Source: a virus
Taxonomy: Duplodnaviria; Caudoviricetes
DNA length: 64,000 nucleotides
Virus record (IMG/VR): IMGVR_UViG_3300025934_000001
Location: 45,417 to 109,416 of that record
Strand: one strand, 5' to 3'
Shown: positions 1 to 64,000 of the stretch, piece by piece
Numbering within the stretch: the stretch's first letter is position 1
How the letters are laid out: every line of letters begins with the position of its first letter
Position numbers and translations under genes: made by a program
The notes under the pieces: model-generated
The model's database searches: none
Told to the model about the DNA's origin: nothing
What the model saw: the letters and a program-made list of their open reading frames with translations, nothing else

Positions 1-1749
1 GGGCGCTGCGAGGGCGCGGGCTACGGGCCGTGGAATGGCGGCAGCGTCGGCGAGCCCGGCAACGGTACTACGCCCGGCACGGGGACCCCGGGTGACGGCA
101 CCGTCCCCGGCCCGGGCCAAGGCGGCCCGGTAGATCCTCTGACCGGCGACTGGTTCGGCCGCAGCGGCGGCCAGTGGACCCAGTTCGTGGGCAGCGGCTT
201 CGGCGGCAGCGGCGCGGGGGCCAATTACGCTACCTGCAGCGGGCGCATCACCGGCTTCGTCGGCGATGGCGGCGGCGGGCAGGAAGGCGCCGGCGGCGGC
301 GAGACCCTGCAACCGCAGTACGCCATTCTGGTGGGGGTCCTGCAGCCGTTCGCCGGCTTCATGACCACCCTGCAGAGCGTGGTGGGCACGTGCCGGGCCT
401 TCATCGGCAGCATCGACGGCTTCGCCGCCAACGTGGATGGCGGCTTCGTCGGGGTGGATGGGCCGCCGCCGTTCGTGCCGCCGACGTCCACCGGCACCCC
501 CACCGACGGCTACGAGCCCGACTACAACGGCGACTGGCCCGGCCGCATCGGCGGGCAGTGGCGCAACTTCGTCTGCATGGCCTTCGAAATGTCGGCGGTG
601 CTCACCGGCGGCTATTTCGAGAACACCCACGGCGGCGAGTATCAACTGATCGGCCAGGGCAACACCCCGGCGGTCGGCAACGATCCGGTGACCGGGCTGC
701 CGGTGGGCTGGGGCTTCTTCGGCCTCCACGGTGGCGGCTGGACCCTCGATGCGTGGGGTGGCGGGATCTTCGAGGAAACCGGCCCGGCGGGCTCCCTGGT
801 AGCGACCGGCACCGCGGCCATCCTCGGGACCTTCGATGAAATCGGGCCGGTCGGCGACCTCGTCATCCAGGGCACCGTCGGCATCGGCGGCGGCTTCCTC
901 GGCGAGCACTTCGGCGGCTGGACGCTGCAGGCCTACGGCGGTGGGTACTTCAATGAAATCGGGCCTGCGGGCACGCTGGGCAGCAGCACCGGCGGCACCG
1001 GCGGCGCGATCGGCAACGCGGGCGCGGCGGGCAGCTTCCTCGCCATCGGCCCCGGCGGCACCCTGGTGGCGAGCGGCGTCGCGCGTGGCGAGTTCGGGGT
1101 CTTCGATGAAGTGGGTCCTGCCCTGCAGGCGCTGTGGGGCGATTTATTCGCCATTGGACCGAGCGGCATTCTTGTGGCAGCGGGCAATCCGCTGCCCGGC
1201 CTGGCCGCGCCGGACGACAGCGAGGGCTACTCGATCACCCTGCTGGAGGACGCCGAGGGCACCACCAGCACCGCCAGCTCGCGCTACACCCAGTACCCGT
1301 TCGAACGCATCGTGCGCTTCGGCAGCGCCTACCTCGGCATCACGCCCTCGGGGATCTTCCAGCTGGGCGGAGAGACCTTCGATGGAGTGCCGATCGTGGC
1401 CCAGGTGGCGCATCCGCCGCATGACTTCCCCGGGGCCATGGGGCGGGCGGCGGTGAGCGAGCGGGCGCAGCTGCTGAAGACCATGCGCTCGATCTTCTTG
1501 ACCGGGCACATCCCGGCCACGGTGGAGGTGAGCGTGGCGGTCGACGACGACCCGGCGACGCTCAATCCGTACACCTACACCCCGGAGGCCACCGATACCG
1601 CGCGTAATCACCGCATCGACGTGGGCAGGGGGCTCGAAGGCCGCTACATTCAGATGAGCCTCACCAACCCTGACGGCAAGGACTTCGTGCTCGAGGAAAC
1701 CAGCGCCGAATTCGACGTCAGCAAGCAGAGGAAGATATGGCGCACGTAG
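1..1749 (+). CDS. Gly-rich virion/tail-associated protein (5' truncated by window)
   Basis: Frame 1 is open from base 1 to the stop at 1749; repeated 'GG.F.E.GP.G.L' units; overlaps the next virion ORF. Confidence 0.65.
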   Translation, partial: GRCEGAGYGPWNGGSVGEPGNGTTPGTGTPGDGTVPGPGQGGPVDPLTGDWFGRSGGQWTQFVGSGFGGSGAGANYATCSGRITGFVGDGGGGQEGAGGGETLQPQYAILVGVLQPFAGFMTTLQSVVGTCRAFIGSIDGFAANVDGGFVGVDGPPPFVPPTSTGTPTDGYEPDYNGDWPGRIGGQWRNFVCMAFEMSAVLTGGYFENTHGGEYQLIGQGNTPAVGNDPVTGLPVGWGFFGLHGGGWTLDAWGGGIFEETGPAGSLVATGTAAILGTFDEIGPVGDLVIQGTVGIGGGFLGEHFGGWTLQAYGGGYFNEIGPAGTLGSSTGGTGGAIGNAGAAGSFLAIGPGGTLVASGVARGEFGVFDEVGPALQALWGDLFAIGPSGILVAAGNPLPGLAAPDDSEGYSITLLEDAEGTTSTASSRYTQYPFERIVRFGSAYLGITPSGIFQLGGETFDGVPIVAQVAHPPHDFPGAMGRAAVSERAQLLKTMRSIFLTGHIPATVEVSVAVDDDPATLNPYTYTPEATDTARNHRIDVGRGLEGRYIQMSLTNPDGKDFVLEETSAEFDVSKQRKIWRT

Positions 1750-3674
1750 ACGACCTGATCACCGACGCGAGGTTCTACGCCTCGCAGGTGCTGTTCGGCG
1801 CCGGCCAGGCCATGGGGCAGGCCATGAACGCCATCACCAGCCTCGGCGCGGTGGGGCTGCCCGACGACCTGCTGGAAGGGCTCAACAGCCTGGTGCCGCC
1901 GCTGCCGCCCAACCCAGTGGCGATCCCTGGCTATGCCGGTAGCCGCTTCGATCCGGCCGATCCGCCCGACGGGCCACCGGAGTTGATCGACCCGGGCGAC
2001 CTGCAGGAGCCTCCCGAGCCGGGCAAGCCGCCCGACGTGCGCCGCTACGTGGCCCCGCCGCAGCCGGCGCAGACGGTGCCCAACCCGAGCCAGATCGGGC
2101 CGCAGCCGAACCTCAACATCGACCAGATCGTGGCCAGCATCCCCATGCCGCCCGAACTGCAGAGCAAGATCGACGCGATCCCGGTGCCGCCGATGAGCGA
2201 CATCAACCTGCCGCCGACGCCCGAGCTCATCTTGCCGGTGTACCAGCCGGGGCCGCCGCCGCGCGATCCGGGGCCGCCGCCGGACAACCTGGACGACCTC
2301 CTGCGGCAGCAGTTCGAGACCATCAGCCCGGTCATGCAGAACGCGCTGCGGGCCCAGTTCGATGCCTGGATCGACTTCTACTACCCGACGCTGCGCGCCG
2401 GGGTGGCGGCGATGGAGGCCAAGCTGGACCAGTTCCTGTTGGGCGGCACCGGCCTCACGCCGATCCAGGAGGACGCGCTCTACAACCGGGCGCTGGACAA
2501 GAACGGGGCGGAGTACACCCGCGCCCGCGCCGGGGCCTACGCCGAGGGGGCCAAGTTGGGCTTCACCCTGCCGCCGCCGCTGGTCTACCAGCAGGCCAAG
2601 GAGATCGACCAGAGCTACCGCGACAACCTGGCGCGCACGGCCAACGAGATCATGGTCAAGAACGCCGAGTTGGAGCAGCAGAACATTCAATTCGCTCTCA
2701 CGCTCCGCAGCAATGCCTCCACTGCGCACATGAGCGCGGCCATCAGCTACTACGGGCATCTGGTGCAGGTCAACGGCCAGGCGCTGCAATACGCGATCGC
2801 GGTGGTGGAGCAGGTGGCGAAGGTCTACGGTCTCGCCATCGAGTACGCCAAGGTGCAGATCCAGCTGGAAGAGTCGCGCATTCACCTGTACGAGGCGCAG
2901 CTGAAGGCCGCCACCATGGTGATCGAGTTCTACAAGGCGCAGATCGAGGGCGAGCTGGCCAAGGTGACGGTGGATAAAGCGCGGGTGGAGCTCTACACCG
3001 CGCAGCTGCACGCGGTGGAGGTGCAGGCCTCCATCTACAACACCGAAATGCAGGGCGCGCGGCTGCGCGGCGACATCGAGAAGCTCAAGGTGGAGTTGTA
3101 CGACGCCAACGTGCGCGCCTATGCGGCGACGGTGTCGGCCTACTCGGCTGGCTGGTCCGGGTACGAGGCGGCGGTGCGCGGGGCAGTGGCCGACGTCAAC
3201 GGCAGCGTGGAGCAGATCCGTGGCTACAGCGCGCAGGCCGAGTATTTCCGCACCATCCTCACCGGCCGCATCAGCGAGATCGAGGCCAAGCAGCGCCAGA
3301 ACGAGGGCAACACCCGCGTCTACGAGGCGCAGATCAACGCCTATAGAGCCCTCAACCAGGCCGAGATCGAGAGCGTGAAGGCCGAGCACGAGGACTATGA
3401 CCTGCAGCTGAAGACCCGGCTGTCGGAGCAGACCGTGCGCGGCGAGTATTACCGCAGCCAGATCTCCTACTTCGACATGGCCGCCAAGGCGATGCTGGAG
3501 ACCGTGCGCATGGCGCTGGAAGACATCCGCGAGGTCAACCGCATGAACCTGGGCAAGGCGCAGGCGATCGCCACCCTGTCGGCGGCCATTGGCCACGACT
3601 ACGCCGCCACCGCGCAGTCGGCGCTCTCCGGGCTCAATACCCTGGCCGGCGAAGTCAAGACCACCACCAGTTGA
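1737..3674 (+). CDS. Virion structural protein (Pro-rich N-terminus, helical coiled-coil C-terminus)
   Basis: 645 aa, GC3-typical codons, SD-like GAGGA upstream, lies in the virion operon. Confidence 0.65.
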   Translation: MAHVDDLITDARFYASQVLFGAGQAMGQAMNAITSLGAVGLPDDLLEGLNSLVPPLPPNPVAIPGYAGSRFDPADPPDGPPELIDPGDLQEPPEPGKPPDVRRYVAPPQPAQTVPNPSQIGPQPNLNIDQIVASIPMPPELQSKIDAIPVPPMSDINLPPTPELILPVYQPGPPPRDPGPPPDNLDDLLRQQFETISPVMQNALRAQFDAWIDFYYPTLRAGVAAMEAKLDQFLLGGTGLTPIQEDALYNRALDKNGAEYTRARAGAYAEGAKLGFTLPPPLVYQQAKEIDQSYRDNLARTANEIMVKNAELEQQNIQFALTLRSNASTAHMSAAISYYGHLVQVNGQALQYAIAVVEQVAKVYGLAIEYAKVQIQLEESRIHLYEAQLKAATMVIEFYKAQIEGELAKVTVDKARVELYTAQLHAVEVQASIYNTEMQGARLRGDIEKLKVELYDANVRAYAATVSAYSAGWSGYEAAVRGAVADVNGSVEQIRGYSAQAEYFRTILTGRISEIEAKQRQNEGNTRVYEAQINAYRALNQAEIESVKAEHEDYDLQLKTRLSEQTVRGEYYRSQISYFDMAAKAMLETVRMALEDIREVNRMNLGKAQAIATLSAAIGHDYAATAQSALSGLNTLAGEVKTTTS

Positions 3675-3684
3675 GAGGCACGCC

Positions 3685-5217
3685 ATGCCCGACGATCCCG
3701 ATCTGCAAACCACGGCCTACATCCCGCGCAGCCAGCAGTTTGGCTCGATGGGCGATCCCGGGTACTTCACCGGCAACGCCCCGCCGGTGCCGCCGCCAGC
3801 GCCGTATGCCAGCGGGCGCTCCCCGGCCGTCAATCCGGGCTTCTCGGCGCCGCCGATCTACCCGCAGGCAGGGGCCGCACCGCCGATCACCGCCAACGTG
3901 TCGGAAGCGCCGCGCCCGGCACCCATGGCCGCGCCACCGATCACGCAGCGGGCCGCCATGGCCGCTGCTGTCCCCTCCGGTCCAGTGGAGGCCGCGGCCA
4001 CCGGCTCCTTCGGCGCGCAGCCGCTGGGGCCGCCGGCACCCGCGCCCGCCTTCGGTGGCGGCAACGAGGGCGGCTTGCCGCTGGCCGCCCGCGGCTACAC
4101 CACGCCGCCCCCAGCCTATGCCGGCGGGGGTGAAGGCGGGATGGGCTACGCCGGGCGCGGTTATGCGGGAACCCAGGAAACAGCGGCCACGGGTGCGCAG
4201 ATGACTGGCCCGCCACGCGGGCCAATCGTGGGCAGCGCGGCGATCGACTTCGGCAACCAGCACGTGATGGGCACGCCGACGGTGCAGGCGCGCAACCAGA
4301 CCTATGCGCAAAGCGATCTCGACCGGCTGGGCAGCGGCGGCAATCCGGAGGCGCTGGCGGCGGTGAAGGCGCAGTACGCGGCCAGCCAGGCGCAGGACCG
4401 GGCCGACCAGCAGCAGGCCTACGAGGCGCGCGGGCGCGGGATGCAGGAGAACATTGCCTTCGGCGAGCAGTACAAGGGCGGCATGAACGCCTTTGACCGT
4501 GCCAATCAGGAGCGGGTAGCGCGCATCAACGCTCGCGGGCGCGAGGTGTTCGGCCCGCAGAGTTCGCGCATGGCCGGCACCAGCGACGCCGAGCGCGCCG
4601 CAGCGGCCGGGCGCGGCGCGGCCAACGAGCCCTCGACCCGCGATTTCTTCAAGGAAGCGGGCCACGCGCAGGACATGGTGACCAGCGCCCGCAAGGCGGT
4701 GGGCGACGAGAAGACAGCCAAGCTCGAGCGCGAGGGGAAGACGGTCGACATCGAGGGCAAGAAGGCCGACATCAAGACCAAGGGGGTGGAGACCGAGACC
4801 AAGCAACAGACGCTGGAGGGGCAGAAGCAGATCGCCGCCCTCCGCGCCAAGATCGACAAGCTGCCGCCGGGCAAGGAGAAGGAGGACGCCATCCGGCAGC
4901 TGTACGCCTACGAGGGCAAAGCGGGAGCGCACCAGGCCAAGTTCATCATGGGCGAGCAGCCGTTCGGCGAGCCGGACAAGATCACCGGGCAGCAAGGGAA
5001 GATCCGGGTCCCGGTCAACAGCGAGACCGGCGAGTATCTGCACCCGCCCGGCGGCGGCACCATTACCGGCCAACCGGCCGCAGCGGGCGCGGCCAAAGGC
5101 CCCTATACCGACGTCGCGGCGGCGCACCTGGACGCCAAGAAGGCGATCGCCGCCGGGATGCCGGTGGACGAAGTCAACAAGCGCCTGATCGCAGGCGGCT
5201 ACCCCGCGGTGCAATAG
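3685..5217 (+). CDS. Putative internal virion/ejection protein
   Basis: GAGAGG then ATG at 3685; low-complexity Ala/Pro/Gly sequence; C-terminal 'AKKAIAAGMPVDEVNKRL' motif; directly precedes the giant gene. Confidence 0.6.
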   Translation: MPDDPDLQTTAYIPRSQQFGSMGDPGYFTGNAPPVPPPAPYASGRSPAVNPGFSAPPIYPQAGAAPPITANVSEAPRPAPMAAPPITQRAAMAAAVPSGPVEAAATGSFGAQPLGPPAPAPAFGGGNEGGLPLAARGYTTPPPAYAGGGEGGMGYAGRGYAGTQETAATGAQMTGPPRGPIVGSAAIDFGNQHVMGTPTVQARNQTYAQSDLDRLGSGGNPEALAAVKAQYAASQAQDRADQQQAYEARGRGMQENIAFGEQYKGGMNAFDRANQERVARINARGREVFGPQSSRMAGTSDAERAAAAGRGAANEPSTRDFFKEAGHAQDMVTSARKAVGDEKTAKLEREGKTVDIEGKKADIKTKGVETETKQQTLEGQKQIAALRAKIDKLPPGKEKEDAIRQLYAYEGKAGAHQAKFIMGEQPFGEPDKITGQQGKIRVPVNSETGEYLHPPGGGTITGQPAAAGAAKGPYTDVAAAHLDAKKAIAAGMPVDEVNKRLIAGGYPAVQ

Positions 5218-5220
5218 GCC

Positions 5221-8200
5221 ATGGCCGGTCTGTTCGACGACGTGCTGGCCCCGGCCGCGCCGGCCTCCAAGCCGGGGCTGTTCGACGACGTCCTCAACCC
5301 CAACGCGCCCACCGCCAAGGGCGGGCTGTTCACCGACGCCAAGCCGCCAGTGCTGGAGCCGGGGGAGGAACCGCCGAAGTTCGACTTCTCGGCTCCAGTG
5401 GGCGAAGAGGGCTTCATCGGCGCCATGAAGGCGGTCCCGGGCAGCGCCGAGCGCGCGGCCAAGATAGCAATCCCGCAAATGGTGGGGCAGACCGAGCAGT
5501 GGTTCGGCAGCGGTATGGGGCTGCCCGCGCTGGAGCAGTACGGCAAGGACGTGCAGGCCCGCGCCGAGGCCCGCGCCGAGACCACCCCGAAGGAAACGCT
5601 GGTCAGCCAGCGGGCGCGCGAGGACAGCTGGACCAACACCCGCGGCTGGGTGGAGCCGGGGATCGAGAACACGGTGCGCTCGTTCGCCCCGACGGTGGCG
5701 GGCGCGGTGATTGGCGGCGTGGCCGGCTTGGTGGTCGGGGGGCCGCCGGGCGCTGCTGCGGGTGCGATAACCGGCGCCAAGTGGGGCGCAGTGGCAGGGG
5801 TGCCGCTGTGGTACGCCAGCCAGGCGCAGGAGACCCACGACAAGGTGAAGAAGGCGCAGCTGACCAAGATCGGCGGGCTGGACGAGAAGCCGCCCGGTAT
5901 GGTCACTCCCGGCAACATCGACCTCACCGACCGCCCGGTGGTGCAGAACGCGGACGGCACCATCAGCACGGTCAAGACCATCGGCGTCAACTTCGGCGGC
6001 CAGGAGACCGTGATTCCGACCGTCAGCGACGACGGCCGCATCCTCTCCAACGCCGAGGCCATCGCCCAGTTCCGCAAGACCGGCAAGCACTTCGGCCAGT
6101 TCGATAGCGTCGCGGCGGCCAACGCCTACGGCCAGGCACTGCACGTGGCGCAGCAGAAGATGTACGACCCCAAGGTGCAGGCCAAGGTGGAGGCCGACGC
6201 CAACGAGGCGGGCCACATCAGCGGCACCATCGAAGGCGCAACCGACTACGTCCTCTCCAAGATCGGGATTGGCGCGTGGACCAAGCCGCTCAAGGCGAAG
6301 CTGGCCGGGGGGGCCAGCGGGGTCGCTGTGAAGTCGCTGTTCGGGGCTCCGGTCAAGCAAGCGGTGAAGACGGTGGGCGGGGTCATCGCCAAGGAGATCC
6401 CGGTCGAACTGGGCCAGCAGGCCGGCGAATCCGCGGTCGAGGGCGCCTACGGGGCCGGGCCGGGGGCGACCTGGAAGGACACCATGAGCGTGTTCGGCCC
6501 GACGGTCGTCATGGGCCTGATCACGGGTGTCCCGGCTGCTGCCCACAACCACTACAGCCGCGGGCAGACGCAGCAGTTACTGGGCAACGGCACTGCTGAC
6601 CCGACCGACCGGAAGGGGGCGGCGCTGACCGTCGGGGCGGCGCTGAAGGAGAACCACCCCGGCGTCGCCGCTGCATTCCTGCTGTACGCCAACGACCAGA
6701 TCGCCGCCAACCAGCCGATCGCGCTGGAGAACGACGCCTTCTACCAGAACTACGCGACGACGCGGCCACCGCCCCCGCCGCCTCCTGCTGGCGGCACCGC
6801 GGCACCACCGCCTACGGGGCCGCCCCCGCCGCCTCCAGCCGGGGGTACGCCGGGCGCCACCCCTCCGCCGAACCAGCCGCCGCCAACGGGGAACCCACCC
6901 ACCCCGGGCGGCCAACCTACCCCACCCCCGACCGGAACCCAACCACCCCCCCCGACGGGGCCGGGACCCGGCACGCCTCCCCCAACGACCCCCACCGCGC
7001 CGCCCAACGCGCCGGCATCGTCGGCCGCCACCCTGCTGCAGCACGCCGCCACCCGCTGGGACGAACTCTCGCGCAAGGCCAACGGCACCCCCGACCAGAC
7101 CATCGTGGGGCCGGACGGCAAGGCGCGGGTGGTGCCCGGGCAGCAGCCGGAATACCTCACCCGCGAAGAGCTCACCGAATACCAGTTTCTGCGCTCCCAC
7201 CGCGACAACCCGGAGCAACTGGCCTCGCGCCTCGGGGTGCGCCTGCTCACGCCCGCGGAAGAGCACGCCCAGGCGCGGGTCGAGACCCAGCAGCGCACTG
7301 GAATAGACCCGGGTACGGGGGTCGTCGGCGCGGCAGCGGCGGCAGCGGTCGACAGCGGGGTCGCCGCCAATCCACTCACCGGAGGCGTCAATGCCCTACA
7401 AGAGCCGAGCGCAACAGGGGTACTTCCACACCCACCAGAAGGAACTGGAGCGCCAGGGGGTGAAGGTGGCGGAGTGGGACCAGGCCAGCAAGGGGCTGAA
7501 GTTGCCGGCCAAGGTGCGCCCGAAGCCCAAGGCCCGCAGCTGACCACGCCGGCCTACGCGACGGAGGCCGCAGCCCAGGCGAAGGCGCAATACCTGACCA
7601 CGCAGTCCGGGGTGCCGCATGAGGTGGTCGAGCATCCGGAGTCCCCCGGCGCCTTCGCGGTGCAGGAGAAGGAAGCGGAAGGAGAGCCCAGTGGTACGGA
7701 TCAAGCAGACACGGGAAGAGGCGAAGGTGAGCCGGCAGATCAAGGCCATGCAGAAACAACGGGAGAGGCAGCGCCAGCCGCAGCCCCTGCCGAAGGCGCG
7801 CCCGCCGCGGGGACGGTAACAGAAGAACCGGCGGCGGTGAGGCCGGAAACCACTGAACACCTCACCCCCGAGGATCTGCAGCCGCTGGTCGACAAGCTGA
7901 ATGAAGTCGTGGCCGCCGACCAGGCGGTGAAGGCCGCGAAGAGCGCCAAGGCGCAGAAGGAACACAAGCCGGCCATCAACACCAACGAGCAGTTGCTGCT
8001 GGCGGGGGCGCAGCGCGATCTGCGCGAGGGCAAGCCGGGGGCGCTCGACGAACTGCGCAAGATGGTGGGGATGCACCACGAGCCGGGCGACTGGATCGGC
8101 GGCACGGTGCGCAAGCAGCTGCGGGATCTGCTGATGCGGAAGGCCCCGCCGCACTGGAACTACGAGACCCTGGGCGCGATCGCGGAGGATGCCAAGAAGC

Positions 8201-11200
8201 ACAAGCGTGGCGCCACCATCCGCGAGACCCTGGACGAAGCCCGCGACATGATGGACGCGGGCGATCCCGCCGCCTACAACGCGCTCAAGAGCGCCGCCTT
8301 CCAGGCTGGCTACAACAGCGACCTCGGCAACCGCATCCTGGGGCTGATCAAGGAAGCCCACAGCCCGGAAGCGGCGGCGGAGGTGGCGGAAGCCAAGGCG
8401 GCGACGGAGCCGGTGCCCCACCTTCGTGAGAAGGAAGCGGAAGAGGAAGTCATCCCCGTCACCGAGGCGCAGGCCGAGGCCTGGCGGGAGCACTACGCCG
8501 GGATGAAATTGAGCGAGGCGAAGCCGGGCAAGCTGCCGACCATCACGCCGGTCACCCACGCCGGCAGCCAGTGGGTGGTGACCGGAGTGCAAGGCGGGAG
8601 CACGCATCCGTGGCAGCTGAAAGTGCAGGAACTGGTGCCCGACGGCTTGGGGCCCGAGTGGAAGAAGGGCCAGCCGCCGGGCTCGTTCTACGACGGCCGG
8701 CGGGTGCAGGTGCGGGGCGGCAAGACGTTTCAGATGGGCGTGCGGAAGGCGATCTTCGAAGCGCCGAGCACCCCCGAGCAGGAGAAGAAGCGGGCCGAAC
8801 TGAAGGCCCGGCGCGAAGCGGATGAGAAGGCCGAGGCGGAGCGGATCGCCGCCTATCCGCGCGACGTCGAGGGCCGCTCGCCCAACCAGGCCGGCGTGTA
8901 CCAGCCGACCGAAACGCTCGAGCTGCCGGTCACCAAGAAGAACTGGCGCGGCGTCGCGCTGGCGGAGATCAACCTGGTCGAACTGCGCGACGGCACTTGG
9001 CGCATGGGCCTGTCCTCCAACTTCAACCACGGCAGCATGACCGGCACCGGCTTCGCTCCGAGCGCCGATGGGCACAGCTTCGCCACCCGGGCGGAAGCGC
9101 TGGACGCCGCGATCGCGCGTCTACGCCGCCATGCCGAGTCGTTTGCCGCGGGCCGGGAGAACAAGGGGATGCCGGCGCAGGCCGAGGCCAACAAGGTGCT
9201 GAACTGGCTGGACGGCCTGCAGGTGCCGGGGCGGGCGAAGGCGGAGCCGACCGGCGACGCCGAGGCCGAGCGCATCGCGGGCTTGAAGACCGAGGCAGGG
9301 CAGAAGGCGATCGCGCGCTCCCGCGACAGCTTGCGCGAGAGCTTCGATCGGGCCATCGCCGCCTGGAAGCCGCGCGAGAGCTTGGGGGTCTACATCCGCG
9401 ATGACCCCAAGAAGCGCGGCTGGCTGGGGATCTTCGTCAGCGAAGGCCACGGTCCCGAGAAGATGCTCATCAGCGTCGAGCTGACCCCCGGCAGCAACGT
9501 CGCCGTCGGGCCGTGGGATCTCGGGCAGATCAGCAAGGTCTTCCACGCCTGGCTGCAGAAGCAGCCCAAGGCCGAGCGGCGCATTCCCACCCATGCCGAG
9601 CAGCAGGATCGCTCGCGCGACGAGGCCAAGCGGGCGCTGGAAGGGGCGCTCAAGAAGGCGGAAGAGGCCGGCGAGCTGTGGGAGTTGAGGGCCGGGCTGG
9701 TCGGGCTGCAGGCGCGGCTGAACAGTGGCTCTAGCAGCGCACCGCCGTACTACGCCAAGGCCGTGGCGGAGCGGATCGACAAGCTGATCGCGGCGGCGCA
9801 GAAGGATCCCGAGCGGACCTTCGATTTCTGGCTGTCGAAGGGCCTGACCCCGCGCCAGAAGCGCGACGCCGAGAAGCGCGCGGTGGCCGAGCAGAAGGCC
9901 GCCGAGCGGGCGGCGACGCTGGAGCAGCGCATCCGCAAGGCCAAGGACGACATCGCCCGCATCGAGCAGCGGGCCAGCGCCGAAGCAATGGAGAACTGGC
10001 GCGCGGCCACGCCCAACATCCGCCATACCTTCCCCACCAGCATGACGGTGGAGTCCAAGGCGGCGAAGGCGCAGTTCGAGGCCGAGGCGCTGGCCAAGCG
10101 GCAGCCCACCATCGACCAGCTGCGCAACAAGATCGAGGCGTGGGAGGTGCAGCTGGGCCTCCGCGCGGCGCCCGTGCGCGAGCCGGAAGGGCCGCAGTAC
10201 GACTTCCAGCAGACCTTCCCCGAGCCCGACGTCGAGGAAATGAATCGCGCCGGGCGCGAGGCACCGTATGCGGCGGGCGACCAGGTGGCCGCTGCTGCCT
10301 GGCACGCCGATGTGGCGGAGGAACTGCGGCGGCTGGTGAAGGCGGAGGAAGCCGACGAAACGGCCTTGCGCGGCAGCCTGCCGCCGGACAAGCGGACCAA
10401 GGTGCAGGCAGCGCTGCGCGAAACGCGCGAACTCTACAACGCCAAGATGGGCGAGTACCGCGATCTGTTCGGCGATGCGGCGCACCTGCAATTCGAGTCG
10501 CACGTGCATGGTCTGGAAGAGCCCGCCGCCAAGAAGCCGGTGACGCCGCAGGTGGAAGCGCCGCCCGGCTCCGCCCCGCTGGGGATGAAGACGCCGGAAG
10601 CGCCAGCGCCCACACCGGCGCAGCCGCAGTTCGCCAAGAACACCGTCTTCACGCAGGACGCGGTAGCGGCTGCACGCGAGCGGTCGCGCAAGAAGCTGGG
10701 CACGCTGCGCACCGGCTTCGATCCGGAGCTGTTCCAGGACTTGGTGACTATCGCCGGGGCCTACATCGAGTCCGGCGTGCGCGAGTTCGCCGCGTTCAGC
10801 AAGGCCATGATCGAAGACCTGGGCGAAGGCGTGCGGCCCTATTTGCGCACGGTTTACGATGGGTTACGCTCGTGGCCTGGGCTCGAAACCGTCGGGATGA
10901 CCCCGGCGGCCGACATCGACGCGGAGGCCGCACGTGCACACATTCAGCCAGCAGGCCCTGGTGAACCTGGGGCGGGAGCACTGGAGAGAATTCCAGCCGA
11001 AGCGTTACAAGGCACTCCAGCAGGCGGGGAAGCTGGAGCAGGAACTGCAGGCCGCGGCCAATCTGACGTTGAGCGAAATGGAGAGCAGCCGACAACTGGG
11101 GTACACGCAGGAGGAAGCGTGGGAGTTGTCCATGCAGAACCACCTGCTGGTGCCACCGGAGAAGGGCAGCCCGCAGGAGCCGCTGCCGGACAACCCGGCG

Positions 11201-14200
11201 TACACGTCCCTAGCGGAGGTCAATCGGATGCGGGACCAACCGCCCCCGGCGAGCCCTTCCCGCAAGCCCACAACTTCGTAATCACCGACGAGATCGAACT
11301 CGGCAAGGGGGGCCTGGTCCAGAAGTTCAAGGACAACGTAGCCGCCATCCGGCTGTTGAAGCAGATCGAGAGCGAGAACCGCCGCGCTACGCCGAACGAG
11401 CAGAAGATCCTGGCCAAGTACGTCGGCTGGGGTGGCCTCAAGCAGGTGTTTCCGCCGCCCGGCGGCAAGCTGGCCAAGGGCTGGGAGGCCCGGGTGGCCG
11501 AGGTGCGCGACCTGCTCACCCCGGACGAGCACGAGGCCGCGGCCCGCACCATCCTCGACGCGCACTACACCAGCCGCGAGATCGTCGAGGGCATCTGGGC
11601 CATCGCGCAGCGCCTCGGCTTCACCGGCGGTAAAGTGCTAGAACCGTCGATGGGCAGCGGCAACTTCTTCGGCCTGCTGCCGGCGGACCTGCGCAGCACC
11701 ACCTCGCTCACCGGGGTGGAGCAGGACCACATTACCGCGCGTATCGCCAAGCAGCTGTATCCGGAGGCGGCGGTGCTGGGGCCCGTGGGGTTCCAGGACA
11801 CCAACATGCGCAACGGCCACTTCAACCTGGCCGTGGGCAATCCGCCGTTCGGCCCGCAAACGCTGTTCGACGAGCACAGCCGCCACCTGCGCGGGTTCTC
11901 GCTGCACAACTACTTCTTCGCCAAGGCGATCGACAAGCTCGCCCCCAACGGCATCCTGATCCAGGTGGTGTCGCGCTACCTGATGGATGCGCAGACTTCC
12001 ACCGCGCGCGAGTACCTGGCGCACCGCACCGAACTGCTCGGGGCCATTCGCCTGCCGTGGACCGCGTTCTACGCCAACGCGAATACGGAAGTCGTTACCG
12101 ACATCGTCATCCTGCAGAAGCTGCCGAGCGACCAGTGGGGTGGCGCCGACCAGACCTGGACCCAGACCACCGAAGTGCCGGACCCGCTGGGGGGCAAGCC
12201 GATCCGGGTGAATGCCTACTTCGCCGCGCATCCGGAAATGATCCTCGGCACCATGGATCGCAGCGGCGAAATGCTGCATGAGAACGACGTCACGGTGCAG
12301 CCGCGCAAGAACGAGCCGCTGGCGGTGGGCCTGGCCAACGTCATCGCCACCCTGCCCGAGGACCGCTATACGCGCGGTAAATCAGAGGAAGAGGTGCAGC
12401 ACGAGGCCACCGCGGCGGTGAACGACGACGGCGTACCCACGGGCGACACCGGCTCCTACCACGAGGCTCACGGCTTCCTGCAGCAGGTGGTGCAGAACGC
12501 CGACGGCAGCCTGGGGCTGGTCAAGATCACCGCCGACACGCTGTGGAACGCCGACGCCAAGCCGGAGACCCGGCTCGATCCCAAGACCGGCCAGCGGGTC
12601 ACGGTGGAGCCGGCCAAATGGGGCGTGGAGCGGCTGGCGCGGGTGCGCGCCATGGTCGCCATCAAGGACACCGACCGCGAGTTGCTGCGGGCCGAGGCGA
12701 CCGACGCGCCGCTGGCGCGGCTGTCCTACCTGCGGCAGCAACTGAACGAGCAGTACGACGCCTTCGTCGCCCGCTACGGCTACCTCACCGACCAGGCCAA
12801 CGAGCGGGCCTTCCGCGCCGATCCCGACGCGCCGCTGCTGCTGGCGCTGGAGACCGACTACGACCGCGGAGTCTCGGCCGATCGCGCCAAGACCCTCGGG
12901 GTGCCCGCGCGCAAGCCATCGGCCAAGAAGATGCCGATCTTCACCCAGCGGGTGGTGCTGGCGCGGGTGGCCCCCACCACCGCCGCCAACGTGCGCGACG
13001 GCGCGGCGGTCTCGCTGAACGAGCGCGGGATGCTGGATCCGGCCTACATCGCCCAACTCACCAGCAAGACCCCCAACGCGGTGATCGCCGAGTTGACCGA
13101 CGGTGAAAAGCCGATCGCCTTTTTCGATCCGATCCAGCAGACCTACGAGCCGGCGGCGGAATACCTCTCGGGCAATGTGAAGCGCAAGTACGCCGAGGCG
13201 CTGCAGGCGGGGCTGACCAAGAACGCGGACGCGCTGCGGGCGGTGTTCCCGGCCGATCTCAAGGCCGGCGAGATCGCGGCGCGGCTGGGCTCGCCGTGGA
13301 TCGAGACCGCGGCCTACGAGGGCTTTGCGCAGCACCTGTTCGGACCCACCACCGAGGTGCGGGTGGGCTACCTGCCCGGTACCGGCGGCTTCGCGCTGGC
13401 GCTGGCCGGGGGCGACAAGGCGCTGCGCGAGACCCGCTGGGGCGTCAACCACGTGGCGCTGCTCGACGCCAACGGCCAGGAAAGCGGCGCCTTTGCCGAC
13501 GGCCGCGACGGCGACGACCTGCTCTCGCGCGTGCTCAACAACAAGGATCTCACCGTCTACCACACCGACCAGGACGGCAACCGCTACTCGCACCCGGAGG
13601 TGACGCAGGCCCTCGCTGACCGCGCCGACGAAATGCGGCAGGAATTCGAGCTGTGGATCTTCAAGGATCTGGAGCGGCGCGAGCGTCTGGTGCAGCACTA
13701 CAACGACAACTACAACACCAACGTCAAGCCGGTTTACGACGGGTCCTACCTCACCTTCCCGGGCAAGGTGCCGGACACGGTGATCCGCTTCCGCAAGCAC
13801 CAGAACGACGCGGTCGCCCGCATCATCCGCACCGGCAAGATCCTGCTCGATCACGTGGTGGGCGCGGGCAAGACCTACACCATCATCGCCGCCGCCATGG
13901 AACAGCGCCGCCTCGGCCTCAAGAACAAGCCGCTGGTGGTGGTGCCGAATCATCTGGTCAAGCAGTGGGCGTCGTCGTGGTATCGGCTGTATCCGGCAGC
14001 CAAGATCCTGGCCATGCGCAAGGAGGATTTCTCCAAGGTCAACCGGCAGCGGATGCTGGCGCGCATTGCCTCCGGCAACTGGGACGGCGTGATCTTCGGC
14101 CATTCGTCGTTCGGCTTCATGGCCAACGATCGCTCGCTGGTGCTGGCCGAAATGAGCAAGCAGGTGGAGCAGATCCAGGAGGCCATCCGCGCCGCCCGCG

Positions 14201-17200
14201 AAGTCGAGGGCGCGCGCTCGCAGACCGCCCGGCAATACCAGCGGCAGAAGGAGCGCCTCGAGCAGAAGATGCGCGAGCTGGCGTCGAAGCCGCAGGACAA
14301 GCTCTTGACCTTCCAGGAGCTGGGCGTCGACATGCTGTACCTGGACGAGTCGCAGGAATTCAAAAACCTCTTCTTCACCACCCAGCGCCGCAACGTCGGC
14401 GGCTTCGGCAACCCCACCGGCAGCAAGAAGGCCTTTGACCTGTTTATCAAGGGTCAATGGCTGCAGAACACCTACAACGGCGGCGGGCTGGCCTTCGCCA
14501 GCGGCACCCCGGTCAGCAACAGCCTGACCGAGCTCTACACCCTGCAGCGCTACCTCGGCCTCACCGAACTGGAGAACCGGGGGCTGCTCTCGCTCGACGC
14601 CTGGCTCAACACCTTCGGCGTGGTGGAGTCGGAGTACGAGTCCAACGTCACTGGCACCCGCTACAAGCGCAAGGATCGGCTGCGCCGGCTGACCAACGTG
14701 CCGGAAGCGCAGCAGATGTATCACGCCTTCGCCGACGCGGTGACGATGGACACCATCAAGGCCAACTTCCGCGCCGATCACAACGGGGCCGAGTTTCCGA
14801 TCCCCAAGGTCAAGGGCGGCAAGCCGCGGCAGAACGTGGTGGTGCCGGCCTCGTGGCTGCAGCGGTCCTACTCCGCCGGGCTGCAGCTGCGCATGGAGAG
14901 CCTGCGCCGCGGCGGTACCGACAACGCGCTGGCCATCCTCACCGACGGGCGCAAGGCGGCGCTCGACATCCGCCTGGTGGACCCGAGCGCGCCCGACAAC
15001 CCGACCGGCAAGAGCAACACCGCCGTGGGCGAGATCAAGCGCATCTACGAGGCCAATACCTACCGTAAAGGCACGCAGTTGGTGTTCCTCGATCTCTCCA
15101 TGCCCTTGAAGCAGGGCGTGAAGGCGGCCGAGGGCTACTTGAAGGAAGGGCGCGAGTTGCTGCCGCTGGGCGTTACCGTGCCCGCCGTGGGGACCATGAC
15201 CAGCCAGTGGCAGCAACTGCACGCGGCGCTGGTGGATCACCTGGAGAACCTGGACGAGGACCAGGCGCCGAACGCGATCGAGCAGCTGGAGGCCTTCCTC
15301 GCGCAGTCCACCGACATCGGCGCGGCGATGACCACGGTGGACAGCAAGTTCTCGGTCTACGACGACATGAAGGCGAAGATGATCGCCGCCGGCATTCCGG
15401 CCAACGAGATCGCCTTCATCCACGACGCCAACACCGAGCAGCAGAAGCAGGATCTATTTGATCGAGTAAATGCCGGCAGCGTGCGGGTGCTGATGGGCTC
15501 GACCATGAAGATGGGGGCCGGCACCAACGTGCAGCAGAAGGCGGTGGCGCTGCATCACATCGACGTGCCGTGGCGGCCGTCCGACATCGAGCAGCGCGAG
15601 GGCCGCGTCATCCGGCAAGGCAACGAGTTTCGCCAGGCCGATCCCAATTTCGAGGTGGAGATCCTCGCCTACGCCACCGAGGGCACCTCGGACGTCTTCT
15701 TCTGGCAGACGCAGGAGCAGAAGCTCAACGCCATCAACAGCCTTCGCAACGCTTCCGGCGAGCGCGAACTGGAGGAAGTGTCCAGCGACACCATGAGCGC
15801 GGCGGAAATGAAGGCGCTGGCCTCGGGCAATCCGCTGATCCTGGAGGACGTGAGCCTGACCGAGAAGGTGCGCAAGCTGTCCGCGCAGCAGCGCCGGTTT
15901 ACTTCCGAGCAACAGGACCTGGAATCGCAGGCAGCGCGCTACGAGCGCCAGATCGCCGGGCTGCCGGCGCTGATCGAGGAACAGAAGGACGTAGCCGCCA
16001 AGGCCGACGCCTACCACGCCGATCCGTTCGCCGGGGTAACGCGGAAGACGGTCGAGGTCGACGGCCAGCAGCTGAATGCGACCCAAGCCGGGGCGCACAT
16101 CCGCGAGGTGGCCGAAGCAGCGAAAGCGGTAGCCAAGGCCACCGACGAGCCGCGCGACGAGCGCCTGAAGACGCTGCGCGCGCAGGCGGTCGAGCTGTCT
16201 GCGCAGGGGAAAAAGAACACCCCGGAATACCAGGCGATCGAGACCGAGTTCAAGGCCCTGTTGGCGGCACCCGACACCAAGCCGGTGCTGAAGATCACGG
16301 TGGCCGGCAAGACCTACATCAACGAGAACGGCGCGGTAACCGCGGTGGAGCGCGAGGTGGGCGACATCCACGCCTTCCGCTTCGTCGGCGCCGACGGCCA
16401 CGAATACATCCGGCGGGAGGAACTGGAGGCGGCCCTCAAGCGGACCCTGGCGGCGCAAATGGGGCAGCCGGAGGCGGAGCAACTCGGCACCCTCGGCGGC
16501 CTTCCCGTGACGCTGCAGTGGACCCAGGGCCGCTACGGGGTTGGGTTCGAGGTCAGCCTCGGTACCGAGAGCCGCTTCCTGGAAGAGCGCGCCGCCACCC
16601 AGTTCATGCAGGCCGAGCGGGTCGATGGCGTGAAGGTCGTCAGCGCCATGATGCGGCTGCTGCGGGACGCGCCGGTGGTCCTGCACGAGACCCAGACGGC
16701 GCTCAAGGCGGCGCAAACCGGCCTCGCGCCGGTGCAGGCGCAGCTGGGCAAGACCTGGGGCAAGGAGGGCGAGCTGGCGGCGGCGCGGGCGCGCCTGACC
16801 GAGGTGCGGCTGCTGCTGTCCGGCGCTACGCCCACCGCGGCGGCGCCCTACGAGGGCCCCATGAGCTATCGCGGGGTGCAGATCGCCGGCCCCTATCAGG
16901 TGCCGCCCGGTGGAATGCGCTACTCCCTCGGCGGGGCCGCCGGCCAGTCGCTGAATACCAAGGCGGCGGTGGAGGCGGCGATCGCGGCGGTGGTGGCGAA
17001 GTGGCGCAACGCGCCGCGGCTGACTGTGGTGCAGTCGGTGGCGGAACTGCCGCCCTCCCCCGACGGCAAGCCGTACCCGCTGACCCTGCGCGGCGTCTAC
17101 TTCGGCGGCCACGTGTTCCTGGTGGCCGACAACATCCTGCCGGGGCGGGAGCAGTTCGTGGCCTCGCACGAGGCGCTGGGCCACTTTGGGCTGCAAGGCT

Positions 17201-20200
17201 TGCTGGGCGATCAACTGCAGCCGCTGATGGAGCAGATCTACCGCAGCAACCCGAAGGCCAAGGCGGCGGTCGATCGCATGATCGCCGAGGTCAAGGCCAA
17301 GTATCCGGGGCTGCATTACGACATCGCGCGGGCGACCGAGGAATACCTGGCGGATTTGGCCGAGGCCGGGCGGCTGACCGAGGTCAAGGGCTGGCGGCTG
17401 CTGGTGGCGGCGATCCGCAAGGCCTTGCGCGCGATCGGCTTCACCGTCGAGTTCTCCGACAACGACATCGTGGCGCTGCTGGCGAATGCCCGCCGCTACG
17501 TCGAGCAGGGGGCGCGGCAGCCGCAGGTGCAGGGCCAGTTGGAGCCGGCGCTGTCGACCACGGGCCAGGCGGCCCCGCTGTGGTATTCGGCGCTGGCCGA
17601 GGCGGTGGCAGGGGCGAAGCAGACGCTGGCGCCTTCCGCCATGTGGCAGGGGCTTCTCAAAAACCTGCCCGGGGTGAAGAAGGAAGAGGTGGAGTGGTCG
17701 GGCCTGCGCGAGTGGCTGCAGCTGCAGCAGGGCAAGGTGAGCAAGGACGAGATCATGGCCTTCCTCAAGGCCAACGGGGTGCAGGTGGAAGAGCGGGTGT
17801 ATGGAGCGCCAGAGGCGGGCGGGCCGGCGCTGCAGGAGGAACGCGAAACGCTGGAAGAGGAACTGGGGCGGCACGGCTTCCAGGTGGGCTATACGCAGAG
17901 CGGGCGCCTCGACACCCTCACCCGCGACGACCAGACCTGGGCGCAGAACCACGACAACGACAACTGGGTGGCGCTGGATCCGGCGACCGGCGATGTGATG
18001 GAGAACGGGCCGTCGCTGCCGGCCGACGCCGAAATGGCGGCCATGGCCCTGCAGCGCGTCACCGATCCCGGCTATGAGCCGGGGCAGCTGCGCGCCGCCC
18101 AGTTCAGTGGCTGGAAGCCGGTGAAGCAGGGCGGCCAGAACTACCGCGAACTGGTGCTGACCCTGCCGTTGCACCAGCCGTCACTGGCGCTGGACGTGTT
18201 CAAGGCCAAGCTGGCGGCGAAGTACGGCATCGAGGGGGACGAGGACAGCCCCGCCAGCGGCCTCATGTCACAGGCCGATCGCTTCGAGCTGCAGCGGCTG
18301 CAGGCCGAGGCCAGGAAGCAGGAGGCCCGCAACTACAAGGGCGGCCACTTCAAGGCCTCGCCCAACTCACTCCTGCATATCCGCTTCGACGAGCGCACCG
18401 ACGCCGAGGGCAAGCGGGTGCTGTTCATCCAGGAGCTGCAGTCGGACTGGGGGCAGAAGGGCGGCCAGTTCGGGTTTGCCGACGATCGCGCCGAACAAGC
18501 CATGGCGGCGTATGAGGCCCGCCGCAATGCGCTGCAGGCGCGCTACGACGACCTGGTGGCGCAGTGGAACGCGGTCCCCTTCGGCGGGGTGGGCATCACC
18601 ACGGAGGTGCGGCAGCAGCGCAACGAGCAGCGCGCGGCACTGATGGATCAGCGTTCCGCCGCGCACCGGGACCTGATGGCGCTGTACCAGGAGCGCCCCC
18701 CGACCCGCAGCCACTACAGCACCATCCCGGCCGCCCCCTTCGTGGCCAAGCGCGAGTACGCGGTGTTCACCAAGAACGCGGAGGGGGTGGAAGAGGAAGT
18801 CACCCGCACCCTCAAGACCGAGGGCAAGGAGGACCAGCAGGTTGCGCAGCGCTACGGCACGCTGGAAGAGGCGCAGGCCGCCGCCAAGAAAGTGGAGGGC
18901 GGCGAGGCGCGCGACGTCGGCTACGGCGAGAACACGCCGGCGTGGGTGGGGCTGGGGCTGAAGCGGATCATCCGCTGGGCCGCCGATCACGGTTTCGACC
19001 GCATCGCCTGGGCCACCGGCGACCAGCAGGTGGCGGCCTACCCGGGGCTGGAGAAGCACATCGACAAGTTGGACGTCACCGCCGAGCCGCGCACCTATGG
19101 CGGCAAGATCTGGCGCGTCAAGGGGCTGAATCCGGCCGGCGAGGACGTGGTCCACATCACCGCCTACGACGAGAAGCAACTGCAGAAGGCGATCGGCAAG
19201 GAACTGGCCGCGCGCGTTCTCCGCGACACCGCCCACGCTGCCACTGCCAACTACCGCAACCTCGACACCAAGATCGGCGGCGAGGGGATGCGCACCTACT
19301 ACGACCGGGTGCTCCCCAACATCGCCAACGATGTGTTGAAGAAGCTGGGCGGCGAGCGGGTGCGGGCGCTCACCGGGGTGATCGACCCCAAGACCGCCAC
19401 CTATGACGGGCCGGTGGGCCAGGACTTGCTGAACCAGTTGCGCGACATCGTCCGCGGCGGGCACCCGAGCCAGGTGGGGCAGACCGAGGCACAGATCGCG
19501 CCGGTGCGGGCGGCGGCGCGGGCGGTGCAGACCGCCTACTACGGCACCGCCAGCACCCGCGAGGCGATGGAGGCCCACGCCACCCCGGAACTGCTGGCGG
19601 CGGTGGGCGGCACCCTCACCAAGGCGGATCCCAGCGGACTCCAGCCCGGCTTCGACGTCACCCCGGCGCTGCGGGCGAAGGCGCTACAGGGAATGCCGAT
19701 GTTCTCCCTGGCGCAGCAGGCCACGGCGGCCTTCCGCCGCTGGTTCGGCAACAGCCAGGTGGTGACCGACCGCGGCGCTCCCATGCGGGTGTTCCACGCC
19801 ACCAGCGCCACCCGCGACTACGTCATCTTCCGCCGCTTCGCCCACTTCGGCACGGTGGAGCAGGCCAACTTCCGCAGCGCCTACGAGCCGCTGGTGCTGC
19901 CCTACCAGAACCGGCAGGCGCAAGGGCCCAAGCGCACCATCCCGGTGTACCTGTCGATCCAGAACGCGCTCAAGATCGACGACACCGGCGAGCAGCACGA
20001 CGTGCAGTTGCTGACCGACCTGGCCCGCGACGCGGGCGGCATCAGCGACGAGCAGTGGCTGTGGATCCGCGGCCGCTCGCTCGACCGCCAGCTCGAGCGG
20101 CTGTCGGAGCGCGATCGCGGCGACCGCCTGATCGCGGCGCTGAAGAAAAACGGCTTCGACGGCTTCTACTACGAGAACGACGTCGAGGGCAGCGGCCTCT

Positions 20201-22950
20201 CCTGGATCGCGCTGGAGCCGTGGCAGGTGAAGAGCGCCATCCACAGCGGCTTCTCGCTGGAGCACCCGGCCTACAACGCCTCGCTGTCCGACATCGCCGA
20301 GGCCGCCACCAACCTGGTGACCGACCTGCTGCGGGGCAATCCGCGCAAGTTCAACCGCCTGCTGACGCCGCTCAATACCCCCTTCCATCTGGCGCAGAAG
20401 CACCCCGGCTACCGCCGCGCCTACGAGGCGGTGCAGGCCTACCTGCGCGACGTCACCGCCTTCGCCAGCGCCGCCGCCGACCACGCCACCAGCATCCTGC
20501 CCAAGCTGGGCTGGCGCAGCACCCGGGCACCGAAGGAGGACCTGGCCGCCGCCGGACACGCCCTGTTCGCCGCCACCCTGGCCGACCTGCGGCCAACGCT
20601 GCCGCAGCTGCTGGCGGGCTTCACCGCCAACGTGCAGTACGGCACCACCATCGGCCCCATCACGGTGCCGCCGCTGACCCGCGCGCAGGCGGTGCTGTTC
20701 GGCCAGGCGCGGCAGGCGATCGACCGCTCGCTGGATCAAGTGGCGATGAGCGAGATCCACCAGATCGCCAAGGGCTACCGCATCGCGCGGACGCTGCGCG
20801 ACGCCAAGGCCGATCCGGCGCGCGGGCCGCAGATGGTGATCCAGGTGCTGCAGGCCAAGCTGGCCACCCTGCAGCCGGGCACCCCCGAACACACCGAGCT
20901 CGACAACGCCATCGCCGCCATCGAGCAGGTGGCCGAGCGCACCACCAACCTGCAGGACCGCGGCTACGCCCCGCTGATGCGCTACGGCGAGTACACGCTG
21001 AAAGTGGAGCAGGTGATCAACCAGGTGCCGACGCTGCTGTTCTACGGCATGTTCGAGAGCAAGGTCGCCATGTACGCGATGGAGCGCAAGATGAAAGCGC
21101 TCCATCCGCAGGCGCTGACCACCGTCGGCACCCTCGATACCGAGTCGTTCAAGCTGTTGCGCGGGCTCAATCTGTCGGCGATCGAGAGCTTCGCCAACAT
21201 CGTCGGCTTGAGCCGGGATCAAGCCTTCCAAGCCTACTTCCGCAACGCGGTGGCCAACCGCTCGGCCCTCAAACACCTGCTGCACCGCCACGGCGTGGCG
21301 GGGTACAGCGAAGATCTCTCCCGCGTGCTGGCCTCGTTCATTACCAGCAGCGCCCGGCTGGCGTCGAAGAACTACCACTTCACCGACATCAACGAGGCGG
21401 TCAACGCCATTACCGACGGTGATGTGAAGGGCACGGCCTCCAAGCTGGCCGAGTACGTGAAGAACCCGATGGAAGAGCTGCCGGTGATCCGCGGCCTGTT
21501 GTTCGTCAACTTCATTGGCGGCTCGGCGGCGGCGGCGCTGACCAACCTGACGCAGACGCCGATGCAGACGCTGCCGCTGATCTCGCAGTACCAGGGCGGC
21601 GGCTTCCTCAATGCTGCTGCGCCGACCAAGGCGATGGCCGCTGTGCTCGCCGCCATGCGCCTGCCCACGCCGGCAGTGGGCACGCCGCTGGCGCTGGCGC
21701 TGGACCAGGCGGCGCACGAGGGCATCACCGAACCGCAGGAGGTGCACCAGCTGTACGCCGAGAGCATCCGCGGGATCGGCAAGAACCTGGCGCTGCGCAA
21801 GGCGCTGCGGGCGTGGGGCGCCATGTTCGCGGCGGCGGAGAGCTACAACCGCAAGGTGGCCTTCATCGCCGCCTTCAAGACTGCCGAGGCGCGCGGCATG
21901 GCCGCCATCAACGCCGCCAGCCGGCGCGGGGTGCAGACCTTCGCCAACCCCTACGAGTTCGCCCGCTACGTGGTCGACGCCACCCAGGGCGTCTACAACC
22001 GCGGCAACCGGCCGCAGCTGGGCCGCACCGCCGTCGGCGCGACGGTGATGACCTTCAAGCAGTTCGTCATCAGCTACCTTGAGTTTGTGAGCCGTTTGCC
22101 GGCGCGCGAGAAGACCATCGCGCTATCGCTGTTGATCCTGGCGGCGGGACTGCAAGGCCTGCCCGGCGCGGACGACCTCGAGGACCTGTGGGACACCATC
22201 GCGCAGATGCTGGGCTACAACGCCAACAGCAAGAAGTGGCTGCGCGAGAAGGCGGTGGAGTTGCTGGGCGAGCAGTGGGGCGGGCTGTTGACCCACGGCG
22301 TATCGCAGCACCTGCCGTTCGACATCCAGGCGCGCATGAGCTTCTCCAACCTGCTCCCCGGCACGGCGGCGTTCAAGCCGTCGGACGCCACCCACAAGGC
22401 CTCCGAGGTAGCGGAGGTGTTCGGCCCGGTCGGCGGCTTCGCCAAGCAGATCGCCTCCGGGGCCGAGGCGCTGGCCTCGGGCAACTGGCAGGGCGCCGGC
22501 ACCGCTGCGCTGCCGAAGGCGATTGCCGACTGGGTCAAGGGCGTGGATATGTGGCGCAGCGGGATCTACAAGGACATCCGCGGCAAGAAGGTAATCGCGG
22601 TGGACAAGCTCGACGCCGCGCTCAAGTTCATTGGGGTGCAGCCGTCGGTGGTAGCGCAGGAGCAGCTGAAGCGCAGCGATCTGCAGCAGTCGATCGACTT
22701 CACCAAGAGCACCGAAACCCGGATCGTCAGCGACTGGGCCCGCGCGATCGTCGACAAGGACGAGGCCGGGATCAAGGCCGCAGTCAACGCGCTGCATTCG
22801 TGGAACCTCAAGAATCCGGAGTGGCCGATCCGCATTACGCCGAACCAGGTGAAGCAGCAGGCCTATGATCTGCTGCGGGATAGCACCCAGCGGTTGATGC
22901 GGCAGACGCCGAAGGATCTTCGGCCCCAAGCGCAGCGTGAGCTGCGGTAA
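5221..22950 (+). CDS. Giant (5,909 aa) DarB-like large polyvalent virion protein: N6-adenine MTase + SNF2 helicase + zincin + ART-like + PLxRFG-like
   Basis: LEPSMGSGNF (~11640) and NPPF (11839); DHVVGAGKT (~13850), DESQ (~14345), QREGRVIRQG (~15590); HEALGH (17167); IQELQSDW (~18430); 'FRRWFGNS..VFHAT..PVYL..GFDG' (19730-20250); PLMRYG (~20970). Confidence 0.9.
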   Translation: MAGLFDDVLAPAAPASKPGLFDDVLNPNAPTAKGGLFTDAKPPVLEPGEEPPKFDFSAPVGEEGFIGAMKAVPGSAERAAKIAIPQMVGQTEQWFGSGMGLPALEQYGKDVQARAEARAETTPKETLVSQRAREDSWTNTRGWVEPGIENTVRSFAPTVAGAVIGGVAGLVVGGPPGAAAGAITGAKWGAVAGVPLWYASQAQETHDKVKKAQLTKIGGLDEKPPGMVTPGNIDLTDRPVVQNADGTISTVKTIGVNFGGQETVIPTVSDDGRILSNAEAIAQFRKTGKHFGQFDSVAAANAYGQALHVAQQKMYDPKVQAKVEADANEAGHISGTIEGATDYVLSKIGIGAWTKPLKAKLAGGASGVAVKSLFGAPVKQAVKTVGGVIAKEIPVELGQQAGESAVEGAYGAGPGATWKDTMSVFGPTVVMGLITGVPAAAHNHYSRGQTQQLLGNGTADPTDRKGAALTVGAALKENHPGVAAAFLLYANDQIAANQPIALENDAFYQNYATTRPPPPPPPAGGTAAPPPTGPPPPPPAGGTPGATPPPNQPPPTGNPPTPGGQPTPPPTGTQPPPPTGPGPGTPPPTTPTAPPNAPASSAATLLQHAATRWDELSRKANGTPDQTIVGPDGKARVVPGQQPEYLTREELTEYQFLRSHRDNPEQLASRLGVRLLTPAEEHAQARVETQQRTGIDPGTGVVGAAAAAAVDSGVAANPLTGGVNALQEPSATGVLPHPPEGTGAPGGEGGGVGPGQQGAEVAGQGAPEAQGPQLTTPAYATEAAAQAKAQYLTTQSGVPHEVVEHPESPGAFAVQEKEAEGEPSGTDQADTGRGEGEPADQGHAETTGEAAPAAAPAEGAPAAGTVTEEPAAVRPETTEHLTPEDLQPLVDKLNEVVAADQAVKAAKSAKAQKEHKPAINTNEQLLLAGAQRDLREGKPGALDELRKMVGMHHEPGDWIGGTVRKQLRDLLMRKAPPHWNYETLGAIAEDAKKHKRGATIRETLDEARDMMDAGDPAAYNALKSAAFQAGYNSDLGNRILGLIKEAHSPEAAAEVAEAKAATEPVPHLREKEAEEEVIPVTEAQAEAWREHYAGMKLSEAKPGKLPTITPVTHAGSQWVVTGVQGGSTHPWQLKVQELVPDGLGPEWKKGQPPGSFYDGRRVQVRGGKTFQMGVRKAIFEAPSTPEQEKKRAELKARREADEKAEAERIAAYPRDVEGRSPNQAGVYQPTETLELPVTKKNWRGVALAEINLVELRDGTWRMGLSSNFNHGSMTGTGFAPSADGHSFATRAEALDAAIARLRRHAESFAAGRENKGMPAQAEANKVLNWLDGLQVPGRAKAEPTGDAEAERIAGLKTEAGQKAIARSRDSLRESFDRAIAAWKPRESLGVYIRDDPKKRGWLGIFVSEGHGPEKMLISVELTPGSNVAVGPWDLGQISKVFHAWLQKQPKAERRIPTHAEQQDRSRDEAKRALEGALKKAEEAGELWELRAGLVGLQARLNSGSSSAPPYYAKAVAERIDKLIAAAQKDPERTFDFWLSKGLTPRQKRDAEKRAVAEQKAAERAATLEQRIRKAKDDIARIEQRASAEAMENWRAATPNIRHTFPTSMTVESKAAKAQFEAEALAKRQPTIDQLRNKIEAWEVQLGLRAAPVREPEGPQYDFQQTFPEPDVEEMNRAGREAPYAAGDQVAAAAWHADVAEELRRLVKAEEADETALRGSLPPDKRTKVQAALRETRELYNAKMGEYRDLFGDAAHLQFESHVHGLEEPAAKKPVTPQVEAPPGSAPLGMKTPEAPAPTPAQPQFAKNTVFTQDAVAAARERSRKKLGTLRTGFDPELFQDLVTIAGAYIESGVREFAAFSKAMIEDLGEGVRPYLRTVYDGLRSWPGLETVGMTPAADIDAEAARAHIQPAGPGEPGAGALERIPAEALQGTPAGGEAGAGTAGRGQSDVERNGEQPTTGVHAGGSVGVVHAEPPAGATGEGQPAGAAAGQPGVHVPSGGQSDAGPTAPGEPFPQAHNFVITDEIELGKGGLVQKFKDNVAAIRLLKQIESENRRATPNEQKILAKYVGWGGLKQVFPPPGGKLAKGWEARVAEVRDLLTPDEHEAAARTILDAHYTSREIVEGIWAIAQRLGFTGGKVLEPSMGSGNFFGLLPADLRSTTSLTGVEQDHITARIAKQLYPEAAVLGPVGFQDTNMRNGHFNLAVGNPPFGPQTLFDEHSRHLRGFSLHNYFFAKAIDKLAPNGILIQVVSRYLMDAQTSTAREYLAHRTELLGAIRLPWTAFYANANTEVVTDIVILQKLPSDQWGGADQTWTQTTEVPDPLGGKPIRVNAYFAAHPEMILGTMDRSGEMLHENDVTVQPRKNEPLAVGLANVIATLPEDRYTRGKSEEEVQHEATAAVNDDGVPTGDTGSYHEAHGFLQQVVQNADGSLGLVKITADTLWNADAKPETRLDPKTGQRVTVEPAKWGVERLARVRAMVAIKDTDRELLRAEATDAPLARLSYLRQQLNEQYDAFVARYGYLTDQANERAFRADPDAPLLLALETDYDRGVSADRAKTLGVPARKPSAKKMPIFTQRVVLARVAPTTAANVRDGAAVSLNERGMLDPAYIAQLTSKTPNAVIAELTDGEKPIAFFDPIQQTYEPAAEYLSGNVKRKYAEALQAGLTKNADALRAVFPADLKAGEIAARLGSPWIETAAYEGFAQHLFGPTTEVRVGYLPGTGGFALALAGGDKALRETRWGVNHVALLDANGQESGAFADGRDGDDLLSRVLNNKDLTVYHTDQDGNRYSHPEVTQALADRADEMRQEFELWIFKDLERRERLVQHYNDNYNTNVKPVYDGSYLTFPGKVPDTVIRFRKHQNDAVARIIRTGKILLDHVVGAGKTYTIIAAAMEQRRLGLKNKPLVVVPNHLVKQWASSWYRLYPAAKILAMRKEDFSKVNRQRMLARIASGNWDGVIFGHSSFGFMANDRSLVLAEMSKQVEQIQEAIRAAREVEGARSQTARQYQRQKERLEQKMRELASKPQDKLLTFQELGVDMLYLDESQEFKNLFFTTQRRNVGGFGNPTGSKKAFDLFIKGQWLQNTYNGGGLAFASGTPVSNSLTELYTLQRYLGLTELENRGLLSLDAWLNTFGVVESEYESNVTGTRYKRKDRLRRLTNVPEAQQMYHAFADAVTMDTIKANFRADHNGAEFPIPKVKGGKPRQNVVVPASWLQRSYSAGLQLRMESLRRGGTDNALAILTDGRKAALDIRLVDPSAPDNPTGKSNTAVGEIKRIYEANTYRKGTQLVFLDLSMPLKQGVKAAEGYLKEGRELLPLGVTVPAVGTMTSQWQQLHAALVDHLENLDEDQAPNAIEQLEAFLAQSTDIGAAMTTVDSKFSVYDDMKAKMIAAGIPANEIAFIHDANTEQQKQDLFDRVNAGSVRVLMGSTMKMGAGTNVQQKAVALHHIDVPWRPSDIEQREGRVIRQGNEFRQADPNFEVEILAYATEGTSDVFFWQTQEQKLNAINSLRNASGERELEEVSSDTMSAAEMKALASGNPLILEDVSLTEKVRKLSAQQRRFTSEQQDLESQAARYERQIAGLPALIEEQKDVAAKADAYHADPFAGVTRKTVEVDGQQLNATQAGAHIREVAEAAKAVAKATDEPRDERLKTLRAQAVELSAQGKKNTPEYQAIETEFKALLAAPDTKPVLKITVAGKTYINENGAVTAVEREVGDIHAFRFVGADGHEYIRREELEAALKRTLAAQMGQPEAEQLGTLGGLPVTLQWTQGRYGVGFEVSLGTESRFLEERAATQFMQAERVDGVKVVSAMMRLLRDAPVVLHETQTALKAAQTGLAPVQAQLGKTWGKEGELAAARARLTEVRLLLSGATPTAAAPYEGPMSYRGVQIAGPYQVPPGGMRYSLGGAAGQSLNTKAAVEAAIAAVVAKWRNAPRLTVVQSVAELPPSPDGKPYPLTLRGVYFGGHVFLVADNILPGREQFVASHEALGHFGLQGLLGDQLQPLMEQIYRSNPKAKAAVDRMIAEVKAKYPGLHYDIARATEEYLADLAEAGRLTEVKGWRLLVAAIRKALRAIGFTVEFSDNDIVALLANARRYVEQGARQPQVQGQLEPALSTTGQAAPLWYSALAEAVAGAKQTLAPSAMWQGLLKNLPGVKKEEVEWSGLREWLQLQQGKVSKDEIMAFLKANGVQVEERVYGAPEAGGPALQEERETLEEELGRHGFQVGYTQSGRLDTLTRDDQTWAQNHDNDNWVALDPATGDVMENGPSLPADAEMAAMALQRVTDPGYEPGQLRAAQFSGWKPVKQGGQNYRELVLTLPLHQPSLALDVFKAKLAAKYGIEGDEDSPASGLMSQADRFELQRLQAEARKQEARNYKGGHFKASPNSLLHIRFDERTDAEGKRVLFIQELQSDWGQKGGQFGFADDRAEQAMAAYEARRNALQARYDDLVAQWNAVPFGGVGITTEVRQQRNEQRAALMDQRSAAHRDLMALYQERPPTRSHYSTIPAAPFVAKREYAVFTKNAEGVEEEVTRTLKTEGKEDQQVAQRYGTLEEAQAAAKKVEGGEARDVGYGENTPAWVGLGLKRIIRWAADHGFDRIAWATGDQQVAAYPGLEKHIDKLDVTAEPRTYGGKIWRVKGLNPAGEDVVHITAYDEKQLQKAIGKELAARVLRDTAHAATANYRNLDTKIGGEGMRTYYDRVLPNIANDVLKKLGGERVRALTGVIDPKTATYDGPVGQDLLNQLRDIVRGGHPSQVGQTEAQIAPVRAAARAVQTAYYGTASTREAMEAHATPELLAAVGGTLTKADPSGLQPGFDVTPALRAKALQGMPMFSLAQQATAAFRRWFGNSQVVTDRGAPMRVFHATSATRDYVIFRRFAHFGTVEQANFRSAYEPLVLPYQNRQAQGPKRTIPVYLSIQNALKIDDTGEQHDVQLLTDLARDAGGISDEQWLWIRGRSLDRQLERLSERDRGDRLIAALKKNGFDGFYYENDVEGSGLSWIALEPWQVKSAIHSGFSLEHPAYNASLSDIAEAATNLVTDLLRGNPRKFNRLLTPLNTPFHLAQKHPGYRRAYEAVQAYLRDVTAFASAAADHATSILPKLGWRSTRAPKEDLAAAGHALFAATLADLRPTLPQLLAGFTANVQYGTTIGPITVPPLTRAQAVLFGQARQAIDRSLDQVAMSEIHQIAKGYRIARTLRDAKADPARGPQMVIQVLQAKLATLQPGTPEHTELDNAIAAIEQVAERTTNLQDRGYAPLMRYGEYTLKVEQVINQVPTLLFYGMFESKVAMYAMERKMKALHPQALTTVGTLDTESFKLLRGLNLSAIESFANIVGLSRDQAFQAYFRNAVANRSALKHLLHRHGVAGYSEDLSRVLASFITSSARLASKNYHFTDINEAVNAITDGDVKGTASKLAEYVKNPMEELPVIRGLLFVNFIGGSAAAALTNLTQTPMQTLPLISQYQGGGFLNAAAPTKAMAAVLAAMRLPTPAVGTPLALALDQAAHEGITEPQEVHQLYAESIRGIGKNLALRKALRAWGAMFAAAESYNRKVAFIAAFKTAEARGMAAINAASRRGVQTFANPYEFARYVVDATQGVYNRGNRPQLGRTAVGATVMTFKQFVISYLEFVSRLPAREKTIALSLLILAAGLQGLPGADDLEDLWDTIAQMLGYNANSKKWLREKAVELLGEQWGGLLTHGVSQHLPFDIQARMSFSNLLPGTAAFKPSDATHKASEVAEVFGPVGGFAKQIASGAEALASGNWQGAGTAALPKAIADWVKGVDMWRSGIYKDIRGKKVIAVDKLDAALKFIGVQPSVVAQEQLKRSDLQQSIDFTKSTETRIVSDWARAIVDKDEAGIKAAVNALHSWNLKNPEWPIRITPNQVKQQAYDLLRDSTQRLMRQTPKDLRPQAQRELR
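7391..7543 (+). CDS. Nested 50-aa basic protein overprinted in the +1 frame of the giant ORF (MPYKSRAQQGYFHTHQKELERQGVKVAEWDQASKGLKLPAKVRPKPKARS)
   Basis: GGAGG 7381-7385, ATG 7391, TGA 7541-7543; codons are G/C-ending in this frame while the host frame is atypical; resembles the small phage 'MPFKSKAQ..EWD..KLP' type. Confidence 0.75.
   Translation: MPYKSRAQQGYFHTHQKELERQGVKVAEWDQASKGLKLPAKVRPKPKARS
7691..7819 (+). CDS. Nested 42-aa basic peptide overprinted in the +1 frame (MVRIKQTREEAKVSRQIKAMQKQRERQRQPQPLPKARPPRGR)
   Basis: AAGGAG at 7679-7684, GTG 7691, TAA 7817-7819; host frame is A-ending and low-complexity here. Confidence 0.5.
   Translation: MVRIKQTREEAKVSRQIKAMQKQRERQRQPQPLPKARPPRGR
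10934..11281 (+). CDS. Nested 115-aa helical protein overprinted in the +1 frame, loosely TnpV-like
   Basis: GGAGG 10923-10927 then GTG 10934; protein-like 'REHWREFQPKRYKALQQAGKLEQEL..EEAWE'; host frame is a G/A/E/P linker with GGA/GCA/CAA codons. Confidence 0.75.
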   Translation: MHTFSQQALVNLGREHWREFQPKRYKALQQAGKLEQELQAAANLTLSEMESSRQLGYTQEEAWELSMQNHLLVPPEKGSPQEPLPDNPAYTSLAEVNRMRDQPPPASPSRKPTTS

Positions 22951-22965
22951 CCGGAAGGAGGCAGC

Positions 22966-23166
22966 ATGGATCTACTCGGGTTGTTGATCACCCTCGTTAT
23001 CCTCGGGCTCATTTTCGCGGTGCTGTGGTGGGGCGTCACCAAGCTCACGCCGCTGCTGCCGCCGCCGTTTGGCGTCGTCATTCAAGTGATCTTCGTGCTG
23101 GTGGTGGTGGTCGTGCTGATCTCGCTGCTGCTGGGCCACATTCCGACGGTGAGGCTGGGGCGCTGA
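22966..23166 (+). CDS. Small two-TM membrane protein (Thivi_2564-like)
   Basis: AAGGAGG SD; two hydrophobic helices; near-identical paralog at 60105-60305. Confidence 0.7.
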   Translation: MDLLGLLITLVILGLIFAVLWWGVTKLTPLLPPPFGVVIQVIFVLVVVVVLISLLLGHIPTVRLGR

Positions 23167-23390
23167 TGGACAACCAGCACCGCCAGATCAAGGGCTACCG
23201 CGAGCTGAACGCGGAAGAGATCGCGCTGATGAATCAGGTGAAGTCGCTAGGGGAGCCGCTGCAGGACGTGCTGCTGATGCTGCGCAATCAGGGAATGGTG
23301 GACCAGCGTTGGGTGTCGATCGGCGAGACCCACCTGCAGCAGGGCCTCATGGCGCTCACGCGCGCGATTGCGAAACCTGGATTCTTCTGA
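23166..23390 (+). CDS. acb2: Acb2-family anti-CBASS cyclic-nucleotide sponge
   Basis: MDNQHRQIKGYRELNAEEIALMNQVK...RWVSIGETHLQQGLMALTRAIAKP matches the recalled Acb2 pattern (MDNQH.KIKGYR.L..EEI..MN..K; RW.AI.KT..Q.G.MA..RAIA.P); TGATG coupling. Confidence 0.85.
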   Translation: MDNQHRQIKGYRELNAEEIALMNQVKSLGEPLQDVLLMLRNQGMVDQRWVSIGETHLQQGLMALTRAIAKPGFF

Positions 23391-23488
23391 TGATTCGGGA
23401 AATCCCACGGCCACCGTTGGGAGTGGTGGCCGTGGTCGGGCTCATTGTGCTGCTGATCTGCCTCGCGCTGGTGTGGGCGGCGTGGTGA
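23390..23488 (+). CDS. 32-aa single-TM peptide
   Basis: TGATG coupling to acb2; hydrophobic stretch. Confidence 0.45.
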   Translation: MIREIPRPPLGVVAVVGLIVLLICLALVWAAW

Positions 23489-23692
23489 TCAGCGGAACAC
23501 GGCCACGAAAGCGCGGATCCATGCGTCGTTGATGACCCATGGGCACGGCAGCACGGTCGCCGCTGCCGCGGTGGTCGCCGCCGAAAGCGTTACCGCCGCC
23601 ACGAGGGCACGCTGCCACAGCAGGTTGAGCATGGCCGCGTGCTCGACGGCTTCCGGCGATTCGGTTACAGGCGTGAAGGTGATGCTAGGCAT
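23489..23692 (-). CDS. Hypothetical protein (67 aa)
   Basis: ATG overlaps the end of the PEP-CTERM gene. Confidence 0.4.
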   Translation of the reverse strand: MPSITFTPVTESPEAVEHAAMLNLLWQRALVAAVTLSAATTAAAATVLPCPWVINDAWIRAFVAVFR

Positions 23693-24524
23693 GGCGCTTC
23701 CTCCGGATGAAGGCCAGCAGCAGGAAACCTGCGCCGACCAGTGCGATGGAGCCCGGTTCCGGCGCCGCGAAGGCGAAGGTGCCGGGCAGGTAGGCCCATT
23801 CCTCAAAACCATCGGCGGCGTCCGCGCCGGGCGTGGTGCCGCCGGCATCGCCGAACGCGCTGGAGAACAGGATGCGGCTATCCGCTGCCAGCCCGATGAA
23901 GGCCGACGTCGGGATCAGCACCCGCAAGTCATAGCCGAGTCCCGACCCGGCAAACAAGTTGTAGTCCAGCATCAAGGTGTTCTGCGGCCCGAGGGCATAG
24001 ACAAGCTGCAGGTTGGGCAACAGATCGAGGTCCGCGAGGCTGGTGACGTTGGTGTTGTTGAGCATGAACGGCGCGGTCTCCCCCGACGTGCCGCTGCGGC
24101 CCCAGATCCGCAGCGTATCCAGCGACAGCAGGCTGTTGGTCCCCCCGTTCGGCTCGTTGATGTCGAGGAAGAAGGCGAAGTAGTCGATCCCCGCCAGCGT
24201 GATGGTGCCCAACTGATTGAGTTGGAAGGTGGTGGTGAAGGTGTTGGTGTTGTCGCGCTTGTCGTCCAGCGGCAGGGTGTTGACGGTAGGGTCGTCGGTG
24301 GACACGCCCCCTTCCGTGCCGTTTTGCTGCAGGCTCAAGAACGGGGTGATGACCCCGCTGCCGATGTTGCTCAAGTTACTGGGGTTCTGGAACAGCGCCC
24401 CGCCGGCCGTGGTGTCGGTAGCGAAGGTGCAGGTGCCGCCGACCAGGAACAGGTTGCAGGTGGATCCGGCGAAGGCCGGTGCGGCGAGGATGGCCAGCGC
24501 CGCGGCGAGCAATAGACGTTTCAT
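23685..24524 (-). CDS. PEP-CTERM sorting-domain exported protein
   Basis: Signal peptide MKRLLLAAALAILAAPAFA; C-terminal APEPGS + TM helix + RRKR; SD AGGGAG. Confidence 0.9.
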   Translation of the reverse strand: MKRLLLAAALAILAAPAFAGSTCNLFLVGGTCTFATDTTAGGALFQNPSNLSNIGSGVITPFLSLQQNGTEGGVSTDDPTVNTLPLDDKRDNTNTFTTTFQLNQLGTITLAGIDYFAFFLDINEPNGGTNSLLSLDTLRIWGRSGTSGETAPFMLNNTNVTSLADLDLLPNLQLVYALGPQNTLMLDYNLFAGSGLGYDLRVLIPTSAFIGLAADSRILFSSAFGDAGGTTPGADAADGFEEWAYLPGTFAFAAPEPGSIALVGAGFLLLAFIRRKRHA

Positions 24525-24562
24525 GGTGATCTCCCTTGGGTTGGTGTTGCCTGCAGAGGGCA

Positions 24563-24578
24563 AGCACGGAATGCACCA
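24563..24578 (-). promoter_or_regulatory. sigma54-type -24/-12 promoter of the PEP-CTERM gene
   Basis: TGGTGCATTCCGTGCT: GG-N10-GC spacing, about 40 bp upstream of the ATG. Confidence 0.55.
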
Positions 24579-24593
24579 AATTGTAATCCGGTG

Positions 24594-24620
24594 AAAAAAC
24601 AAGGGCCCCCGCAGGAGCCC
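24594..24620 (-). terminator. Intrinsic terminator
   Basis: GGGCTCC-tgcg-GGGGCCC stem followed by TTGTTTTTT on the - strand. Confidence 0.65.
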
Positions 24621-24644
24621 GTTGAGCGACTGTAAACCCTGCCG

Positions 24645-24884
24645 TCAATGGCCGCGGGTATTGTCGGTTGGCATGGCGTGGAAGTTCTCCGCGCTGGGCA
24701 GATCGAAGCCGGAGTCCAAGAGGTACTTGAGGATGGCCTGCTCGTCCTCGCCGTAGACAATCGAGATCGTTGGCAGGCCCGCCATGCCGTGCTTGAGGAT
24801 CGGGTGGCCCTGCTGCAGCAACTCGAGGTTGCGGCGGGAGAGCCCGAGGATGATGGCGCCAGTGGTGGAGAGGCAGATGATCAT
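24645..24884 (-). CDS. Hypothetical protein, paralog of 60535-60756
   Basis: Shared 'I.GLSRRN.ELL..G.PI.K....P.I.IVYGE.EQAI'. Confidence 0.7.
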   Translation of the reverse strand: MIICLSTTGAIILGLSRRNLELLQQGHPILKHGMAGLPTISIVYGEDEQAILKYLLDSGFDLPSAENFHAMPTDNTRGH

Positions 24885-25183
24885 GTTGGCTGCGGCCCTA
24901 CGGTGCCGCGGATCTCGGCGGTGACGTTGCCGGCCGGATCCTGCTTGTAGGCCGCGCCCTGGCGGGCGGAGCCGAAGATAGCGCCACCCTCCATGAACAC
25001 GCCGACGATGGGGATGCAGGACTCGTCGGGGTGGATCTCGCAGATCTCGCCGTTCTGCAGCACCACGGCGAGCCCGCGCATGTCCTTGAGCATCAGGTAG
25101 GGGGCGGAGCGCACGCTGCAGCCGAAGGTGTCGCCCGGGTGCAGCTGCGAGAAGGGAACAGGGGTGCGTAGCATGACTTGCAT
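24881..25183 (-). CDS. Hypothetical protein (100 aa)
   Basis: GGAGG SD; ATGA coupling to the next gene. Confidence 0.6.
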   Translation of the reverse strand: MQVMLRTPVPFSQLHPGDTFGCSVRSAPYLMLKDMRGLAVVLQNGEICEIHPDESCIPIVGVFMEGGAIFGSARQGAAYKQDPAGNVTAEIRGTVGPQPT

Positions 25184-25184
25184 T

Positions 25185-25289
25185 TCAAGCCTCCAGTTTG
25201 CGACAGCGGATGCAGATCCGCAGCCGGTCGTTGCGGCGATGGCGCCAGCGGTGCCAGCCGAGCCAGCACAGCACGCGAAGTAGTTTCAT
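25185..25289 (-). CDS. 34-aa Cys/His peptide (MKLLRVLCWLGWHRW..CIRC), DUF1660-like
   Basis: ATGA coupling; LC.LG.H.W...C.RC pattern. Confidence 0.5.
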   Translation of the reverse strand: MKLLRVLCWLGWHRWRHRRNDRLRICIRCRKLEA

Positions 25290-25624
25290 TGGTTCCAGCA
25301 CTCGGGATCGGCACACGGCGGGCCGCCATGATTGCCGTCACACTTGTCTTGCGCCGCCTTGGGCGCGAGGGCGCGTTCGCAGCGGTCAGCTACCTCTTCC
25401 GCAAGGTCTGGTGCACCGTTGCCATACTGATAGCTGCGCAGTGCGTGGATAGCCGCTTGCAGCGCCGCCGCTACCTCTCCCTGCGCGGCCTCGGCGGGAG
25501 CGGCGTCGTACATGGCACGCCACATATGTGCAATAGGGTCTCCTCCTACATAAGTCGCAGTTGCCCCAGCCTTCTGCATTTCCGCTGTCGGCTCGCGCGG
25601 GCATAGCTTCGTGGGCGCGCTCAT
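25286..25624 (-). CDS. Hypothetical protein containing the repeat (ends ...ECWNQ)
   Basis: ATGA coupling at both ends; second copy ends ...ECWLK at 63880. Confidence 0.65.
   Translation of the reverse strand: MSAPTKLCPREPTAEMQKAGATATYVGGDPIAHMWRAMYDAAPAEAAQGEVAAALQAAIHALRSYQYGNGAPDLAEEVADRCERALAPKAAQDKCDGNHGGPPCADPECWNQ
25295..25406 (+). repeat. Direct repeat, copy 1 (at least 112 bp, exact)
   Basis: CCAGCACTCGGG...TTCCGCAAGG is identical to 63889-64000. Confidence 0.95.
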
Positions 25625-25863
25625 TTCGTCACCCTTACGGCTTTTTTCGCCACCACGCAGACCAGCGTGCGCGACTCGTACCACTCGCGCCCGGCGACCG
25701 ACTCCATCAGGGCGCCGCGGGCGTCCAGTTCACTCTGGTACAGCCACACCGCTACGGTGGCGGTGTCGGCGTCGAGGACGCGAGCGCGGGCGTTGGTCAG
25801 CGCCGCGGTCTTGGTCACGAACGCCTGCCGCACCAGCTTGTTGCCGACGGCGTGTTCCGTCAC
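25621..25863 (-). CDS. Hypothetical early protein
   Basis: AAGGA SD, GTG start. Confidence 0.5.
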   Translation of the reverse strand: MTEHAVGNKLVRQAFVTKTAALTNARARVLDADTATVAVWLYQSELDARGALMESVAGREWYESRTLVCVVAKKAVRVTK

Positions 25864-25931
25864 GTGCAGTTGAGTTCCTTGTGCCACTTTAAAGCTCCGG
25901 TAGTGGGGCCGCTCGCGCGGCCCGGTGGGGG

Positions 25932-26585
25932 TCAGATGGTCTCGACAACCTTCTTCTTCTCGCGCTCGGTCTGCAGCATCATCTCCTGCTCGCAGGAACC
26001 GCAGACCGGCCAGCCGTGCTCCTCGATCTTCTTCGCCGTCATGTAGCTGACGTTGCCGCAGCCGCACTCCAGCTTGTGCAGGCCGTGGCTGGCATTGCGC
26101 TTCTTCGCCACCAGCGCCACCTTGCCGTGCGGGTAGGCGCCAAGCTTGGCGAGGATCGCCGCCATCAGGGCGTGAGCGTCGGCGCGCTCGACCTTGGAGT
26201 GCTTGCCGCCCGTGTAGCCGACGGTCTTGCTGGCCTTGGTGAAGGCGGCGCCGTGACCGGACTTGCAGTCATCGACGGCGTGCAGCAGTTCATGCCCGAG
26301 CACGTCCAGCACTTCCAGCGGCTGGTCGAGCACCGGGGAGATCATCACCTCGTTGACGCCCGCGGCGCTGCGCGCACGGGGCCAGCACTCGCCGATGCGG
26401 CGCCGGGGCGAGCCGCCGCCGGGGAAGCCGCAGGCCATCTTGACGTCGGCCGGGACCACCACGCCGAGCTTGAGCCACGCCGCGCGGATGATGATGGTCG
26501 CCTGCGTCAGCCACTGCTCGCGGTGGAGCACCAGCTTCGGGTCGATCATGCCGCACAGGATTGCTTGCTTTTTCATTTGGGTCAC
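25932..26585 (-). CDS. SprT-like zinc metalloprotease with C-terminal Zn ribbon
   Basis: 'RIGECW', HELLH..., 'GHG..F', C.CG...CGSC. Confidence 0.75.
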   Translation of the reverse strand: MTQMKKQAILCGMIDPKLVLHREQWLTQATIIIRAAWLKLGVVVPADVKMACGFPGGGSPRRRIGECWPRARSAAGVNEVMISPVLDQPLEVLDVLGHELLHAVDDCKSGHGAAFTKASKTVGYTGGKHSKVERADAHALMAAILAKLGAYPHGKVALVAKKRNASHGLHKLECGCGNVSYMTAKKIEEHGWPVCGSCEQEMMLQTEREKKKVVETI

Positions 26586-26651
26586 TTTAGGTCAGTTTAG
26601 GGTAGGTGCAGGCGCCGGGTGTAATGTAGCAGGCGCCTGTACCTTTAGTAA

Positions 26652-26667
26652 AGCGAGAAGCGTGCCA
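26652..26667 (-). promoter_or_regulatory. sigma54-type promoter
   Basis: TGGCACGCTTCTCGCT (GG-N10-GC). Confidence 0.75.
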
Positions 26668-26672
26668 ACGCT

Positions 26673-26897
26673 TTAAAGGCGTTGGCTACAATCGGCAGCA
26701 TCGGCCGCCGCATCGTCAGCTTCAGCCCATGAGGGGCCGTAGTCGGCGTCCTCAAAGGAGTAGCTACAGGGCAGGGGCGGCAGTGGGAGCGGCTGCGGGC
26801 GCTGCGAGTGGAGCAGCAGGATCACGATGATGGTCAGCAGCCCCACCACGGGGCCGCCGAGCCAGAACGCCACGGCGATGCAGAGGGCGTCGATCAT
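26673..26897 (-). CDS. Small membrane protein
   Basis: ATGA coupling; hydrophobic N-terminus. Confidence 0.5.
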   Translation of the reverse strand: MIDALCIAVAFWLGGPVVGLLTIIVILLLHSQRPQPLPLPPLPCSYSFEDADYGPSWAEADDAAADAADCSQRL

Positions 26898-27556
26898 TGA
26901 AATTTCCCGGCGCATACGGGGCCAATCCCCGCCTCGATCGAGGCCGGGTCCGTCAGGTCACGGCCGCAGGAGCAGCAGCGGCCCGAGAGCTTGCCGTGCT
27001 TCACGGCGGCCGCCAGCGGGTCCAGTTCGAACTCGGCCAGCAGGGCCACGATGGCATCCTTGTCGGCGCCGGCCTTGCCGTTCCAGACGAAGGCCTGCGC
27101 GTTGTCGAGCTTGCCGACGAGGCGATCGCTCCACACCAGCCAGCACATGCTGTCCTGATTCTTGCGGGAGATCTTGAGCGAGCCCGCGTGCAGGGTGGCG
27201 TGCTTCTGCATCACCTCGAACAGCTTCGGCACCGGGGTGCCGGCGGCGTAGGCGGGCTTCGCCGGGGCCGCCGGGGTGCCCGGCAGGGTTACCTGCGGCA
27301 GCGGCTTGCGCGGCAGCGACCACTCCACCAGCTTGCCGGCGAAGTCGCGCTGCTTGGCGCTGGCGTAGCCGCCGTTGTCCACCCGGCCAGCGATGTCGCG
27401 GCAGATGGCGCCCTTGCCCATGGCGAAGGCGTCGCGGCGGGCGTCGAAGCGCACCGCGGCGTCGCGCAGTTCGACCGCGCTCGGGCGCTCGCCGGCAACG
27501 ACGGCCAGCGCGGGGGTGATCGAGGGGGCGACGGCGACGGCGTTTTTCCAGTCCAT
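26894..27556 (-). CDS. DUF6011-like Zn-finger protein
   Basis: C-terminal 'GRCCSCGRDLTDPASIEAGIGPVC'; SD GAAGGA. Confidence 0.75.
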   Translation of the reverse strand: MDWKNAVAVAPSITPALAVVAGERPSAVELRDAAVRFDARRDAFAMGKGAICRDIAGRVDNGGYASAKQRDFAGKLVEWSLPRKPLPQVTLPGTPAAPAKPAYAAGTPVPKLFEVMQKHATLHAGSLKISRKNQDSMCWLVWSDRLVGKLDNAQAFVWNGKAGADKDAIVALLAEFELDPLAAAVKHGKLSGRCCSCGRDLTDPASIEAGIGPVCAGKFQ

Positions 27557-27603
27557 GTTCATTCCTTCGTAGTGGGGGTGTAGGGGATGCCTACAACTAC
27601 TAA

Positions 27604-27619
27604 AGCACTTACCGTGCCA
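27604..27619 (-). promoter_or_regulatory. sigma54-type promoter
   Basis: TGGCACGGTAAGTGCT. Confidence 0.75.
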
Positions 27620-27833
27620 GCTTCTGCAGGTACTGCCACTCGCCCACCCACTCCGCGACGGTGAACGTCGTGAGGTGGTTGACGTAGACCGACGACGCCG
27701 GCCACGTGAGGGCGCCGCCGCCGACGAAGTAGAAGTAGCCATTGCCGCGGACTAGCTCCTGCTCGCCGCCCGCGGCCTTGATGGCCGCGTTGACGTTGTT
27801 CAGGGTGACGCGGGGGAGGGTGATCTTTGCCAT
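27609..27833 (-). CDS. Hypothetical early protein
   Basis: GGAG SD; typical codons. Confidence 0.6.
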   Translation of the reverse strand: MAKITLPRVTLNNVNAAIKAAGGEQELVRGNGYFYFVGGGALTWPASSVYVNHLTTFTVAEWVGEWQYLQKLAR

Positions 27834-27899
27834 GCTCGATGCTCCAGTTGAAAGGCAGTTGTTGGAGCCTGCTTTAAAGGCAGGCTCGGGCAACGGTCT

Positions 27900-28268
27900 T
27901 TAGCCCTCGGCGCGCTCCAGCGCCAGATCCTCGTCCTGCCCGTAGGCGACGTAGGCGTCCGAGCCGTACACGGCACGCCCGGCAGCCCAGCGATCGAACG
28001 CCACCGGGAGCTTGCCGCCCGCGACGCGCGCGGTCAGGGCCACGGCCAGCTTGATGGCCTTGGCTTCGGTGGGGCTATCAACGCCGTAACGCTCGGTGCC
28101 GACGAAGAACTGGCGGGTATCACCGAACGAGTTGGCGGCCACCACGAAGAAGGCGACGCCGAACTGCTCGCCGCGGGGGTTGCTCATGTCGGCGTTCTCG
28201 GGGTTGTAGCCGATGCCGACGACGTCCGAGGCGACGTAGAAGTAGGTGTTGGCGGCGGTGAAGTTCAT
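27900..28268 (-). CDS. Hypothetical early protein
   Basis: AAGGA SD; follows a promoter cassette. Confidence 0.7.
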   Translation of the reverse strand: MNFTAANTYFYVASDVVGIGYNPENADMSNPRGEQFGVAFFVVAANSFGDTRQFFVGTERYGVDSPTEAKAIKLAVALTARVAGGKLPVAFDRWAAGRAVYGSDAYVAYGQDEDLALERAEG

Positions 28269-28314
28269 GTTCGTTCCTTGTAGTGGGGGTGTAGGGGTTA
28301 CCTACAAGTACTAA

Positions 28315-28330
28315 AGCGAGAAGCGTGCCA
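28315..28330 (-). promoter_or_regulatory. sigma54-type promoter
   Basis: TGGCACGCTTCTCGCT, identical to the site at 26652. Confidence 0.75.
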
Positions 28331-28332
28331 AC

Positions 28333-28521
28333 CTACTCGATGATGCCGCCGATGTTGGCCGGGGCCACCCGCACCGGCCGCGGGAGCTTGTCCAGCTTGA
28401 CCATCAGGTGCTTGCGGCCGATCGCCGCGACGGCGCCGAAGCGGGCGCCGCGCATCCACAGGTCCGTCGCCGGGTGCAGTTCCACCCGGTTGCCTACTTG
28501 GAAGTTGCGCAGTTCGAACAT
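28333..28521 (-). CDS. Small SH3/KOW-like hypothetical protein
   Basis: GAGGAG SD; 'FQVGNRVELHP..G.V..IG..L.VKLD'. Confidence 0.6.
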   Translation of the reverse strand: MFELRNFQVGNRVELHPATDLWMRGARFGAVAAIGRKHLMVKLDKLPRPVRVAPANIGGIIE

Positions 28522-28595
28522 CTTGTACTCCTCAGTTGACGGCATCACCTACACTGTAGGTGACGCCTTACGTCACATTGTGCCGCCGTAAAGCG

Positions 28596-29273
28596 TCACT
28601 TCTCGATGGCCGCCTGCCGGATGCGCTGCACCGGGTAGGCAAGTTCCTTGCCGCTGTCGTTCAGGTAGACCACGTGCGGCACCACGTTGCCGTTCAGGTG
28701 GGGGCCGCAGCCGCGGGCCATCCGGCTCTCGACGCGCAGGGCCACGCGCTCGGCGCCGAACAGCTTGAAGCGGGTGCCGGGGCCGATCACCTTGCGCGGC
28801 GCCTCGGCCACGCGGGCCACCAGCGCCTGCTTGCCCGTGATCTTGTCGGCGCGGGCAGTGATCGCGGCGCTGACGCGGGCGCATTCCTTGGCCTCGCTTT
28901 CGAGCGCGTGCTGCAGCGTCCGCACGGCGGCCTGCTGGTGCTCGGCCGGGGCGTCGGCGTAGTCCACCATCTCCCACACCGACTTGCCCATCACGCGTTC
29001 CATCTTGCCCGAGCGCGCCCGGCGCGGCAGCATCTCACCGCGCTCGACCGCCACTGCATCGGCGGCGCAGCTACGCGACCGCACCATGAGGCCGTGGGCG
29101 ACCTTGTCGGCCTGCTCGCGGTCCTGCTCCAGCGGCAGGAACGCCGCGCCGGGGCAGACGCCGCGGAAGTAGTGGAACTGGACGTCATAGCCGTGCTTGG
29201 ACAGCTTGCCCTCGGGCAGCGCCTGCAGCTTGCCGCAGACCTGACAGGTGCCGTTGTGAGTTGCCTTGATCAT
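28596..29273 (-). CDS. Hypothetical early protein with Zn-binding N-terminus
   Basis: AGGAG SD; 'GTCQVCG..HGY..GVCPG'. Confidence 0.7.
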   Translation of the reverse strand: MIKATHNGTCQVCGKLQALPEGKLSKHGYDVQFHYFRGVCPGAAFLPLEQDREQADKVAHGLMVRSRSCAADAVAVERGEMLPRRARSGKMERVMGKSVWEMVDYADAPAEHQQAAVRTLQHALESEAKECARVSAAITARADKITGKQALVARVAEAPRKVIGPGTRFKLFGAERVALRVESRMARGCGPHLNGNVVPHVVYLNDSGKELAYPVQRIRQAAIEK

Positions 29274-29316
29274 GGTGCTGACTCCTAATAGATATGGGGG
29301 GATGCACTGCTACATA

Positions 29317-29332
29317 TGCAATGACCATGCCA
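29317..29332 (-). promoter_or_regulatory. sigma54-type promoter (leftward of a divergent pair)
   Basis: TGGCATGGTCATTGCA. Confidence 0.75.
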
Positions 29333-29338
29333 GCCATT

Positions 29339-29354
29339 GCCTACATATGTAGGC
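29339..29354. promoter_or_regulatory. Perfect 16-bp palindrome (operator-like) between the divergent promoters
   Basis: GCCTACATATGTAGGC. Confidence 0.6.
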
Positions 29355-29360
29355 GTTAGC

Positions 29361-29376
29361 TGGCACGGTGCTTGCA
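29361..29376 (+). promoter_or_regulatory. sigma54-type promoter (rightward)
   Basis: TGGCACGGTGCTTGCA, matches consensus TGGCAC-N5-TTGCW. Confidence 0.85.
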
Positions 29377-29415
29377 TGTATGTCTGGACCTCCACCGCAT
29401 CTATTAGGACCGAAC

Positions 29416-29631
29416 ATGAAATTTCACCGTACCTCGCAAAGCTGGGCTGTTGGCGAAACCGTCAAGGTTGGCTTCCTGACCCTGCGCGTGCTCGCCAAGG
29501 TCGCCACGCCGGGCAACTACCTGCCCGACCAGTACGCCCTGACCAACAAGGATGGCAGCCGCTTCTATCGCTTCATCCCGCACAACGGCCTGACGCGCGT
29601 CGAGAACCTCCAGCAAGCGATGGAGTGGTAA
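29416..29631 (+). CDS. Hypothetical early protein
   Basis: AGGA SD; 'W.VGETVKVGFLTLRV..PD.Y.L..Y.F.PHNGL'. Confidence 0.7.
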   Translation: MKFHRTSQSWAVGETVKVGFLTLRVLAKVATPGNYLPDQYALTNKDGSRFYRFIPHNGLTRVENLQQAMEW

Positions 29632-29634
29632 CGC

Positions 29635-29650
29635 TGGCACGGGCCTTGCA
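29635..29650 (+). promoter_or_regulatory. sigma54-type promoter
   Basis: TGGCACGGGCCTTGCA, consensus match. Confidence 0.85.
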
Positions 29651-29690
29651 TTGTAGTCTGTACCTACCACCCCACCTATCAGGACCGAAC

Positions 29691-29915
29691 ATGAACCAAG
29701 CTCACCTCACCAACGCGCCGGCCGGCGGCAAGCTCGTCGCGTGGCACACCTCCCTCGACCTCGCGGCCTACGTGATGGCCGACAAGTCCGAGGTGCTGAT
29801 GATCAACGGCAAGCAGCACGCCTCGTTCGATCACCCGTCGCAGTACGTGATCTTCGTCTGCCGCATGACCCCCAAGGCCGCCGCCAAGTGGCTGGCGCCG
29901 TTCAACGTCAAGTAA
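29691..29915 (+). CDS. Hypothetical early protein
   Basis: Same AGGACCGAACATG leader as 29416. Confidence 0.65.
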   Translation: MNQAHLTNAPAGGKLVAWHTSLDLAAYVMADKSEVLMINGKQHASFDHPSQYVIFVCRMTPKAAAKWLAPFNVK

Positions 29916-29925
29916 GGAGCACTCC

Positions 29926-30135
29926 ATGAAGACCCCCATGCACGTCGAGTTCGGGCGCATGCCCGTGGCCCTGATCAACGGCGTGTTCGCCGTCTACGTG
30001 GTGCGGGGCGACAGCATCATCGCGTCCCGCACCGGCATCGACAGCGCCGCCCGCTGCGCCGAGTTGGCCCAGCAGTACGCCGACAACTACGGCGCCCCGC
30101 TCCGGCCCGAGGCGCGCTTCCTCGATCCGCTGTAA
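29926..30135 (+). CDS. Hypothetical early protein
   Basis: TAAGGAG SD. Confidence 0.65.
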   Translation: MKTPMHVEFGRMPVALINGVFAVYVVRGDSIIASRTGIDSAARCAELAQQYADNYGAPLRPEARFLDPL

Positions 30136-30259
30136 TTCTGCCCGAGCGGGCGCCTACAGTGTAGGGGCTGGCTTTAAAGCCCCCCGCTTGCGCCACCCGG
30201 CCGGCGGGGTTTACCATCCGCCCTCACCTATTCACTGACCTAGATTGGAGTACCGGAAA

Positions 30260-31396
30260 ATGGCACTACATGCCGCATTCTCGCCCTCGGCGTCCAGCCG
30301 CTGGATCGCCTGCCCGGCATCGCATCTGCGCGCCGCGGCCCTCCCGCCTGCCCCTAGCTCCAGCTCCAGCTACGCCGAGCGCGGCACCCTGCTGCACGAA
30401 CTGGCTGCCTATGCCCTCGTCAACACACTGGCGACGATGGATGTCTACGCGGCGGCGCTGCCGGGCGTGAAGCTGGAGCCCGACGAGCGCGCGGCCATCG
30501 CCACCTATGTCAAGTTCTGCCGCGATTTGCGCAAGGGTGCGACGGCGTGGGGGATCGAGACGCGCGTGGCCTACGATGCCGAACTGTTCGGCACCATCGA
30601 CTTCTGGGCCGTCAAGCACGGCACCCTGCACGTGGTGGACCTGAAGGGCGGCCGCGGCATCAAGGTGGACGTCATCGACAACACCCAGTTGCTGATTTAC
30701 GCGATCATGCTGTCCAACCAGATTGCGATCGATAGGAAATCGGTCGCGGCCACCATCGACCACGTGGAACTGCACATCGTGCAGCCGCTGTTCGAAGGCG
30801 ATGCGCCGATCCGTGGCGCCACCTACACCATGGCGCAGCTTGGCCTCTGGCGCGGCAAGATCTTCGATGCCATGGTGGCCGCCAAGAATCCCGCCGCCGC
30901 CTTCAACCCCGGCGAGCACTGCCGCTTCTGCCCAGTGAAGCCGGCCTGCCCGGCCCTGCTCGGGCTGGTGCAGCAGATGCCGTCGCCGCCGGTCTTCAAC
31001 GGCCTCTCGGTGGAGAAGATCTCCGAGTGGCTGGCGAAGGCCGACACCATCGAGATGTGGATCGCGGCCCTGCGCGAGCATGCCCACGGCACCATCAACT
31101 GCGGCACACCCATCCCCGGCTGGCGCCTGCAGGACAAGCGCGCGACGCGCAAGTGGACCGACGAGCGCGCCGTGCAATCCGAAGCCAAGGGCGCCGGCAT
31201 CGTCGTCACCGCCCGCAAGCTCATGTCGCCGACGCAGGTCGAGAAGAAGTTCCGCGGCATCCCGGTGGTGCTGCAGCCGTTCGTGGATCAAACGCCCTCG
31301 GGCCAGAATCTGGTGCGCGACGAGTCCTACGTCGCCACCGATACCGAGCAGCCCGCGCTGGACAAGGCGCTGCTCAACCTGCAGTACCGTGTGTAA
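30260..31396 (+). CDS. DUF2800/Cas4-like PD-(D/E)xK exonuclease
   Basis: 'HAAFSPSASSRWIACP', 'GT.LH', 'FGTID..VVDLK.G', 'QL.IYA', 'HCRFCP...CP'. Confidence 0.85.
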   Translation: MALHAAFSPSASSRWIACPASHLRAAALPPAPSSSSSYAERGTLLHELAAYALVNTLATMDVYAAALPGVKLEPDERAAIATYVKFCRDLRKGATAWGIETRVAYDAELFGTIDFWAVKHGTLHVVDLKGGRGIKVDVIDNTQLLIYAIMLSNQIAIDRKSVAATIDHVELHIVQPLFEGDAPIRGATYTMAQLGLWRGKIFDAMVAAKNPAAAFNPGEHCRFCPVKPACPALLGLVQQMPSPPVFNGLSVEKISEWLAKADTIEMWIAALREHAHGTINCGTPIPGWRLQDKRATRKWTDERAVQSEAKGAGIVVTARKLMSPTQVEKKFRGIPVVLQPFVDQTPSGQNLVRDESYVATDTEQPALDKALLNLQYRV

Positions 31397-31432
31397 CCTG
31401 ACCTAACCTAGACTTTAAAGGAGACACCTACC

Positions 31433-32110
31433 ATGAGTGCATTAGTACCGTTTGGCGGCAATGGTGCCGTGGCTGACCCGACCAAGCTCGCGGCCGCGCT
31501 GCAGAACGTTTCGCGGCAGGCTGCCCCGCAGGGCATGTTCCTGCGCATGGGCAAGGATGGCGTGTGGGTCATCGGGATCGAGGCCGAGCCCGTGGCCGAG
31601 GGCGCCGAGTTCGCCATCAACCCGGCCGGCTTCGGCCATGGCTGGATTGCGTGGGGCAAGTCCGAGCGCCTCGGCGAGTCCTTCGTGCCGCTGACCGATC
31701 CGCTGCCGGCGACGCCGGCCACGCCCGAGGGCGCGGTGCGCGGCTGGGAGCAGCAGTTCGGCATGCATCTGCGCGAAGTCGGCACGGGTGCGGACCTGAT
31801 CTTCCGCACCAGCAGCGTTGGCGGCAAGCGCGCGATCGGCGCGCTGGCGAAGGAAGTCGGTGCCCGCATGGCCGAGGGCGACGCGCGCAGCGTGGCGATC
31901 GTCACCCTCGGTGCCGACTCCTACAAGCACAAGGAGTACGGCAAGATCTACGTGCCCGAGTTCGCCATCGAGCGGTGGGTCACGCCGGCCGACATCACGG
32001 CCGACGTGCAGCCCGTGAAGGGCAAGGGAACGCCTACACCGCCGCCTACGGGCATCAAGAAGGCGGCCAAAGCCAAGGGCAAGCCGGCCACCAAACCGGC
32101 GCGCCGTTAA
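31433..32110 (+). CDS. Putative ssDNA-binding protein
   Basis: Lies between the nuclease and the polymerase; 'DSYKHKEYGKIYVPEF..ERW'. Confidence 0.6.
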   Translation: MSALVPFGGNGAVADPTKLAAALQNVSRQAAPQGMFLRMGKDGVWVIGIEAEPVAEGAEFAINPAGFGHGWIAWGKSERLGESFVPLTDPLPATPATPEGAVRGWEQQFGMHLREVGTGADLIFRTSSVGGKRAIGALAKEVGARMAEGDARSVAIVTLGADSYKHKEYGKIYVPEFAIERWVTPADITADVQPVKGKGTPTPPPTGIKKAAKAKGKPATKPARR

Positions 32111-32122
32111 AAAGGAGCAGCC

Positions 32123-32695
32123 ATGAGCAAAGCATATAAGCCTGCGGGTATACGGGTGAAGATAGTGGTCACCAAGGAAGCCATCGACCTAGCCATACCA
32201 AGGGACTCCACGCATTGCATGATCGCGGACAGCGTCAGGAGCAGCTATCCGGCAGCGTCACGGGTGTCGGTGGATCTCGCCACCATTCGCTTCAGCGACT
32301 CCGCCAAGGGGCTGCGCTATACCTTCCTCACCCCGCGTACCGCTCAGGTCGCCTTGGTGAACTACGATCGCGGGATTAAGCCCACCCCGTTTGATTTCGA
32401 GCTACGGGGTCCGCACATCACTCGGGCCGGAAGCCGCCACACACCTCGCGCCACGCTCACGGAAGCGCAGAAAAAGGGGTATGAAAAGCGCGGCACAAAG
32501 GGAGTGGAGAAGGCCCGTGACGTACTCCGTAAAACGGGCTTAAGGGCAAGCAACAAAGGCCCGCTGCAGTTCAACGACAAGATTCCTGATCGCGTGGGCG
32601 GCCAGACCCCGCCCCTGCAGCAAAGCAAGACCAGCAAGGGCAACATACCGTTCACGCGGCGCCGCGCCTACGGCCTGCGTGCCCTCGATATGTAG
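32123..32695 (+). CDS. Hypothetical basic protein with atypical codon usage
   Basis: AAGGAG SD; many A/T-ending codons. Confidence 0.65.
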   Translation: MSKAYKPAGIRVKIVVTKEAIDLAIPRDSTHCMIADSVRSSYPAASRVSVDLATIRFSDSAKGLRYTFLTPRTAQVALVNYDRGIKPTPFDFELRGPHITRAGSRHTPRATLTEAQKKGYEKRGTKGVEKARDVLRKTGLRASNKGPLQFNDKIPDRVGGQTPPLQQSKTSKGNIPFTRRRAYGLRALDM

Positions 32696-32714
32696 CCATT
32701 GGCAGCACTCCTGT

Positions 32715-32750
32715 GCCCGCGCCGGCTGAGTTGGCGCGGGCCTTTTTTCT
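32715..32750 (+). terminator. Intrinsic terminator
   Basis: GCCCGCGCC...GGCGCGGGC stem + TTTTTT. Confidence 0.8.
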
Positions 32751-32812
32751 GGCGCACAATTCGAACGCTTTTGACGCAATTCTGCGTCGGCCCTTGACGG
32801 CCTCCATCAACC

Positions 32813-34894
32813 ATGAAAGGCAGCACCGTGAAGAAGCATTTCTGGATCGACATCGAGACCCGCTCCCGCACCGACCTCGTCAAGCATGGCGTCTACCGCT
32901 ACGCCGCTGACCCCTCCACCGAAGTCCTGATCATCTGCTACGCGCTCGGCCACGGCCCCATCAAGACATGGGTGCGCGGCGCCGCCATGCCCGCGGACCT
33001 GATGAGCGTGCTGGCGAAGCCCGCCCCGCACGTGTACCTGACGGCGCACAACGCCGGCTTCGAGCGCCACGTGCTCACGCGCCTGTTCCCGGCCGTGCGT
33101 GATCCGCGCCGCTGGTACTGCACGGCCACGCAGGCCCGCGCCGTGGCGCTGGCCGGCTCGCTGGAGTCAGCGAGTCACATGCTGGGCACCCATGTGCGCA
33201 AGGATCGGCGCGGCGGCGAGTTGATCCGCCTGCTGTCGATGCCGCAGGCCGATGGCAGCTTCCTTGAGGATGCCGGCCTGATGGCCGAGTTCGCGCGCTA
33301 CTGCGCGCAGGACGTCGAGGTGATGCGCGCCATGTCCACCAACATGCCACCGCTCACCGAGGAGGCGCTGGCACTGTACGTGGCGAACGAAACCGTGAAC
33401 GATCGCGGCCTGCCGATCGACGTCGATCTGTGCGCGGCCGCGACCACGTACGCCGAGCAGGCCGCGGACGAGGCGGCACTGCGCATCCGCGCCGTGACCC
33501 GTGATGCGATCAACAGCGCCCGCTCGGTCAAGCTGGCGCCATGGATTCACGCTCGCCTCGCGCAGCAGCACCAGCACCTGATGCACGTGACGCGCACCAA
33601 AGTAGCGGACGTACAACTGCATGGCGCTGCCGGCGGGGGTGGTATGCGCGCGGGCGACGCGCGGGGCGCCGCCCATAACCTTGCACGGGCCGCTGGCGCC
33701 ACCTCGCAGCAAGGCCTGTCGCTCGACTCGGGCGTACGCGCGGCCCTGCTGGAAGCGATCGACCTCTACCCTGATGACTTCACGGCCGAGGTGATCGAGG
33801 CCATCGCGGCCGCGGAGGATGCGTCGATGGCCTCGGTGTCCAAGTTCGCCACCATGCTCGATCGCGTCAGTGCCGACGGGCGCCTGCGGGGTGCCTTCGT
33901 GATGAACGGCGCCAGCCAGACCGGACGCTTCTCCTCGACCGGCGCGCAACTGCACAACTTCCCGCGTGCGGTGGCGGAAGATCCGGACGCACTGCGGGCC
34001 ACCATCCTCAGGGGCGGCGACTTGGGCGACAGCGTGCTCAAGGCTTTAAAGTCCATGCTGCGGCCGGCGGTGCGTTCGCCCAAGGGACTGATCGTGCGGG
34101 CGGATTGGAACGCCGTCGAGGCGCGCGGCCTGCCGTGGCTGGCAGGGCCGAGCGCCACCGACTACCTTGCCATGTGGGCCGACGAGGCGCGTGATCCGTA
34201 CATGGAGCAGGCACTGCTGGCGGGGCTCACGCTGCGGCAGGGCGGCAAGGTGGTGGTGCTGTCGCTGGGCTACGGCGGCGGCCCCAATGCACTCGGCCGC
34301 ATGAGCGGCACCTACGGGGTGCAGATCGCCGACAAGCAGCAGGTAGTGTGGAACTGGCGCAATGCCAATGCATGGGCGCCGGCATGGTGGGCCGAGCTTG
34401 AAGCGGCTGCCTTCAGTGCCCTGCGCAAGCGTGACTTGGTGTGGCAGGGGGCGCAGCGCATCAGCTTCGCCGCAGATGCGTTCGGGCTTGCCATGCTGCT
34501 GCCATCCGGTCGCGTGCTCCGCTATCCCGATGCCAAGTTCGAATGGCAGGGCGAGCAGTCGCGCATCACCTACCAGAAGGCGGCATGGAAGCCCAAGGCC
34601 AACGTCAAGGAATGGCCGCGGGCCACCATGTGGCACGGCACCCTCGCGGAGAACGCGACGCAGGCCATGTGCGGGGATCTGCTGCGGCATGCATTGATCG
34701 GCGCGGTGCAGGACGGACTCCCGATCATCGGCCATGTGCATGATGAGTTGATCGCGGAAGCGCCGAACACCAAGGCCGCCACGGTGCGGGATCTTGCACG
34801 CGCGCTGCAGCAGCGTATGCTCGACTTACCCGTATGGGCGGCTGGCTTGCCGCTCGCTGTCGAGACTGACAGCGCCGCCTACTATCGCAAGTGA
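32813..34894 (+). CDS. DNA polymerase, family A (3'-5' exonuclease + polymerase)
   Basis: DIETRS, AHNAGFE, YC.QDV, TGRFSS..QLHN.PR, AD.NAVEAR, K.VVLSLGYG, HVHDEL. Confidence 0.9.
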   Translation: MKGSTVKKHFWIDIETRSRTDLVKHGVYRYAADPSTEVLIICYALGHGPIKTWVRGAAMPADLMSVLAKPAPHVYLTAHNAGFERHVLTRLFPAVRDPRRWYCTATQARAVALAGSLESASHMLGTHVRKDRRGGELIRLLSMPQADGSFLEDAGLMAEFARYCAQDVEVMRAMSTNMPPLTEEALALYVANETVNDRGLPIDVDLCAAATTYAEQAADEAALRIRAVTRDAINSARSVKLAPWIHARLAQQHQHLMHVTRTKVADVQLHGAAGGGGMRAGDARGAAHNLARAAGATSQQGLSLDSGVRAALLEAIDLYPDDFTAEVIEAIAAAEDASMASVSKFATMLDRVSADGRLRGAFVMNGASQTGRFSSTGAQLHNFPRAVAEDPDALRATILRGGDLGDSVLKALKSMLRPAVRSPKGLIVRADWNAVEARGLPWLAGPSATDYLAMWADEARDPYMEQALLAGLTLRQGGKVVVLSLGYGGGPNALGRMSGTYGVQIADKQQVVWNWRNANAWAPAWWAELEAAAFSALRKRDLVWQGAQRISFAADAFGLAMLLPSGRVLRYPDAKFEWQGEQSRITYQKAAWKPKANVKEWPRATMWHGTLAENATQAMCGDLLRHALIGAVQDGLPIIGHVHDELIAEAPNTKAATVRDLARALQQRMLDLPVWAAGLPLAVETDSAAYYRK

Positions 34895-35022
34895 CCCGGT
34901 AAGAAAAACGCCCGGCGCTGCCGTGAAGCAACGCCGGGCGCGAGCACTGCCGTCACACCCCCCACTACGGAAGCAAGACGTGCATTCTTCATTGACCCGA
35001 TCACCCGTCGAAGGACAACCAC

Positions 35023-37062
35023 ATGAGTCACGAAGCGCGGACACAGAATACACCACCTACCTTCAACTACCCCCTGCGCCTGCGCAAGGCGGCCCGCTGG
35101 CTGTTGTGGCGCGACGACAAGGTGCCCTACTACGCGCATGAGCAAGGCCTGCGCCTCAAGCGTAATGGCAAGCTCGACACGGCGCATGACGTCGCCCGCT
35201 TGGTCGATCACAAGACTGCGCTCGCGACCTTCAAGGCCGATGCCGGCTACTACAGTGGGCTTGGCTTCGCCCTCGGCGCCGGCTGGTACGGCATCGATTT
35301 CGACCACGTGCGTGACCCGGCTACGGGCATGCTGCTGCCACGCTGGATTCCCGACGTGATGCAGGCCGGCAGCGATAGCGGGATGTACGCGGAGCGGTCA
35401 CCCTCGGGCACGGGCCTGCACCTGATCGGCTACTGGCCGGGCGCCGACTTCCGCAACGGCCGCCAGAACGAGCATGCCGAGGCCTATCACTCGGGCCGCT
35501 ACTTCACCATGACCGGCTGGGCCACGCCCTCCAGCAACACCTATCGCTTCCGGCCGGCGAACCCGGCACCCCTGCTGGCCCTGCTCCCGCGGCCGACGCT
35601 GCGGCTGGTGTCCGCGGACCCGCTGCCAACCCCGCCAGAACGGCCTAGGAGCGATCGGGCAGGGGGCCGGGCTACCACCACATGGCTGGCCGATCGCCAA
35701 GCGATCCTAGAGGCGCTGGCGGTGCTGTCCGCGGACTGCGGGCATGAGGCATGGCTGCATGTGGGGATGGCGATCCACCATGCCAGCAAGGGCAGCGCCG
35801 AGGGGCTGGCCCTGTGGGAGCAGTGGAGCGCCACTGCGGCCGGCGCCGTCAATGCCCGTGGCGAGCCGCGCTACGTGGTGGGCCGCACCACGACGCGCTG
35901 GGCCAGCTTCGAGCGCACCCACGCGGGCGCCGCGGCACCCGTGACCCTCGGGAGCCTGATCCACCGAGCCCGCGAGGCGCAGGCCGCACAGGCCTTTGCG
36001 CGGGCCGGGCAGGCACCGGAGCAGCCGCCCGCGGTACCCGAGCTACCACGGGTCAAGGCGCCGCCACGGGTGCTGCCGGGCAACCTGCCGGAACGCTTCA
36101 GTCGCGCCGAGTTGAAGCGCATGAGCATCCCGGCCACGCGCTGGCTGGTGGCGGATCTGATCGCGCCCGGCCTCACCCTGCTGGCCGCGCCACCCAAGAC
36201 CGGCAAGTCCTACCTTGCATTGCAGATGGCGCTGTGCGTGGCCGCGGGCAAGCCGTTCCTCGATCGCGAGACAACGGCGTCGCGCGTGTGCTACTTCGAC
36301 CTTGAGCAATGGCACGCCCTGATGCTGGAACGCGACGATCGCATCAGCAAGGCGCACGCGATCCCGGCCGAGGTGCCGCTGGACTACAGCCTGACGATGG
36401 ATGTCGGCGACGGCGCGCTCGCGGCCATGCAGCAGGAGATCGACCGCGGCACCAAGCTGATCATCGTGGACCTGTTCGCACGCATCAGGGATGAGTTGAA
36501 CGAGAACGAGAAGAAGGGCGTGTATGCGCGCGACTACGCCGCGATCGTACGCATCGCCGACTTCGCGCTGCAGCATCCCGAGGTGGCGATCGTGGTGGTG
36601 CATCACGCCAACAAGGGCAAGCATGACGAGTGGCAGGCCAAGATCAGTGGCAGCTATGGCCTCACAGGTGGATCGCATGCCAACGTGTACATGGAGCGAC
36701 CGGATCTGCGCGGCATGGATGAGGCCGACAAGGAACACGCGATGCAGTACCGCACACTGCGGGCGCAGGGCAAGCTGGTGCAGGAGCAGGAGATCGTGAT
36801 CGAGATGATGCCGGCGGGCGGTGGCTGGCAGTGCTCCAAGGCGAAACCGTGGGAACTCAGAGGCACGCTGATGCAGACGCGCCTGCTGCTGTTGCTGGCG
36901 CCGCTGTACCCGGCGTACACGCCGGCCAAGGACATCGCGGACATGGTTGGCAAGACCTTCACGGCCACGCGGCAGATGCTGATGCGGATGGCGCAGCGGG
37001 GCACGCTGGAATCCGAGGGGCAGGGCGGCGGGGGTTATCGCGTGCGGCGAGGAGACAAGTGA
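35023..37062 (+). CDS. Primase-polymerase + PriCT-2 + AAA (RepA-like) helicase
   Basis: GIDFD, ERSPSGTGLH, W..VGMAIH..W.QWS, APPKTGKS, IIVD, VVHH. Confidence 0.85.
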   Translation: MSHEARTQNTPPTFNYPLRLRKAARWLLWRDDKVPYYAHEQGLRLKRNGKLDTAHDVARLVDHKTALATFKADAGYYSGLGFALGAGWYGIDFDHVRDPATGMLLPRWIPDVMQAGSDSGMYAERSPSGTGLHLIGYWPGADFRNGRQNEHAEAYHSGRYFTMTGWATPSSNTYRFRPANPAPLLALLPRPTLRLVSADPLPTPPERPRSDRAGGRATTTWLADRQAILEALAVLSADCGHEAWLHVGMAIHHASKGSAEGLALWEQWSATAAGAVNARGEPRYVVGRTTTRWASFERTHAGAAAPVTLGSLIHRAREAQAAQAFARAGQAPEQPPAVPELPRVKAPPRVLPGNLPERFSRAELKRMSIPATRWLVADLIAPGLTLLAAPPKTGKSYLALQMALCVAAGKPFLDRETTASRVCYFDLEQWHALMLERDDRISKAHAIPAEVPLDYSLTMDVGDGALAAMQQEIDRGTKLIIVDLFARIRDELNENEKKGVYARDYAAIVRIADFALQHPEVAIVVVHHANKGKHDEWQAKISGSYGLTGGSHANVYMERPDLRGMDEADKEHAMQYRTLRAQGKLVQEQEIVIEMMPAGGGWQCSKAKPWELRGTLMQTRLLLLLAPLYPAYTPAKDIADMVGKTFTATRQMLMRMAQRGTLESEGQGGGGYRVRRGDK

Positions 37063-37066
37063 GCGA

Positions 37067-37180
37067 GCCTCGCGCACACCCGCGCGTCGATCTATGTATT
37101 GTTTTCCCAATACATATAATACATACATGTATCACATGTACGTGGAAGCGCACACACACTCGCGCGGGTGTGCGCGAGGC
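37067..37180. repeat. 20-bp perfect inverted repeat around an AT-rich palindromic core (candidate ori/pac)
   Basis: GCCTCGCGCACACCCGCGCG (37067-86) and its reverse complement (37161-80); core contains TATGTATTG..CAATACATA and TACATGTA. Confidence 0.75.
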
Positions 37181-37233
37181 CGCGATCGTCGCACGCTTGT
37201 CGGACAGGCGCCGACAGCGGACAATCGCGCCCC

Positions 37234-37581
37234 ATGCAGAAGAGCGCGACAGTCAACGAGTTAGCGGTGCCTGCCAAGGGCGCCTTGCAGCCGGTGCGCG
37301 CGGAGCGCGGACGCAGGCGTGTGCCGCGGCCGCTCGCGCAGCAGCGCGACGGGCACACGACCAGCGCAGAGCGTGCGCGCATGCACATCAAGGCGCTGTC
37401 GCTGGTGCGCCTGCTGCACAAGGTCGCTGACGGCAAGAAGCAGGTCGAGCCGCATCAGGTAACGGCTGCTGTTGCGCTGCTGCGCAAGGTGATGCCGGAT
37501 CTGCAGGCCACGCTGATCGGTGGCGACCCGGCGCGCCCCATCACCATCATCACGCGCATGCTCAGTGACAGCGATGAATGA
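37234..37581 (+). CDS. Putative terminase small subunit
   Basis: Upstream of TerL; 'QV.AA..LLRK..PDL...GD...PI'. Confidence 0.55.
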   Translation: MQKSATVNELAVPAKGALQPVRAERGRRRVPRPLAQQRDGHTTSAERARMHIKALSLVRLLHKVADGKKQVEPHQVTAAVALLRKVMPDLQATLIGGDPARPITIITRMLSDSDE

Positions 37582-37813
37582 CGCCGCCTACAAGCCGCTG
37601 CTGGTGCGCCTGCTGCACAAGGTCGCTGACGATGACACGGCGACCACAGCTTACATCGCGCTGCAGGTTGAGAACGAGCGCAAGCGCGTGCAGCTTGAGA
37701 GCTTTAAAGCGTGGGCACGCAGCGTGGCCTATCGCACCAATGGCGCCGCGTCGCACGTCGAGCGCGTGATCCATGCCGAGGCCGTGCTGCGTGGTGGTGA
37801 TCCCGATGAGTAA
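37574..37813 (+). CDS. Hypothetical protein
   Basis: Overlaps both neighbours; shares 32 bp with the terS-like gene. Confidence 0.5.
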   Translation: MNDAAYKPLLVRLLHKVADDDTATTAYIALQVENERKRVQLESFKAWARSVAYRTNGAASHVERVIHAEAVLRGGDPDE

Positions 37814-39209
37814 GACGCGCGGTGCATGGGACCAGCCACCGCGGGACAACGGCCTCACGCATGAGATCACTTTAAAGGCGCGGCCATGGCAGCGGCCGCT
37901 GCGTGACTACTTCCACGCGGGTGGCAAGCGTGCCGTCGTCGTCGCCCATCGGCGTGCCGGCAAGGATCGCGTGGCCCTGTTCATCGAGCTTGAGCAGGCA
38001 CTGCGCGTGCGCTGCGAGGTGTGGCACTGCCTGCCGACCTACAAGCAGGCGCGCAAGGTGGTGTGGGATGCGCTCACCGGAGATGGCGAGCGCCTGATCG
38101 ACGTCGCCTTCCCCCGCTCGATCGTGCGCAAGCGCATCGAGGACGAGATGAAGATCGAGTTGATCACTGGCTCCCTCTGGCGCCTCGTCGGTGCCGACAA
38201 CTTCGATGCGCTCGTCGGTGCCAACCCGAAGCACGTGACGTTCAGCGAGTACGCCCTGACCAGCCCGAAGGCCTACGAGTTCGTGCGCCCGATCCTTGCT
38301 GAGAACGGCGGCTCGCTGCTGTTCATCACCACGCCCCGTGGCTACAACCACGCGCATGCGCTCTACACGCATGCGCAGACGGCGCCTGCGTGGTACGCCG
38401 GCTACCACCCGGTGAGTGACACGCACCTGATCCAGCAGGACGTGCTGGAGGAGGAGCGGCGCACCATGCCGGATGAGTTGTACCGGCAGGAGTACGACTG
38501 CGACTTCAGCGCCGCCAACGTCGGCTCGATCCTCGGCAGCTACCTTGAGCAGGCCGAGCGTGATGGTCGCATCGCAGGCGCCGACCTGTATGACCCCGGC
38601 GGTGCGCCCATCGAGTTGTTCAGCGACATCGGCTTCCGCGACGCGGCTGCGTGGTGGTGGGTGCAGCCCTGCCCCGGCGGGTTCAACGTCATCGACCACG
38701 ATGAGGCCACCGGGCTCGATGCCGAGCAGTGGATCGAGCGCATCCGCGCCAAGCCATGGTCAGCGCACCAGCAGCGCCTCGGCTGCATCCATCTCCCGCA
38801 TGATGCGCGGGCCAAGACCTTCCGCTCGCGCCATACCGTCGTCACGCTGTTCCTCAACAGCCAACTGGCCGACCGCTACTCCGTGGTGCCGCAGACCACG
38901 GTGGCCGATCGCATCAATGCGGCGCGCGTGTTCGTGCGTACCTGCAGCTTCAACCGCGCCGCCTGCGCCGCCGGGCTGCACCATCTGCGCGAGTGGCACT
39001 TCCACTTTGACGAGGACCGCCACAACTTCGGGCGCGAGCCCGAGCACGATGAGCACTCGCACAGCGGCGATGCCTTCAGCTATGCTGCCGTGGCTTTAAA
39101 GCCGTACGTGCCCAGCGCAGCGCCGCCCCCCGCCGACCGCGACGTCGGCGTCGAGGCCAACTACGCCTTCGACCTGAACCGACTGTTTGAGGACCGCGAT
39201 GCCGCCTGA
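37806..39209 (+). CDS. terL: Terminase large subunit
   Basis: HRRAGKD Walker A, VTFSEYA, ITTPRGYN, QEY.C.F, DIG..D, LPHDA, SH.GDAF.Y. Confidence 0.9.
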   Translation: MSKTRGAWDQPPRDNGLTHEITLKARPWQRPLRDYFHAGGKRAVVVAHRRAGKDRVALFIELEQALRVRCEVWHCLPTYKQARKVVWDALTGDGERLIDVAFPRSIVRKRIEDEMKIELITGSLWRLVGADNFDALVGANPKHVTFSEYALTSPKAYEFVRPILAENGGSLLFITTPRGYNHAHALYTHAQTAPAWYAGYHPVSDTHLIQQDVLEEERRTMPDELYRQEYDCDFSAANVGSILGSYLEQAERDGRIAGADLYDPGGAPIELFSDIGFRDAAAWWWVQPCPGGFNVIDHDEATGLDAEQWIERIRAKPWSAHQQRLGCIHLPHDARAKTFRSRHTVVTLFLNSQLADRYSVVPQTTVADRINAARVFVRTCSFNRAACAAGLHHLREWHFHFDEDRHNFGREPEHDEHSHSGDAFSYAAVALKPYVPSAAPPPADRDVGVEANYAFDLNRLFEDRDAA

Positions 39210-41364
39210 TCCCGTCATGCCGCCGCAGCAGGCAGCGCCTACAGCGCCGCCACCGTACCTCGCCGAGCCCAAGCCGCAACAGCAGCAGGCAGGGGCTACA
39301 CCCGAGCAGGCCGAGCACGCCACGCCCGAGTACTGGGCGAAGGAGATCGCGGCATCGAAGAAGTGGCTGCAGAAGTGGCACCAGCGGGCCAAGACCATCG
39401 AGCGCAAGTACCTGCTGGCCGAGCAGGATGCCAACAGCAACACCCGCGACACCTCGCGCTTCCCGCTGTTCTGGTCCAACGTGCAGACGGTTCTCGCGGC
39501 CATGTATGGGCAGATCCCCAAGGTCGATGTCGATCGCACCAACCTCGATCCCGGCGACGACGTCGCGCGCGTCGCGGCCATCATCCTTGAGCGCATCTTC
39601 CAGTTCGAGGCCGACGACTTGGAGAACAGCCCCTACTACGTGATGCAGGACTGCATCCTCGACCGGCTGGTGGCCGGCATGGGTGTGTCATGGGCGCGCT
39701 ACGAGTTCAAGTCGCAGGACTTCACCGTGGGCGGCGTGATGGACGACCAAGGTGCCCCGCTGGTGATCCCCATCATCACCGAGGAGCGGGCGCCGATCGA
39801 CTACGTGCGCTGGTCCGACTTCCTGTTCTCGCCGTGCAAGCGGTGGCAGGAGCGGAGGTGGGTTGCTCGCCGGGTGCCCATGACCGCGGATGCGCTGAAG
39901 AAGCGGTTCGGCGCCGCGGCCGAGGGCGTGCCGATGGCGTTGAAGTCATCGGCTGTCAGTCGCGCTGCCAGTGACGATGACCCGCTGCGTGCGCTGACCG
40001 AGGACATGGCCGACGTGTGGGAGATCTGGTGCGGCACCACCAAGTGGGCCTACTGGTACGTGCAGGGCCATGACAAGCTGCTCGACGCGAAGCAAGATCC
40101 GCTGCAGTTGCAGGACTTCTTTCCGGTGCGACGGCCGCTCTGCGCCACCGCGCTCACCAAGGCCTACATCCCGAAACCGGACTACGACTACGCCCGCTCG
40201 CAGTACGACGAGCTTGACCTGATCGCGAGCCGCACCGGCATGCTGACCGAGGCTTTAAAGCTGGTGGGCGTGTACGACAAGGCGGCCGAGGGCGTGCAAC
40301 GCATGCTCAATCAGGCCAGCATGAATCAACTGATCCCGGTGGACAACTGGGCCATGTTCGCCGAGAAGGGCGGCATCAAGGGACAGGTGGATTGGCTCCC
40401 GCTCGACACCGTGGTGGCCGCGCTCGGCTATCTGGTGCAGCGCAAGCAGACGCTGTCGCAGGAGGTGTTCGAGTTGCTCGGCATCAGCGACATCCAGCGC
40501 GGCATGGCGGCGACCAAGGAGACTGCCACCACGCAGCGCCTCAAGGCCCAGTTCGGCAGTGCCCGCTCGGCGCGCGGCACCGAGGAGGTGGCGCGCTTCG
40601 TCACCGACAATTACCGCATGCGCGCGGAGATCATCTGCAAGCACTGGCAGCCGCAGACCATCCTCTACATCTCGCAGATCGACAAGACACCGGACAAGGC
40701 GCTCGCGGCCGAAGCCGTCAAGCTGCTGAAGAGCGATCCCTCCGTCGCCATGCGCGTCAAGATCAGCGCCGACAACGTGACCGCGCCGGATTGGGAACTG
40801 GAGAAGGGCCAGCGCGTCGAGTTCCTCACCGCGGTCACCGGCTTCATCTCCGCGGCCTTGCCGATGGTGACGCAGTCGCCCTCCGCGGGGCCATTCGTGA
40901 TCCAGATGCTGCAGTGGACCGCATCCGGCTTTAAAGCCGGCAAGCAGATCGAGGGCGTGCTGGATCAGGCACTGCAGGCGATGCAGGCCGACAAGGCCAA
41001 GCCCCCGCCACCCCCGCCGCCGCCCACTCCGTTCGACAAGAAGGAGATCACGGCCGCGGAGAAGAACCGCGCCAGCGCCTCGAAGGAGTTCGCCGAGGCC
41101 GTGCAGACGCTGGTCGAGCTTGGCATCGATCCCATGATGGCAGCGCAGCAACTGCAGATGTACAGCATGCAGAACGCGCAGTCGGTGCAGGGAATAACTA
41201 CACCGCCGCCGCCCCCGCAAGGCTCGCCGGGTGGTGCGCCACCGGGTGGTGCGCCACCGGGTGGACCGCCACCGGGTGGCCCACCGGGCATGCCGCCCGG
41301 CGCAGGCTTGCCGCCCAATGCACCGGGGCCGATGCCGCATCTGCCCGGCCTGCCGGGGGTGTAG
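39199..41364 (+). CDS. Portal protein (podovirus type) with PPGG-repeat tail
   Basis: Follows TerL; 'WSNVQT..A.Y...P', 'GISDIQRG..ETAT.Q.LK.QFGS.R'. Confidence 0.85.
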   Translation: MPPDPVMPPQQAAPTAPPPYLAEPKPQQQQAGATPEQAEHATPEYWAKEIAASKKWLQKWHQRAKTIERKYLLAEQDANSNTRDTSRFPLFWSNVQTVLAAMYGQIPKVDVDRTNLDPGDDVARVAAIILERIFQFEADDLENSPYYVMQDCILDRLVAGMGVSWARYEFKSQDFTVGGVMDDQGAPLVIPIITEERAPIDYVRWSDFLFSPCKRWQERRWVARRVPMTADALKKRFGAAAEGVPMALKSSAVSRAASDDDPLRALTEDMADVWEIWCGTTKWAYWYVQGHDKLLDAKQDPLQLQDFFPVRRPLCATALTKAYIPKPDYDYARSQYDELDLIASRTGMLTEALKLVGVYDKAAEGVQRMLNQASMNQLIPVDNWAMFAEKGGIKGQVDWLPLDTVVAALGYLVQRKQTLSQEVFELLGISDIQRGMAATKETATTQRLKAQFGSARSARGTEEVARFVTDNYRMRAEIICKHWQPQTILYISQIDKTPDKALAAEAVKLLKSDPSVAMRVKISADNVTAPDWELEKGQRVEFLTAVTGFISAALPMVTQSPSAGPFVIQMLQWTASGFKAGKQIEGVLDQALQAMQADKAKPPPPPPPPTPFDKKEITAAEKNRASASKEFAEAVQTLVELGIDPMMAAQQLQMYSMQNAQSVQGITTPPPPPQGSPGGAPPGGAPPGGPPPGGPPGMPPGAGLPPNAPGPMPHLPGLPGV

Positions 41365-41366
41365 CC

Positions 41367-41702
41367 ATGCCCAAGCGACGCTTCGTGCAGGACCGCGACA
41401 CGCTGGAGTTCCATGAAGTCGGCAGCGACTACGCGCCCGTTGTAGCCAATACCGACAGCGCGCTGTGGGGCGATCGGCACTACGCCGGCATGCAGACCAG
41501 CGACGGCACCGACATCAGCACCCGCAGCAAGCACCGCGAGTACATGCGCCAGCACGGCCTGACCACGATCGATGACTACGGCCATGACCACTGGCAGAAG
41601 GCCGCTGCGCAGCGCGAGAACGTCGCCCGCGGCGTCGATCCCAACCGCAAGCACGACCTTGTGCGTGCCATTGCGCAGCTACAGGAGCGAACCCGTCGAT
41701 GA
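41367..41702 (+). CDS. Conserved-type podophage hypothetical protein
   Basis: 'DGT.IS.RSKHREYMR.HG' between portal and scaffold. Confidence 0.65.
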   Translation: MPKRRFVQDRDTLEFHEVGSDYAPVVANTDSALWGDRHYAGMQTSDGTDISTRSKHREYMRQHGLTTIDDYGHDHWQKAAAQRENVARGVDPNRKHDLVRAIAQLQERTRR

Positions 41703-42784
41703 ATACTGCCGAGCTTGACACCGCATCACCGCCCGTCGAGGACGCGCCGCCTTCGGTGCGCGAGTCGCTGGAAGCAGCCATCAGCACCCACGCACCGGAG
41801 GATGGTGCGTCCAAGCCGCCCGAGCCCGGCGGCGTCGCCGCCCTGCTGGCCGCGGGTGCGACCCCAGATGGACCCCAGACGGACCCTAAGCAGGGTCCGG
41901 CTACCACCCCCGCTGCCGCCCCTGACACGGCGCCTGCGCCCGCGCCCGCTAGCTGGAAGGCCGGCCTGCGCGAGCACTGGAAGACGCTCACGCCCGAGGT
42001 GCAGCAGGAGATCCAGCGGCGCGAGAACGAGCAGGTTGGGCGCATGCGCGAGAACGCCGCCATGCGCCAGCACCTCGATCGCTTCAACTCCATCGTGGAG
42101 CCCTACCGGGCACTGATGGAAGCCGAGGGCGGCGAGCCGCTGGCAGCGTTCCATGACTACCTGAAAGCGGCCACGCTGCTGCGCACGGGTGCGCCCAACG
42201 ATCGCGCTGCCTTCGTCGCGGCACTGGTGCAACGCTACGGCGTGCCCCTCGATGCGCTCGACGCGCACCTCGCGTCGGCGATTCAGCGTGGTCCCGGTGC
42301 GCAGTCGCCGCTGTACCCGACGCAGCAGGCACAGATGCCGCAGCAGCAGCCGCAGCAGTTCCGCGATCCGCGCGTCGATGCCATGTTCCAGCGGGTCGAG
42401 CAGCAGGCCAACGCGATGGTGCGCAGCGAGGTGGACAGCTTTAAAGCCGATGCCAAGCATGAGTTCTTCGATGATGTGCGTCTGACCATGGCCGACGTGA
42501 TGGACGCAGCCGCGAAGCGCGGGATCGAGATGTCCATGGAGGATGCCTACCAGCGCGCCATTATGATCGAGCCCGAGGTGCGCAAGGTGGTGGAGTCCCG
42601 CGGCATGCGCATGAACGCCTCGCAGGCCGCGCGTACGCTCGCCGCAGCGCGGCATGCGTCGTCGTCCCTGCCCTCGGGCAATGCCCCGCCCGCGGCCAAG
42701 CTGGCAACCACCAACGGCCTCGCGGCGCCGTCGGTGCGGCAGTCGCTGGAAGCCGCAATTGACACCCTGCGCACTAGCGCGTAA
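41699..42784 (+). CDS. Capsid scaffolding protein
   Basis: Position; 'P.SWK....E.W..L.PEVQ.EI.RRE'; terminal 'SVR.SLEAA' repeats. Confidence 0.75.
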   Translation: MNTAELDTASPPVEDAPPSVRESLEAAISTHAPEDGASKPPEPGGVAALLAAGATPDGPQTDPKQGPATTPAAAPDTAPAPAPASWKAGLREHWKTLTPEVQQEIQRRENEQVGRMRENAAMRQHLDRFNSIVEPYRALMEAEGGEPLAAFHDYLKAATLLRTGAPNDRAAFVAALVQRYGVPLDALDAHLASAIQRGPGAQSPLYPTQQAQMPQQQPQQFRDPRVDAMFQRVEQQANAMVRSEVDSFKADAKHEFFDDVRLTMADVMDAAAKRGIEMSMEDAYQRAIMIEPEVRKVVESRGMRMNASQAARTLAAARHASSSLPSGNAPPAAKLATTNGLAAPSVRQSLEAAIDTLRTSA

Positions 42785-42955
42785 CTTTTACAAGCTCGCA
42801 GCACAGTAGCGCCTTCGTGCATGAACCCGGCCCCCGCGGCCGCGCCATCCTCTGCACCGGAGCGAGCGTGTCTTTAAAGGACACGGCTCCCCCACCGAAA
42901 GAGGCGACGACTTGAAGCGATTCTGCTTTTATTCGTCAACCATTCGGGAGGAACC

Positions 42956-43957
42956 GTGTCTTTCCCCACCGTTACAGATATCGTCGCCACCACGATCGAG
43001 TCGCGCTCGCGCCAGATCGCCGACAACGTCACCAACAACAATGCAGGCCTTGCCTACATCAAGGACAAGGGCAACGTAAAGACCGTTTCCGGCGGTTCCG
43101 AGATTCTGGAAGAACTGTCCTTCGCCGAGAACTCCAACGGCGGCTTCTATTCCGGCTACGACCTCCTGCCCGTGGCAGCGCAGGACGTCATCAGTGCCGC
43201 GCGCTTCACCTTGAAGCAGGCCGCGGTCCCGATCGTCATGTCGGGGCTGGAGGATCTGCAGAACTCCGGACGCGAGCAGATGATCGACCTGCTCGATGCG
43301 CGCATCGGCGTCGGCGAATCCACGATGGCGAACATCCTTTCGTACGGGTTCTACGGCGACGGCACCACGGCCGGCGGCAAGGCCATCACCGGCATCGACG
43401 CAGCAGTGCCTGCCGACGTCGCCACCGGCCGCGTCGCTGCCAGCACCTATGGCGGCATCGTGCGCGGCACGTGGGCCTTCTGGCGGCCGTACTTCAGCCT
43501 GATGGCAGCCGCAGCGACACCGCAGAACCTGCCGGCCGCGATGAATGACTGCTGGGCCAATCTGGTCCGCGGGCAGGACCGGCCCAACGTCATCATCGCC
43601 GACAACTTCATGTGGGGCGTGTACGTGGCTTCGCTGCAGGCGCTGCAACGCTTCACCAATCCGGACTCCGCGCGCCTCGGCTTCCCCACCATCAAGTTCA
43701 TGGACGCCGACGTGGTGCTCGATGGCGGCATCTACTTCGCCAGTTCGTCATGGGGCAGCGGCGCGCCGGCCAAGACCATGCTGTTCCTCAACACCAAGTA
43801 CCTGAAGTGGCGTCCGCATGCGCGGCGCGACATGGTGCCGCTGTCGCCGAACAAGCGATACGCCATCAATCAGGATGCGGAAGTCACGATTCTGGCGTGG
43901 GCGGGCAACCTCACGTGCTCGGGTCAATACTTCCAAGGGCGGCTCAAGAGCCCGTAG
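42956..43957 (+). CDS. Major capsid protein
   Basis: GGAGG SD; 'DIVATTIESRS..IADNV..NN', 'YSGYD.L', 'FLNTKY', 'WAGNLT.S'. Confidence 0.9.
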   Translation: MSFPTVTDIVATTIESRSRQIADNVTNNNAGLAYIKDKGNVKTVSGGSEILEELSFAENSNGGFYSGYDLLPVAAQDVISAARFTLKQAAVPIVMSGLEDLQNSGREQMIDLLDARIGVGESTMANILSYGFYGDGTTAGGKAITGIDAAVPADVATGRVAASTYGGIVRGTWAFWRPYFSLMAAAATPQNLPAAMNDCWANLVRGQDRPNVIIADNFMWGVYVASLQALQRFTNPDSARLGFPTIKFMDADVVLDGGIYFASSSWGSGAPAKTMLFLNTKYLKWRPHARRDMVPLSPNKRYAINQDAEVTILAWAGNLTCSGQYFQGRLKSP

Positions 43958-44029
43958 CCTGTCACGGTTGCGGATTCTTCGCGGCGGTTGCCTAGTGCAC
44001 CGCCGCGTCACCATTCAAAGGAGCACATC

Positions 44030-44671
44030 ATGCCCGCAGGCTTACCCGGCGACTCGGCCGCCAACAATCTCGCCAACCCCAGCGTGGGGCGGCCCGTCAT
44101 CTTCGATCCGCTGTCGGGTCCGAAGGGCTCGCCCTTCGACAAGGGCTCGGCCGGCACGTGCTCGACCGGCGCGCTGTCCACCGGCATCGGGTTCGGCCTC
44201 AACTCGATCTTCTACGCGCTGCAGAAGGACGGCATCACGCCGCTGTCGCCGCAGGTCACGGTGGCGCAAGCAGGTTTTAACTACAACCAAGAGCCCGGCA
44301 CCAAGCCGACCTATGCGGCGCCGCCGCCGCCGGGCGTGGTGACGACCAACTTTACCGACGGCCGCTACATGTACATCGGGGGCGGCCGCACCACGGCCAA
44401 CGTCACCACACCGGACAAGTACAGCGTGCCGTTTGTCGCCAACCCCTACGTCACCGGCATCGCGTTGATGGCGGCGGGCAATGGCGGCTCGCGCGACGCG
44501 GGCTCCACTTCGCCGTACACCGGCTTCGGGATGCGCCTGCTGGGCGCCACGGGTGCCGTGGCGAACGGCAATGCGGTTGTGGCGGGCTACACCAATCGCA
44601 GCGGCATCGGGCTGGTCAACGGCCAATCGGTGTTCGCTTCCGAAACAGCGGCGCAGGCCGCGCCGGCATAA
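44030..44671 (+). CDS. Putative capsid decoration/virion protein
   Basis: AAGGAG SD; directly after the MCP. Confidence 0.55.
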   Translation: MPAGLPGDSAANNLANPSVGRPVIFDPLSGPKGSPFDKGSAGTCSTGALSTGIGFGLNSIFYALQKDGITPLSPQVTVAQAGFNYNQEPGTKPTYAAPPPPGVVTTNFTDGRYMYIGGGRTTANVTTPDKYSVPFVANPYVTGIALMAAGNGGSRDAGSTSPYTGFGMRLLGATGAVANGNAVVAGYTNRSGIGLVNGQSVFASETAAQAAPA

Positions 44672-44680
44672 GGAGCAGTC

Positions 44681-45019
44681 ATGCGCTACACATTTTTCAG
44701 CAAGGATGGCGCCGAGTACGTCCGCATCCAAGTCGGCGCCGATGCGGTGGAACGGCCGGTAGCCGAAGGCGACAAGGAAGCAGCCGATCGCGAGAACGCC
44801 GCGGAGGATGCGCTGCAGGCCACGCTCGACAAGGAACTGAAGGAACGGCAGGAGCGCGAGGCCGCGAACGAGGCGCGTGCGCTGGGCAAGGAGCCGGCAC
44901 CGTATCTCGCCGATGAGCCGACGCAGAAGCAGCTTGAACTGGAGTCCGATGCGCTGCTCGCCGCCGAGCTTGAGAAGCACGGTGACGACAACGGCAAGCA
45001 CAGCAAGAAGCACAAGTAA
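44681..45019 (+). CDS. Acidic hypothetical protein
   Basis: TAAGGAG SD. Confidence 0.6.
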   Translation: MRYTFFSKDGAEYVRIQVGADAVERPVAEGDKEAADRENAAEDALQATLDKELKERQEREAANEARALGKEPAPYLADEPTQKQLELESDALLAAELEKHGDDNGKHSKKHK

Positions 45020-45030
45020 CCGTGGGCGCC

Positions 45031-45648
45031 ATGATGGGGCAGGCCGCCCCGAACTACTCGCAGATGGCGAGCTTCGCGCAGCCGCAGGGCGGGGGCTCAC
45101 CTTATGGCCCGATGCAGGGCTACAGCATGCCGGGTGGCGGTTACCAGCAGCAGCAAGGCATGCAGGGCTCACCCTACGGCCCGATGCGAGGGCAGAGCAT
45201 GCCCGGTGGCGGATTCTCGCAGGCGCAGGGCGGCGGCTGGGGCGGGGGCCGCATGCAGCAGGCCATGCCACCGTGGATGCAGCAACAGATGCAGCAACCG
45301 CAGGCGGCAACGGCCGCGGCGGCGGCTCCCGATGCAGCGGTTCCCGATGCAGCGGCTGCGCAGGCCGGCTTGGCAGGGGGCAGCACCACACCCGTCGGTA
45401 GCGAGGCCGTGCCCCTGCCGCAAGCGCAGGCACCGATCGGCATGCGCCCGATGGGCGGCGCCATGTACCAGCGCGGCGGCTACGGCGGCGGCTACGGCGG
45501 CGGCTACGGCGGCGGCTACGGCGGCGGCTACGGTGGCGGCTACGGTGGTGGACGTGGCGGCGGCTGGGGTGGTGGCTGGGGTGGTGGGGGCGGTTGGGGC
45601 GGCCCCATGCAGCGACAGATGATGCAGGCGCAGGCACTGCGCCGTTAA
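45031..45648 (+). CDS. G/Q/M/Y-rich low-complexity protein
   Basis: In the operon frame; GGYG x6, GGW, Q/M-rich. Confidence 0.6.
   Translation: MMGQAAPNYSQMASFAQPQGGGSPYGPMQGYSMPGGGYQQQQGMQGSPYGPMRGQSMPGGGFSQAQGGGWGGGRMQQAMPPWMQQQMQQPQAATAAAAAPDAAVPDAAAAQAGLAGGSTTPVGSEAVPLPQAQAPIGMRPMGGAMYQRGGYGGGYGGGYGGGYGGGYGGGYGGGRGGGWGGGWGGGGGWGGPMQRQMMQAQALRR
45475..45546 (+). repeat. 12-bp tandem repeat x6 (GGCGGCTACGGY)
   Basis: Counted directly; encodes GGYG. Confidence 0.9.
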
Positions 45649-45687
45649 CCAGTGCCGACACGTTGACACAGCTAGGAGCTACAGACG

Positions 45688-46278
45688 ATGGAAACGTTCG
45701 AACATGACCCGAAGGACTTCACGCCCGGCGACAGTCGCAAGGGTGACGAGCATCTGGCGGTGCGCTTCTTCCGCAAGGCCGCGCGCGACGACGTCGCCTC
45801 GGCAGCCGAAGGCATCATGCGCTTTAAAGAAGTGGACATGATCCAGATCATGGTGCCGGGCGATCGCGACAACGTGATCGTGCGGCCGGCCGGCGCGGGT
45901 GACATCAACCGCTTCGGCAAGCAGTACGAGGATTGGAAGCGCAACAGCACGTCGGAGCAGTTGAACGGCACGCCGCTGGAATTGTGGGGCAAGCTGTCGC
46001 TGGCGCAGGTTGAAGAGTATCGCTACATCGGCGTGCGGACCATCGAGCAGTTGAGCCAGCTATCCGACAGCGCCTGCATGAAGATGCCGGGCTCGCTCGA
46101 CCTGAAGCGCAGGGCCGCGGAGTTCATCAGCTTGCAGAAGGACGAGGCGCCATTGCGCAAGGTGCAGGCCGAACTGGAAGCGCGCGACGCGACGATCACG
46201 TCGCTGACCGAGCGGCTGGCAGCGATCGAGGCCAACCAGCAAGCCGCGAAGCAACCGCAGAACAACCAGCGGCGATAA
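45688..46278 (+). CDS. Conserved podophage head-module protein
   Basis: AGGAG SD; 'GTPLE.W..L...V.E....VRT.EQL..LSD'. Confidence 0.7.
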
Positions 46279-46282
46279 GGCA

Positions 46283-47485
46283 ATGCCTGTACAAATCGCG
46301 CAGTTCAACTTCGGGCAGGCGATTAATTTCGTCTGCTCGCTGGTTGGCTATCCGGCTTCCGCGGACCCGGCAGGATCGGTGGACACCAAGCATGCGCAGA
46401 TGCGTGCCGCGCTCACCGACGCCTGCGCGGAGTTGCTGGCGCTGCGTGAATGGCAGGACTTGACGCAGGAAGGCGTGATCGACGTCGTCGGCGACAGCGC
46501 AGGGCAAACGCAGAAGGCCTTCGCGCTGCCCCCCGACTTCTATCGCTTCATCGACCAGACGCAGTGGTCTTCACACTCGCTGGCGCCCCTGCTCGGCGGC
46601 CCCGCATCGGCGCAGGCATGGTCGCGCTTCACGGCCGTGGGGTACCCGGCGGCCGTGAAGCGCGACCATGCCTGCGGCGACCAGTTGTGGGTGATGGCGC
46701 CGCCGTACCCGACGGCGCAGCCGTTCAGCTTCTTCTATCTCAGCAAGGCGCAGATCATTGATGAGCGTGATCCGCTGCTGCGCAAGAACACGCTCGACAA
46801 CAACGGCGACTCGTTCGTGCTCGACGCCTATCTGGTGGCGTTGCTCGCGCGGAAGAAGTGGCTGGAGTGGAACGCGATGTCGTCGGAAGCGGCGACGGCC
46901 GACTTCAACACGGCCTTCGCTTCACGCGCGGGTGCGGACAAGGGTGCGCCGGTCCTGTCGCTGTCGAGCACGCCGGAAGGCTTCGCGCTGATCGGCAACA
47001 TCATCGGCACTGCGGGCATTCCCGGCCCCGAGGGGCCGGCGTCCAACGTTCCCGGCCCGGCAGGACCAGCCGGCCCCACCGGAGCGCCCTCGACCGCGAT
47101 TGGACCTACGGGCCTGACGGGCGCTACCGGCCCCACCGGACCCGTCGGGGCTACGGGCGCTGCTTCTACGGTGCCCGGCCCGATCGGTGCCACAGGTGCC
47201 ACAGGTGCGGACTCGATCGTGCCGGGGCCGCAGGGCGATCCCGGCCCGATCGGTCCCAAGGGCTCCACCGGGACCACGGGTGCGACCGGCGCAGACTCCA
47301 CGGTGCCGGGGCCGCTCGGACCCGTCGGCGCCACGGGCGCCACGGGCTCCACCGGGCCAACGGGTGCGCCGTCAGTGGTACCCGGCCCAGCCGGCGCAAC
47401 CGGGCCTACAGGCCCGCAGGGCGTGCCCGGCGCGAGCGGAGCTACCGGGGCCACAGGAGCTACCGGCACGGGCGTCTGGAGTTAG
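46283..47485 (+). CDS. Head-tail adaptor fused to a collagen-like (G-X-Y) domain
   Basis: 'W..L...F.LP.DF.RF.DQTQW' adaptor-type N-terminus; interrupted G-X-Y repeats at ~47006-47474. Confidence 0.7.
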
Positions 47486-47488
47486 GCT

Positions 47489-49129
47489 ATGGCGCGGGCC
47501 AACACGTCATTCGCGCCGCAGCCGCAGCGTTACCAAGGCGGCATGTTCCCCGCCCCTTTAAAGGGGCTCACGGTGCGCTACACGCTGAATGCGCAGGACG
47601 CGAACACGGCACTGCTGCTGCGCAACGTGTTGTGCCGGCGTTATGGCGTTGAGTTGCGCCGGGGCTACCGGCGCTGGATGACCGGCATTCCCGGCGAAGT
47701 GCGCTCCCTGATGTCCTATCTGCCGGCACGGGGCGCGGGCAGCACCATGCAGCCCCGCTTGTGGGCCGCAGCCTCGGACGGCATCATCTATGAAGTCACC
47801 GCGCAGCAGGTAACGCCTACTGATGCAGTGACGCCGTTCCTGACCGTACCGAACCAGAGCACGCCGGGTGTGTTCAGTTGGACTAATTTCAGCGCGGGCG
47901 GGCAGAACTATCTGGTGGCCTGCAGCGCCGGGGGCGGGGTGTGGACGTTCGAGGATAGTGCCGGCTGGATCGATCGCACTGCCGGCATCACCGGCACCGA
48001 TGCCAGCAAGTTCGACTTCGTGATGGTGTGGAAGAATCGCCTCTGGTTCATCGCGCTCAATTCCAACATCGCATGGTATCTGCCGGTGCTGGCGTTTCAA
48101 GGCGTGGCGCAGCCGTTCGACTTCGGGCCGCTGCTGGTGTTCGGTGGCGACCTCGCCGCGATGGCGTCATGGACGCTCGATGCTGGTGACGGCGTCGATG
48201 ACAAGCTGGTGGTGGTGGGCCGCGGGGGTGACGTGCTGGTGTACGAAGGCACTGACCCCGCTACGCCGGGGGAGTTCCGCATCGCGGGGCGCTGGGCCGT
48301 CGGCAGGGTGCCTGTAGGCCGGCGCTTCATGTCCAAGTACGGCGGCGATCTGTCCATCATCACGCCCAACGGCATCGAGCGCATGAGCCAGCTAACGTCG
48401 GCGCGCGGGCTCAACGTGCCGGCTGGCGAGCTTGGCGGCACCGAGGATTGGGTGCGCTACATGGAGCGCATCGCGCAGGATGTGCGCGGCAGCTATCAGT
48501 CGCCCTTCTGGCAGTTGCTGCACTTCATGGGCGAGCAGTGCGCCATCATCATCACGCCGCACAACGGCCCGCAGGACGGGCTGCAGTACGTGTTCGGCAC
48601 GCTGTCGGGCGGCTGGAGTGAGTTCAGCGGCATCCCCATGCTGTCGATCGAGGCGCACGATGGCGAGCTTTATTTCGGCACCAAGGATGGCAAGGTGATG
48701 CAGATGTTCTTCGGCACCACCGATGACAGCCTGCAGGACGGCACGCCGGGCACCGCGGTAGTGGCATCAGTGCAGACGTCGTTCGTGGCGTTGAGCAGCG
48801 ACGAGTTCCACACCAAGCGGCCGCTGATGGTGATGCCCATGTTCATCGCGCCGAGCGCGCCCAGCGTGAAGGCGCAGGTCAACACCGATTGGAGCTTCCA
48901 GCCGATACCGGGCTCACCCATCTACAGCCCGCGGGGGCTCGCGGTGTGGGATAGCGCGCAGTGGGACAACGCGATATGGGCGGGCAGCGGCAATTTCTAC
49001 AATGCGTGGGTTGGCGCCGAGGGGCTCGGCACCCATTGCTCGCTGCGCATGGACTTCACGGGCGAGTCGCCCGGCACCATCTTCACCACGTGGAAGTTGC
49101 TGGCTGAAGTCGGCCAAGGAGTGCTTTAA
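47489..49129 (+). CDS. Tail nozzle / packaged-DNA stabilization protein
   Basis: 'KNRLWF..AWYLP', 'SWTLD.GDG.DD.LV..G.V.VY.GTDP', 'WD.A.WD..W'. Confidence 0.8.
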   Translation: MARANTSFAPQPQRYQGGMFPAPLKGLTVRYTLNAQDANTALLLRNVLCRRYGVELRRGYRRWMTGIPGEVRSLMSYLPARGAGSTMQPRLWAAASDGIIYEVTAQQVTPTDAVTPFLTVPNQSTPGVFSWTNFSAGGQNYLVACSAGGGVWTFEDSAGWIDRTAGITGTDASKFDFVMVWKNRLWFIALNSNIAWYLPVLAFQGVAQPFDFGPLLVFGGDLAAMASWTLDAGDGVDDKLVVVGRGGDVLVYEGTDPATPGEFRIAGRWAVGRVPVGRRFMSKYGGDLSIITPNGIERMSQLTSARGLNVPAGELGGTEDWVRYMERIAQDVRGSYQSPFWQLLHFMGEQCAIIITPHNGPQDGLQYVFGTLSGGWSEFSGIPMLSIEAHDGELYFGTKDGKVMQMFFGTTDDSLQDGTPGTAVVASVQTSFVALSSDEFHTKRPLMVMPMFIAPSAPSVKAQVNTDWSFQPIPGSPIYSPRGLAVWDSAQWDNAIWAGSGNFYNAWVGAEGLGTHCSLRMDFTGESPGTIFTTWKLLAEVGQGVL

Positions 49130-49130
49130 A

Positions 49131-49832
49131 GTGGCCCGTCAGAAAAAGCTAACCCTACCGAAAGGAACGCGCGTGAATCGTCCAAGCACAAAACCTGTTG
49201 ATCCGTTGTGGGTGCCGGCCAAGAGTTACCAGACGTCGATGAAGATGGTGGAGGATCTGCAGGCGCACGATTGGGCCAACAAGGTGCTGCTCGATGGCGG
49301 CGACGTGGTGCAGTTCTCGCTGATGCCGCCGCCCGTGCTCAACTACTACACGCAGGCTGATTGGAGCGTCGGCCAGCAGTACACCAGCGGCCAGCCGACC
49401 GGCGCCGACACCGGCACGCAGGGCGGCGAGGCCGGCGTGCTGCCGTTCGGCGGCCACGTGTACACAGGCGTCGATCCGTACCCGAGCATGAAAGGCGACG
49501 ACCTGTACAAGCTCACGCTCACGGTGCCGGCCGATTGGCCCAAGGGACCGAACATGAACACCATCAGCGTCGGCGAGCACGGCGCCAGTGGCGGGCCGCA
49601 GCAGCGCGACGTCAAGCTGCGCGACGGCAGCGGCAAGATCCTGTATCAGACGATCGGCACTTACCCGAGCATCCCTTACTGCGTCGGCGGGCCGCCGGGC
49701 GCGGGTGTGATCGTGCTGGAGCCGGCCGGCGTGTATTACCTCGAAATTTTTAACAACGGGCCGCTGGCCGAGGGTGCCACGTATCCACCGATCACCGACA
49801 TGGTGGTGTACTGCTACGCACCGCAAAAGTGA
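49131..49832 (+). CDS. Hypothetical virion-module protein
   Basis: GTG after AAGGAG; in operon. Confidence 0.55.
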   Translation: MARQKKLTLPKGTRVNRPSTKPVDPLWVPAKSYQTSMKMVEDLQAHDWANKVLLDGGDVVQFSLMPPPVLNYYTQADWSVGQQYTSGQPTGADTGTQGGEAGVLPFGGHVYTGVDPYPSMKGDDLYKLTLTVPADWPKGPNMNTISVGEHGASGGPQQRDVKLRDGSGKILYQTIGTYPSIPYCVGGPPGAGVIVLEPAGVYYLEIFNNGPLAEGATYPPITDMVVYCYAPQK

Positions 49833-49981
49833 ACGCAGCCGGCGAGCCGCCGGTCAATGGCAGCGTCGGCACCCGGCTGGCGCTGCTAGAAGCACGGGTG
49901 AGGCTGATCACGATCGCGCTGGAAGGCATGATCGTGGTGGTGGTCAGCGCATTGCTGGCGTACTTTTTCAAGGGACAGTAG
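49829..49981 (+). CDS. 50-aa coiled-coil + TM peptide (holin/XhlA-like candidate)
   Basis: GTGA coupling; RLALLEARV followed by a TM helix. Confidence 0.45.
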   Translation: MNAAGEPPVNGSVGTRLALLEARVRLITIALEGMIVVVVSALLAYFFKGQ

Positions 49982-50437
49982 ATGCACGTGGTCACGGCGT
50001 TAACGGTGCAAGAGAAGGTCGCCATGCTGGGCTTCCTGTCCGAGCATGAGGTGCGCCTGCCACCGAGCGGCGACTTTCAGGCCTTCGGCAGCGTGTCGGC
50101 CGTCAACCATGAATTGCTGGGCGTGGTCGCGTTCAATGGATTCTGGGGCCACGTGTGCAGCATCCACACCGCGGGTGAAGGCAACTGGATAAGCCGCACC
50201 CTGATCTGGCGCACCTTTGACTATCCGTTCCGCCAACTCGACATGCGCGCATTGATGGCGCCGGTCGCCGCGAGCAACGTGCGCAGCTACAACTTCATCA
50301 AGCGCATGGGCTTTAAAGAGATCCACCGGATCACCGATGGCTGGGACGCCGGCGATGACCTGATCGTGCTGCAGATGCTGCGTGACGAGTGCCCGTGGCT
50401 GGCGAAGCTCGACAAGCACTTCACCAAGTATCATTAA
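49982..50437 (+). CDS. GNAT-fold protein in the virion module
   Basis: 'F.YPF.QL....V..SN..S......GF' pattern. Confidence 0.75.
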   Translation: MHVVTALTVQEKVAMLGFLSEHEVRLPPSGDFQAFGSVSAVNHELLGVVAFNGFWGHVCSIHTAGEGNWISRTLIWRTFDYPFRQLDMRALMAPVAASNVRSYNFIKRMGFKEIHRITDGWDAGDDLIVLQMLRDECPWLAKLDKHFTKYH

Positions 50438-50451
50438 AGGGAGCACCTACC

Positions 50452-51789
50452 ATGGGCGGCAAGTCAGCACCACAGGCACCCGACTACAACGACGCTGCGC
50501 GTGAGCAGGCAGCGTCGAGTGCCGCGCTCACGGCCCAGCAGAACTGGGCCAACCGGCCGCAGCAGTACACCCCGTGGGGCCGCACTGAATGGCAGACCTA
50601 TCAGGACATCGATCCCGGCACCGGCCAGCCGGTCACGAAGTGGGTGCAGAGTGAGAACCTTAATCCCCAACTGCAGCAGGCGCTCGACAAGCAGATCAGT
50701 ATGCAGAACGACCGCTCCGATCTGGCGGCGTCGTTCACCGATCGCCTGCAAGCGGACATGGGGCAATCGTTTGATTGGGGCAAGATCGACCGCGACACGC
50801 CCGCTGCCGGTAGGGTTGATGCACGTGCCTACATCACCGGCACGCAGCCGATGCAGAACTACGTGCAGCAGGAAGCGATGGACACGTCGGCGCCGCAGCA
50901 GATCACCACTGGGCGCGAGCAGCTAGGCATCACCGGACAGGACACGCAGGGGCTGCAGCAGACCACCGGCACCACCAATGCGGCGAACTTCAGTGCCGAT
51001 CGGCAGCGCATCGAGCAGTCGCTGTTCGATCGCATGCAGCCCGAGCACGATCGCGCCACCGCGCAGTTGCGCACGCAACTGGCGAACCAAGGCATCACGC
51101 CCGGCAGCGAAAGCTACAACCAGCAGATGCAGGCGCTGAGTGACAACCAAGCCCGTGAGCGATTCAACGCCGTGCAGCAGGGCGGGCAGGAGCAGCAGGG
51201 CTTGCAGAGCATGCTGATGGGCCAGCAGCAGCAGGCCTTCGGGCAGGGGCAAGCCTCGCAGCAGGCGCGCAATCAGGCACTGCAAAATCTGTTCGGCCAG
51301 CAGCAGGGCGCGGCCCAGTTCGGCCTCGGCGCCGGGCAGCAGGGCTTCGCGCAGGATCTCGCTTCGCAGGAAGCGCAGAACGCGGCGCGCACCGCGCAGT
51401 TCCAGCAGGCCATGAACGCGGGCAACTTCTACAACACTGCGGGCATGAACACCTACCAGCAGCAGCTAGGTGTGGACAACCAGAACTACCAGCAGGCAAT
51501 GTCCTCGACCGGCCTGCAGACGCAGTTGCGGCAGCAGAAGATCGCCGAGGAAGCGCAGCGTCGCAGCATGAGCCTGAACGAGATGAACGCGCTGATGAGC
51601 GGGCAACAGGTGCAGACGCCGCAGATGCCGGGCTTCCAGACGGCCGTGGGTTCGCAGCCGGTGCAGTCGCTGAGTGCGGCGCAGATGACCGGACAGTCGA
51701 TGATGGATCAGTTCAACGCCCAGCAGCAGCAGACACAGGGCATGATGTCCGGTGCCATGGGGCTGGGCTCCAAAGCAGCGATGATGTAG
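50452..51789 (+). CDS. Pilot/ejection protein
   Basis: 'MGGKSAPQAPDY..AA..NRP.Q.TPWG', 'LANQGI.PGSE.YN'; Q-rich. Confidence 0.75.
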   Translation: MGGKSAPQAPDYNDAAREQAASSAALTAQQNWANRPQQYTPWGRTEWQTYQDIDPGTGQPVTKWVQSENLNPQLQQALDKQISMQNDRSDLAASFTDRLQADMGQSFDWGKIDRDTPAAGRVDARAYITGTQPMQNYVQQEAMDTSAPQQITTGREQLGITGQDTQGLQQTTGTTNAANFSADRQRIEQSLFDRMQPEHDRATAQLRTQLANQGITPGSESYNQQMQALSDNQARERFNAVQQGGQEQQGLQSMLMGQQQQAFGQGQASQQARNQALQNLFGQQQGAAQFGLGAGQQGFAQDLASQEAQNAARTAQFQQAMNAGNFYNTAGMNTYQQQLGVDNQNYQQAMSSTGLQTQLRQQKIAEEAQRRSMSLNEMNALMSGQQVQTPQMPGFQTAVGSQPVQSLSAAQMTGQSMMDQFNAQQQQTQGMMSGAMGLGSKAAMM

Positions 51790-51799
51790 CGCGCATAAC

Positions 51800-52489
51800 A
51801 TGCATAACGTGATCCAGATCTCGGGCGGCATCGACAGCATGGCAATGCTGATCTACCTGCGCGGCCTGTGGTCCGACTCGGTGGTCATGTGGGGTGACAC
51901 GGGCGCGGCGTATCCCGAGACAACGGAACTGATGGAAGACGTGCGCCGCATGGTGCCGCACTTCCTGCACGTGCAGGGTGACCAGCCGGAAGTGATCCGC
52001 ACCTATGGCTGGCCGGTGGACGTGGTGCCGGTGAGCCACACCCGCTTCGGCGAGCACATCTATGGCCCGCGGCCGATCGTGTTTCAGTCTTATCTCGACT
52101 GCTGCGGCCGTGCGCGCTTCCTGCCACTGCAGCATGCGGTGCAGCGTGTCGGTGCCAAGGTGGTGTACCGCGGCCAGCGCAACAGCGACAAGCGGCGCCC
52201 GCGCATCGAGCATGACAGCATCGATGAGTTCGGCATCACCTACAAGTTTCCGCTGCGTGATTGGTCGCGCGAGCGCGTGTTCGAGTACCTGCAGCAGAAC
52301 GCGCCCGAGCTGGTGGCGGCGTACTACAGCGAAGGCGAGTCCACCAGCCGTGACTGCTGGAGTTGCACGGCGTACCGGGACGACAACGTGGCGCGCGTCG
52401 AGCATCTGCCACCACCGCAGCGGGAACAGGTGGAAACGGTTTTAAAGCAGTGGCGCGACATCGTGCGCGCCGACATGCAAGGAGCGTGA
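51800..52489 (+). CDS. PAPS-reductase-family (PP-loop) protein
   Basis: SGGIDS, DTG.AYPET, CC, RGQR.SD, PL.DWS, DC..CTAY. Confidence 0.8.
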   Translation: MHNVIQISGGIDSMAMLIYLRGLWSDSVVMWGDTGAAYPETTELMEDVRRMVPHFLHVQGDQPEVIRTYGWPVDVVPVSHTRFGEHIYGPRPIVFQSYLDCCGRARFLPLQHAVQRVGAKVVYRGQRNSDKRRPRIEHDSIDEFGITYKFPLRDWSRERVFEYLQQNAPELVAAYYSEGESTSRDCWSCTAYRDDNVARVEHLPPPQREQVETVLKQWRDIVRADMQGA

Positions 52490-52490
52490 C

Positions 52491-53171
52491 ATGGCCTCAC
52501 CCCTCGGTGGAATTGATCCGAAGATCCTGCAGATGATCCTGCAGCAAGTAGGCGGCGACCCGAGCAAGCTGGCGAGCCTGCTGTCAGGCGCCATGCCGGG
52601 CGGGCCGCCGGGCGCACCGCCGCCACCGGGCGGCGCCCCGCCGCCACCGGGCGGGCCACCGGGCGCACCGCCGCCACCGGGCGGCCCCAGCGCGATGCCA
52701 CCTCCTCCCGGCATGCCGGGCGGCAACAGCGTGCCCGGCCTCACGCCGCCGCCACCGGGCGGGGGCATGCCGCCACCGCAATCGCCCTTCGGCCCCGATC
52801 CCGGCGGGCCGTCGATGGGCGGCATGCCGCCGCCACCGCAGGCGCCACAGGCGGGTGCGCGCAATCCGCAGATGGACGCCGTCAACATGACGCTGGGGCA
52901 GGCCGCCTTCGGCGGGCAGGAGCGCGACCTCGACCGGCAGCAGAAGCTCGCCGACGAACTACGGGGTGAGGCGATGCCCGGCATGCGCGGCAACTCGCGG
53001 GTGCAGACGGCAGCGAACCCGCTGGAAATGCTCGCCACCGGCCTCGGCAACATCGGCGGCCAGATGAAGTCCGACAAGCTCGGCGTGGAGCGCGAGGCCA
53101 TGTTCAAGAAGCGCATGGACCTCCTGCGCGACGACATGGAAGCATCGCGTAGCCGGTTCGGCCCAGAGTAG
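52491..53171 (+). CDS. Pro/Gly-rich internal virion protein
   Basis: AGGAG SD; PPPGG repeats. Confidence 0.6.
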   Translation: MASPLGGIDPKILQMILQQVGGDPSKLASLLSGAMPGGPPGAPPPPGGAPPPPGGPPGAPPPPGGPSAMPPPPGMPGGNSVPGLTPPPPGGGMPPPQSPFGPDPGGPSMGGMPPPPQAPQAGARNPQMDAVNMTLGQAAFGGQERDLDRQQKLADELRGEAMPGMRGNSRVQTAANPLEMLATGLGNIGGQMKSDKLGVEREAMFKKRMDLLRDDMEASRSRFGPE

Positions 53172-53185
53172 GAGTCACCTACACC

Positions 53186-54589
53186 ATGTACATCGACCCG
53201 TCCGCGCTCGACCTGTTCGGCCCTGACGACGGCGTGACCGGCACCGGCTCGCCGCCGGTCCTGCCGCTCGCCTACGCCGTGCGCAAGGGCAGGGGCAAGG
53301 GCCTCGAACTGGGTGACCGCAGCATGCTGCCGCAGGCCACCGCGGCCGCGGCCAGCGTGCCCGCGGCCAGTGCTGACCAGATCCGCACCCTGCCCAACGC
53401 GACGCAGGCGGCGCGCTCACCCAACCTCGGCGGGCTCGCGGCCGGCTACGACACCCAGATCAGCGAGTACCAGAAGCAACTGCAGGGACTGAACGAAGAC
53501 CCCGACTACAGCGGGGCCGCCACGGCCGCACGCAGGCGCGGCAGCGAGGGCGTACAGGTGCTCGGCGCGGCGCTCGCCGCCGGCTTGGGGCCGAAGGACA
53601 TGCAGGGACTGCAGGGCCAGTTCGCGCAGCAGTCCGCGCACATGATGCAGCCGCAGAAGATCGAGGGCGGCGAGATCGACGTCAGCGGCAACGTCAACCT
53701 CGATCCCGGCTACAAGCGGCAGAAGCAGATCACCGACTTGCGGGCGTCGATCGAAACGCTGGAGAAGCAGAAGCTCACCGCGGTCACGGCCGAGGAGAAG
53801 ATGCGCGCCGAGGCGCTGCAGCACCAGCAGATGAATCAGTTGAAGGAACTGCAGATCATGGCGATGCGCGAGGCTGCGGCCGATCGCGCGGCCAACCAGC
53901 GCGAACTGATCGCGATGCGGCGCGAGGCCGCGGCCGGTGGCGGCAAGATGCAGGCGCACGGGGTCACCCCCGAGGGGCAGATCGTCAGCTACAGCCCGAC
54001 GCTCGGCCGCACCTTTGTCGCAGGGCCGAACGGCGACATGGTCGAGTACAAGGGACCGATGGTGTCGCAGGGCACTGCCGACAAGCAGGTGCTCGCGGCG
54101 CAGCATCTGCAGGGCTCGGAGCAGACCTTCCTCGATCTGGAAGCGCGCATGAAGGCCTTCCCCAATGCCTTCGGCGGCGCCTCGTCGCTGGCGGCGCTGA
54201 CGCCCACCATCATTCAGTCACGCATCCTCAATGCCAAGCTCACGCCCGAGGAGCAGCAGGTACGCGCGGACGTGCTGCGGCAGGCCGCGCAGGCAGCGCA
54301 TGATCTGCTCGGTGCAGCGCAGACACCGGCCGAACTCGCCACCGTTGCCAACTTCATCCCCAATGCGCAAGATCCGCCCGATCGTGTGCTGCAGAAGCTG
54401 GTGTCGTCGCGCGAGTGGCAGCAGCGGCAGTTGAAGGTTCTGGGGCCATGGGCCACGCAGGCGCGGACCATCAACGGCCCCGAGGCGCCGGCACGGCCCG
54501 CGCCGTTGGCGACGCCCAAGGTGGGCGACGTGGTGGACGGTCATCGCTTTAAAGGCGGCGACCCGAAGCAGCGATCGAGTTGGGAGTAG
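53186..54589 (+). CDS. Internal virion/ejection protein
   Basis: Helical; C-terminal 'PKVGDVVDGHRFKGGDP..W' motif typical of ejection proteins. Confidence 0.7.
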   Translation: MYIDPSALDLFGPDDGVTGTGSPPVLPLAYAVRKGRGKGLELGDRSMLPQATAAAASVPAASADQIRTLPNATQAARSPNLGGLAAGYDTQISEYQKQLQGLNEDPDYSGAATAARRRGSEGVQVLGAALAAGLGPKDMQGLQGQFAQQSAHMMQPQKIEGGEIDVSGNVNLDPGYKRQKQITDLRASIETLEKQKLTAVTAEEKMRAEALQHQQMNQLKELQIMAMREAAADRAANQRELIAMRREAAAGGGKMQAHGVTPEGQIVSYSPTLGRTFVAGPNGDMVEYKGPMVSQGTADKQVLAAQHLQGSEQTFLDLEARMKAFPNAFGGASSLAALTPTIIQSRILNAKLTPEEQQVRADVLRQAAQAAHDLLGAAQTPAELATVANFIPNAQDPPDRVLQKLVSSREWQQRQLKVLGPWATQARTINGPEAPARPAPLATPKVGDVVDGHRFKGGDPKQRSSWE

Positions 54590-54593
54590 ACGC

Positions 54594-56306
54594 GTGAACC
54601 CGTGGGAGCGTGAATGGAGTGACGGCGCGGACACCGGGCCGTGGGCGAAGGAGTGGGCCAAGGTCGCACCGCCGCCCCCGCCGCCGGATGCCACCGCGCT
54701 CGATCGCGCGCAGGCCGGCGCGGCCGGCGTCAACCGCGGTGCGCTGGTGAACCTCGCCGGCTTGCCGGTGGCAACCGCGCTCAACGCCTACGACTTGGCG
54801 AAGGCCGGCGTCGGCGGCGTGATGGGCGCCTTCGGCGCCAAGCCCGAGAACCTGCCGGAACTGACTGATCGCAGCAAGGTGGCGGGCTCGCCCGAGTGGA
54901 TCGCCAAGCAACTGGAAGAACGCGGCGCCGGGCCGGTCATCAATCCCAACCGGCCCGATGACCCGGCCTCGCGCTACCTGCACGTGGGCGGGCAGGGCGC
55001 GGCCGCCGGCATGGTGGCACCGCAGACGCTGCCGCAGGCGCTCGGCAGCGCCGCCACGGGCGCTGCCTCGATGCTGGCGAGCGAGGCGGCGGGCGACGCG
55101 GGTGCGGGCACCTCCGGTCAGGTGCTCGCGGCCTCGTTGCTGCCGGCGGCTACAACGGCCGCAGCGACGCGGGCGCAGGCCGCCATGGCGAACGCGAGGC
55201 GCACTGCGGCCCAGCGCGCGGTGGTCGATGCCAACGTGGGCGCCGCACAGGAAGCGGGCTACGTCTTCCCGCCGGCACAGGTCAACCCGTCCCTCACCAA
55301 CAAGGTCATCGGCGGCATCTCGGGCAAGGCCGCCACCGAGCAGGCGGCATCGCTGGACAACCAGCCGGTCACCAACGCGCTCGCGCGCAAGGCCTTGGGC
55401 CTGCCCGAGAACACGGCGCTGTCGGTGGAAACATTGGAAGCCGTGCGGCGGCAAGCGGGCGATGCCTACGATGCAGTCAAGAATTTCAATCTGCCGATCC
55501 GCGCCAACAACACCTATCAGCAGCGGCTCGCGGATCTGCACAGCGAGTATCTGGATCGCATCGGCGCGGGCGGCGGCGGCACCCCGGTGGAATCGCTGCG
55601 GCTGTCGCACGTGGAGGACTTGCTGCGCGACATGAACCGCAACAGCTTCTCACCGACCAGTGCGGTCGAGTTGATCAAGCGATTGCGCAGCGATGCCGAC
55701 AGCGGCTTCCGCACCGGCAACGCCGAGTCCGCGCGCTACCAGAAGCGCATTGCCAATGCACTGGAGGATCTGGTGGGCGCCAATCTCAGGGCCGCCGGGC
55801 AGCGTGATCTGCTGACCGACTTTCAGGCAGCCCGGCAGCGCATCGCGCAGAGCTACGATGTGCAGAAGGCACTCAACCAAGGCACCGGCAACATCGATGC
55901 ACCCAAGATCGCCGCGCGTCAGCGCGCTGATCGACCGTTATCCGGCGAACTGGAAACGATCGCCAATGCCGCCAACTTCGCGCCGTTGTCCACGCGCGAG
56001 TTCCGGCAGACGCCGCCCGGCATCTCCGCGCTCGACGTGGGCCTCGGCACTTTGGGAGGTGCGGGCGCGATGGCATTCGGCCCTGCGGCGTTGGCGCCCG
56101 TGGCGCTGCCGGTGGCACGCATGCTGGCGCGCAAGGCCCTGCTGTCGAAGCCGTACCAGCAGTACATGGCGAAGCCCCGCACGGGTGAGCCGAGTGTGCT
56201 GGCGCGGGCACTCGCCGAGGCCGACGCACAGCAGGGCGCGCTGGCGGCGTCCTCGCTGTCGGAAGATGAGATGCGCCGCCGCCAACCCTTCACCCAAGGA
56301 CTTTAA
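54594..56306 (+). CDS. Internal virion/ejection protein
   Basis: N-terminal 'PWE.EW', Ala-rich helical, hydrophobic segments. Confidence 0.7.
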   Translation: MNPWEREWSDGADTGPWAKEWAKVAPPPPPPDATALDRAQAGAAGVNRGALVNLAGLPVATALNAYDLAKAGVGGVMGAFGAKPENLPELTDRSKVAGSPEWIAKQLEERGAGPVINPNRPDDPASRYLHVGGQGAAAGMVAPQTLPQALGSAATGAASMLASEAAGDAGAGTSGQVLAASLLPAATTAAATRAQAAMANARRTAAQRAVVDANVGAAQEAGYVFPPAQVNPSLTNKVIGGISGKAATEQAASLDNQPVTNALARKALGLPENTALSVETLEAVRRQAGDAYDAVKNFNLPIRANNTYQQRLADLHSEYLDRIGAGGGGTPVESLRLSHVEDLLRDMNRNSFSPTSAVELIKRLRSDADSGFRTGNAESARYQKRIANALEDLVGANLRAAGQRDLLTDFQAARQRIAQSYDVQKALNQGTGNIDAPKIAARQRADRPLSGELETIANAANFAPLSTREFRQTPPGISALDVGLGTLGGAGAMAFGPAALAPVALPVARMLARKALLSKPYQQYMAKPRTGEPSVLARALAEADAQQGALAASSLSEDEMRRRQPFTQGL

Positions 56307-56310
56307 AGCC

Positions 56311-57882
56311 ATGCCACGCAACGCCGCAGGAGTCTACACATTGCCGCTGCCGCCCGTGGTGGCAGGCAACACCATCATGGCGTCGTTCGAGAACACCACC
56401 GACAGCGACATCGCCAGCGAACTGACCAACTCCCTCGACCGCAACGGCCGCGGCGGCATGCTGGCGCCCTTCAAGATATTCGACGGCACCGTGGGCGCGC
56501 CCGGCATGGCGTTCACGCAAGACCCCGACAACGGCATCTACCGCATCGGCCCTGACCATTGGGCGCTGGCCGCGGGCGGTGCCGCGATCATGGACATGAC
56601 GCCCACGCAGACCGGCATCAGCACCCCGCTGTGGCTGGGCGGGGTTTTGACGGCCACAGCCGGGATCACTCTTGCCGGCACCACCCAAGTGACCGGCAAC
56701 GTCGATATTCAAGGCAGCGTCGGCTCCATCGCGCAGGCAGCGCCCCAGCACAAGCTGTCGATCAGCAGCGCCGGCCCCAGCGATGCGGCCTACATGGCCT
56801 TCAACATCTTGGGCGCCTATGCCTCGCTGTTCGGCCTGAGCGCCGATGGCAAGTGGCGCGTCGGCGGCTGGTCCGCGGGCGCAGTGCAGTACCAGATTCT
56901 GCATGAAGGCAATTCCTTCAACTTCAACACCGCGAACACCCTAAGCACCGGGCTCAATATTTCGGCGCCAACGCTTTACGCCACCTACGATGTCGTCGCC
57001 GGGCGCAATGTGGGCATCACCGGCAACCTGACAGCGGGCTCGATCAACAGCAACAGCTACGTCACGGGCGCTGACCACTTCGCCAATCGCGCCGTCGATC
57101 AAGGCGTCTATTTCTTCGGCAGTGGCGGGGGGCGCTACCTGCAATTCGATGGTGCCTACTTTCGCTTCATGACGGGCTCGATCCTGCAGCCGGGCGCGTC
57201 CAGCTTCGGGCATCTACAAGACCCCAAGGGCGCCATCGACGTGATGGCAACCGGGCGACCGGACATGCACTTCACCATCACGGCGCAGGGCGCGAACAAC
57301 GCCTATCTCGCCATTGGCTGCATCAACGATGCCTACACCGCATGGCAGAACCTCGCCTTTCAGGGCGGCGGCAGCTTCCATCCGGCCTATGACGGCGCGC
57401 AGGCATTGGGCAATCTGGCGGAACGCTGGAACGCCGTGTACGCGCAGAACGGCGCCATCAACACCAGCGATGCGCGGCTGAAAAAGGACATCGTGGATTC
57501 GCCGCTGGGCCTGTCGTTCATCGAGACTCTGCGCCCGGTGCAATACAAGTGGATCGCCGAGCGCACCATCGTCACCCCGGTGCAGACCGGCACCAAGCCG
57601 GTGCCCGAAACCGTGGACATCGACGGCAACGTGACGCCTGCGCACGATGAGCCGGTGATGGGCAACACGGTGACTCCAGTGCCCGGCGTGCGCCCGCACT
57701 GGGGGCTGATCGCGCAGGAAGTGCGGGGCGCGCTGGCGACAGCAGGCTTCGCCGACACCGGCATCGTGGCCCTGAGCGAAACCGAGGATGTGGCCGTGGG
57801 CCTCAACTACTCCGAGTTCATCGCGCCGCTGGTGGCCGCGGTGCAGGAGCTATCCACGCGCGTGAAGGCGCTGGAGGTTTAA
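56311..57882 (+). CDS. Tail fibre with C-terminal S74 intramolecular chaperone
   Basis: 'MPRN..G.Y.LP..V..G' anchor; SDARLKKDI..LRPV..GLIAQEV..Y..I.PLV.AVQEL. Confidence 0.85.
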   Translation: MPRNAAGVYTLPLPPVVAGNTIMASFENTTDSDIASELTNSLDRNGRGGMLAPFKIFDGTVGAPGMAFTQDPDNGIYRIGPDHWALAAGGAAIMDMTPTQTGISTPLWLGGVLTATAGITLAGTTQVTGNVDIQGSVGSIAQAAPQHKLSISSAGPSDAAYMAFNILGAYASLFGLSADGKWRVGGWSAGAVQYQILHEGNSFNFNTANTLSTGLNISAPTLYATYDVVAGRNVGITGNLTAGSINSNSYVTGADHFANRAVDQGVYFFGSGGGRYLQFDGAYFRFMTGSILQPGASSFGHLQDPKGAIDVMATGRPDMHFTITAQGANNAYLAIGCINDAYTAWQNLAFQGGGSFHPAYDGAQALGNLAERWNAVYAQNGAINTSDARLKKDIVDSPLGLSFIETLRPVQYKWIAERTIVTPVQTGTKPVPETVDIDGNVTPAHDEPVMGNTVTPVPGVRPHWGLIAQEVRGALATAGFADTGIVALSETEDVAVGLNYSEFIAPLVAAVQELSTRVKALEV

Positions 57883-57886
57883 AGCG

Positions 57887-58075
57887 ATGGCCGACGAGAT
57901 CAAGCTCGACGCGCAGGACATCATCGACGCGCTCACCGAGCAGCGCAATGGTGCCCTGAACGAACTGGTCCGCGCGCAGGCGGCGCTGCGGGCACTGCAG
58001 CGCAACACTGCCACGCCACCGGAGTCAGGCCATGGGAACGTTAGCCGACTTCCTGCGCAATCTGCAGGAGAGTGA
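57887..58075 (+). CDS. Small coiled-coil protein
   Basis: GGAGG SD; follows the fibre gene. Confidence 0.55.
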   Translation: MADEIKLDAQDIIDALTEQRNGALNELVRAQAALRALQRNTATPPESGHGNVSRLPAQSAGE

Positions 58076-60104
58076 CAACCCGCTGGGCGATGCGCCGGGC
58101 GAGGCGCTCGGGCGTACGCGCAACCTCAAGCGGGACGAGCTAACCAGCGTCCTGCGCGAGACTCCGGAGATGGCGGCCGCGATCGCCAGCGGCGCCGCCT
58201 CGCAGGCCGCCGGGGGCTGGCAGGGGCTGTACACGCTCGCCAAGACCGGCGGCAACCTCGACGCGGCCGTCAAGGCCATTGCCGATACGCAGGAGAAGGG
58301 CACCTACGTGCCCCGCTCCACGGGCGCCCGGCAGGGGCTGGGCTACGTGGGCGAGGCGATCGAGCCCATCAACAAGCTCGCCAAGGAGAACATCGCGGAT
58401 CCGGTGGGCGCGGTGTCGCCGATGCTCGGCGCCGCCCTGACGGCGTTACCCGAGGCGCTGCCCGGCCCCAAGGGCTTCAGCGGGGCCAAGGCCGCAGGAC
58501 GGGCTGCCAAGGCCGTCACAGGCGCGGAGCGGGGGGTAGTAGCCGCCGAGGGCGCAGCGCCCGTCCTAGAGGCCGTGCCGCGGTCCCGTGCCGCCCTCAC
58601 GGCGCACTTCCCCGACGATCCCGACATCGTGGACTCGCTGCTCACCAACGAGAAGTACAAGGCCACCAAGATGGTGCCGGGCGAGGACATCGAGGCGGCC
58701 GCCAACGAGCGCGGCTACCTGCGCGCGGAAGAGCCGGTGCTGCCGAAGCCGGCGGCGCAGATGAGCGAGGCGGATTGGAAGGCATGGGGCGAGCAGCACG
58801 GCGTCAACATGACCGTCACGCCTGACCAGAGTCTCGGCGTGTCCGACATCGCCACCCGGCGCGAGCTAAAGCTGCCGGGCGGGATGGAAGGCAAGTTCAG
58901 CGTCCCTGACCTGTTCCAGATCAAGTCCAACAACTTCGATCCCACCATCCTCGGGCGGGATCTGCACAACGACTTGATGAAGAAGTTCCTGCGCACCTAT
59001 GACCGGCCCGGCGGCATGCCGCCCGAGGAAAAATTCAACGCACTCAACTTCGCGCTGCTGTCGCCCAATGCGCCACTGGGGCCGAACGAATTCTTGGCCG
59101 CGCGCTTCCGCGTGCGCAATCCGGAGGAGCTATCAGCACTGGCGGACACGCCGAAGGAGCTACTGGCAGGGGAGGAGCGCGGCACCGGCAGTGCGTCGCG
59201 CGGCGGCATGGGGGCCAAGGGCACCGCCAATCTCGGCAACATGCAGCGCCTTGCACAGGTGCTGCGCGACAAGCCCGAGATGTTCGAGGCCGGCGCGGGC
59301 GAGACACTGCATGATGTCGCCCGGCGCACCATGAATCAGGTGCCGGGGCTGGGATCGAAGACGGCATCGCTCGGCGTGCCGTGGTTCGATCTGCCGAAGG
59401 CGAACACCTCGGCCATCGACCTGCACATGATCCGCGAAGGCTTCCCGCGGCTGCTGCGCGATCCCGAGCTAGGTGCCGACTTCACGGGCGCAGTGGGCCG
59501 GCGCATGGGCATCCCTGACGCAACGCCGGATCTGCTGGAAGCTCACGCGCATGCGGACCCGGCCTTCGCCAAGTCACTGGAAGAGACAGCGATCGACATC
59601 ATCGGCGGCAACACCCGCTCCATGGTGTACCGCACCGCGAAGGGCGAGGTTAATCCGGATCTGCATCCCTCGATCACACCGGACAAGCTGCTGCATGAGC
59701 CGAAGCAGGCGAAGGAGTTCGGGCCGTTCTACAACAAGATGGTCGAGTACGTGAACGAGTCGCGCGGCGAGAATCCGGAGATCGCGCTGTTCCCCGAGCA
59801 GTGGCGCAAGTGGGACACCCTGCGCGGGCGCATCGAGCCCCACGAAATCATGCACCCCGACTACAAGAAGCTGCCGCGCATGTCATGGGAAGAACTGCTG
59901 GCGGCCAAGCAGGCGAACGCCGAGGCCGGCTACTTCGCCAAAGGCGCGCAGCAGAATCCCGGCGAGGTGCCGTGGGGCCGCCTGTTCTACGGCAAGGCTG
60001 ATCCGAAATTGCTGGCCGGCACTGCGGCCGCAACCGGGGGCGGGCTCGCGCTGGCGCGCGAGCGGGCCAAGGCACTGCGTGACGACGATGAGGAGAAGCG
60101 ATAA
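58032..60104 (+). CDS. Ejection-type protein with a HhH DNA glycosylase-like domain
   Basis: N-terminal Ala/Gly helical injection-like region; 'LLSPN', 'VPGLGSKTAS...SAIDLHMIR' (~59340-59435), 'QW..WD..R'. Confidence 0.6.
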   Translation: MGTLADFLRNLQESDNPLGDAPGEALGRTRNLKRDELTSVLRETPEMAAAIASGAASQAAGGWQGLYTLAKTGGNLDAAVKAIADTQEKGTYVPRSTGARQGLGYVGEAIEPINKLAKENIADPVGAVSPMLGAALTALPEALPGPKGFSGAKAAGRAAKAVTGAERGVVAAEGAAPVLEAVPRSRAALTAHFPDDPDIVDSLLTNEKYKATKMVPGEDIEAAANERGYLRAEEPVLPKPAAQMSEADWKAWGEQHGVNMTVTPDQSLGVSDIATRRELKLPGGMEGKFSVPDLFQIKSNNFDPTILGRDLHNDLMKKFLRTYDRPGGMPPEEKFNALNFALLSPNAPLGPNEFLAARFRVRNPEELSALADTPKELLAGEERGTGSASRGGMGAKGTANLGNMQRLAQVLRDKPEMFEAGAGETLHDVARRTMNQVPGLGSKTASLGVPWFDLPKANTSAIDLHMIREGFPRLLRDPELGADFTGAVGRRMGIPDATPDLLEAHAHADPAFAKSLEETAIDIIGGNTRSMVYRTAKGEVNPDLHPSITPDKLLHEPKQAKEFGPFYNKMVEYVNESRGENPEIALFPEQWRKWDTLRGRIEPHEIMHPDYKKLPRMSWEELLAAKQANAEAGYFAKGAQQNPGEVPWGRLFYGKADPKLLAGTAAATGGGLALARERAKALRDDDEEKR

Positions 60105-60305
60105 ATGGATCTACTCGGACTGCTCGTAACGGTCGTCATTCTCGGCCTCATTTTCGCGGTGCTGTGGTGGGGCATACAACAACTGGCCCCGAAGGTACCG
60201 CCACCGTTCGCCACCGTGATGCAGGTGCTCTTCGTGCTGGTGGTGGTGGTCGTGCTGATCTCGCTGTTGCTCGGTCACATACCTCCCGTGAAGCTGGGGC
60301 GCTAG
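60105..60305 (+). CDS. Small two-TM membrane protein (Thivi_2564-like), paralog of 22966
   Basis: MDLLGLL.T.VILGLIFAVLWWG...VVVVVLISLLLGHIP. Confidence 0.7.
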   Translation: MDLLGLLVTVVILGLIFAVLWWGIQQLAPKVPPPFATVMQVLFVLVVVVVLISLLLGHIPPVKLGR

Positions 60306-60538
60306 TGCGGTGACGGGCTCTCGGCCCGTGCGAGGAACGACTTCATCGCGGTGACCACGCCCTCGCGCTCGGCGTTGCTGATGTAGTTGACGCGGCCTTC
60401 GTCGCCGAACTTGAACGTCAGCAGCACGAAGCCCACCGTGCGCTCGCCGGGTGCCGCACCACGGTTGAAGGTAGTGTCGAGCACTTCGGCGAGCGCATTC
60501 ATGGCCGCGATGAATTCCGGCTCGATGGGTTCGGTCAC
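60302..60538 (-). CDS. Hypothetical protein
   Basis: 'GFVLL.F.FG...NYISNA.R'; coupled operon. Confidence 0.65.
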   Translation of the reverse strand: MTEPIEPEFIAAMNALAEVLDTTFNRGAAPGERTVGFVLLTFKFGDEGRVNYISNAEREGVVTAMKSFLARAESPSPH

Positions 60539-60756
60539 GCTTCCCCCTTGGGCACATCGACGTAGGGCATGGCGACGTCATCCGCCGTCAGCCCTTCGAA
60601 GATGGCCTGCTCGGTTTCGCCGTAGACGATGGCGATGGCGGGCATGGGGCCGAAGGCGTCCTTCACGATCGGCTGGCCCGCCACCAGTAGCTCCACGTTG
60701 CGCCGCGACAGGCCGATGATCAGCATGCCGGCATCGGTCTTGGCGATGATCATCAC
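60535..60756 (-). CDS. Hypothetical protein, paralog of 24645-24884
   Basis: Shared motifs. Confidence 0.7.
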   Translation of the reverse strand: MMIIAKTDAGMLIIGLSRRNVELLVAGQPIVKDAFGPMPAIAIVYGETEQAIFEGLTADDVAMPYVDVPKGEA

Positions 60757-61034
60757 ACTCCCCAGAGATCCGGCCGCAGCAGCGCGGGCGAGACTTTAAA
60801 GTACTCCGCGATCTGCCGCGCCCGCGGACCCGGCAGCAGGAAGTGGCGCGGTGCAGCCTCGGCCATGCGCTCCCAGCCGTACAGCGTCTGCGCGCGGATG
60901 CCGATCGCGATGGCAAGCTGCCGCTTGCTGCGCTCACCGAGCTTGTTCTCGATGAGCCAACTGAGCGGATGCTTGTTGGTGTTGCTGCCCCCCGGCATCT
61001 TGCGGGGGAGCTTCACGGGTTTTTGCGTTTTCAT
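60753..61034 (-). CDS. Cro/YdaS-like HTH regulator
   Basis: 'RQLAIAIGIRAQTLYGW', C-terminal 'LRPDLW'. Confidence 0.75.
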   Translation of the reverse strand: MKTQKPVKLPRKMPGGSNTNKHPLSWLIENKLGERSKRQLAIAIGIRAQTLYGWERMAEAAPRHFLLPGPRARQIAEYFKVSPALLRPDLWGV

Positions 61035-62437
61035 GCTTGTCCTTTCAGGACGTTGAGGATGGCTTGCTGGGCACTCGACTTCGCCTGCAGCGCGTCGAGG
61101 ATGGCGCCGTCCACCGTGTCGCGAGCGACGATGTGGTGAATGACGACGGTCTTGGTCTGACCCTGCCGGTACACCCGGCGGTTCAGTTGGTCATACTCTT
61201 CAAGGTTCCACGTGAGGCCGAACCATGCCACGCAGTGGCCGCCGGCCTGCAGGTTCAAGCCGTGCGCCACCGACGTCGGATGCACCAGCAGCACCGGCAA
61301 CTCGCCGCGGTTCCAGCGCGCCACGACGTCATCCGCGGCCTTCGCCGACACGCCGCCGCCGAGGTACGGGATGGCGGCATCGCCGAGGCGCGCACGGATG
61401 GCTTCCACTTCGTGCAGGAACGACACCGCGACCAGCAGCGGGGTGCCCTGCTGCTCTTCCACCAGATCCGCCAGCGCATCGAGCTTCGCTGTGTGGATCG
61501 CGACGGTCGCCTGCGTGCGCTCTTCAGTCTCGGCGTAGGCCGTGCCGTTCACCAGTTGGCGCAGCTTCATCAGGCACGCGGCCGCGTTGGCCGGGGCCAT
61601 GGTGAGGCCGCCACCCGTGGCGAGGAACAGATCCTTGGCGAGCGTGTTGTACTGCGCGCGGGCCGGCGCCGGAAGCTCCACCTCGATGCGATTGAAGATC
61701 AGCTTCGGCATGGTCAGGTGATCCTCGGCCTTGAGGCGCAGGGCCATGCCGTTGACGCGGGCGTAGACGCGATCGGCCGCATCCTTCTTCGGGTGCCATT
61801 TCTGGATCACGCGGCCGCCGCCGACGTGGACGGACTCGGGCATGCAGAACTCGCGGCGGAAGCGGGTGATGAACTTGCCCAGCGCAGCGCCCTCGTCGCA
61901 GATGTAGGCCTGCGAGAACAGATCCTCGATCGACTGCGGCGTCGGGGTGCCGGTCAGGATGTAGCGGCGGGCGAACTTGCCGAGGTGCTCACGCAGTGCC
62001 TTGAAGCGCACGCTCGACGGGTTCTTGAAGCGGGTGGACTCGTCAACGACGAGCATCTCGGGGGCGCGCTCGCCGAGCAGCGACCACGTGGCGGCCTCGA
62101 ACAGCCAAGCGACATTCTCGCAGTTCACCACGTAGATGTCAGCGTCGGCCTTCAACGCCGCTTCGCGCTGCTTGGCGCTGCCGAGCACCAGCGACACCTT
62201 GAGATGGGCGAAATCGGCCCACTTGGCGACCTCGGCCGGCCACACCAGCCGGGCCGGGCGCAGGGGAGCGATCACCAGCATGCGCTGCACCGCGCCGGCT
62301 TCCTTCATCACAAGGAAGGCGCCCAGCGACATCGAAGTCTTGCCGAGGCCCGGATCAAGCAGCAGGGCGCCGTTGGAACGGCCGGCGATAAGCTGGATGC
62401 CGCTGATCTGGTACGGGTGGGGCGTGTAGGGGATCAT
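61031..62437 (-). CDS. SNF2-family helicase
   Basis: PGLGKT, VVDEST, LTGTP, HGLNLQ, Q..RR.YRQGQ. Confidence 0.9.
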   Translation of the reverse strand: MIPYTPHPYQISGIQLIAGRSNGALLLDPGLGKTSMSLGAFLVMKEAGAVQRMLVIAPLRPARLVWPAEVAKWADFAHLKVSLVLGSAKQREAALKADADIYVVNCENVAWLFEAATWSLLGERAPEMLVVDESTRFKNPSSVRFKALREHLGKFARRYILTGTPTPQSIEDLFSQAYICDEGAALGKFITRFRREFCMPESVHVGGGRVIQKWHPKKDAADRVYARVNGMALRLKAEDHLTMPKLIFNRIEVELPAPARAQYNTLAKDLFLATGGGLTMAPANAAACLMKLRQLVNGTAYAETEERTQATVAIHTAKLDALADLVEEQQGTPLLVAVSFLHEVEAIRARLGDAAIPYLGGGVSAKAADDVVARWNRGELPVLLVHPTSVAHGLNLQAGGHCVAWFGLTWNLEEYDQLNRRVYRQGQTKTVVIHHIVARDTVDGAILDALQAKSSAQQAILNVLKGQA

Positions 62438-62477
62438 GTTCTGTCTCGGGTAGTGGGGTGTAGGTAATGACTACTAA

Positions 62478-62493
62478 AGCGATTATCGTGCCA
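62478..62493 (-). promoter_or_regulatory. sigma54-type promoter
   Basis: TGGCACGATAATCGCT. Confidence 0.75.
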
Positions 62494-62707
62494 AGGAGCG
62501 GATGGTGTTCCAGCCGCGGGCCTGCCCGGCACTGCGGCGGGGCGCGACGCGCGGGCCGAGCGCGGGGTGGGCGACGATGAAGGCCGACACCGCGGCGCTG
62601 GCGTCGATCGAGGCCTGCAGGGTAACGGGCGTCGGGGTGGCGCGGGCGACATCGCGGGCGGCGGCTGCGGTGGTGATCAGGGCGTCGAGTTGGCTGCGGA
62701 GGTTCAT
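62483..62707 (-). CDS. Hypothetical protein
   Basis: Same CCGAGACAGA.CATG leader as the helicase gene. Confidence 0.55.
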   Translation of the reverse strand: MNLRSQLDALITTAAAARDVARATPTPVTLQASIDASAAVSAFIVAHPALGPRVAPRRSAGQARGWNTIRSLAR

Positions 62708-62747
62708 GGTCTGTCTCGGTTGTAAGGGGGTGCCTACAGTACTTTAA

Positions 62748-62763
62748 AGCGATTATCGTGCCA
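62748..62763 (-). promoter_or_regulatory. sigma54-type promoter
   Basis: TGGCACGATAATCGCT, identical to the site at 62478. Confidence 0.75.
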
Positions 62764-62801
62764 GCCGGGGTGCCGGGCCAGCCTTCATTGTAGGTGACGC
62801 C

Positions 62802-63125
62802 TTACGGCAGATCAAGCCCTATTTGGACAACCGGCGTCGGCCGCGGGCGCCCCATCTGATCGGCCAGCAGATCCTTGAAGCGGGCGAAGCTGCGGATCAC
62901 CTCCACCGGGTGGCCGAGCTTCGCCAGCTTGCGGAACTGGTGCGCCTGCCGGGCGCTCACCTCGCCGTCGGGCGACTTGAACTCGACCAGCCATGTGCGA
63001 CCGCCCGGCAGCAGGAACACCCGATCGGGCAGGCCCACCACGAAGCCGCCGAGCTTGATCGGCTGGCAGCCCATCCGCACCGCCCGCGCGCAGCAGCGGC
63101 GCTCGGTGTCCCCCTCAAGAGACAC
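62802..63125 (-). CDS. VRR-NUC domain nuclease
   Basis: 'E..E..G.PDR..LPGG...VEFK..G..S..Q'. Confidence 0.85.
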   Translation of the reverse strand: MSLEGDTERRCCARAVRMGCQPIKLGGFVVGLPDRVFLLPGGRTWLVEFKSPDGEVSARQAHQFRKLAKLGHPVEVIRSFARFKDLLADQMGRPRPTPVVQIGLDLP

Positions 63126-63468
63126 GGCGCGGCCCGGCCATCGAGCGGTGGGGGCGGGAAGGCACCGCCAGCAGGGCTGGCGGGCTCGCCATGCGCTCCA
63201 CGGCCTGCATGACTAGGGCCGTAGCTGCCAGCAGCGCCATGTCCTTCACGGCGGCCTTGTCGAGGTTCCCCAGCCGGGCGCGCTGGCGGGCCAGCAGCAG
63301 GGCGAACTCGGCCACCTGTTGCGCGGCCCCGCGGGCCACCAGCCGGCCGCTGCGCAGCGGCATCACCACGGTGGCGTCGCAGGCGTCGCAGCAGGGCTGG
63401 TCCGACAGCGGCCGAGCCGCGTTGCCGAGGCCGTCGAACTCGATCTTGCACAGGCTGCAGGGGGTCAT
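63115..63468 (-). CDS. Zn-finger hypothetical protein
   Basis: CSLC..GN.A.P...CCDACD..VV.P.R. Confidence 0.6.
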   Translation of the reverse strand: MTPCSLCKIEFDGLGNAARPLSDQPCCDACDATVVMPLRSGRLVARGAAQQVAEFALLLARQRARLGNLDKAAVKDMALLAATALVMQAVERMASPPALLAVPSRPHRSMAGPRRVS

Positions 63469-63695
63469 GGCTTCACCTCGGCCTGCGTCACCCGGCCCAG
63501 CATGATCAGGCGCTGGTAGAGCTTGCGCAGCTTGCCGGGTGACATCGAGCTTACGTACATGGCGGCCTCGGACGCGCGCCAGCCCTCCTTCACGAACCAG
63601 CGCGACACGGCCTGTCCCTGCACGGCGGCCGGGGTGGCCTTGTAGGGGATGGCTACACGGGTGCCGTCAGCCTTGATCAGCAGTAACTGTCTCAC
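63465..63695 (-). CDS. Hypothetical protein
   Basis: AAGGAG SD, GTG start, coupled. Confidence 0.55.
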   Translation of the reverse strand: MRQLLLIKADGTRVAIPYKATPAAVQGQAVSRWFVKEGWRASEAAMYVSSMSPGKLRKLYQRLIMLGRVTQAEVKP

Positions 63696-63883
63696 GGTGT
63701 CTCCTTTTCCATCTTGGGGGTGAAATCGCGCCAGCCCAGCAGGAACTTGCGCGCGGTTGCTTCCGACAGGCCGGTGGCCTGCACGATGCGCTTGCGCGGC
63801 TTCCCGGTAGTCACTGCCTGACAGCGCAGGCAGTGCCCTGAGCGGCAGCACATGCGGGTGATGCGGTAGGTTGGCTCACTCAT
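63692..63883 (-). CDS. Small Cys-rich hypothetical protein
   Basis: ATGA coupling to the repeated gene. Confidence 0.55.
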   Translation of the reverse strand: MSEPTYRITRMCCRSGHCLRCQAVTTGKPRKRIVQATGLSEATARKFLLGWRDFTPKMEKETP

Positions 63884-63888
63884 TTCAG

Positions 63889-64000
63889 CCAGCACTCGGG
63901 ATCGGCACACGGCGGGCCGCCATGATTGCCGTCACACTTGTCTTGCGCCGCCTTGGGCGCGAGGGCGCGTTCGCAGCGGTCAGCTACCTCTTCCGCAAGG
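63889..64000 (+). repeat. Direct repeat, copy 2 (runs off the window end)
   Basis: Identical to 25295-25406. Confidence 0.95.

Follow-up and report, generated by a model that had tools for sequence, protein, structure and literature searches.

A giant DarB-like gene of a soil phage was found to carry, judging from its sequence, at least two real and conserved small genes in its +1 frame, ORF1 and ORF3 (Table 1), and a third +1 ORF, ORF2, is a candidate gene. We consider it quite probable that this virion gene holds small, independently translated +1 genes and that the linkers of the giant protein at these sites arise by reading through them in the host frame. The features belong to a stretch of viral DNA of 64,000 nucleotides, which is the whole sequence analysed and is called the window in the following.

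Table 1. Features of the giant gene and of the ORFs nested in it (positions in the window).
Feature	Position	Strand	Remarks
Host gene, giant DarB-like polyvalent virion protein (predicted)	5221..22950	+	5,909 aa, adenine-methylase / SF2-helicase module
Putative ORF1 Shine-Dalgarno sequence GGAGG	7381..7385	+	5 nt before ATG
Nested ORF1, predicted 50-aa basic MPYKS-family protein	7391..7543	+	frame +1, ATG start
Host-coded segment between ORF1 and ORF2	7544..7690	+	147 nt, frame-0 GC3 0.86
Putative ORF2 Shine-Dalgarno sequence AAGGAG	7679..7684	+	6 nt before GTG
Nested ORF2, candidate gene for a 42-aa very basic orphan protein	7691..7819	+	frame +1, GTG start
Conserved host-frame helical domain	10558..10932	+	precedes nested ORF3 in aligned relatives; alignment A4, 41 loci
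Putative ORF3 Shine-Dalgarno sequence GGAGG	10923..10927	+	6 nt before GTG
Nested ORF3, predicted 115-aa TnpV-like protein	10934..11281	+	frame +1, GTG start, predicted four-helix core in residues 1-75, disordered tail
Start of the host-frame methylase module (NF.ITD..LG.GG ... GWGG)	11263..12162	+	alignment A5, 59% mean column identity

The host gene

According to the ORF list, the host gene is one uninterrupted frame of 5,909 codons (17.7 kb). Its product matches Eco57I MTase, ResIII, Helicase_C and SNF2 in Pfam, PHROG 10089 ('DarB-like antirestriction') with E=0, and additionally PHROG 11801. As in DarB-like proteins, an adenine MTase (EcoKI/TaqI-like) is fused to an SF2 (SNF2-like) helicase. 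The gene is located directly 3' of virion structural genes, and the genome also harbours terminase, portal and major head genes. Its predicted domains and its position mark it as a virion gene of a soil phage, of the DarB-like methylase-helicase type. The giant DarB-like relative JC1 gp69 was detected in virions by mass spectrometry, as stated in a passage that holds no peptide map (PMC9144972). Virion association is known from JC1 gp69 alone, and the giant protein of the window, as a DarB-like protein, would be packaged in the virion and delivered with the DNA. No close relative of the phage was found by blastn of the region 6900-8300, by single-protein scans of viral and metagenome contigs, or by tblastn searches of GenBank phages with ORF1 and ORF2.

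Codon bias switches to the +1 frame at the nested ORFs

The first-pass annotation had described three ORFs that share the +1 frame of the giant ORF, each behind a well-spaced Shine-Dalgarno (SD) sequence, and each placed where the giant protein is a low-complexity linker and where codon bias moves to the nested frame. This description is borne out by the coordinates, the SD distances, the translations and the GC3 values calculated per segment and frame. The starts of ORF1, ORF2 and ORF3 are at positions equal to 2 mod 3 and the start of the giant ORF is at 1 mod 3, and thus all three are in the +1 frame. Each is fully contained in the larger ORF, has the same orientation but a different frame, and is provided with its own start codon and with GGAGG or AAGGAG 5-6 nt upstream. 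Read in the host frame, the overlap regions are of low complexity and rich in G/A/E/P/Q.

In segments which code for the host protein only, frame-0 GC3 is 0.86-0.94. It drops from approximately 0.9 to 0.43-0.47 at exactly three places in the giant ORF, and these correspond to ORF1 (0.92 in frame +1 vs 0.43 in frame 0), ORF2 (0.84 vs 0.47) and ORF3 (0.84 vs 0.44). The switch is sharp, its boundaries coincide with the ends of the ORFs, and frame 0 resumes afterwards. The host-coded segment between ORF1 and ORF2 has two stops in the +1 frame, and tblastn with this segment gave no homologue.

Not every signal of this kind was accepted as a gene. The proline-rich host linker at 6751..7050 on the plus strand, which has an apparent +2 bias, was rejected as a nested gene, since CCN codons put C at the host position 2, which is the third position of the +2 frame. 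The +1 fragment 11642-11956 has matches in 12 loci and was likewise not taken as a gene; the methylase region in which it is located is strongly conserved and has a frame-0 GC3 of 0.92, and we therefore regard the matches as a by-product of nucleotide conservation. When 36 high-GC relatives were scanned for GC3, all 72 of the 72 alternative-frame coding signals were in the +1 frame, and every one of 15 '+2' signals was located within +1 segments. Several of the flagged +1 segments in these relatives turned out to be R/P/S-rich junk on translation and were excluded from the gene count.

At a GC content of 68% it has to be considered that the small ORFs are chance products, or that compensating indels mask domains which in reality are in frame. 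The window contains many long alternative-frame ORFs which are GC artefacts, for example one of 1,013 aa on the minus strand, and an open host frame could be due to chance: in this window taken by itself, the probability of this is 0.70 over ORF1, 0.77 over ORF2 and 0.40 over ORF3. It is the codon-bias switch, limited by the ORF ends, together with the homologues that puts the nested ORFs above chance. Homologues exist for ORF1 and ORF3, and the ORF3 arrangement is the same in 61 loci, with GC contents down to 49%. Further, contigs from independent soil and rhizosphere assemblies, dated 2017-2025, show zero differences to the window at 7000-7498, 7481-7912, 10721-10972 and 10988-11582; the sole nearby indel, a 3-nt deletion at 10904, is frame-neutral. 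Assembly error is excluded as the cause of the nested ORFs. An artefact is in our opinion extremely improbable as a general explanation, and for ORF1 and ORF3 it is already refuted.

ORF1 belongs to a family of small phage proteins

A protein search with ORF1 revealed 26 small proteins of 43-81 aa, one of which is the window's own; the other 25 are relatives with 53-82% identity. In the family alignment A2, ORF1 agrees with all invariant columns and with the nearly invariant ones too. It has the features by which we delimit the family, namely the N-terminus MPYKS, the motif E-W/F-D-x-A-S/T-K-G-x-K-L-P, a length in the range of 43-81 aa and a basic tail. By these features ORF1 is an intact member of a widespread small phage protein family, here named MPYKS, and viral contigs carry at least 362 relatives of it. 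In Pfam and PHROGs no match to ORF1 was found, and DUF3008 (PF11450) matched 0 of the 26 family members at E<=1. The Atlas gave DUF3008 as a lead for MPYKS at 0.88, with DUF3008 on 15% of that cluster.

The genomic contexts of MPYKS copies were taken from IMG/VR loci. Of 63 copies, 48 stand alone and 15 are nested in giant polyvalent genes, always in the +1 and never (0 copies) in the +2 frame. The ORFs hosting them have 427-4,050 codons and a GC content of 0.31-0.56, and encode polyvalent proteins with LPD1, ddrB-ParB, sigma-70, GGACT and Zeta-toxin domains. For these nested copies the probability of an open host frame is at most 0.008. The frame in the same +1 relationship contains on average 5.1 stops in stand-alone copies, in comparison to 0 in nested ones. 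Eleven of 41 stand-alone copies are located directly 3' of an ORF with 800 aa or more.

ORF2 is an orphan candidate gene

For ORF2, there was no match in Pfam and PHROGs, and no homologue was found beyond ORF2 itself, including by tblastn of GenBank phages. The idea that it corresponds to the tail of longer MPYKS proteins (P0003, P0009) and was split off received no support from BLASTP. In the ORF list a longer version (7619-7819) starts at a further-upstream ATG, and in the additional part the codon bias is that of frame 0. The support for ORF2 consists of codon bias and SD only, and it is probably best regarded as a candidate gene.

ORF3 belongs to a TnpV-like family nested in giant genes

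ORF3 lies between two conserved parts of the host protein. The preceding helical domain matches positions 1945-2068 of the PHROG 938 profile and PHROG 10089 at 1077-1347, and the stop codon of ORF3 falls within the first codons of the methylase module. The AF2 model of ORF3 has a pLDDT >90 over residues 1-70 and predicts a confident four-helix domain. A Foldseek search with this model gave no match in the PDB, and in BFVD it gave the PBC5 protein only. In Pfam, the window's ORF3 has no match to TnpV (PF14198) at E<=0.01 and does not reach the gathering score for membership, while weak TnpV matches were obtained for 28 of 45 family members (best 8.8e-5); therefore we use the label 'TnpV-like' and do not call ORF3 a member. 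In an Atlas lead, TnpV is on 13% of a nearby cluster.

The protein library holds 1,390 representatives of the TnpV-like family. Nearly all of the best 150 of these 1,390 matches are proteins of 73-185 aa, matched from residues 1-10 onwards. With 26-51% identity, no family member diverges more than the window's ORF3; its GTG start lies three codons 5' of the position usual in the family, and L replaces the near-invariant W9.

Relatives of ORF3 are nested in the +1 frame at 61 of 62 related IMG/VR loci, which have a GC content of 49-69% and host ORFs of 1,100-5,000 codons. These loci form 23 clusters at 70% identity and are not phylogenetically independent. In most loci the family start precedes the HW motif by 12 codons, in the others by 9-17, and it is ATG or, in a few cases, GTG. 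Of 57 unique loci, 56 have an SD-like 4-mer at -17 to -4, vs 11.8% in the background. Conservation of the +1 ORFs and their SDs in homologues, which had been proposed as a check on the nested genes, is thus seen in the ORF3 family. There is no conservation upstream of the nested start across these loci.

ORF3 relatives in the +1 frame of annotated giant CDS were found in the phages Atu_ph08, VvAW1, SopranoGao, POI1126, Mwe-JY07 and Pavtok. In none of these six (0/6) GenBank/RefSeq phages is the nested relative annotated, and in the records of the six phages and of Bcep22 there are no genes annotated inside the giant CDS at all. The expectation that gene callers would overlook such genes holds for all GenBank/RefSeq records examined, and annotation pipelines evidently miss nested genes, including those in the seven phages just named.

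A different way to use the +1 frame would be programmed +1 frameshifting just before the module, resulting in a shorter protein which ends in the TnpV-like or the MPYKS domain, comparable to other phage genes with two products. The PBC5 record, in which a single frame covers the upstream 2,100 aa as well as the TnpV-like module and ends at the stop of the latter, and the 2,185-position profile of PHROG 938, in which both parts are consecutive, would be in line with this, and so would the invariable +1 nesting. However, in several loci (L003, L004, L046-L048, L058, L066, L067) a +1 stop is present 2-6 codons before the conserved start, leaving almost no space for a frameshift. Conservation starts exactly at the SD-preceded ATG or GTG and not upstream of it, the library members of the family are small and matched from residue 1, and MPYKS copies are mostly stand-alone genes. 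No slippery run was seen by eye. PBC5 and its close relative Atu_ph08 share a motif, after which they differ by one frame change; the PBC5 record was first deposited as AF448724. Taken together, this argues for initiation at the nested starts and makes frameshifting improbable.

Selection on the two frames

Selection was measured on the loci of relatives. In the ORF3 family dN/dS amounts to 0.24 for the nested frame, compared to 1.69 for the host frame, and the nested value is below the host value in 203 of 208 pairs. This per-frame comparison, which had also been proposed earlier, favours nested coding. The least variable position across the family is the host codon position 3. Given the nested protein and the codon usage of the genome, the probability that the host frame is open has a median of 0.018 over the ORF3-type loci, and at six of the eight loci with the lowest GC content the host frame was open in 0 of 2000 resamples. 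In these lower-GC relatives the host frame is open only through synonymous codon choice. Thus both frames are under selection, as indicated by dN/dS and openness for the ORF3 family and by openness and stop counts for MPYKS.

These data also bear on the possibility that the nested ORFs are relics, i.e. small genes which were captured by fusion, are not expressed, and now serve as linker-coding sequence alone. Small genes traversed by an open host frame would be compatible with such a history, as would the orphan status of ORF2 and the divergent, GTG-initiated ORF3 of the window. Relics, however, would lose frame, start, SD and codon bias, while the nested dN/dS is low over all pairs compared, and start and SD are kept in nearly all unique loci (values above). 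In addition, all invariant residues are still present in ORF1, the ORF3 model retains its high pLDDT, and the linkers retain A-ending host codons despite a genome GC3 of 0.9. We therefore regard relics as unlikely, and active nested genes as the better reading.

Finally, the giant ORF could represent two or three separate large genes with small genes between them, in which case the open frame there would be untranslated. The PBC5 gene is annotated in two parts, and the stand-alone MPYKS genes just 3' of large ORFs have such an arrangement. But no start codon exists near the host-frame module that follows ORF3, the parts on either side share a frame in 61 of 62 loci, and synonymous choice keeps the host frame open in lower-GC relatives. 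Moreover, a giant DarB-like protein was found in JC1 virions, as mentioned above. A division into separate genes is accordingly very improbable, and a single giant gene with nested genes is the preferred reading.

Proposed expression, origin and significance

According to our model, ribosomes starting at the ATG of the giant gene would pass the overlaps in frame 0 and thereby produce disordered G/A/E/P/Q-rich linkers between folded domains. Other ribosomes would load at the internal SD sites and synthesize the small proteins, namely a 50-aa MPYKS-family protein from ORF1, a 115-aa TnpV-like helical protein from ORF3 and, probably, a 42-aa basic peptide from ORF2. Amino-acid selection would act on the nested frame, and the host frame would be selected merely for openness. 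As can be deduced from the genetic code, host-frame stops over the overlap would have the form T|AA, T|AG or T|GA, and a synonymous NNT-to-NNC change in the nested gene would remove each of them. Openness of the host frame would be cost-free, because this change clears every stop.

It had been suggested that the disordered linkers are by-products of overprinted genes. This is supported for ORF1 and ORF3 by their homologues, and for ORF3 also by start, SD and dN/dS; for ORF2, which has no homologue, the suggestion did not gain support. The related proposal, growth of the giant gene by read-through of genes that once were separate, fits the data, since both families consist mainly of small proteins with their own Met; the small genes would still be retained. 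As these families are mainly free small proteins, the host-frame linker would be the derived reading. The small-gene families would predate the overlap, and most likely the giant gene was lengthened via reading through small genes adjoining it or located between its parts.

The small proteins may act in support of the giant protein, e.g. by helping it to fold or to be loaded into the capsid, or by controlling the methylase-helicase. Phage P1 needs the accessory proteins Hdf, DarA and DdrA alongside DarB, according to the part of PMC9144972 that cites Piya 2017. In this respect the nested products are candidate partners of DarB-like anti-restriction proteins, in line with the helpers needed for capsid loading in P1. 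It is tempting to speculate, although we find it rather doubtful at this level of generality, that polyvalent giants grow by capturing small neighbours in a frame which can be opened synonymously (NNT to NNC), that the captured genes stay active as cis-encoded partners whose synthesis is tied to the ribosome traffic on the giant mRNA, and that nested +1 genes are a general unannotated layer in many phage families.

The identification of these genes is important for several reasons. At least four recurrent small-protein families appear to be concealed in the largest genes of phages that are common in soil, plants, the gut and water. Read-through in a frame opened by synonymous changes offers a concrete route for the lengthening of polyvalent proteins and would account for the disorder and the odd codons in some of their linkers. 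Last but not least, the overlaps represent a clean natural case of dual coding, with amino-acid constraint on one frame and the other bound only to openness.

Comparison with known systems

A literature search, outside the scope of which was the founding Bcep22 paper (Gill 2011), gave no paper on such nested genes in giant phage genes. None of the words frameshift, overlapping, TnpV and DUF3008 occurs in the study of polyvalent proteins by Iyer et al. 2017 (PMC5512222). The polyvalent or DarB-like proteins, including Bcep22 gp75 and JC1 gp69, share with the giant protein described here the dyad of MTase and SF2 helicase, and in DarB-like systems as in the window a giant multidomain gene is part of the virion module.

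TnpV (PF14198) and the ORF3 family are of similar size, are helical and have the motif HW..-P..Y..L...G.L in common. TnpV, however, is a small transposon-encoded protein, whereas the context of ORF3 is a giant phage gene and not a transposon.

The closest parallel in gene arrangement are the Rz/Rz1 spanins of lambdoid phages, in which, as in the case of ORF1-ORF3, a small gene with its own start lies wholly inside a larger one in the +1 frame. Embedded Rz/Rz1 genes are also described for Bcep22-like phages in the relevant part of PMC9144972. Both Rz and Rz1 are needed and are functionally linked, and the products of the nested genes described here may be linked to their host protein in a comparable way. 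In contrast to Rz/Rz1, the host here is a polyvalent virion protein of 4,000-6,000 aa with several unrelated nested genes, the nested families also occur free-standing, and the host-frame reading is merely a disordered linker.

Overprinted genes of small viruses (reviewed in PMC8227390) likewise have two coding frames, of which one is ordered and conserved and the other disordered. In classical overprinting, a new protein arises inside an old gene, whereas here the nested genes would be old and the host linker new and nearly unconstrained.

The giant gene and the ORFs within it

The window has a GC content of approximately 68% and comes from a phage genome with terminase, portal and major head genes; virion structural genes are located directly 5' of the giant gene that hosts the nested ORFs. 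With Pfam matches to Eco57I-type methylase, ResIII/SNF2 and Helicase_C and a match to PHROG 10089 ("DarB-like antirestriction", E=0), its product is predicted to be a DarB-like polyvalent protein. Related giant virion genes occur in the Bcep22-like podophages and their allies; the product of one of them, JC1 gp69, was detected in virions by mass spectrometry according to PMC9144972.

The three small ORFs all lie in frame +1 of the giant gene, and each has a Shine-Dalgarno (SD) site 5-6 nt 5' of its start, as the first-pass annotation had claimed. It had also proposed that codon bias switches into the nested frame, and a scan of third-position GC (GC3) confirmed this at all three ORFs. Outside them the host-frame GC3 is 0.86-0.94, while it is 0.43 in ORF1 (0.92 in +1), 0.47 in ORF2 (0.84 in +1) and 0.44 in ORF3 (0.84 in +1); in the 147 nt separating ORF1 from ORF2 the bias is back in the host frame. 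Across the overlaps the host frame indeed encodes a low-complexity, G/A/E/P/Q-rich linker with A-ending codons, which are atypical for a genome with a GC3 of 0.9. In the window alone, the probability that the host frame is open by chance over the short ORFs is 0.40-0.77, and long spurious ORFs are plentiful in this GC-rich DNA. Therefore, the case rests on codon bias and on the comparison with other genomes. An artefact of assembly as the source of the nested frames is excluded: contigs from independent soil and rhizosphere assemblies (2017-2025) are identical across all frame junctions, and the sole nearby indel, which two soil metagenome runs have in their contigs, is a frame-neutral deletion of 3 nt just 5' of the ORF3 SD.

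Other ORFs were also seen in the giant gene. Three alternative-frame or antisense ORFs of 835-1,013 aa were taken as high-GC artefacts; the codon-bias scan, which covered the +1 and +2 frames, gave no coding signal for them. A +1-frame fragment at the methylase matches 12 VvAW1-like loci; in the single locus that was checked the match is in +1 too (E 9e-9). Since the codon bias is firmly in frame 0 there (GC3 0.92), we read these matches as probably a by-product of the strong nucleotide conservation of the methylase and not as a gene.

Positions of the features (L-numbers designate related viral loci compared with the window)
Feature	Sequence	Position	Strand	Remark
Giant gene	window	5221-22950	+	open for 5,909 codons
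ORF1	window	7391-7543	+	MPYKS family
ORF2	window	7691-7819	+	
ORF3	window	10934-11281	+	TnpV-like family
3-nt deletion	window	10904		
+1-frame fragment	window	11642-11956		
Long ORF	window	12382-15423	-	
Long ORF	window	15454-18174	-	
Long ORF	window	15570-18077	+	
Giant gene	Itty13 (L005)	6969-19305	+	
TnpV-like ORF	Itty13 (L005)	11983-12306		nested
TnpV-like module	PBC5 (L002/L037)	~11940-12300		position in L002
DPPSPFDTLQ.W family	L009-L020, L031, L032	about 14450-14810		~6.5 kb downstream of TnpV-like ORF
+1 ORF	Bcep22 gp75 (L150)	1778-2188		
Additional +1 ORF	Pavtok (L151)	3-182		
ORF similar to that of Pavtok	L048	6312-6530		
Stand-alone MPYKS	L079, L082, L099, L100, L114, L116 and others	about 6001-6165		in three-gene order

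ORF3 is nested in related giant genes

The ORF3 translation matches the interior of giant genes in phages of Agrobacterium, Sinorhizobium, Vibrio, Klebsiella, Pseudomonas, Ochrobactrum and Microcystis. In Atu_ph08, VvAW1, SopranoGao, POI1126, Mwe-JY07 and Pavtok the match is in frame +1 of the annotated giant CDS, and no internal gene is annotated at this site in any of these records. A profile scan of IMG/VR with the ORF3 family yielded 62 loci, in 61 of which the homologue is +1-nested in a host ORF of 1,100-5,000 codons (GC 0.49-0.69), the third frame being closed over it in the nested loci; the proposed conservation of a +1 ORF in homologous giant genes thus held with PBC5 as the exception. 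The family forms 23 clusters at 70% identity, and ORF3 of the window, with 26-51% identity to the family, is a lineage of its own. Judged by these homologues, ORF3 is a conserved nested gene.

The giant gene of Sinorhizobium phage PBC5 is split and annotated as two parts; the TnpV-like module forms the end of gp22 and shares the frame of the 2,100 aa that precede it. The methylase-helicase frame is open from approximately 270 nt 5' of the nested start, and a single frame change distinguishes PBC5 from its close relative Atu_ph08, just past GMSSAAEVE, a motif present in both. This change could be either true variation or an error in the sequencing. Pseudomonas phage Itty13 (NC_070969.1) harbours a giant DarB-like gene, uninterrupted for at least 4,112 codons, which was left unannotated together with its TnpV-like ORF; instead, the record contains three CDSs named "hypothetical protein" on the other strand, which are probably antisense artefacts caused by the high GC.

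In the AlphaFold model of ORF3 (with 45 relatives), a four-helix core is predicted with confidence (pLDDT >90 up to approximately residue 70), followed by a disordered tail; the structure search found no informative neighbour. Since Pfam TnpV matches 28 of the 45 relatives only weakly (best 8.8e-5) and the window copy not at all at E<=0.01, we designate the predicted protein TnpV-like and do not file it as a TnpV member. In the window, ORF3 follows a conserved helical domain of the host frame and precedes the methylase module, in whose first codons the ORF3 stop falls; in some relatives about 180 extra host codons separate the nested stop from that module.

Translation signals and selection in the nested frame

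Amino-acid conservation in the ORF3 family starts exactly at a start codon (ATG in most loci, GTG in a few), which is located 12 codons 5' of an invariant HW motif in most loci and 9-17 codons in others; the window has GTG at -15. An SD-like 4-mer precedes the start in 56 of 57 unique loci, versus 11.8% elsewhere in these genes. Programmed +1 frameshifting could be considered as an alternative way into the nested frame, but in several loci a +1-frame stop lies merely 2-6 codons 5' of the start, leaving almost no space for frameshift entry. When 1.84 billion protein representatives were searched with the family profile, 1,390 members were recovered; among the best 150, nearly all are 73-185 aa long and aligned from residues 1-10, with no giant protein among them.

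According to the per-frame dN/dS analysis (76 aligned codons, 208 sequence pairs), the constraint is in the nested frame (0.24) rather than in the host frame (1.69), the nested value being lower in 203 pairs. Over the overlap, position 3 is the least variable position of the host codons, the reverse of what is expected for a singly coding host gene. The host frame is uninterrupted across all nested overlaps of the family. When the synonymous codons of each nested protein were resampled from the codon usage of the same genome, the median probability of an open host frame was 0.018, and for six of the eight loci lowest in GC none of 2,000 resamples left it open. Thus, the nested frame bears the protein constraint and the host frame is selected only to stay open, as expected of a linker. 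Dead relics inside the giant gene, or several genes that only look like one giant ORF, would be the remaining ways to read these loci; even pooled with frameshifting and artefact, they seem unlikely to us. At the family level, the nested ORFs are protein genes that are conserved, under selection and equipped with translation signals of their own, and the host frame is kept open through them.

Further nested families, ORF1 and ORF2

The GC3 scan of 36 high-GC relatives detected 72 segments with +1 coding bias and no independent +2 coding segment; +1 nesting is a general pattern of this giant-gene family. At least three recurrent nested families exist besides the TnpV-like one. One of them (58-76 aa, motif DPPSPFDTLQ.W...LKQAR, 11 loci) is absent from the window. 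In Bcep22 gp75 a +1 ORF (MTETQLLELL..., GC3 0.9 versus 0.4) occupies the site of the relatives' TnpV-like gene, and the additional +1 ORF of Pavtok resembles one in the related locus L048 by eye.

We assign ORF1 by its sequence to a widespread small-protein family, which we found neither in Pfam nor in PHROGs. Its relatives are 25 proteins of 43-81 aa with 53-82% identity to ORF1, an invariant N-terminal MPYKS and the motif E-W-D-x-A-S-K-G-x-K-L-P, and ORF1 keeps every invariant column. Viral contigs contain at least 362 MPYKS relatives. Among 63 copies that were placed, 48 stand alone and 15 are nested, all in +1 and none in +2, in host ORFs of 427-4,050 codons on contigs of only 31-56% GC, where the probability of an open host frame is <=0.008. 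The host-equivalent frame has on average 5.1 stops in stand-alone copies versus 0 in nested ones. The polyvalent proteins encoded by these hosts differ in kind from the DarB-like one and carry LPD1, ddrB-ParB, sigma-70, GGACT and Zeta-toxin domains. Among 41 stand-alone copies, 11 directly follow an ORF that is 800 aa or longer. Thus, the family associates with giant genes in three ways: after, before and inside them. A recurring order in low-GC aquatic viral contigs is an ORF of 1,000-2,000+ aa, a stand-alone MPYKS gene immediately 3' of it and then an ORF of 173-179 aa.

For ORF2 the database search found no homologue, and its codon-bias switch and good SD point to a probable but unproven gene, a weaker case than ORF1 and ORF3. 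A resemblance to the tails of longer MPYKS proteins was seen, for which BLASTP gave no support.

Proposed origin and comparison with known systems

The genetic code itself would explain why nesting occurs only in +1. In this geometry a host codon consists of position 3 of one nested codon and positions 1 and 2 of the next, so that host stops are T/AA, T/AG and T/GA, and each can be removed by an NNT to NNC change, which is always synonymous in the nested frame. Nesting in the other frame would make a TGA unavoidable wherever Met precedes a codon that begins with A, and the TnpV-like family, with its conserved "MN" start, is exactly this case.

The first-pass annotation took the linkers to be by-products of overprinted genes, or the giant gene to have grown by reading through formerly separate ones. 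For ORF1 and ORF3 both ideas are supported: the giant gene probably gained its nested genes by reading through small genes that were once free, and ribosomes that start inside the giant mRNA would now translate them. It is conceivable, by analogy, that their products serve the giant protein. A precedent for accessory partners of a DarB-like protein is provided by phage P1, in which Hdf, DarA and DdrA are required alongside DarB (PMC9144972, citing Piya 2017).

The terms overlap, frameshift, TnpV and DUF3008 do not occur in the polyvalent-protein survey (PMC5512222). We found no published report of these nested genes in the literature searched, which did not include the founding Bcep22 paper. 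Wholly embedded +1 genes are already known in phages, with Rz1 within Rz, which these phages themselves also have (PMC9144972), as the standard case. The novelty here concerns the kind of host, how many genes are nested and which way evolution went: in contrast to Rz/Rz1, the host is a giant polyvalent gene with several unrelated, older small genes inside, its own reading there is only a linker, and the arrangement is conserved, without annotation, across many phage lineages.

Follow-up and report, generated by a model that had tools for sequence, protein, structure and literature searches.

The window analysed here, a stretch of 64,000 nucleotides, belongs to a metagenome-assembled IMG/VR record of an uncultivated virus (109,416 bp, 68% GC, with direct terminal repeats). 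On its plus strand, positions 5221-22950 are occupied by a single giant ORF of 5,909 codons, which was assigned from the ORF itself, Pfam and PHROG matches, and DNA similarity. The Pfam matches found in it, namely Eco57I, ResIII, Helicase_C, and ART-PolyVal, represent methylase, helicase, and ADP-ribosyltransferase domains, and the encoded protein also matched a DarB-like antirestriction PHROG. At the DNA level, the gene resembles the giant genes of Bcep22-, DC1-, and PEp14-type phages, with which it shares its middle part. Polyvalent proteins have been described as polypeptides of phages or conjugative elements that unite several disparate effector domains (Iyer et al., 2017; PMC5512222), and the co-occurrence of methylase, helicase, and ART-PolyVal domains in one ORF identifies the predicted product of the host gene as a polyvalent protein in this sense.

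Within this gene, ORF mapping and translation of the window revealed a 50-codon ORF on the plus strand, running from an ATG at 7391 to a TGA at 7541-7543. As the codons of the giant frame begin at 7390 and 7393, the short ORF lies in the +1 frame of its host. The ATG is preceded by a Shine-Dalgarno-like GGAGG at 7381-7385 (plus strand), which was read directly from the sequence and is read as Gly-Gly in the giant frame; the spacer between the two is CGTCA (7386-7390, 5 nt). A net charge of approximately +8 was counted from the translation of the 50-aa product. The initial annotation had described a GGAGG followed after 5 nt by an ATG and a basic 50-aa ORF embedded in another CDS, and the coordinates, the ORF, its charge, and its +1 offset inside 5221-22950 were all confirmed. 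The two ORFs form an overprinted pair, in that the shorter one, complete from start to stop codon, is contained wholly within a longer ORF of another frame. In the giant frame, the dual-coding stretch (7390-7545, plus strand) reads as a Gly/Glu/Pro/Gln/Ala-rich linker at approximately residues 724-775.

A 50-codon open frame alone proves nothing, since alternative frames are commonly open at 70% GC; at this GC content (~70%), the window contains dozens of alternative-frame ORFs of such length. The giant gene as a whole displayed GC1/GC2/GC3 values of 0.69/0.47/0.90. In the segment 7321-7560, the GC3 of the giant frame dropped from 0.90 to 0.35-0.47, and the nested frame took on the coding profile (GC1 0.66, GC2 0.47, GC3 0.89); that is, the nested reading employs the G/C-ending codons usual for the genome, and the giant reading many A/T-ending ones. 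Only three segments of the 17.7-kb gene fell below a GC3 of 0.65, the first of which is 7321-7560 and matches the nested ORF.

A frame-switch GC3 signature was also found at 7621-7860, where a second short ORF (7691-7819, plus strand) lies in the same +1 frame and starts with GTG 6 nt after an AAGGAG. In local alignment with the tails of the relatives L082, P0004, and P0009, it attained a score of 48, which was reached by 3 of 500 shuffles. As a weak lead, 7691-7819 may correspond, as a separate piece, to the basic helix with which the 75-81-aa small proteins of the closest relatives end at the C-terminus. A TnpV-like ORF is similarly nested in the same giant gene at 10934-11281.

The MPYKS family and the closest relative of the nested gene

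To place the nested product, homologues were collected at several depths. A word-indexed database of 5.8 billion proteins yielded 25 small homologues (43-81 aa) that were 53-82% identical to the window peptide, with E-values of 2.5e-17 to 1e-4. A HMMER search returned 337 clusters at 50% identity, and a profile search 5,016 clusters at 90% identity, the window copy itself being scored at 1.1e-23. Genes for relatives occur on no fewer than 362 IMG/VR contigs and on 313 JGI metagenome stretches. A homologue search had been proposed in the initial annotation as the way to check the gene, and standalone phage homologues were indeed found.

Nearly all members begin with M-P-Y-K-S, as do residues 1-5 (MPYKS) of the window peptide. 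Among 80 aligned members, M1, P2, Y3, S5, and G35 were invariant and K4, A7, Q8, F12, G23, V26, E28, W29, S33, K34, L38, and P39 nearly so; the window copy retains every one of these residues. It likewise contains A-Q-x-x-[YF]-F, G-V-x-V-x-E-W-[DN], and S-K-G-x-K-L-P, the core motifs of the family, and ends in a basic tail. The recurrent pattern given for this protein type in the initial annotation, MP[FY]KS.AQ..[YF]....EWD..SKG.KLP, matches the family consensus. Family members are usually ~45-60 aa long, and the codon immediately before PYKS is a start codon (M, V, or L) in 109 of 112 representatives, even where the called ORF begins further upstream, which favours independent initiation with a free N-terminus. 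A model of the window peptide built by AlphaFold2 with the family alignment (mean pLDDT 85) has three short helices and a basic tail in extended conformation. With the GC3 frame switch, the homologues, and the family-consensus motif, three independent results place the nested ORF above chance.

Searches against annotated collections gave little. The window peptide and 80 members hit no family in Pfam or PHROG, apart from a single member that matched phrog_1375 at 2e-4 and chance Pfam matches. By tblastn against 50,697 cultured-phage records (INPHARED), no match was obtained at E ≤ 10 with the window peptide or at E ≤ 0.01 with an AT-rich member, and the cultured Bcep22-, DC1-, and PEp14-type phages, which share the middle of the giant gene, apparently lack the small gene. 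In a species-genome collection, the family was carried by 14 MAG contigs from many phyla and by none from isolates, and the members held at NCBI are all "hypothetical" or unnamed. Foldseek found nothing in the PDB for the AlphaFold2 model, a wide VIA-align comparison gave only meaningless Z values (≤2.2), and the matches from a fold search of BFVD were all weak and confined to uncharacterised phage proteins of 44 aa. By language-model features, the nearest named cluster was that of Pfam DUF3008 (PF11450; score 0.88, family carried by 15% of the cluster members). DUF3008 comprises small uncharacterised phage and bacterial proteins without known function that resemble the MPYKS proteins in size, in viral source, and, loosely, in a K-S-x-x-Q pattern at the N-terminus; its HMM matched neither the window peptide at E ≤ 10 nor any of the 80 members at E ≤ 1, although a distant relationship may exist. 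The homology and motif evidence thus assigns the peptide to a protein family of tailed phages that is very large and still unnamed.

The closest relative, L082 (62% GC), carries its small gene nested in a homologous giant ORF at approximately codon 747, compared with codon 724 in the window, and shares with the window the gene order upstream of the giant ORF. An AGGAG stands upstream of the nested gene of L082, and nested copies of other Shine-Dalgarno-using genomes (L012, L023, and L050) also retain an upstream AGGAG or GGAGG. The small proteins of L082 and the window are 79-82% identical, and the N-terminus of the L082 giant protein is 32-37% identical to residues 53-508 of the window giant. 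The 20 codons differing between the two in the small frame comprise 12 synonymous and 8 nonsynonymous changes, and the 21 differing in the giant frame 1 synonymous and 20 nonsynonymous changes. This synonymous excess in the small frame indicates that purifying selection acts on the nested reading in the window's own lineage. The initial annotation would have been contradicted by a lack of homologues and of conservation in related giant genes; instead, the homologous giant gene of L082 nests the same protein. When the ORFs of the other loci were compared by BLASTP with the window giant protein, essentially no matches were obtained, since the host giants, L082 excepted, are too divergent or mosaic; a pattern search of viral contigs with the giant N-terminus gave no match.

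Layouts of the small gene and selection on both frames

To survey how the small gene is arranged, 160 loci were fetched, all their frames were mapped, and 139 non-redundant loci were retained. Two thirds of them (92/139) carry the gene standalone, in line with the initial annotation, which had regarded this as the usual state. In 4 loci it forms the in-frame N-terminal domain of a protein of 214-1,213 aa, in 41 it is nested within an ORF of 341-4,407 codons, and in 2 it is probably nested but cut by the contig end. The offset seen in the window, with a host codon starting two bases behind the small ATG, holds for every nested locus, and nesting in the other alternative frame was found in none of the 139. 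The genomes with nested loci range from 30 to 62% GC, and for host ORFs of 1,000-4,400 codons in AT-rich genomes, chance openness is impossible. The embedding is accordingly not special to the window phage, as ~30% of the examined loci are nested alike. The labels nested and standalone are phylogenetically clustered, so that the 41 nested loci do not represent 41 independent events; on a poorly resolved tree, parsimony placed ~15 changes of label, at least 2 of which are forced by well-supported branches.

Of 36 well-flanked standalone copies, only 12 come next after an ORF of ≥1,000 aa, starting 2-533 nt past its stop. The in-frame fusions, seen in L005, L024, L073, and many representatives, carry the MPYKS domain at the extreme N-terminus, with NUDIX, a Zn-peptidase-like region, or DUF6321 as partner. 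The virion modules to which the initial annotation had assigned the family were borne out in part: the small gene often lies after a giant ORF that itself follows an ORF of ~450-540 aa, but only one of the flanking ORFs in the window matched a virion-structural PHROG. The giant genes are mosaics, in which modules found downstream of the small gene in some loci sit upstream of it in others, and between L032 and L003 the homology picks up again exactly where the nested gene ends. Such shuffling of modules around the small gene implies that it is an element located at module junctions.

In genomes below 42% GC, the GC3 of the small gene was 0.77 in nested copies versus 0.38 in standalone copies, and T3 was 0.013 versus 0.21; in the first data set (genomes <40% GC), the two groups were fully separated (Mann-Whitney p = 7e-8). 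The wobble positions of the small gene are the first codon positions of the host. T is avoided there in nested copies because it would give host-frame stops, and the bases are shifted towards G (host codons for Gly, Glu, Ala, Val, and Asp), with the consequence that the host frame reads an acidic Gly/Glu/Gln/Pro linker. Tyr3 illustrates the constraint: it is encoded by TAC in 40 of 41 nested copies, compared with 46 TAC and 42 TAT in standalone copies, since TAT-AAR would create a TAA in the host frame and nested copies must therefore use TAC.

Despite this pressure on its codons, the small protein is as conserved among nested copies as among standalone copies (identity 0.69 in both), indicating that the overlap has not relaxed it. 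In pairs of nested copies, identity in the small frame (0.69) exceeded that in the host frame (mean 0.48) in 210 of 210 pairs, where the values of 48% for the linker peptide and 69% for the small protein are averages over 22 nested homologues. Nucleotide differences between copies peak at codon position 3. These patterns indicate that both frames are maintained by selection in the relatives; in the window itself, the giant frame at ~70% GC stays open over the nested ORF almost by default, and the dual selection is read from those relatives.

Alternative explanations for the nested reading

All these observations suggested that 7391-7543 is a real nested gene with dual coding, a reading to which we assign a probability of about 0.8. 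Four other explanations were weighed against it. The small gene could be a captured relic, once independent, swallowed by a fusion of two virion genes, no longer translated in this phage, and not yet decayed. At 70% GC an unused frame can indeed stay open over long stretches, and the window ORF has 50 aa compared with 75-81 aa in its closest relatives, so that the tail-like piece detached at 7691-7819 could be read as a sign of decay. Most members are only 45-60 aa long, however, and 50 aa is complete by the standards of the family. Moreover, the window copy retains every invariant and nearly invariant residue together with its start, its stop, and an ideally spaced, perfect GGAGG; the differences from L082 have remained mainly synonymous in the small frame while the host protein diverged to 32-37% identity; and nested copies in general have kept the conservation of standalone ones. 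A relic is therefore quite unlikely.

A programmed -1 frameshift would give the overlap a different meaning, in which ribosomes that began at the internal ATG would shift back by one base towards the end of the small ORF, continue in the giant frame, and produce a shorter, MPYKS-tagged isoform of the giant protein resembling the in-frame fusions. The geometry would permit this, as the giant frame is the -1 frame of the small gene in the window and in all nested loci (41-43/41-43), fusions with an N-terminal MPYKS domain do exist (L005, L024, L073, and many representatives), and the Lys-rich tails of some copies provide A-rich slippery runs. No X XXY YYZ heptamer occurs in the small frame of the window, though, and where heptamers are present (12 of 22 nested copies, 17 of 55 standalone copies) their positions vary among the nested copies and no site is conserved. 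The stop codon of the small ORF, in addition, is kept everywhere. We consider slippage very unlikely on these grounds.

It is still less credible that the arrangement is an artefact, with paired assembly or sequencing indels displacing an in-frame domain or the giant ORF being in truth several genes. The virus is metagenome-assembled and three frame-switch segments fall within one ORF, which might raise such a suspicion; yet more than 40 independent contigs, drawn from different samples and ranging from 30 to 62% GC, show the same layout complete with start and stop codons of the small gene, and in those loci an in-frame stop precedes the small gene by 0-22 codons. In the window, the same giant-frame coding signature flanks each of the segments, and the 17.7 kb are uninterrupted by stops; in AT-rich genomes, host ORFs of 1,000-4,400 codons are not open by chance. 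Finally, a conserved DNA or RNA element, such as a recombination linker or a regulatory structure, would suit a location at the junctions of shuffled modules in mosaic giant genes but can hardly be entertained, given that the same residues are kept with very different codons (GC3 0.38 standalone, 0.77 nested), which speaks for conservation at the protein level, that nucleotide differences concentrate at codon position 3, and that the model folds confidently (pLDDT 85) and the start codon is conserved.

Proposed expression, origin, and significance

Under the reading as a nested dual-coding gene, the small gene would be translated from its own GGAGG and ATG inside a late message of the giant gene, internal initiation being assumed, to give a free, basic three-helix protein of 50 aa. 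Ribosomes that started at 5221 would read the same 153 bases one base earlier and so make a flexible, acidic linker (Gly/Glu/Pro/Gln) that connects modules of the 5,909-aa polyvalent protein. Because the product that folds and is conserved is that of the small frame, and the giant frame contributes only low-complexity linker sequence, the small gene is probably the older reading, over which the giant gene would have expanded as neighbouring virion-protein modules fused; the read-through peptide would first have been tolerated and later tuned as a linker.

Genes embedded in this manner have well-known precedents. In the Rz/Rz1 spanin pair of phage lambda, the short gene has a start of its own and is contained entirely in the longer one, on the same strand and in its +1 frame, and each of the two proteins is produced. 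The MPYKS gene shares with Rz1 the embedded position, the strand, the frame, and the start of its own. Rz and Rz1, in contrast, work as the halves of a single machine, and much of the host gene is taken up by the embedded one, whereas the host of the MPYKS gene is 118 times longer, the overlap involves a linker only, and a functional link between the two products would be conjectural. The second precedent is comS of Bacillus subtilis, a 46-codon gene located out of frame inside the giant multimodular srfAB; the likeness lies in a small out-of-frame gene within a giant multimodular one. While comS is restricted to one lineage and resembles a gene overprinted de novo, the MPYKS gene is old and widespread and also occurs free and fused. 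In the literature searched, neither the MPYKS family nor any gene nested in a polyvalent or DarB-like gene was described, and nothing relevant turned up on DUF3008, DUF6321, or the nesting of TnpV; as far as this literature goes, the family and its nesting in phage giant genes are new.

As for function, the N-terminal end of multi-domain effectors is the usual seat of trafficking or targeting domains. Since the MPYKS gene is located in or directly after giant virion-protein genes, and since its product also constitutes the N-terminal domain of effector-like fusions, we tentatively propose that the protein could be an accessory of capsid-packaged polyvalent effectors, for instance an encapsidation or ejection cofactor, or a binder of nucleic acid or of the linker. 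A wider and more doubtful proposal is that small partner genes such as MPYKS and TnpV might quite generally lie concealed in the linkers of polyvalent proteins; placed in the +1 frame, they would be co-inherited and co-expressed through module shuffling with the effector modules they serve, and the MPYKS protein would then be a cofactor that the giant protein needs in order to be packaged into the capsid or released.

The MPYKS genes offer an unusually clean case of long-lived dual coding, as the occurrence of one family in free, fused, and nested form makes the cost of the overlap directly readable: in AT-rich genomes the wobble positions have been pulled from a GC3 of 0.38 to 0.77, and the conservation of the protein has not been lost. 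Nested copies escape gene callers that forbid embedded genes, and a common phage protein is consequently under-annotated. Together with the TnpV-like ORF in the same giant gene, the MPYKS gene suggests that the linkers of polyvalent proteins may be recurrent sites of embedded genes, and if this is so, both the annotation and the dissection of giant anti-defence genes would change.

Further ORFs and a linker within the giant gene

A second +1-frame ORF on the plus strand (7619-7819), whose GTG at 7691 is preceded by AAGGAG, was located 75-150 nt downstream of the MPYKS ORF, the nested 50-aa gene, and the GC3 frame-switch signature was detected over it at 7621-7860. Its basic helix aligned weakly to the C-terminal tails of the 75-81-aa small proteins of the closest relatives (L082, P0004, and P0009), with a score of 48 that was reached by 3 of 500 shuffles. 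The MPYKS ORF and the 7619-7819 ORF may thus be the parts of an ancestral nested gene that was divided in the window.

The third frame-switch segment of the giant ORF was found at 10861-11280, where GC3 in the giant frame was 0.35-0.45. Here, a 115-codon ORF (10934-11281, plus strand) lies inside the giant ORF in the same +1 frame as the MPYKS ORF, and its TnpV-like product looks globular. This product matched positions 2086-2160 of phrog_938 (E 9e-13), and the giant-frame residues just before the ORF matched positions 1945-2068. Since both matches fall on one profile, the two parts share one frame in phrog_938 members; in the window, they are one base apart in frame.

The plus-strand Pro-rich run (PPPPPPPAGG..., approximately 80 residues) at 6750-7030, corresponding to giant residues about 520-600, showed GC2 of 0.90-0.94 without the frame-switch signature, and constitutes a separate low-complexity linker, with the nested gene following approximately 100 residues downstream.

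ORFs preceding the giant gene

Two plus-strand ORFs of 645 aa (1737-3674) and 542 aa (3589-5217) lie upstream of the giant gene. Neither was matched in Pfam; the former matched phrog_10969 (unknown function), and the latter had no PHROG match. Many related loci (L009, L012, L034, L063, L074, L079, and L082) have an ORF of 450-540 aa immediately before the giant gene, and this ORF may be the portal gene.

In-frame MPYKS fusions and mosaic giant genes

The MPYKS domain was also found at the N-terminus, in frame, at L005:10001-12193, L024:2213-3886, L073:10001-13642, and L091:8001-8645, and in proteins P0110, P0155, and P0175. The fusion proteins are 214-1,213 aa long, some carrying NUDIX and a C-terminal DUF6321, and P0080 contains a Zn-peptidase-like region. 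Several PHROGs of unknown function (phrog_727, 3477, 4689, and 10346) end in DUF6321 as well.

When L032:8101-11484 was compared with L003:2740-6450 and L010:2450-9997, a 1,127-aa ORF was 68% identical to the giant of one phage in its first half and 74% identical to that of another after the nested gene, with homology resuming precisely where the nested small gene ends. In AT-rich uncultivated phages, the giant virion genes are mosaics, and the nested small-gene element lies at a recombination junction between their modules.

Follow-up and report, generated by a model that had tools for sequence, protein, structure and literature searches.

A probable TnpV-like gene nested in the linker region of a giant DarB-like phage gene

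The giant gene and the frame nested in it

The window, by which we mean the whole stretch of 64,000 nucleotides of Caudoviricetes DNA that was analysed, contains on its plus strand a giant gene of 5,909 codons (5221..22950). Its product possesses an Eco57I-type methyltransferase (MTase), a helicase (ResIII/SNF2 and Helicase_C) and an ART-PolyVal domain, and homologues are annotated as 'DarB-like antirestriction' or 'PLxRFG' proteins in 91 phage records. Judged by this domain make-up and by the annotation of homologues, the gene is a member of the polyvalent, or DarB-like, class. A linker separates the N-terminal modules of the protein from the MTase module, the start of which (11266..12705, plus strand) is recognisable by the motifs AHNFVITDE...GWGG...NPPFG. 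Over a dual-coding stretch of the plus strand (10900..11275, about host residues 1894-2018), the host frame encodes a low-complexity part of this linker, rich in Gly, Ala, Pro and Glu. In homologues, the host-frame reading over the nested gene is made up to 85% of G/A/P/S/T/E/Q/D/R and to 4.6% of I/L/M/F/W/Y/C.

In the same stretch and on the same strand, the frame at +1 relative to the host holds an open reading frame (ORF) of 115 codons (P0001; 10934..11281), which we interpret as the gene of a small TnpV-like protein. Its GTG start (10934) is preceded at a distance of 6 nt by the Shine-Dalgarno (SD) sequence GGAGG (10923..10927), and a TGA stop of the nested frame (10898..10900) lies 12 codons 5' of the GTG, with no start codon between the two. 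These signals, GGAGG-N6-GTG ahead of a 115-aa ORF, had been pointed out in an earlier sequence-only reading and were confirmed here, as was the presence in the protein of the motif HW.E..P..Y..L...GKL...L. That reading had also remarked that the nested stop falls where the MTase region begins; indeed, the N-terminal motif of the host MTase (AHNFVITDEIELGKGG...) begins at 11266 and the nested TAA occupies 11279-11281. The conserved core of the nested protein (residues 1-77; 10934..11164) is a predicted four-helix domain that ends in the motif LLVPPE, and the tail (11165..11278) is variable and mostly disordered, with a low-confidence helix at residues 88-100. A length of 115 aa, in a phage whose genome has direct terminal repeats, fits a small (~100-120 aa) mobile-element protein.

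Over about 10900-11275, base composition by codon position switches to the nested frame. In particular, GC at positions 1, 2 and 3 of this frame is about 0.70, 0.40 and 0.86, the last value being as high as in the flanking single-coding parts, and host-frame GC3 drops from about 0.9 to 0.4. The giant gene (68% GC) holds many other alternative-frame ORFs of 100-800 codons, and in the window copy the host frame stays open in 37% of synonymous resamplings; thus, the length of the nested ORF is not by itself beyond chance. It is lifted above chance by the flip of GC between codon positions and by the same-frame homologues found in many phages. No promoter or terminator consensus was found in a scan of 10500-11500. 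In all annotated phage records examined, either the giant gene alone or a wrong-strand call is annotated over the nested gene.

Homologues and selection on the two frames

The sequence-only reading had proposed that equivalent nested ORFs be sought in other DarB-like genes, and these turned up in named phages, in IMG/VR and in bacterial genomes. Homologues in the +1 frame of an open host frame occur in eight named phages: Agrobacterium phage Atu_ph08, which the window protein matches by tblastn at E 5e-13, VvAW1, Mwe-JY07, SopranoGao, LASTA, POI1126, Itty13 and Pavtok. In Bcep22 and Ralstonia phages, the corresponding place and frame are taken by a divergent ORF, and P1 is not among the phages in which tblastn detected a homologue. 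All 62 IMG/VR loci show the same +1 frame, again inside an open host frame; at 60 of them an ATG coincides with the family N-terminus or precedes it, one has a GTG and one an internal ATG only. Among 35 loci in bacterial genomes, the gene lies in this frame inside a long host ORF at 24, and at the other 11 it is intact without a long surrounding host ORF. At two of the latter, L097 and L100, the downstream reading can be followed: the intact small gene stands beside a truncated MTase gene, and the reading still runs through the linker and into the beginning of the MTase motif before it meets a stop. Most other stand-alone loci also still read a linker-like stretch. The stand-alone loci were considered as a possible ancestral state, which was rejected, L097 and L100 being remnants. 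Three MTase-bearing relatives (L110, L111 and L113) have no nested ORF.

A profile search collected 1,387 clusters (50% identity) at E<=1e-3, mostly proteins of 75-130 aa. The nested family is found in Proteobacteria, Cyanobacteria, Chlorobi and Fibrobacteres as hosts, and true TnpV in Firmicutes. A word-indexed protein search with the single window protein matched only itself, a Fibrobacter-type nested protein gave no tblastn match in plasmids, and hhalign of the family profile with the +1 ORF of phage 8P was not significant. The window copy is among the more divergent members: it starts with GTG rather than ATG, does not have the Trp that is nearly invariant in the N-terminal 'NW' motif, and its closest relative in the collections shares 48% identity. 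An SD-like motif is present at -16..-5 in 41 of 43 homologues, compared with 18% of control positions, and at many loci stop codons of the nested frame are located 1-5 codons 5' of the start.

Stop codons are absent from the host frame in 43 of 43 distinct copies, whereas synonymous resampling would leave it open with a mean frequency of 0.06; the third frame is closed in every one of them. In close pairs, 283 substitutions fall at the third position of nested codons and 96 and 93 at the first and second, the second being position 3 of the host codons; of the total of 472, 253 leave the nested amino acid unchanged and alter the host one. Moreover, the core has a dN/dS (NG86) of 0.16 when read in the nested frame and of 2.19 when read in the host frame, which identifies the host reading as a disordered linker and the nested frame as the selected protein; in the tail, the nested-frame value is 0.43. 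As judged from these substitution patterns, the same DNA is read twice: what selection preserves in the small protein is its amino-acid sequence, and in the host frame mainly its openness.

Such selection has been seen in relatives, and the copy in the window phage might itself be a relic, unexpressed or unneeded, whose coding-like composition was inherited and has not yet been eroded. As this copy is divergent at the N-terminus, begins with GTG and has its best relative at 48% identity, selection in its own lineage is not measurable, and the 37% openness of the host frame on the window sequence alone would also suit a relic. However, the copy retains every family-invariant residue and an intact ORF, and its SD sequence is strong and well spaced. 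A nested GC3 of 0.86, matching that of the flanking single-coding parts, argues against long neutral drift, and purifying selection acts on the nested frame in every relative measured. We consider a relic improbable.

Somewhat less credible still is that the TnpV-like segment is a domain reached from the giant ORF by a programmed +1 frameshift, which would yield a truncated N-terminal product with this domain at its end. Such a product has a counterpart in the PBC5 record, where the upstream reading frame continues without a break into the TnpV-like segment and ends at the stop codon of that segment; this fusion protein (Q8W6J4) is the sole clear structural match in BFVD. However, PBC5 is a single record, which differs from its close relatives by a one-base change of frame just upstream. 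The stops found 1-5 codons before the start at many loci leave almost no room for a shift site, the conserved start codon and SD-like motif would be superfluous for a frameshift domain, and gene callers report homologues as free-standing proteins of ~100 aa. No conserved slippery motif was noticed when the upstream sequences were viewed by eye. Finally, an open frame that arose by chance in a GC-rich gene, or a pair of compensating assembly indels, might be suspected from the many long alternative-frame ORFs of this 68% GC gene, but it is already refuted by the comparative data, since more than 90 independent assemblies of 42-70% GC have the same protein at the same place and in the same frame, tblastn matches to named phages reach E 5e-13 and the AlphaFold fold is confident.

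Fold of the nested protein and its relation to TnpV

AlphaFold predicts the four-helix core of the window protein with pLDDT >90 over residues 6-70. All invariant core residues of the family (H16, W17, P22, T45, G56, E61 and A62) are retained in the window copy, which also carries the C-terminal core motif YL(F/L)xP.E and so belongs to the family by both alignments and fold. Foldseek gave no match in the PDB at E<=0.001, and a family-profile sequence search of PDB chains gave none at E<=10. The best fold match to the core is PG0816 of Porphyromonas gingivalis (PDB 2apl; Z 8.2, rmsd 2.8 Å over 67 residues), followed by a match at Z 5.5; a Z of about 8 can, nevertheless, be attained by the common packing of small helical bundles. 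PG0816 is a structural-genomics protein of unknown function and thus adds no mechanism. When the nested core and the 480-residue MTase module were modelled as a complex, the score was 0.01, which speaks neither for nor against binding.

The likeness to TnpV noticed in the sequence-only reading holds for the family and not for the window protein itself. Against PF14198, the curated gathering cut-off of which is 27 bits, the window protein gives no match even at E<=10, nor does a six-frame search of the whole phage record at the same limit; its lone Pfam match, CspB_prodomain, is at chance level. The family as a whole borders PF14198, which matches 51 of 90 members at E<=1 (best 2.2e-5), the next family matching 4. 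Two members reach the cut-off. The score of P0178 is 27.0 bits and that of the nested ORF of L105 is 29.3 bits, and others score 22-25 bits; the matches span profile positions ~15-94, and six members bear a precomputed PF14198 assignment. Moreover, in a Listeria element the ORF nested in the +1 frame encodes a true TnpV (29 bits) and lies some 150 nt ahead of the homologous MTase module; 95 Listeria plasmids likewise have a true TnpV at this position and in this frame. Alignment of the family profile with a single Listeria TnpV by hhalign was not significant. Profile matches and gene position thus lend partial support to the view that the nested family, a large family of phages and prophages, is a distant branch of TnpV, homologous to PF14198 by a transitive path.

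TnpV of Tn4451/Tn4453-type mobilisable transposons, and of Firmicute plasmids and ICEs, is likewise a small (~110 aa) helical mobile-element protein, and it shares with the nested family the N-terminal pattern aromatic/His ... P..Y..L...G.L...L. Tn4451-type transposons are not known to carry an MTase-helicase. In Tn4451, unlike the nested gene, tnpV has been reported as a stand-alone gene, and a role in excision was only 'postulated', from a claimed likeness to Xis (PMC3158075). In contrast to such an Xis-like protein, the nested protein is modelled as an all-helical bundle.

Expression, history and possible functions

Taken as a whole, these comparisons make it very probable that the ORF at 10934-11281 is a genuine nested +1 gene, coding for a TnpV-like four-helix core with a floppy tail and laid over the linker of a DarB-like gene. 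Translation would be initiated at the internal GGAGG-N6-GTG, on the presumably late transcript of the giant gene itself, a source suggested by the lack of a promoter or terminator consensus nearby. The cell that produces the giant virion protein would thereby make the small protein as well. The frame of the small gene is probably the older reading, and the linker a derived, overprinted one.

Whether in phages that infect Proteobacteria or Cyanobacteria, in prophages or in Listeria plasmids, the gene immediately precedes the MTase-helicase module and keeps to the same +1 frame. Our best guess, tentatively held, is that its product may serve the MTase-helicase module as an accessory factor, in folding, in packaging or transfer, or in restraint within the donor cell; we give about the same weight to an independent role in regulation or anti-defence. 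The sequence-only reading had imagined a dedicated partner of the MTase-helicase, a chaperone or an inhibitor, kept stoichiometric by overprinting. This role found no support: internal initiation sets its own rate, and overprinting therefore does not fix stoichiometry, and intact small genes survive beside truncated MTase genes. The stand-alone TnpV of the Tn4451 type, the 11 of 35 genome loci without a long host ORF, and L110, L111 and L113 speak against an accessory factor. A bolder proposal, which we think rather unlikely, is that the overlap of a TnpV-type gene with the N-terminal linker of MTase-helicase polyvalent genes is one ancient, obligatory unit, common to conjugative plasmids of Firmicutes and to virion-injected proteins of Gram-negative phages, in which the small protein is a cis-encoded handler. 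The handler would be a chaperone, a loading factor or a donor-cell inhibitor of the transferred MTase-helicase, and what would preserve the +1 overlap is that it stops the two genes from being parted when modules are shuffled.

For an accessory factor, a functional precedent is offered by phage P1: Piya et al. 2017 are said to have found that Hdf, DarA and DdrA are needed to load DarB into capsids. These are small proteins made with a giant MTase-helicase anti-restriction protein; in P1, however, the accessory genes are separate rather than nested, and any likeness of their products to the nested protein would be one of function.

Same-strand, out-of-frame nested genes are represented by Rz1 in Rz of phage lambda, comS in srfAB of B. 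subtilis, and B in A and E in D of phiX174. The present case resembles them in that a complete gene with its own start signals is embedded in another on the same strand, and both frames are in use. Unlike in those cases, the embedded gene here looks older and constrained, and it is the surrounding linker that appears overprinted. The overlap, of about 100 codons, is kept across 1,387 clusters and several host phyla. In their paper on polyvalent proteins, Iyer et al. 2017 refer neither to TnpV nor to overlapping frames, and a literature search for TnpV with polyvalent proteins, overlapping DarB-like genes, PLxRFG and PG0816 yielded nothing relevant. No paper on the nested TnpV-like gene was found, and normal annotation misses the gene.

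Few long same-strand gene overlaps in bacteria and their phages have solid comparative backing, and the route to this one is unusual, as the small gene is apparently the older reading and its DNA serves the giant gene as linker sequence. A hidden protein would be added to the gene lists of phages of the Atu_ph08, LASTA, Pavtok and VvAW1 types and, in a divergent version, to those of Bcep22 and Ralstonia phages. Engineering of DarB-like linkers that is blind to the second frame, or their 'silent' recoding, would strike a second gene. For the uncharacterised TnpV family, in turn, the recurrent genomic association with the MTase-helicase anti-restriction module opens its function to testing.

The nested ORF and its reading within the giant gene

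The giant ORF (5221-22950, + strand), a single frame of 5,909 codons, contains an Eco57I-type methyltransferase (MTase), a ResIII/SNF2 plus Helicase_C helicase and an ART-PolyVal domain (Pfam), and thus encodes a phage 'polyvalent', DarB-like protein. The nested ORF (10934-11281, + strand), which was noticed in an earlier sequence-only reading, lies in its +1 frame and comprises 115 codons, with a GTG start, a TAA stop at 11279-11281 and a Shine-Dalgarno (SD) GGAGG at 10923-10927, six bases before the GTG at 10934. Both the start signal and the 115-aa ORF described in that reading are borne out. Its placement of the stop where the MTase region begins also holds: in the host frame, the MTase module of all relatives opens with the motif AHNFVITDEIELGKGG..., which here begins at 11266, so that the nested stop coincides with the MTase boundary. 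The same reading also lists ORFs at 7391-7543 and 7691-7819, each led by an SD and likewise shifted by +1 relative to the giant gene.

Since the giant gene (68% GC) is rich in alternative-frame ORFs of 100-800 codons, the length of the nested ORF by itself proves nothing. Along the giant gene, GC content at host codon positions 1/2/3 is approx. 0.7/0.45/0.9. Between approx. 10900 and 11275 it becomes 0.86/0.70/0.40, which in the nested frame corresponds to 0.70/0.40/0.86, a normal coding pattern; the pattern returns to the host frame at approx. 11230-11260. Over the dual-coding stretch, the host frame reads as a Gly/Ala/Pro/Glu-rich string and the nested frame as an ordinary-looking protein.

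When the nested protein was held fixed and its codons were redrawn from the codon usage of the same phage, the host frame was open with a mean probability of 0.06 (range 0-0.44; 0.37 for the window). The actual host frame is open in 43/43 distinct sequences, in none of which is the third frame open. Among close pairs, 283 substitutions fall at nested codon position 3, compared with 96 and 93 at the other two, and 253 of the 472 are silent in the nested frame but change the residue read in the host frame. Nei-Gojobori dN/dS estimates from 18 close pairs are 0.16 (nested frame) and 2.19 (host frame) for the core (residues 1-77, 10934-11164), and 0.43 and 1.27, respectively, for the tail (11165-11278). 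Moreover, the host reading over the nested gene is of low complexity and evolves fast: across homologues, 85% of its residues are G/A/P/S/T/E/Q/D/R and 4.6% are I/L/M/F/W/Y/C, versus 17% of the latter in the flank. The dN/dS values, substitutions and residue make-up thus indicate that the small protein is under purifying selection, and that the corresponding part of the giant protein is a linker that needs only to stay open.

Overprinting usually involves a new gene born within an old one. In the window, the history appears to be reversed: the nested frame, with its coding-type composition, its selectively constrained folded product and TnpV relatives that stand alone, looks like the older reading, and the low-complexity, fast-evolving host reading like the younger one.

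Occurrence in phages and bacterial genomes

The 115-aa product matches 16 phage records (tblastn, best E 5e-13), always beneath annotated giant DarB-like/PLxRFG genes. Coordinate arithmetic and ORF listing show that the match is shifted by +1 relative to the giant CDS in Atu_ph08, VvAW1, Mwe-JY07, SopranoGao, LASTA and POI1126, and in Itty13 the same relation holds to a 1,072-codon open frame left unannotated in the record. In this Pseudomonas phage (homologous locus L006, NC_070969.1 5587-8805), two 'hypothetical protein' CDSs are annotated on the opposite strand, and the open frame bears MTase homology together with the nested TnpV-like ORF; the annotated CDSs are probably wrong-strand calls in a GC-rich genome. 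Sinorhizobium phage PBC5 (NC_003324.1; loci L002/L038) differs by a frame change of one base shortly before the nested gene: the 5' portion of the giant gene is thereby fused to the small ORF, and the giant gene falls into two pieces. The split could be genuine or could stem from a sequencing mistake in an old record.

A scan of IMG/VR by pattern plus tblastn yielded 62 loci. The host frame is open across the small ORF in all 62 and continues upstream as a giant gene in 61 (to the gene start in VvAW1-type loci). Starts at or upstream of the family N-terminus are ATG at 60/62 loci and GTG at one; only an internal ATG is present at the remaining one. The equivalent nested ORFs that the sequence-only reading had envisaged in other DarB-like genes thus exist, both in the named phages and at these loci. 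Among bacterial genomes (one per prokaryote species), 35 loci were found in Alpha- and Betaproteobacteria, Chlorobium, Marinimicrobia, Myxococcota, Thermodesulfobacteriota, Ignavibacteria and Fibrobacter, with the small gene lying inside a long ORF at 24 of them. When 1.84 billion cluster representatives were searched by profile, 1,387 clusters matched at E<=1e-3, of which 540 reached E<=1e-10; the majority are 75-130 aa proteins called by gene callers on short contigs. The only match to the phage-type nested protein in the plasmid collection (record H17, NZ_CP137607.1, Brucella pseudintermedia) sits beneath a PLxRFG-domain gene in a non-mobilizable 59-kb 'plasmid'; judging from its length and the genes it carries, this replicon may be a phage or phage-plasmid of the group.

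A homologous MTase module is carried by 91 phage records, and eight of those missed by single-protein tblastn were sampled. Pavtok has a clear copy (E 9.5e-38), and three Firmicute-type records have no +1 ORF before the MTase. Burkholderia phage Bcep22 (L108:2127-2450) and Ralstonia phage Gerry (L109:2142-2465) possess divergent +1 ORFs of approx. 107 codons directly before the MTase module. These are 41% identical to each other, and the Bcep22 ORF matches the family profile with an hhalign E of 4e-5; by sequence comparison, they form a second, divergent family weakly related to TnpV and to that of the window protein. Just before the MTase of Pseudomonas phage 8P (L107:2154-2426) lies a 90-codon, protein-like +1 ORF for which no similarity to the family was detected; it may represent a third nested family or a chance ORF in a 65% GC gene.

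Relationship to TnpV and predicted fold

The likeness to TnpV proposed in the sequence-only reading applies to the family rather than to the window protein, which has no PF14198 match. In particular, 51 of the 90 family members match PF14198 at E<=1 (best 2.2e-5), spanning profile positions approx. 15-94 of 111; two attain the 27-bit cut-off, six carry precomputed PF14198 labels, and any other Pfam family is matched by at most four members. The window protein can therefore be placed, from these profile matches, on a divergent branch bordering TnpV rather than within the family at the Pfam threshold. A role of TnpV in excision has been postulated, on a claimed likeness to Xis (PMC3158075), and no other functional statement on TnpV was found in the literature.

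A Listeria element (L112:555-899), another of the eight sampled records, contains a true TnpV (29 bits, full length) in the +1 frame, approx. 150 nt before a homologous MTase. The same ORF is present in 95 Listeria plasmids (e.g., NC_003383.1, CP044431.1), in the +1 frame of a polyvalent gene annotated as ArdC-like/SNF2/MTase, and is identical across 88 records; only 2/30 among the matches listed label it 'TnpV protein'.

AlphaFold2, run with the 43-sequence alignment, predicts a four-helix core (helices 6-20, 22-30, 34-54 and 59-70, pLDDT >90) followed by a low-confidence tail with one possible helix (88-100). In the alignment, the tails of many family members show a short amphipathic-looking helix behind a Pro/Glu-rich spacer (window residues 88-100, approx. 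11195-11233), which could act as a docking motif. The median pI of the family members, 5.2, is mildly acidic. Neither Foldseek with the model nor a sequence search gave a PDB match. In an exhaustive structural scan, PG0816 (PDB 2apl), a protein of unknown function, came first (Z 8.2; 67 residues superposed at an rmsd of 2.8 A), and the runner-up had Z 5.5; for a small helical bundle, such a match is no more than a lead.

Expression, possible role and novelty

Independent initiation is the best reading of how the nested gene would be expressed. Its start codon is conserved among homologues, and an SD-like motif lies 5-16 nt before the start in 41/43 of them, versus 18% of control positions. At many loci, a nested-frame stop is found a mere 1-5 codons before the start, which leaves no room for frameshift entry. 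A sequence scan of 10500-11500 revealed no sigma-70-like promoter or intrinsic terminator, and the protein is presumably translated from the giant gene's own mRNA. The 'stoichiometry by overprinting' suggested in the sequence-only reading does not follow from this layout, since translation from an internal start has a rate of its own.

The conserved neighbour of the small gene is the downstream MTase-helicase module and not the upstream domain: the upstream region differs in VvAW1-type phages, and in Atu_ph08-type phages an additional domain separates the MTase from the small gene. The Fibrobacter locus (L105) shows the same +1 relation, with its copy embedded at the 5' end of an MTase ORF of 1,142 codons. 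Given this linkage, a role as an accessory to the MTase-helicase module, as first proposed from the sequence alone, is a reasonable guess. Remnant loci and stand-alone TnpV genes are evidence against strict dependence on the module. Tn4451-type TnpV has been described as a stand-alone gene (PMC3158075). The 11 'stand-alone' genome loci are mostly remnants, in which the -1 frame still reads the linker; at L097 (3970-4443) and L100 (3694-4377), this frame extends through the linker into the first MTase-motif residues before it stops, and the small gene is intact. Most of the other stand-alone loci still read a linker-like stretch ahead of a stop. Such loci look like truncated polyvalent genes, broken exactly where the MTase module begins.

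Nesting of genes on the same strand is already known, for example from Rz/Rz1, comS and phiX174. No paper on TnpV-type genes nested in DarB-like phage genes or in Firmicute conjugative elements was found in the literature, and the arrangement is a new finding in DarB-like phage genes and in the divergent TnpV-like branch. The recurrent +1 relation in very distant elements suggests, as judged from frame and position, one old arrangement, and the nested TnpV-like gene links the phage and plasmid cases by these same two features.
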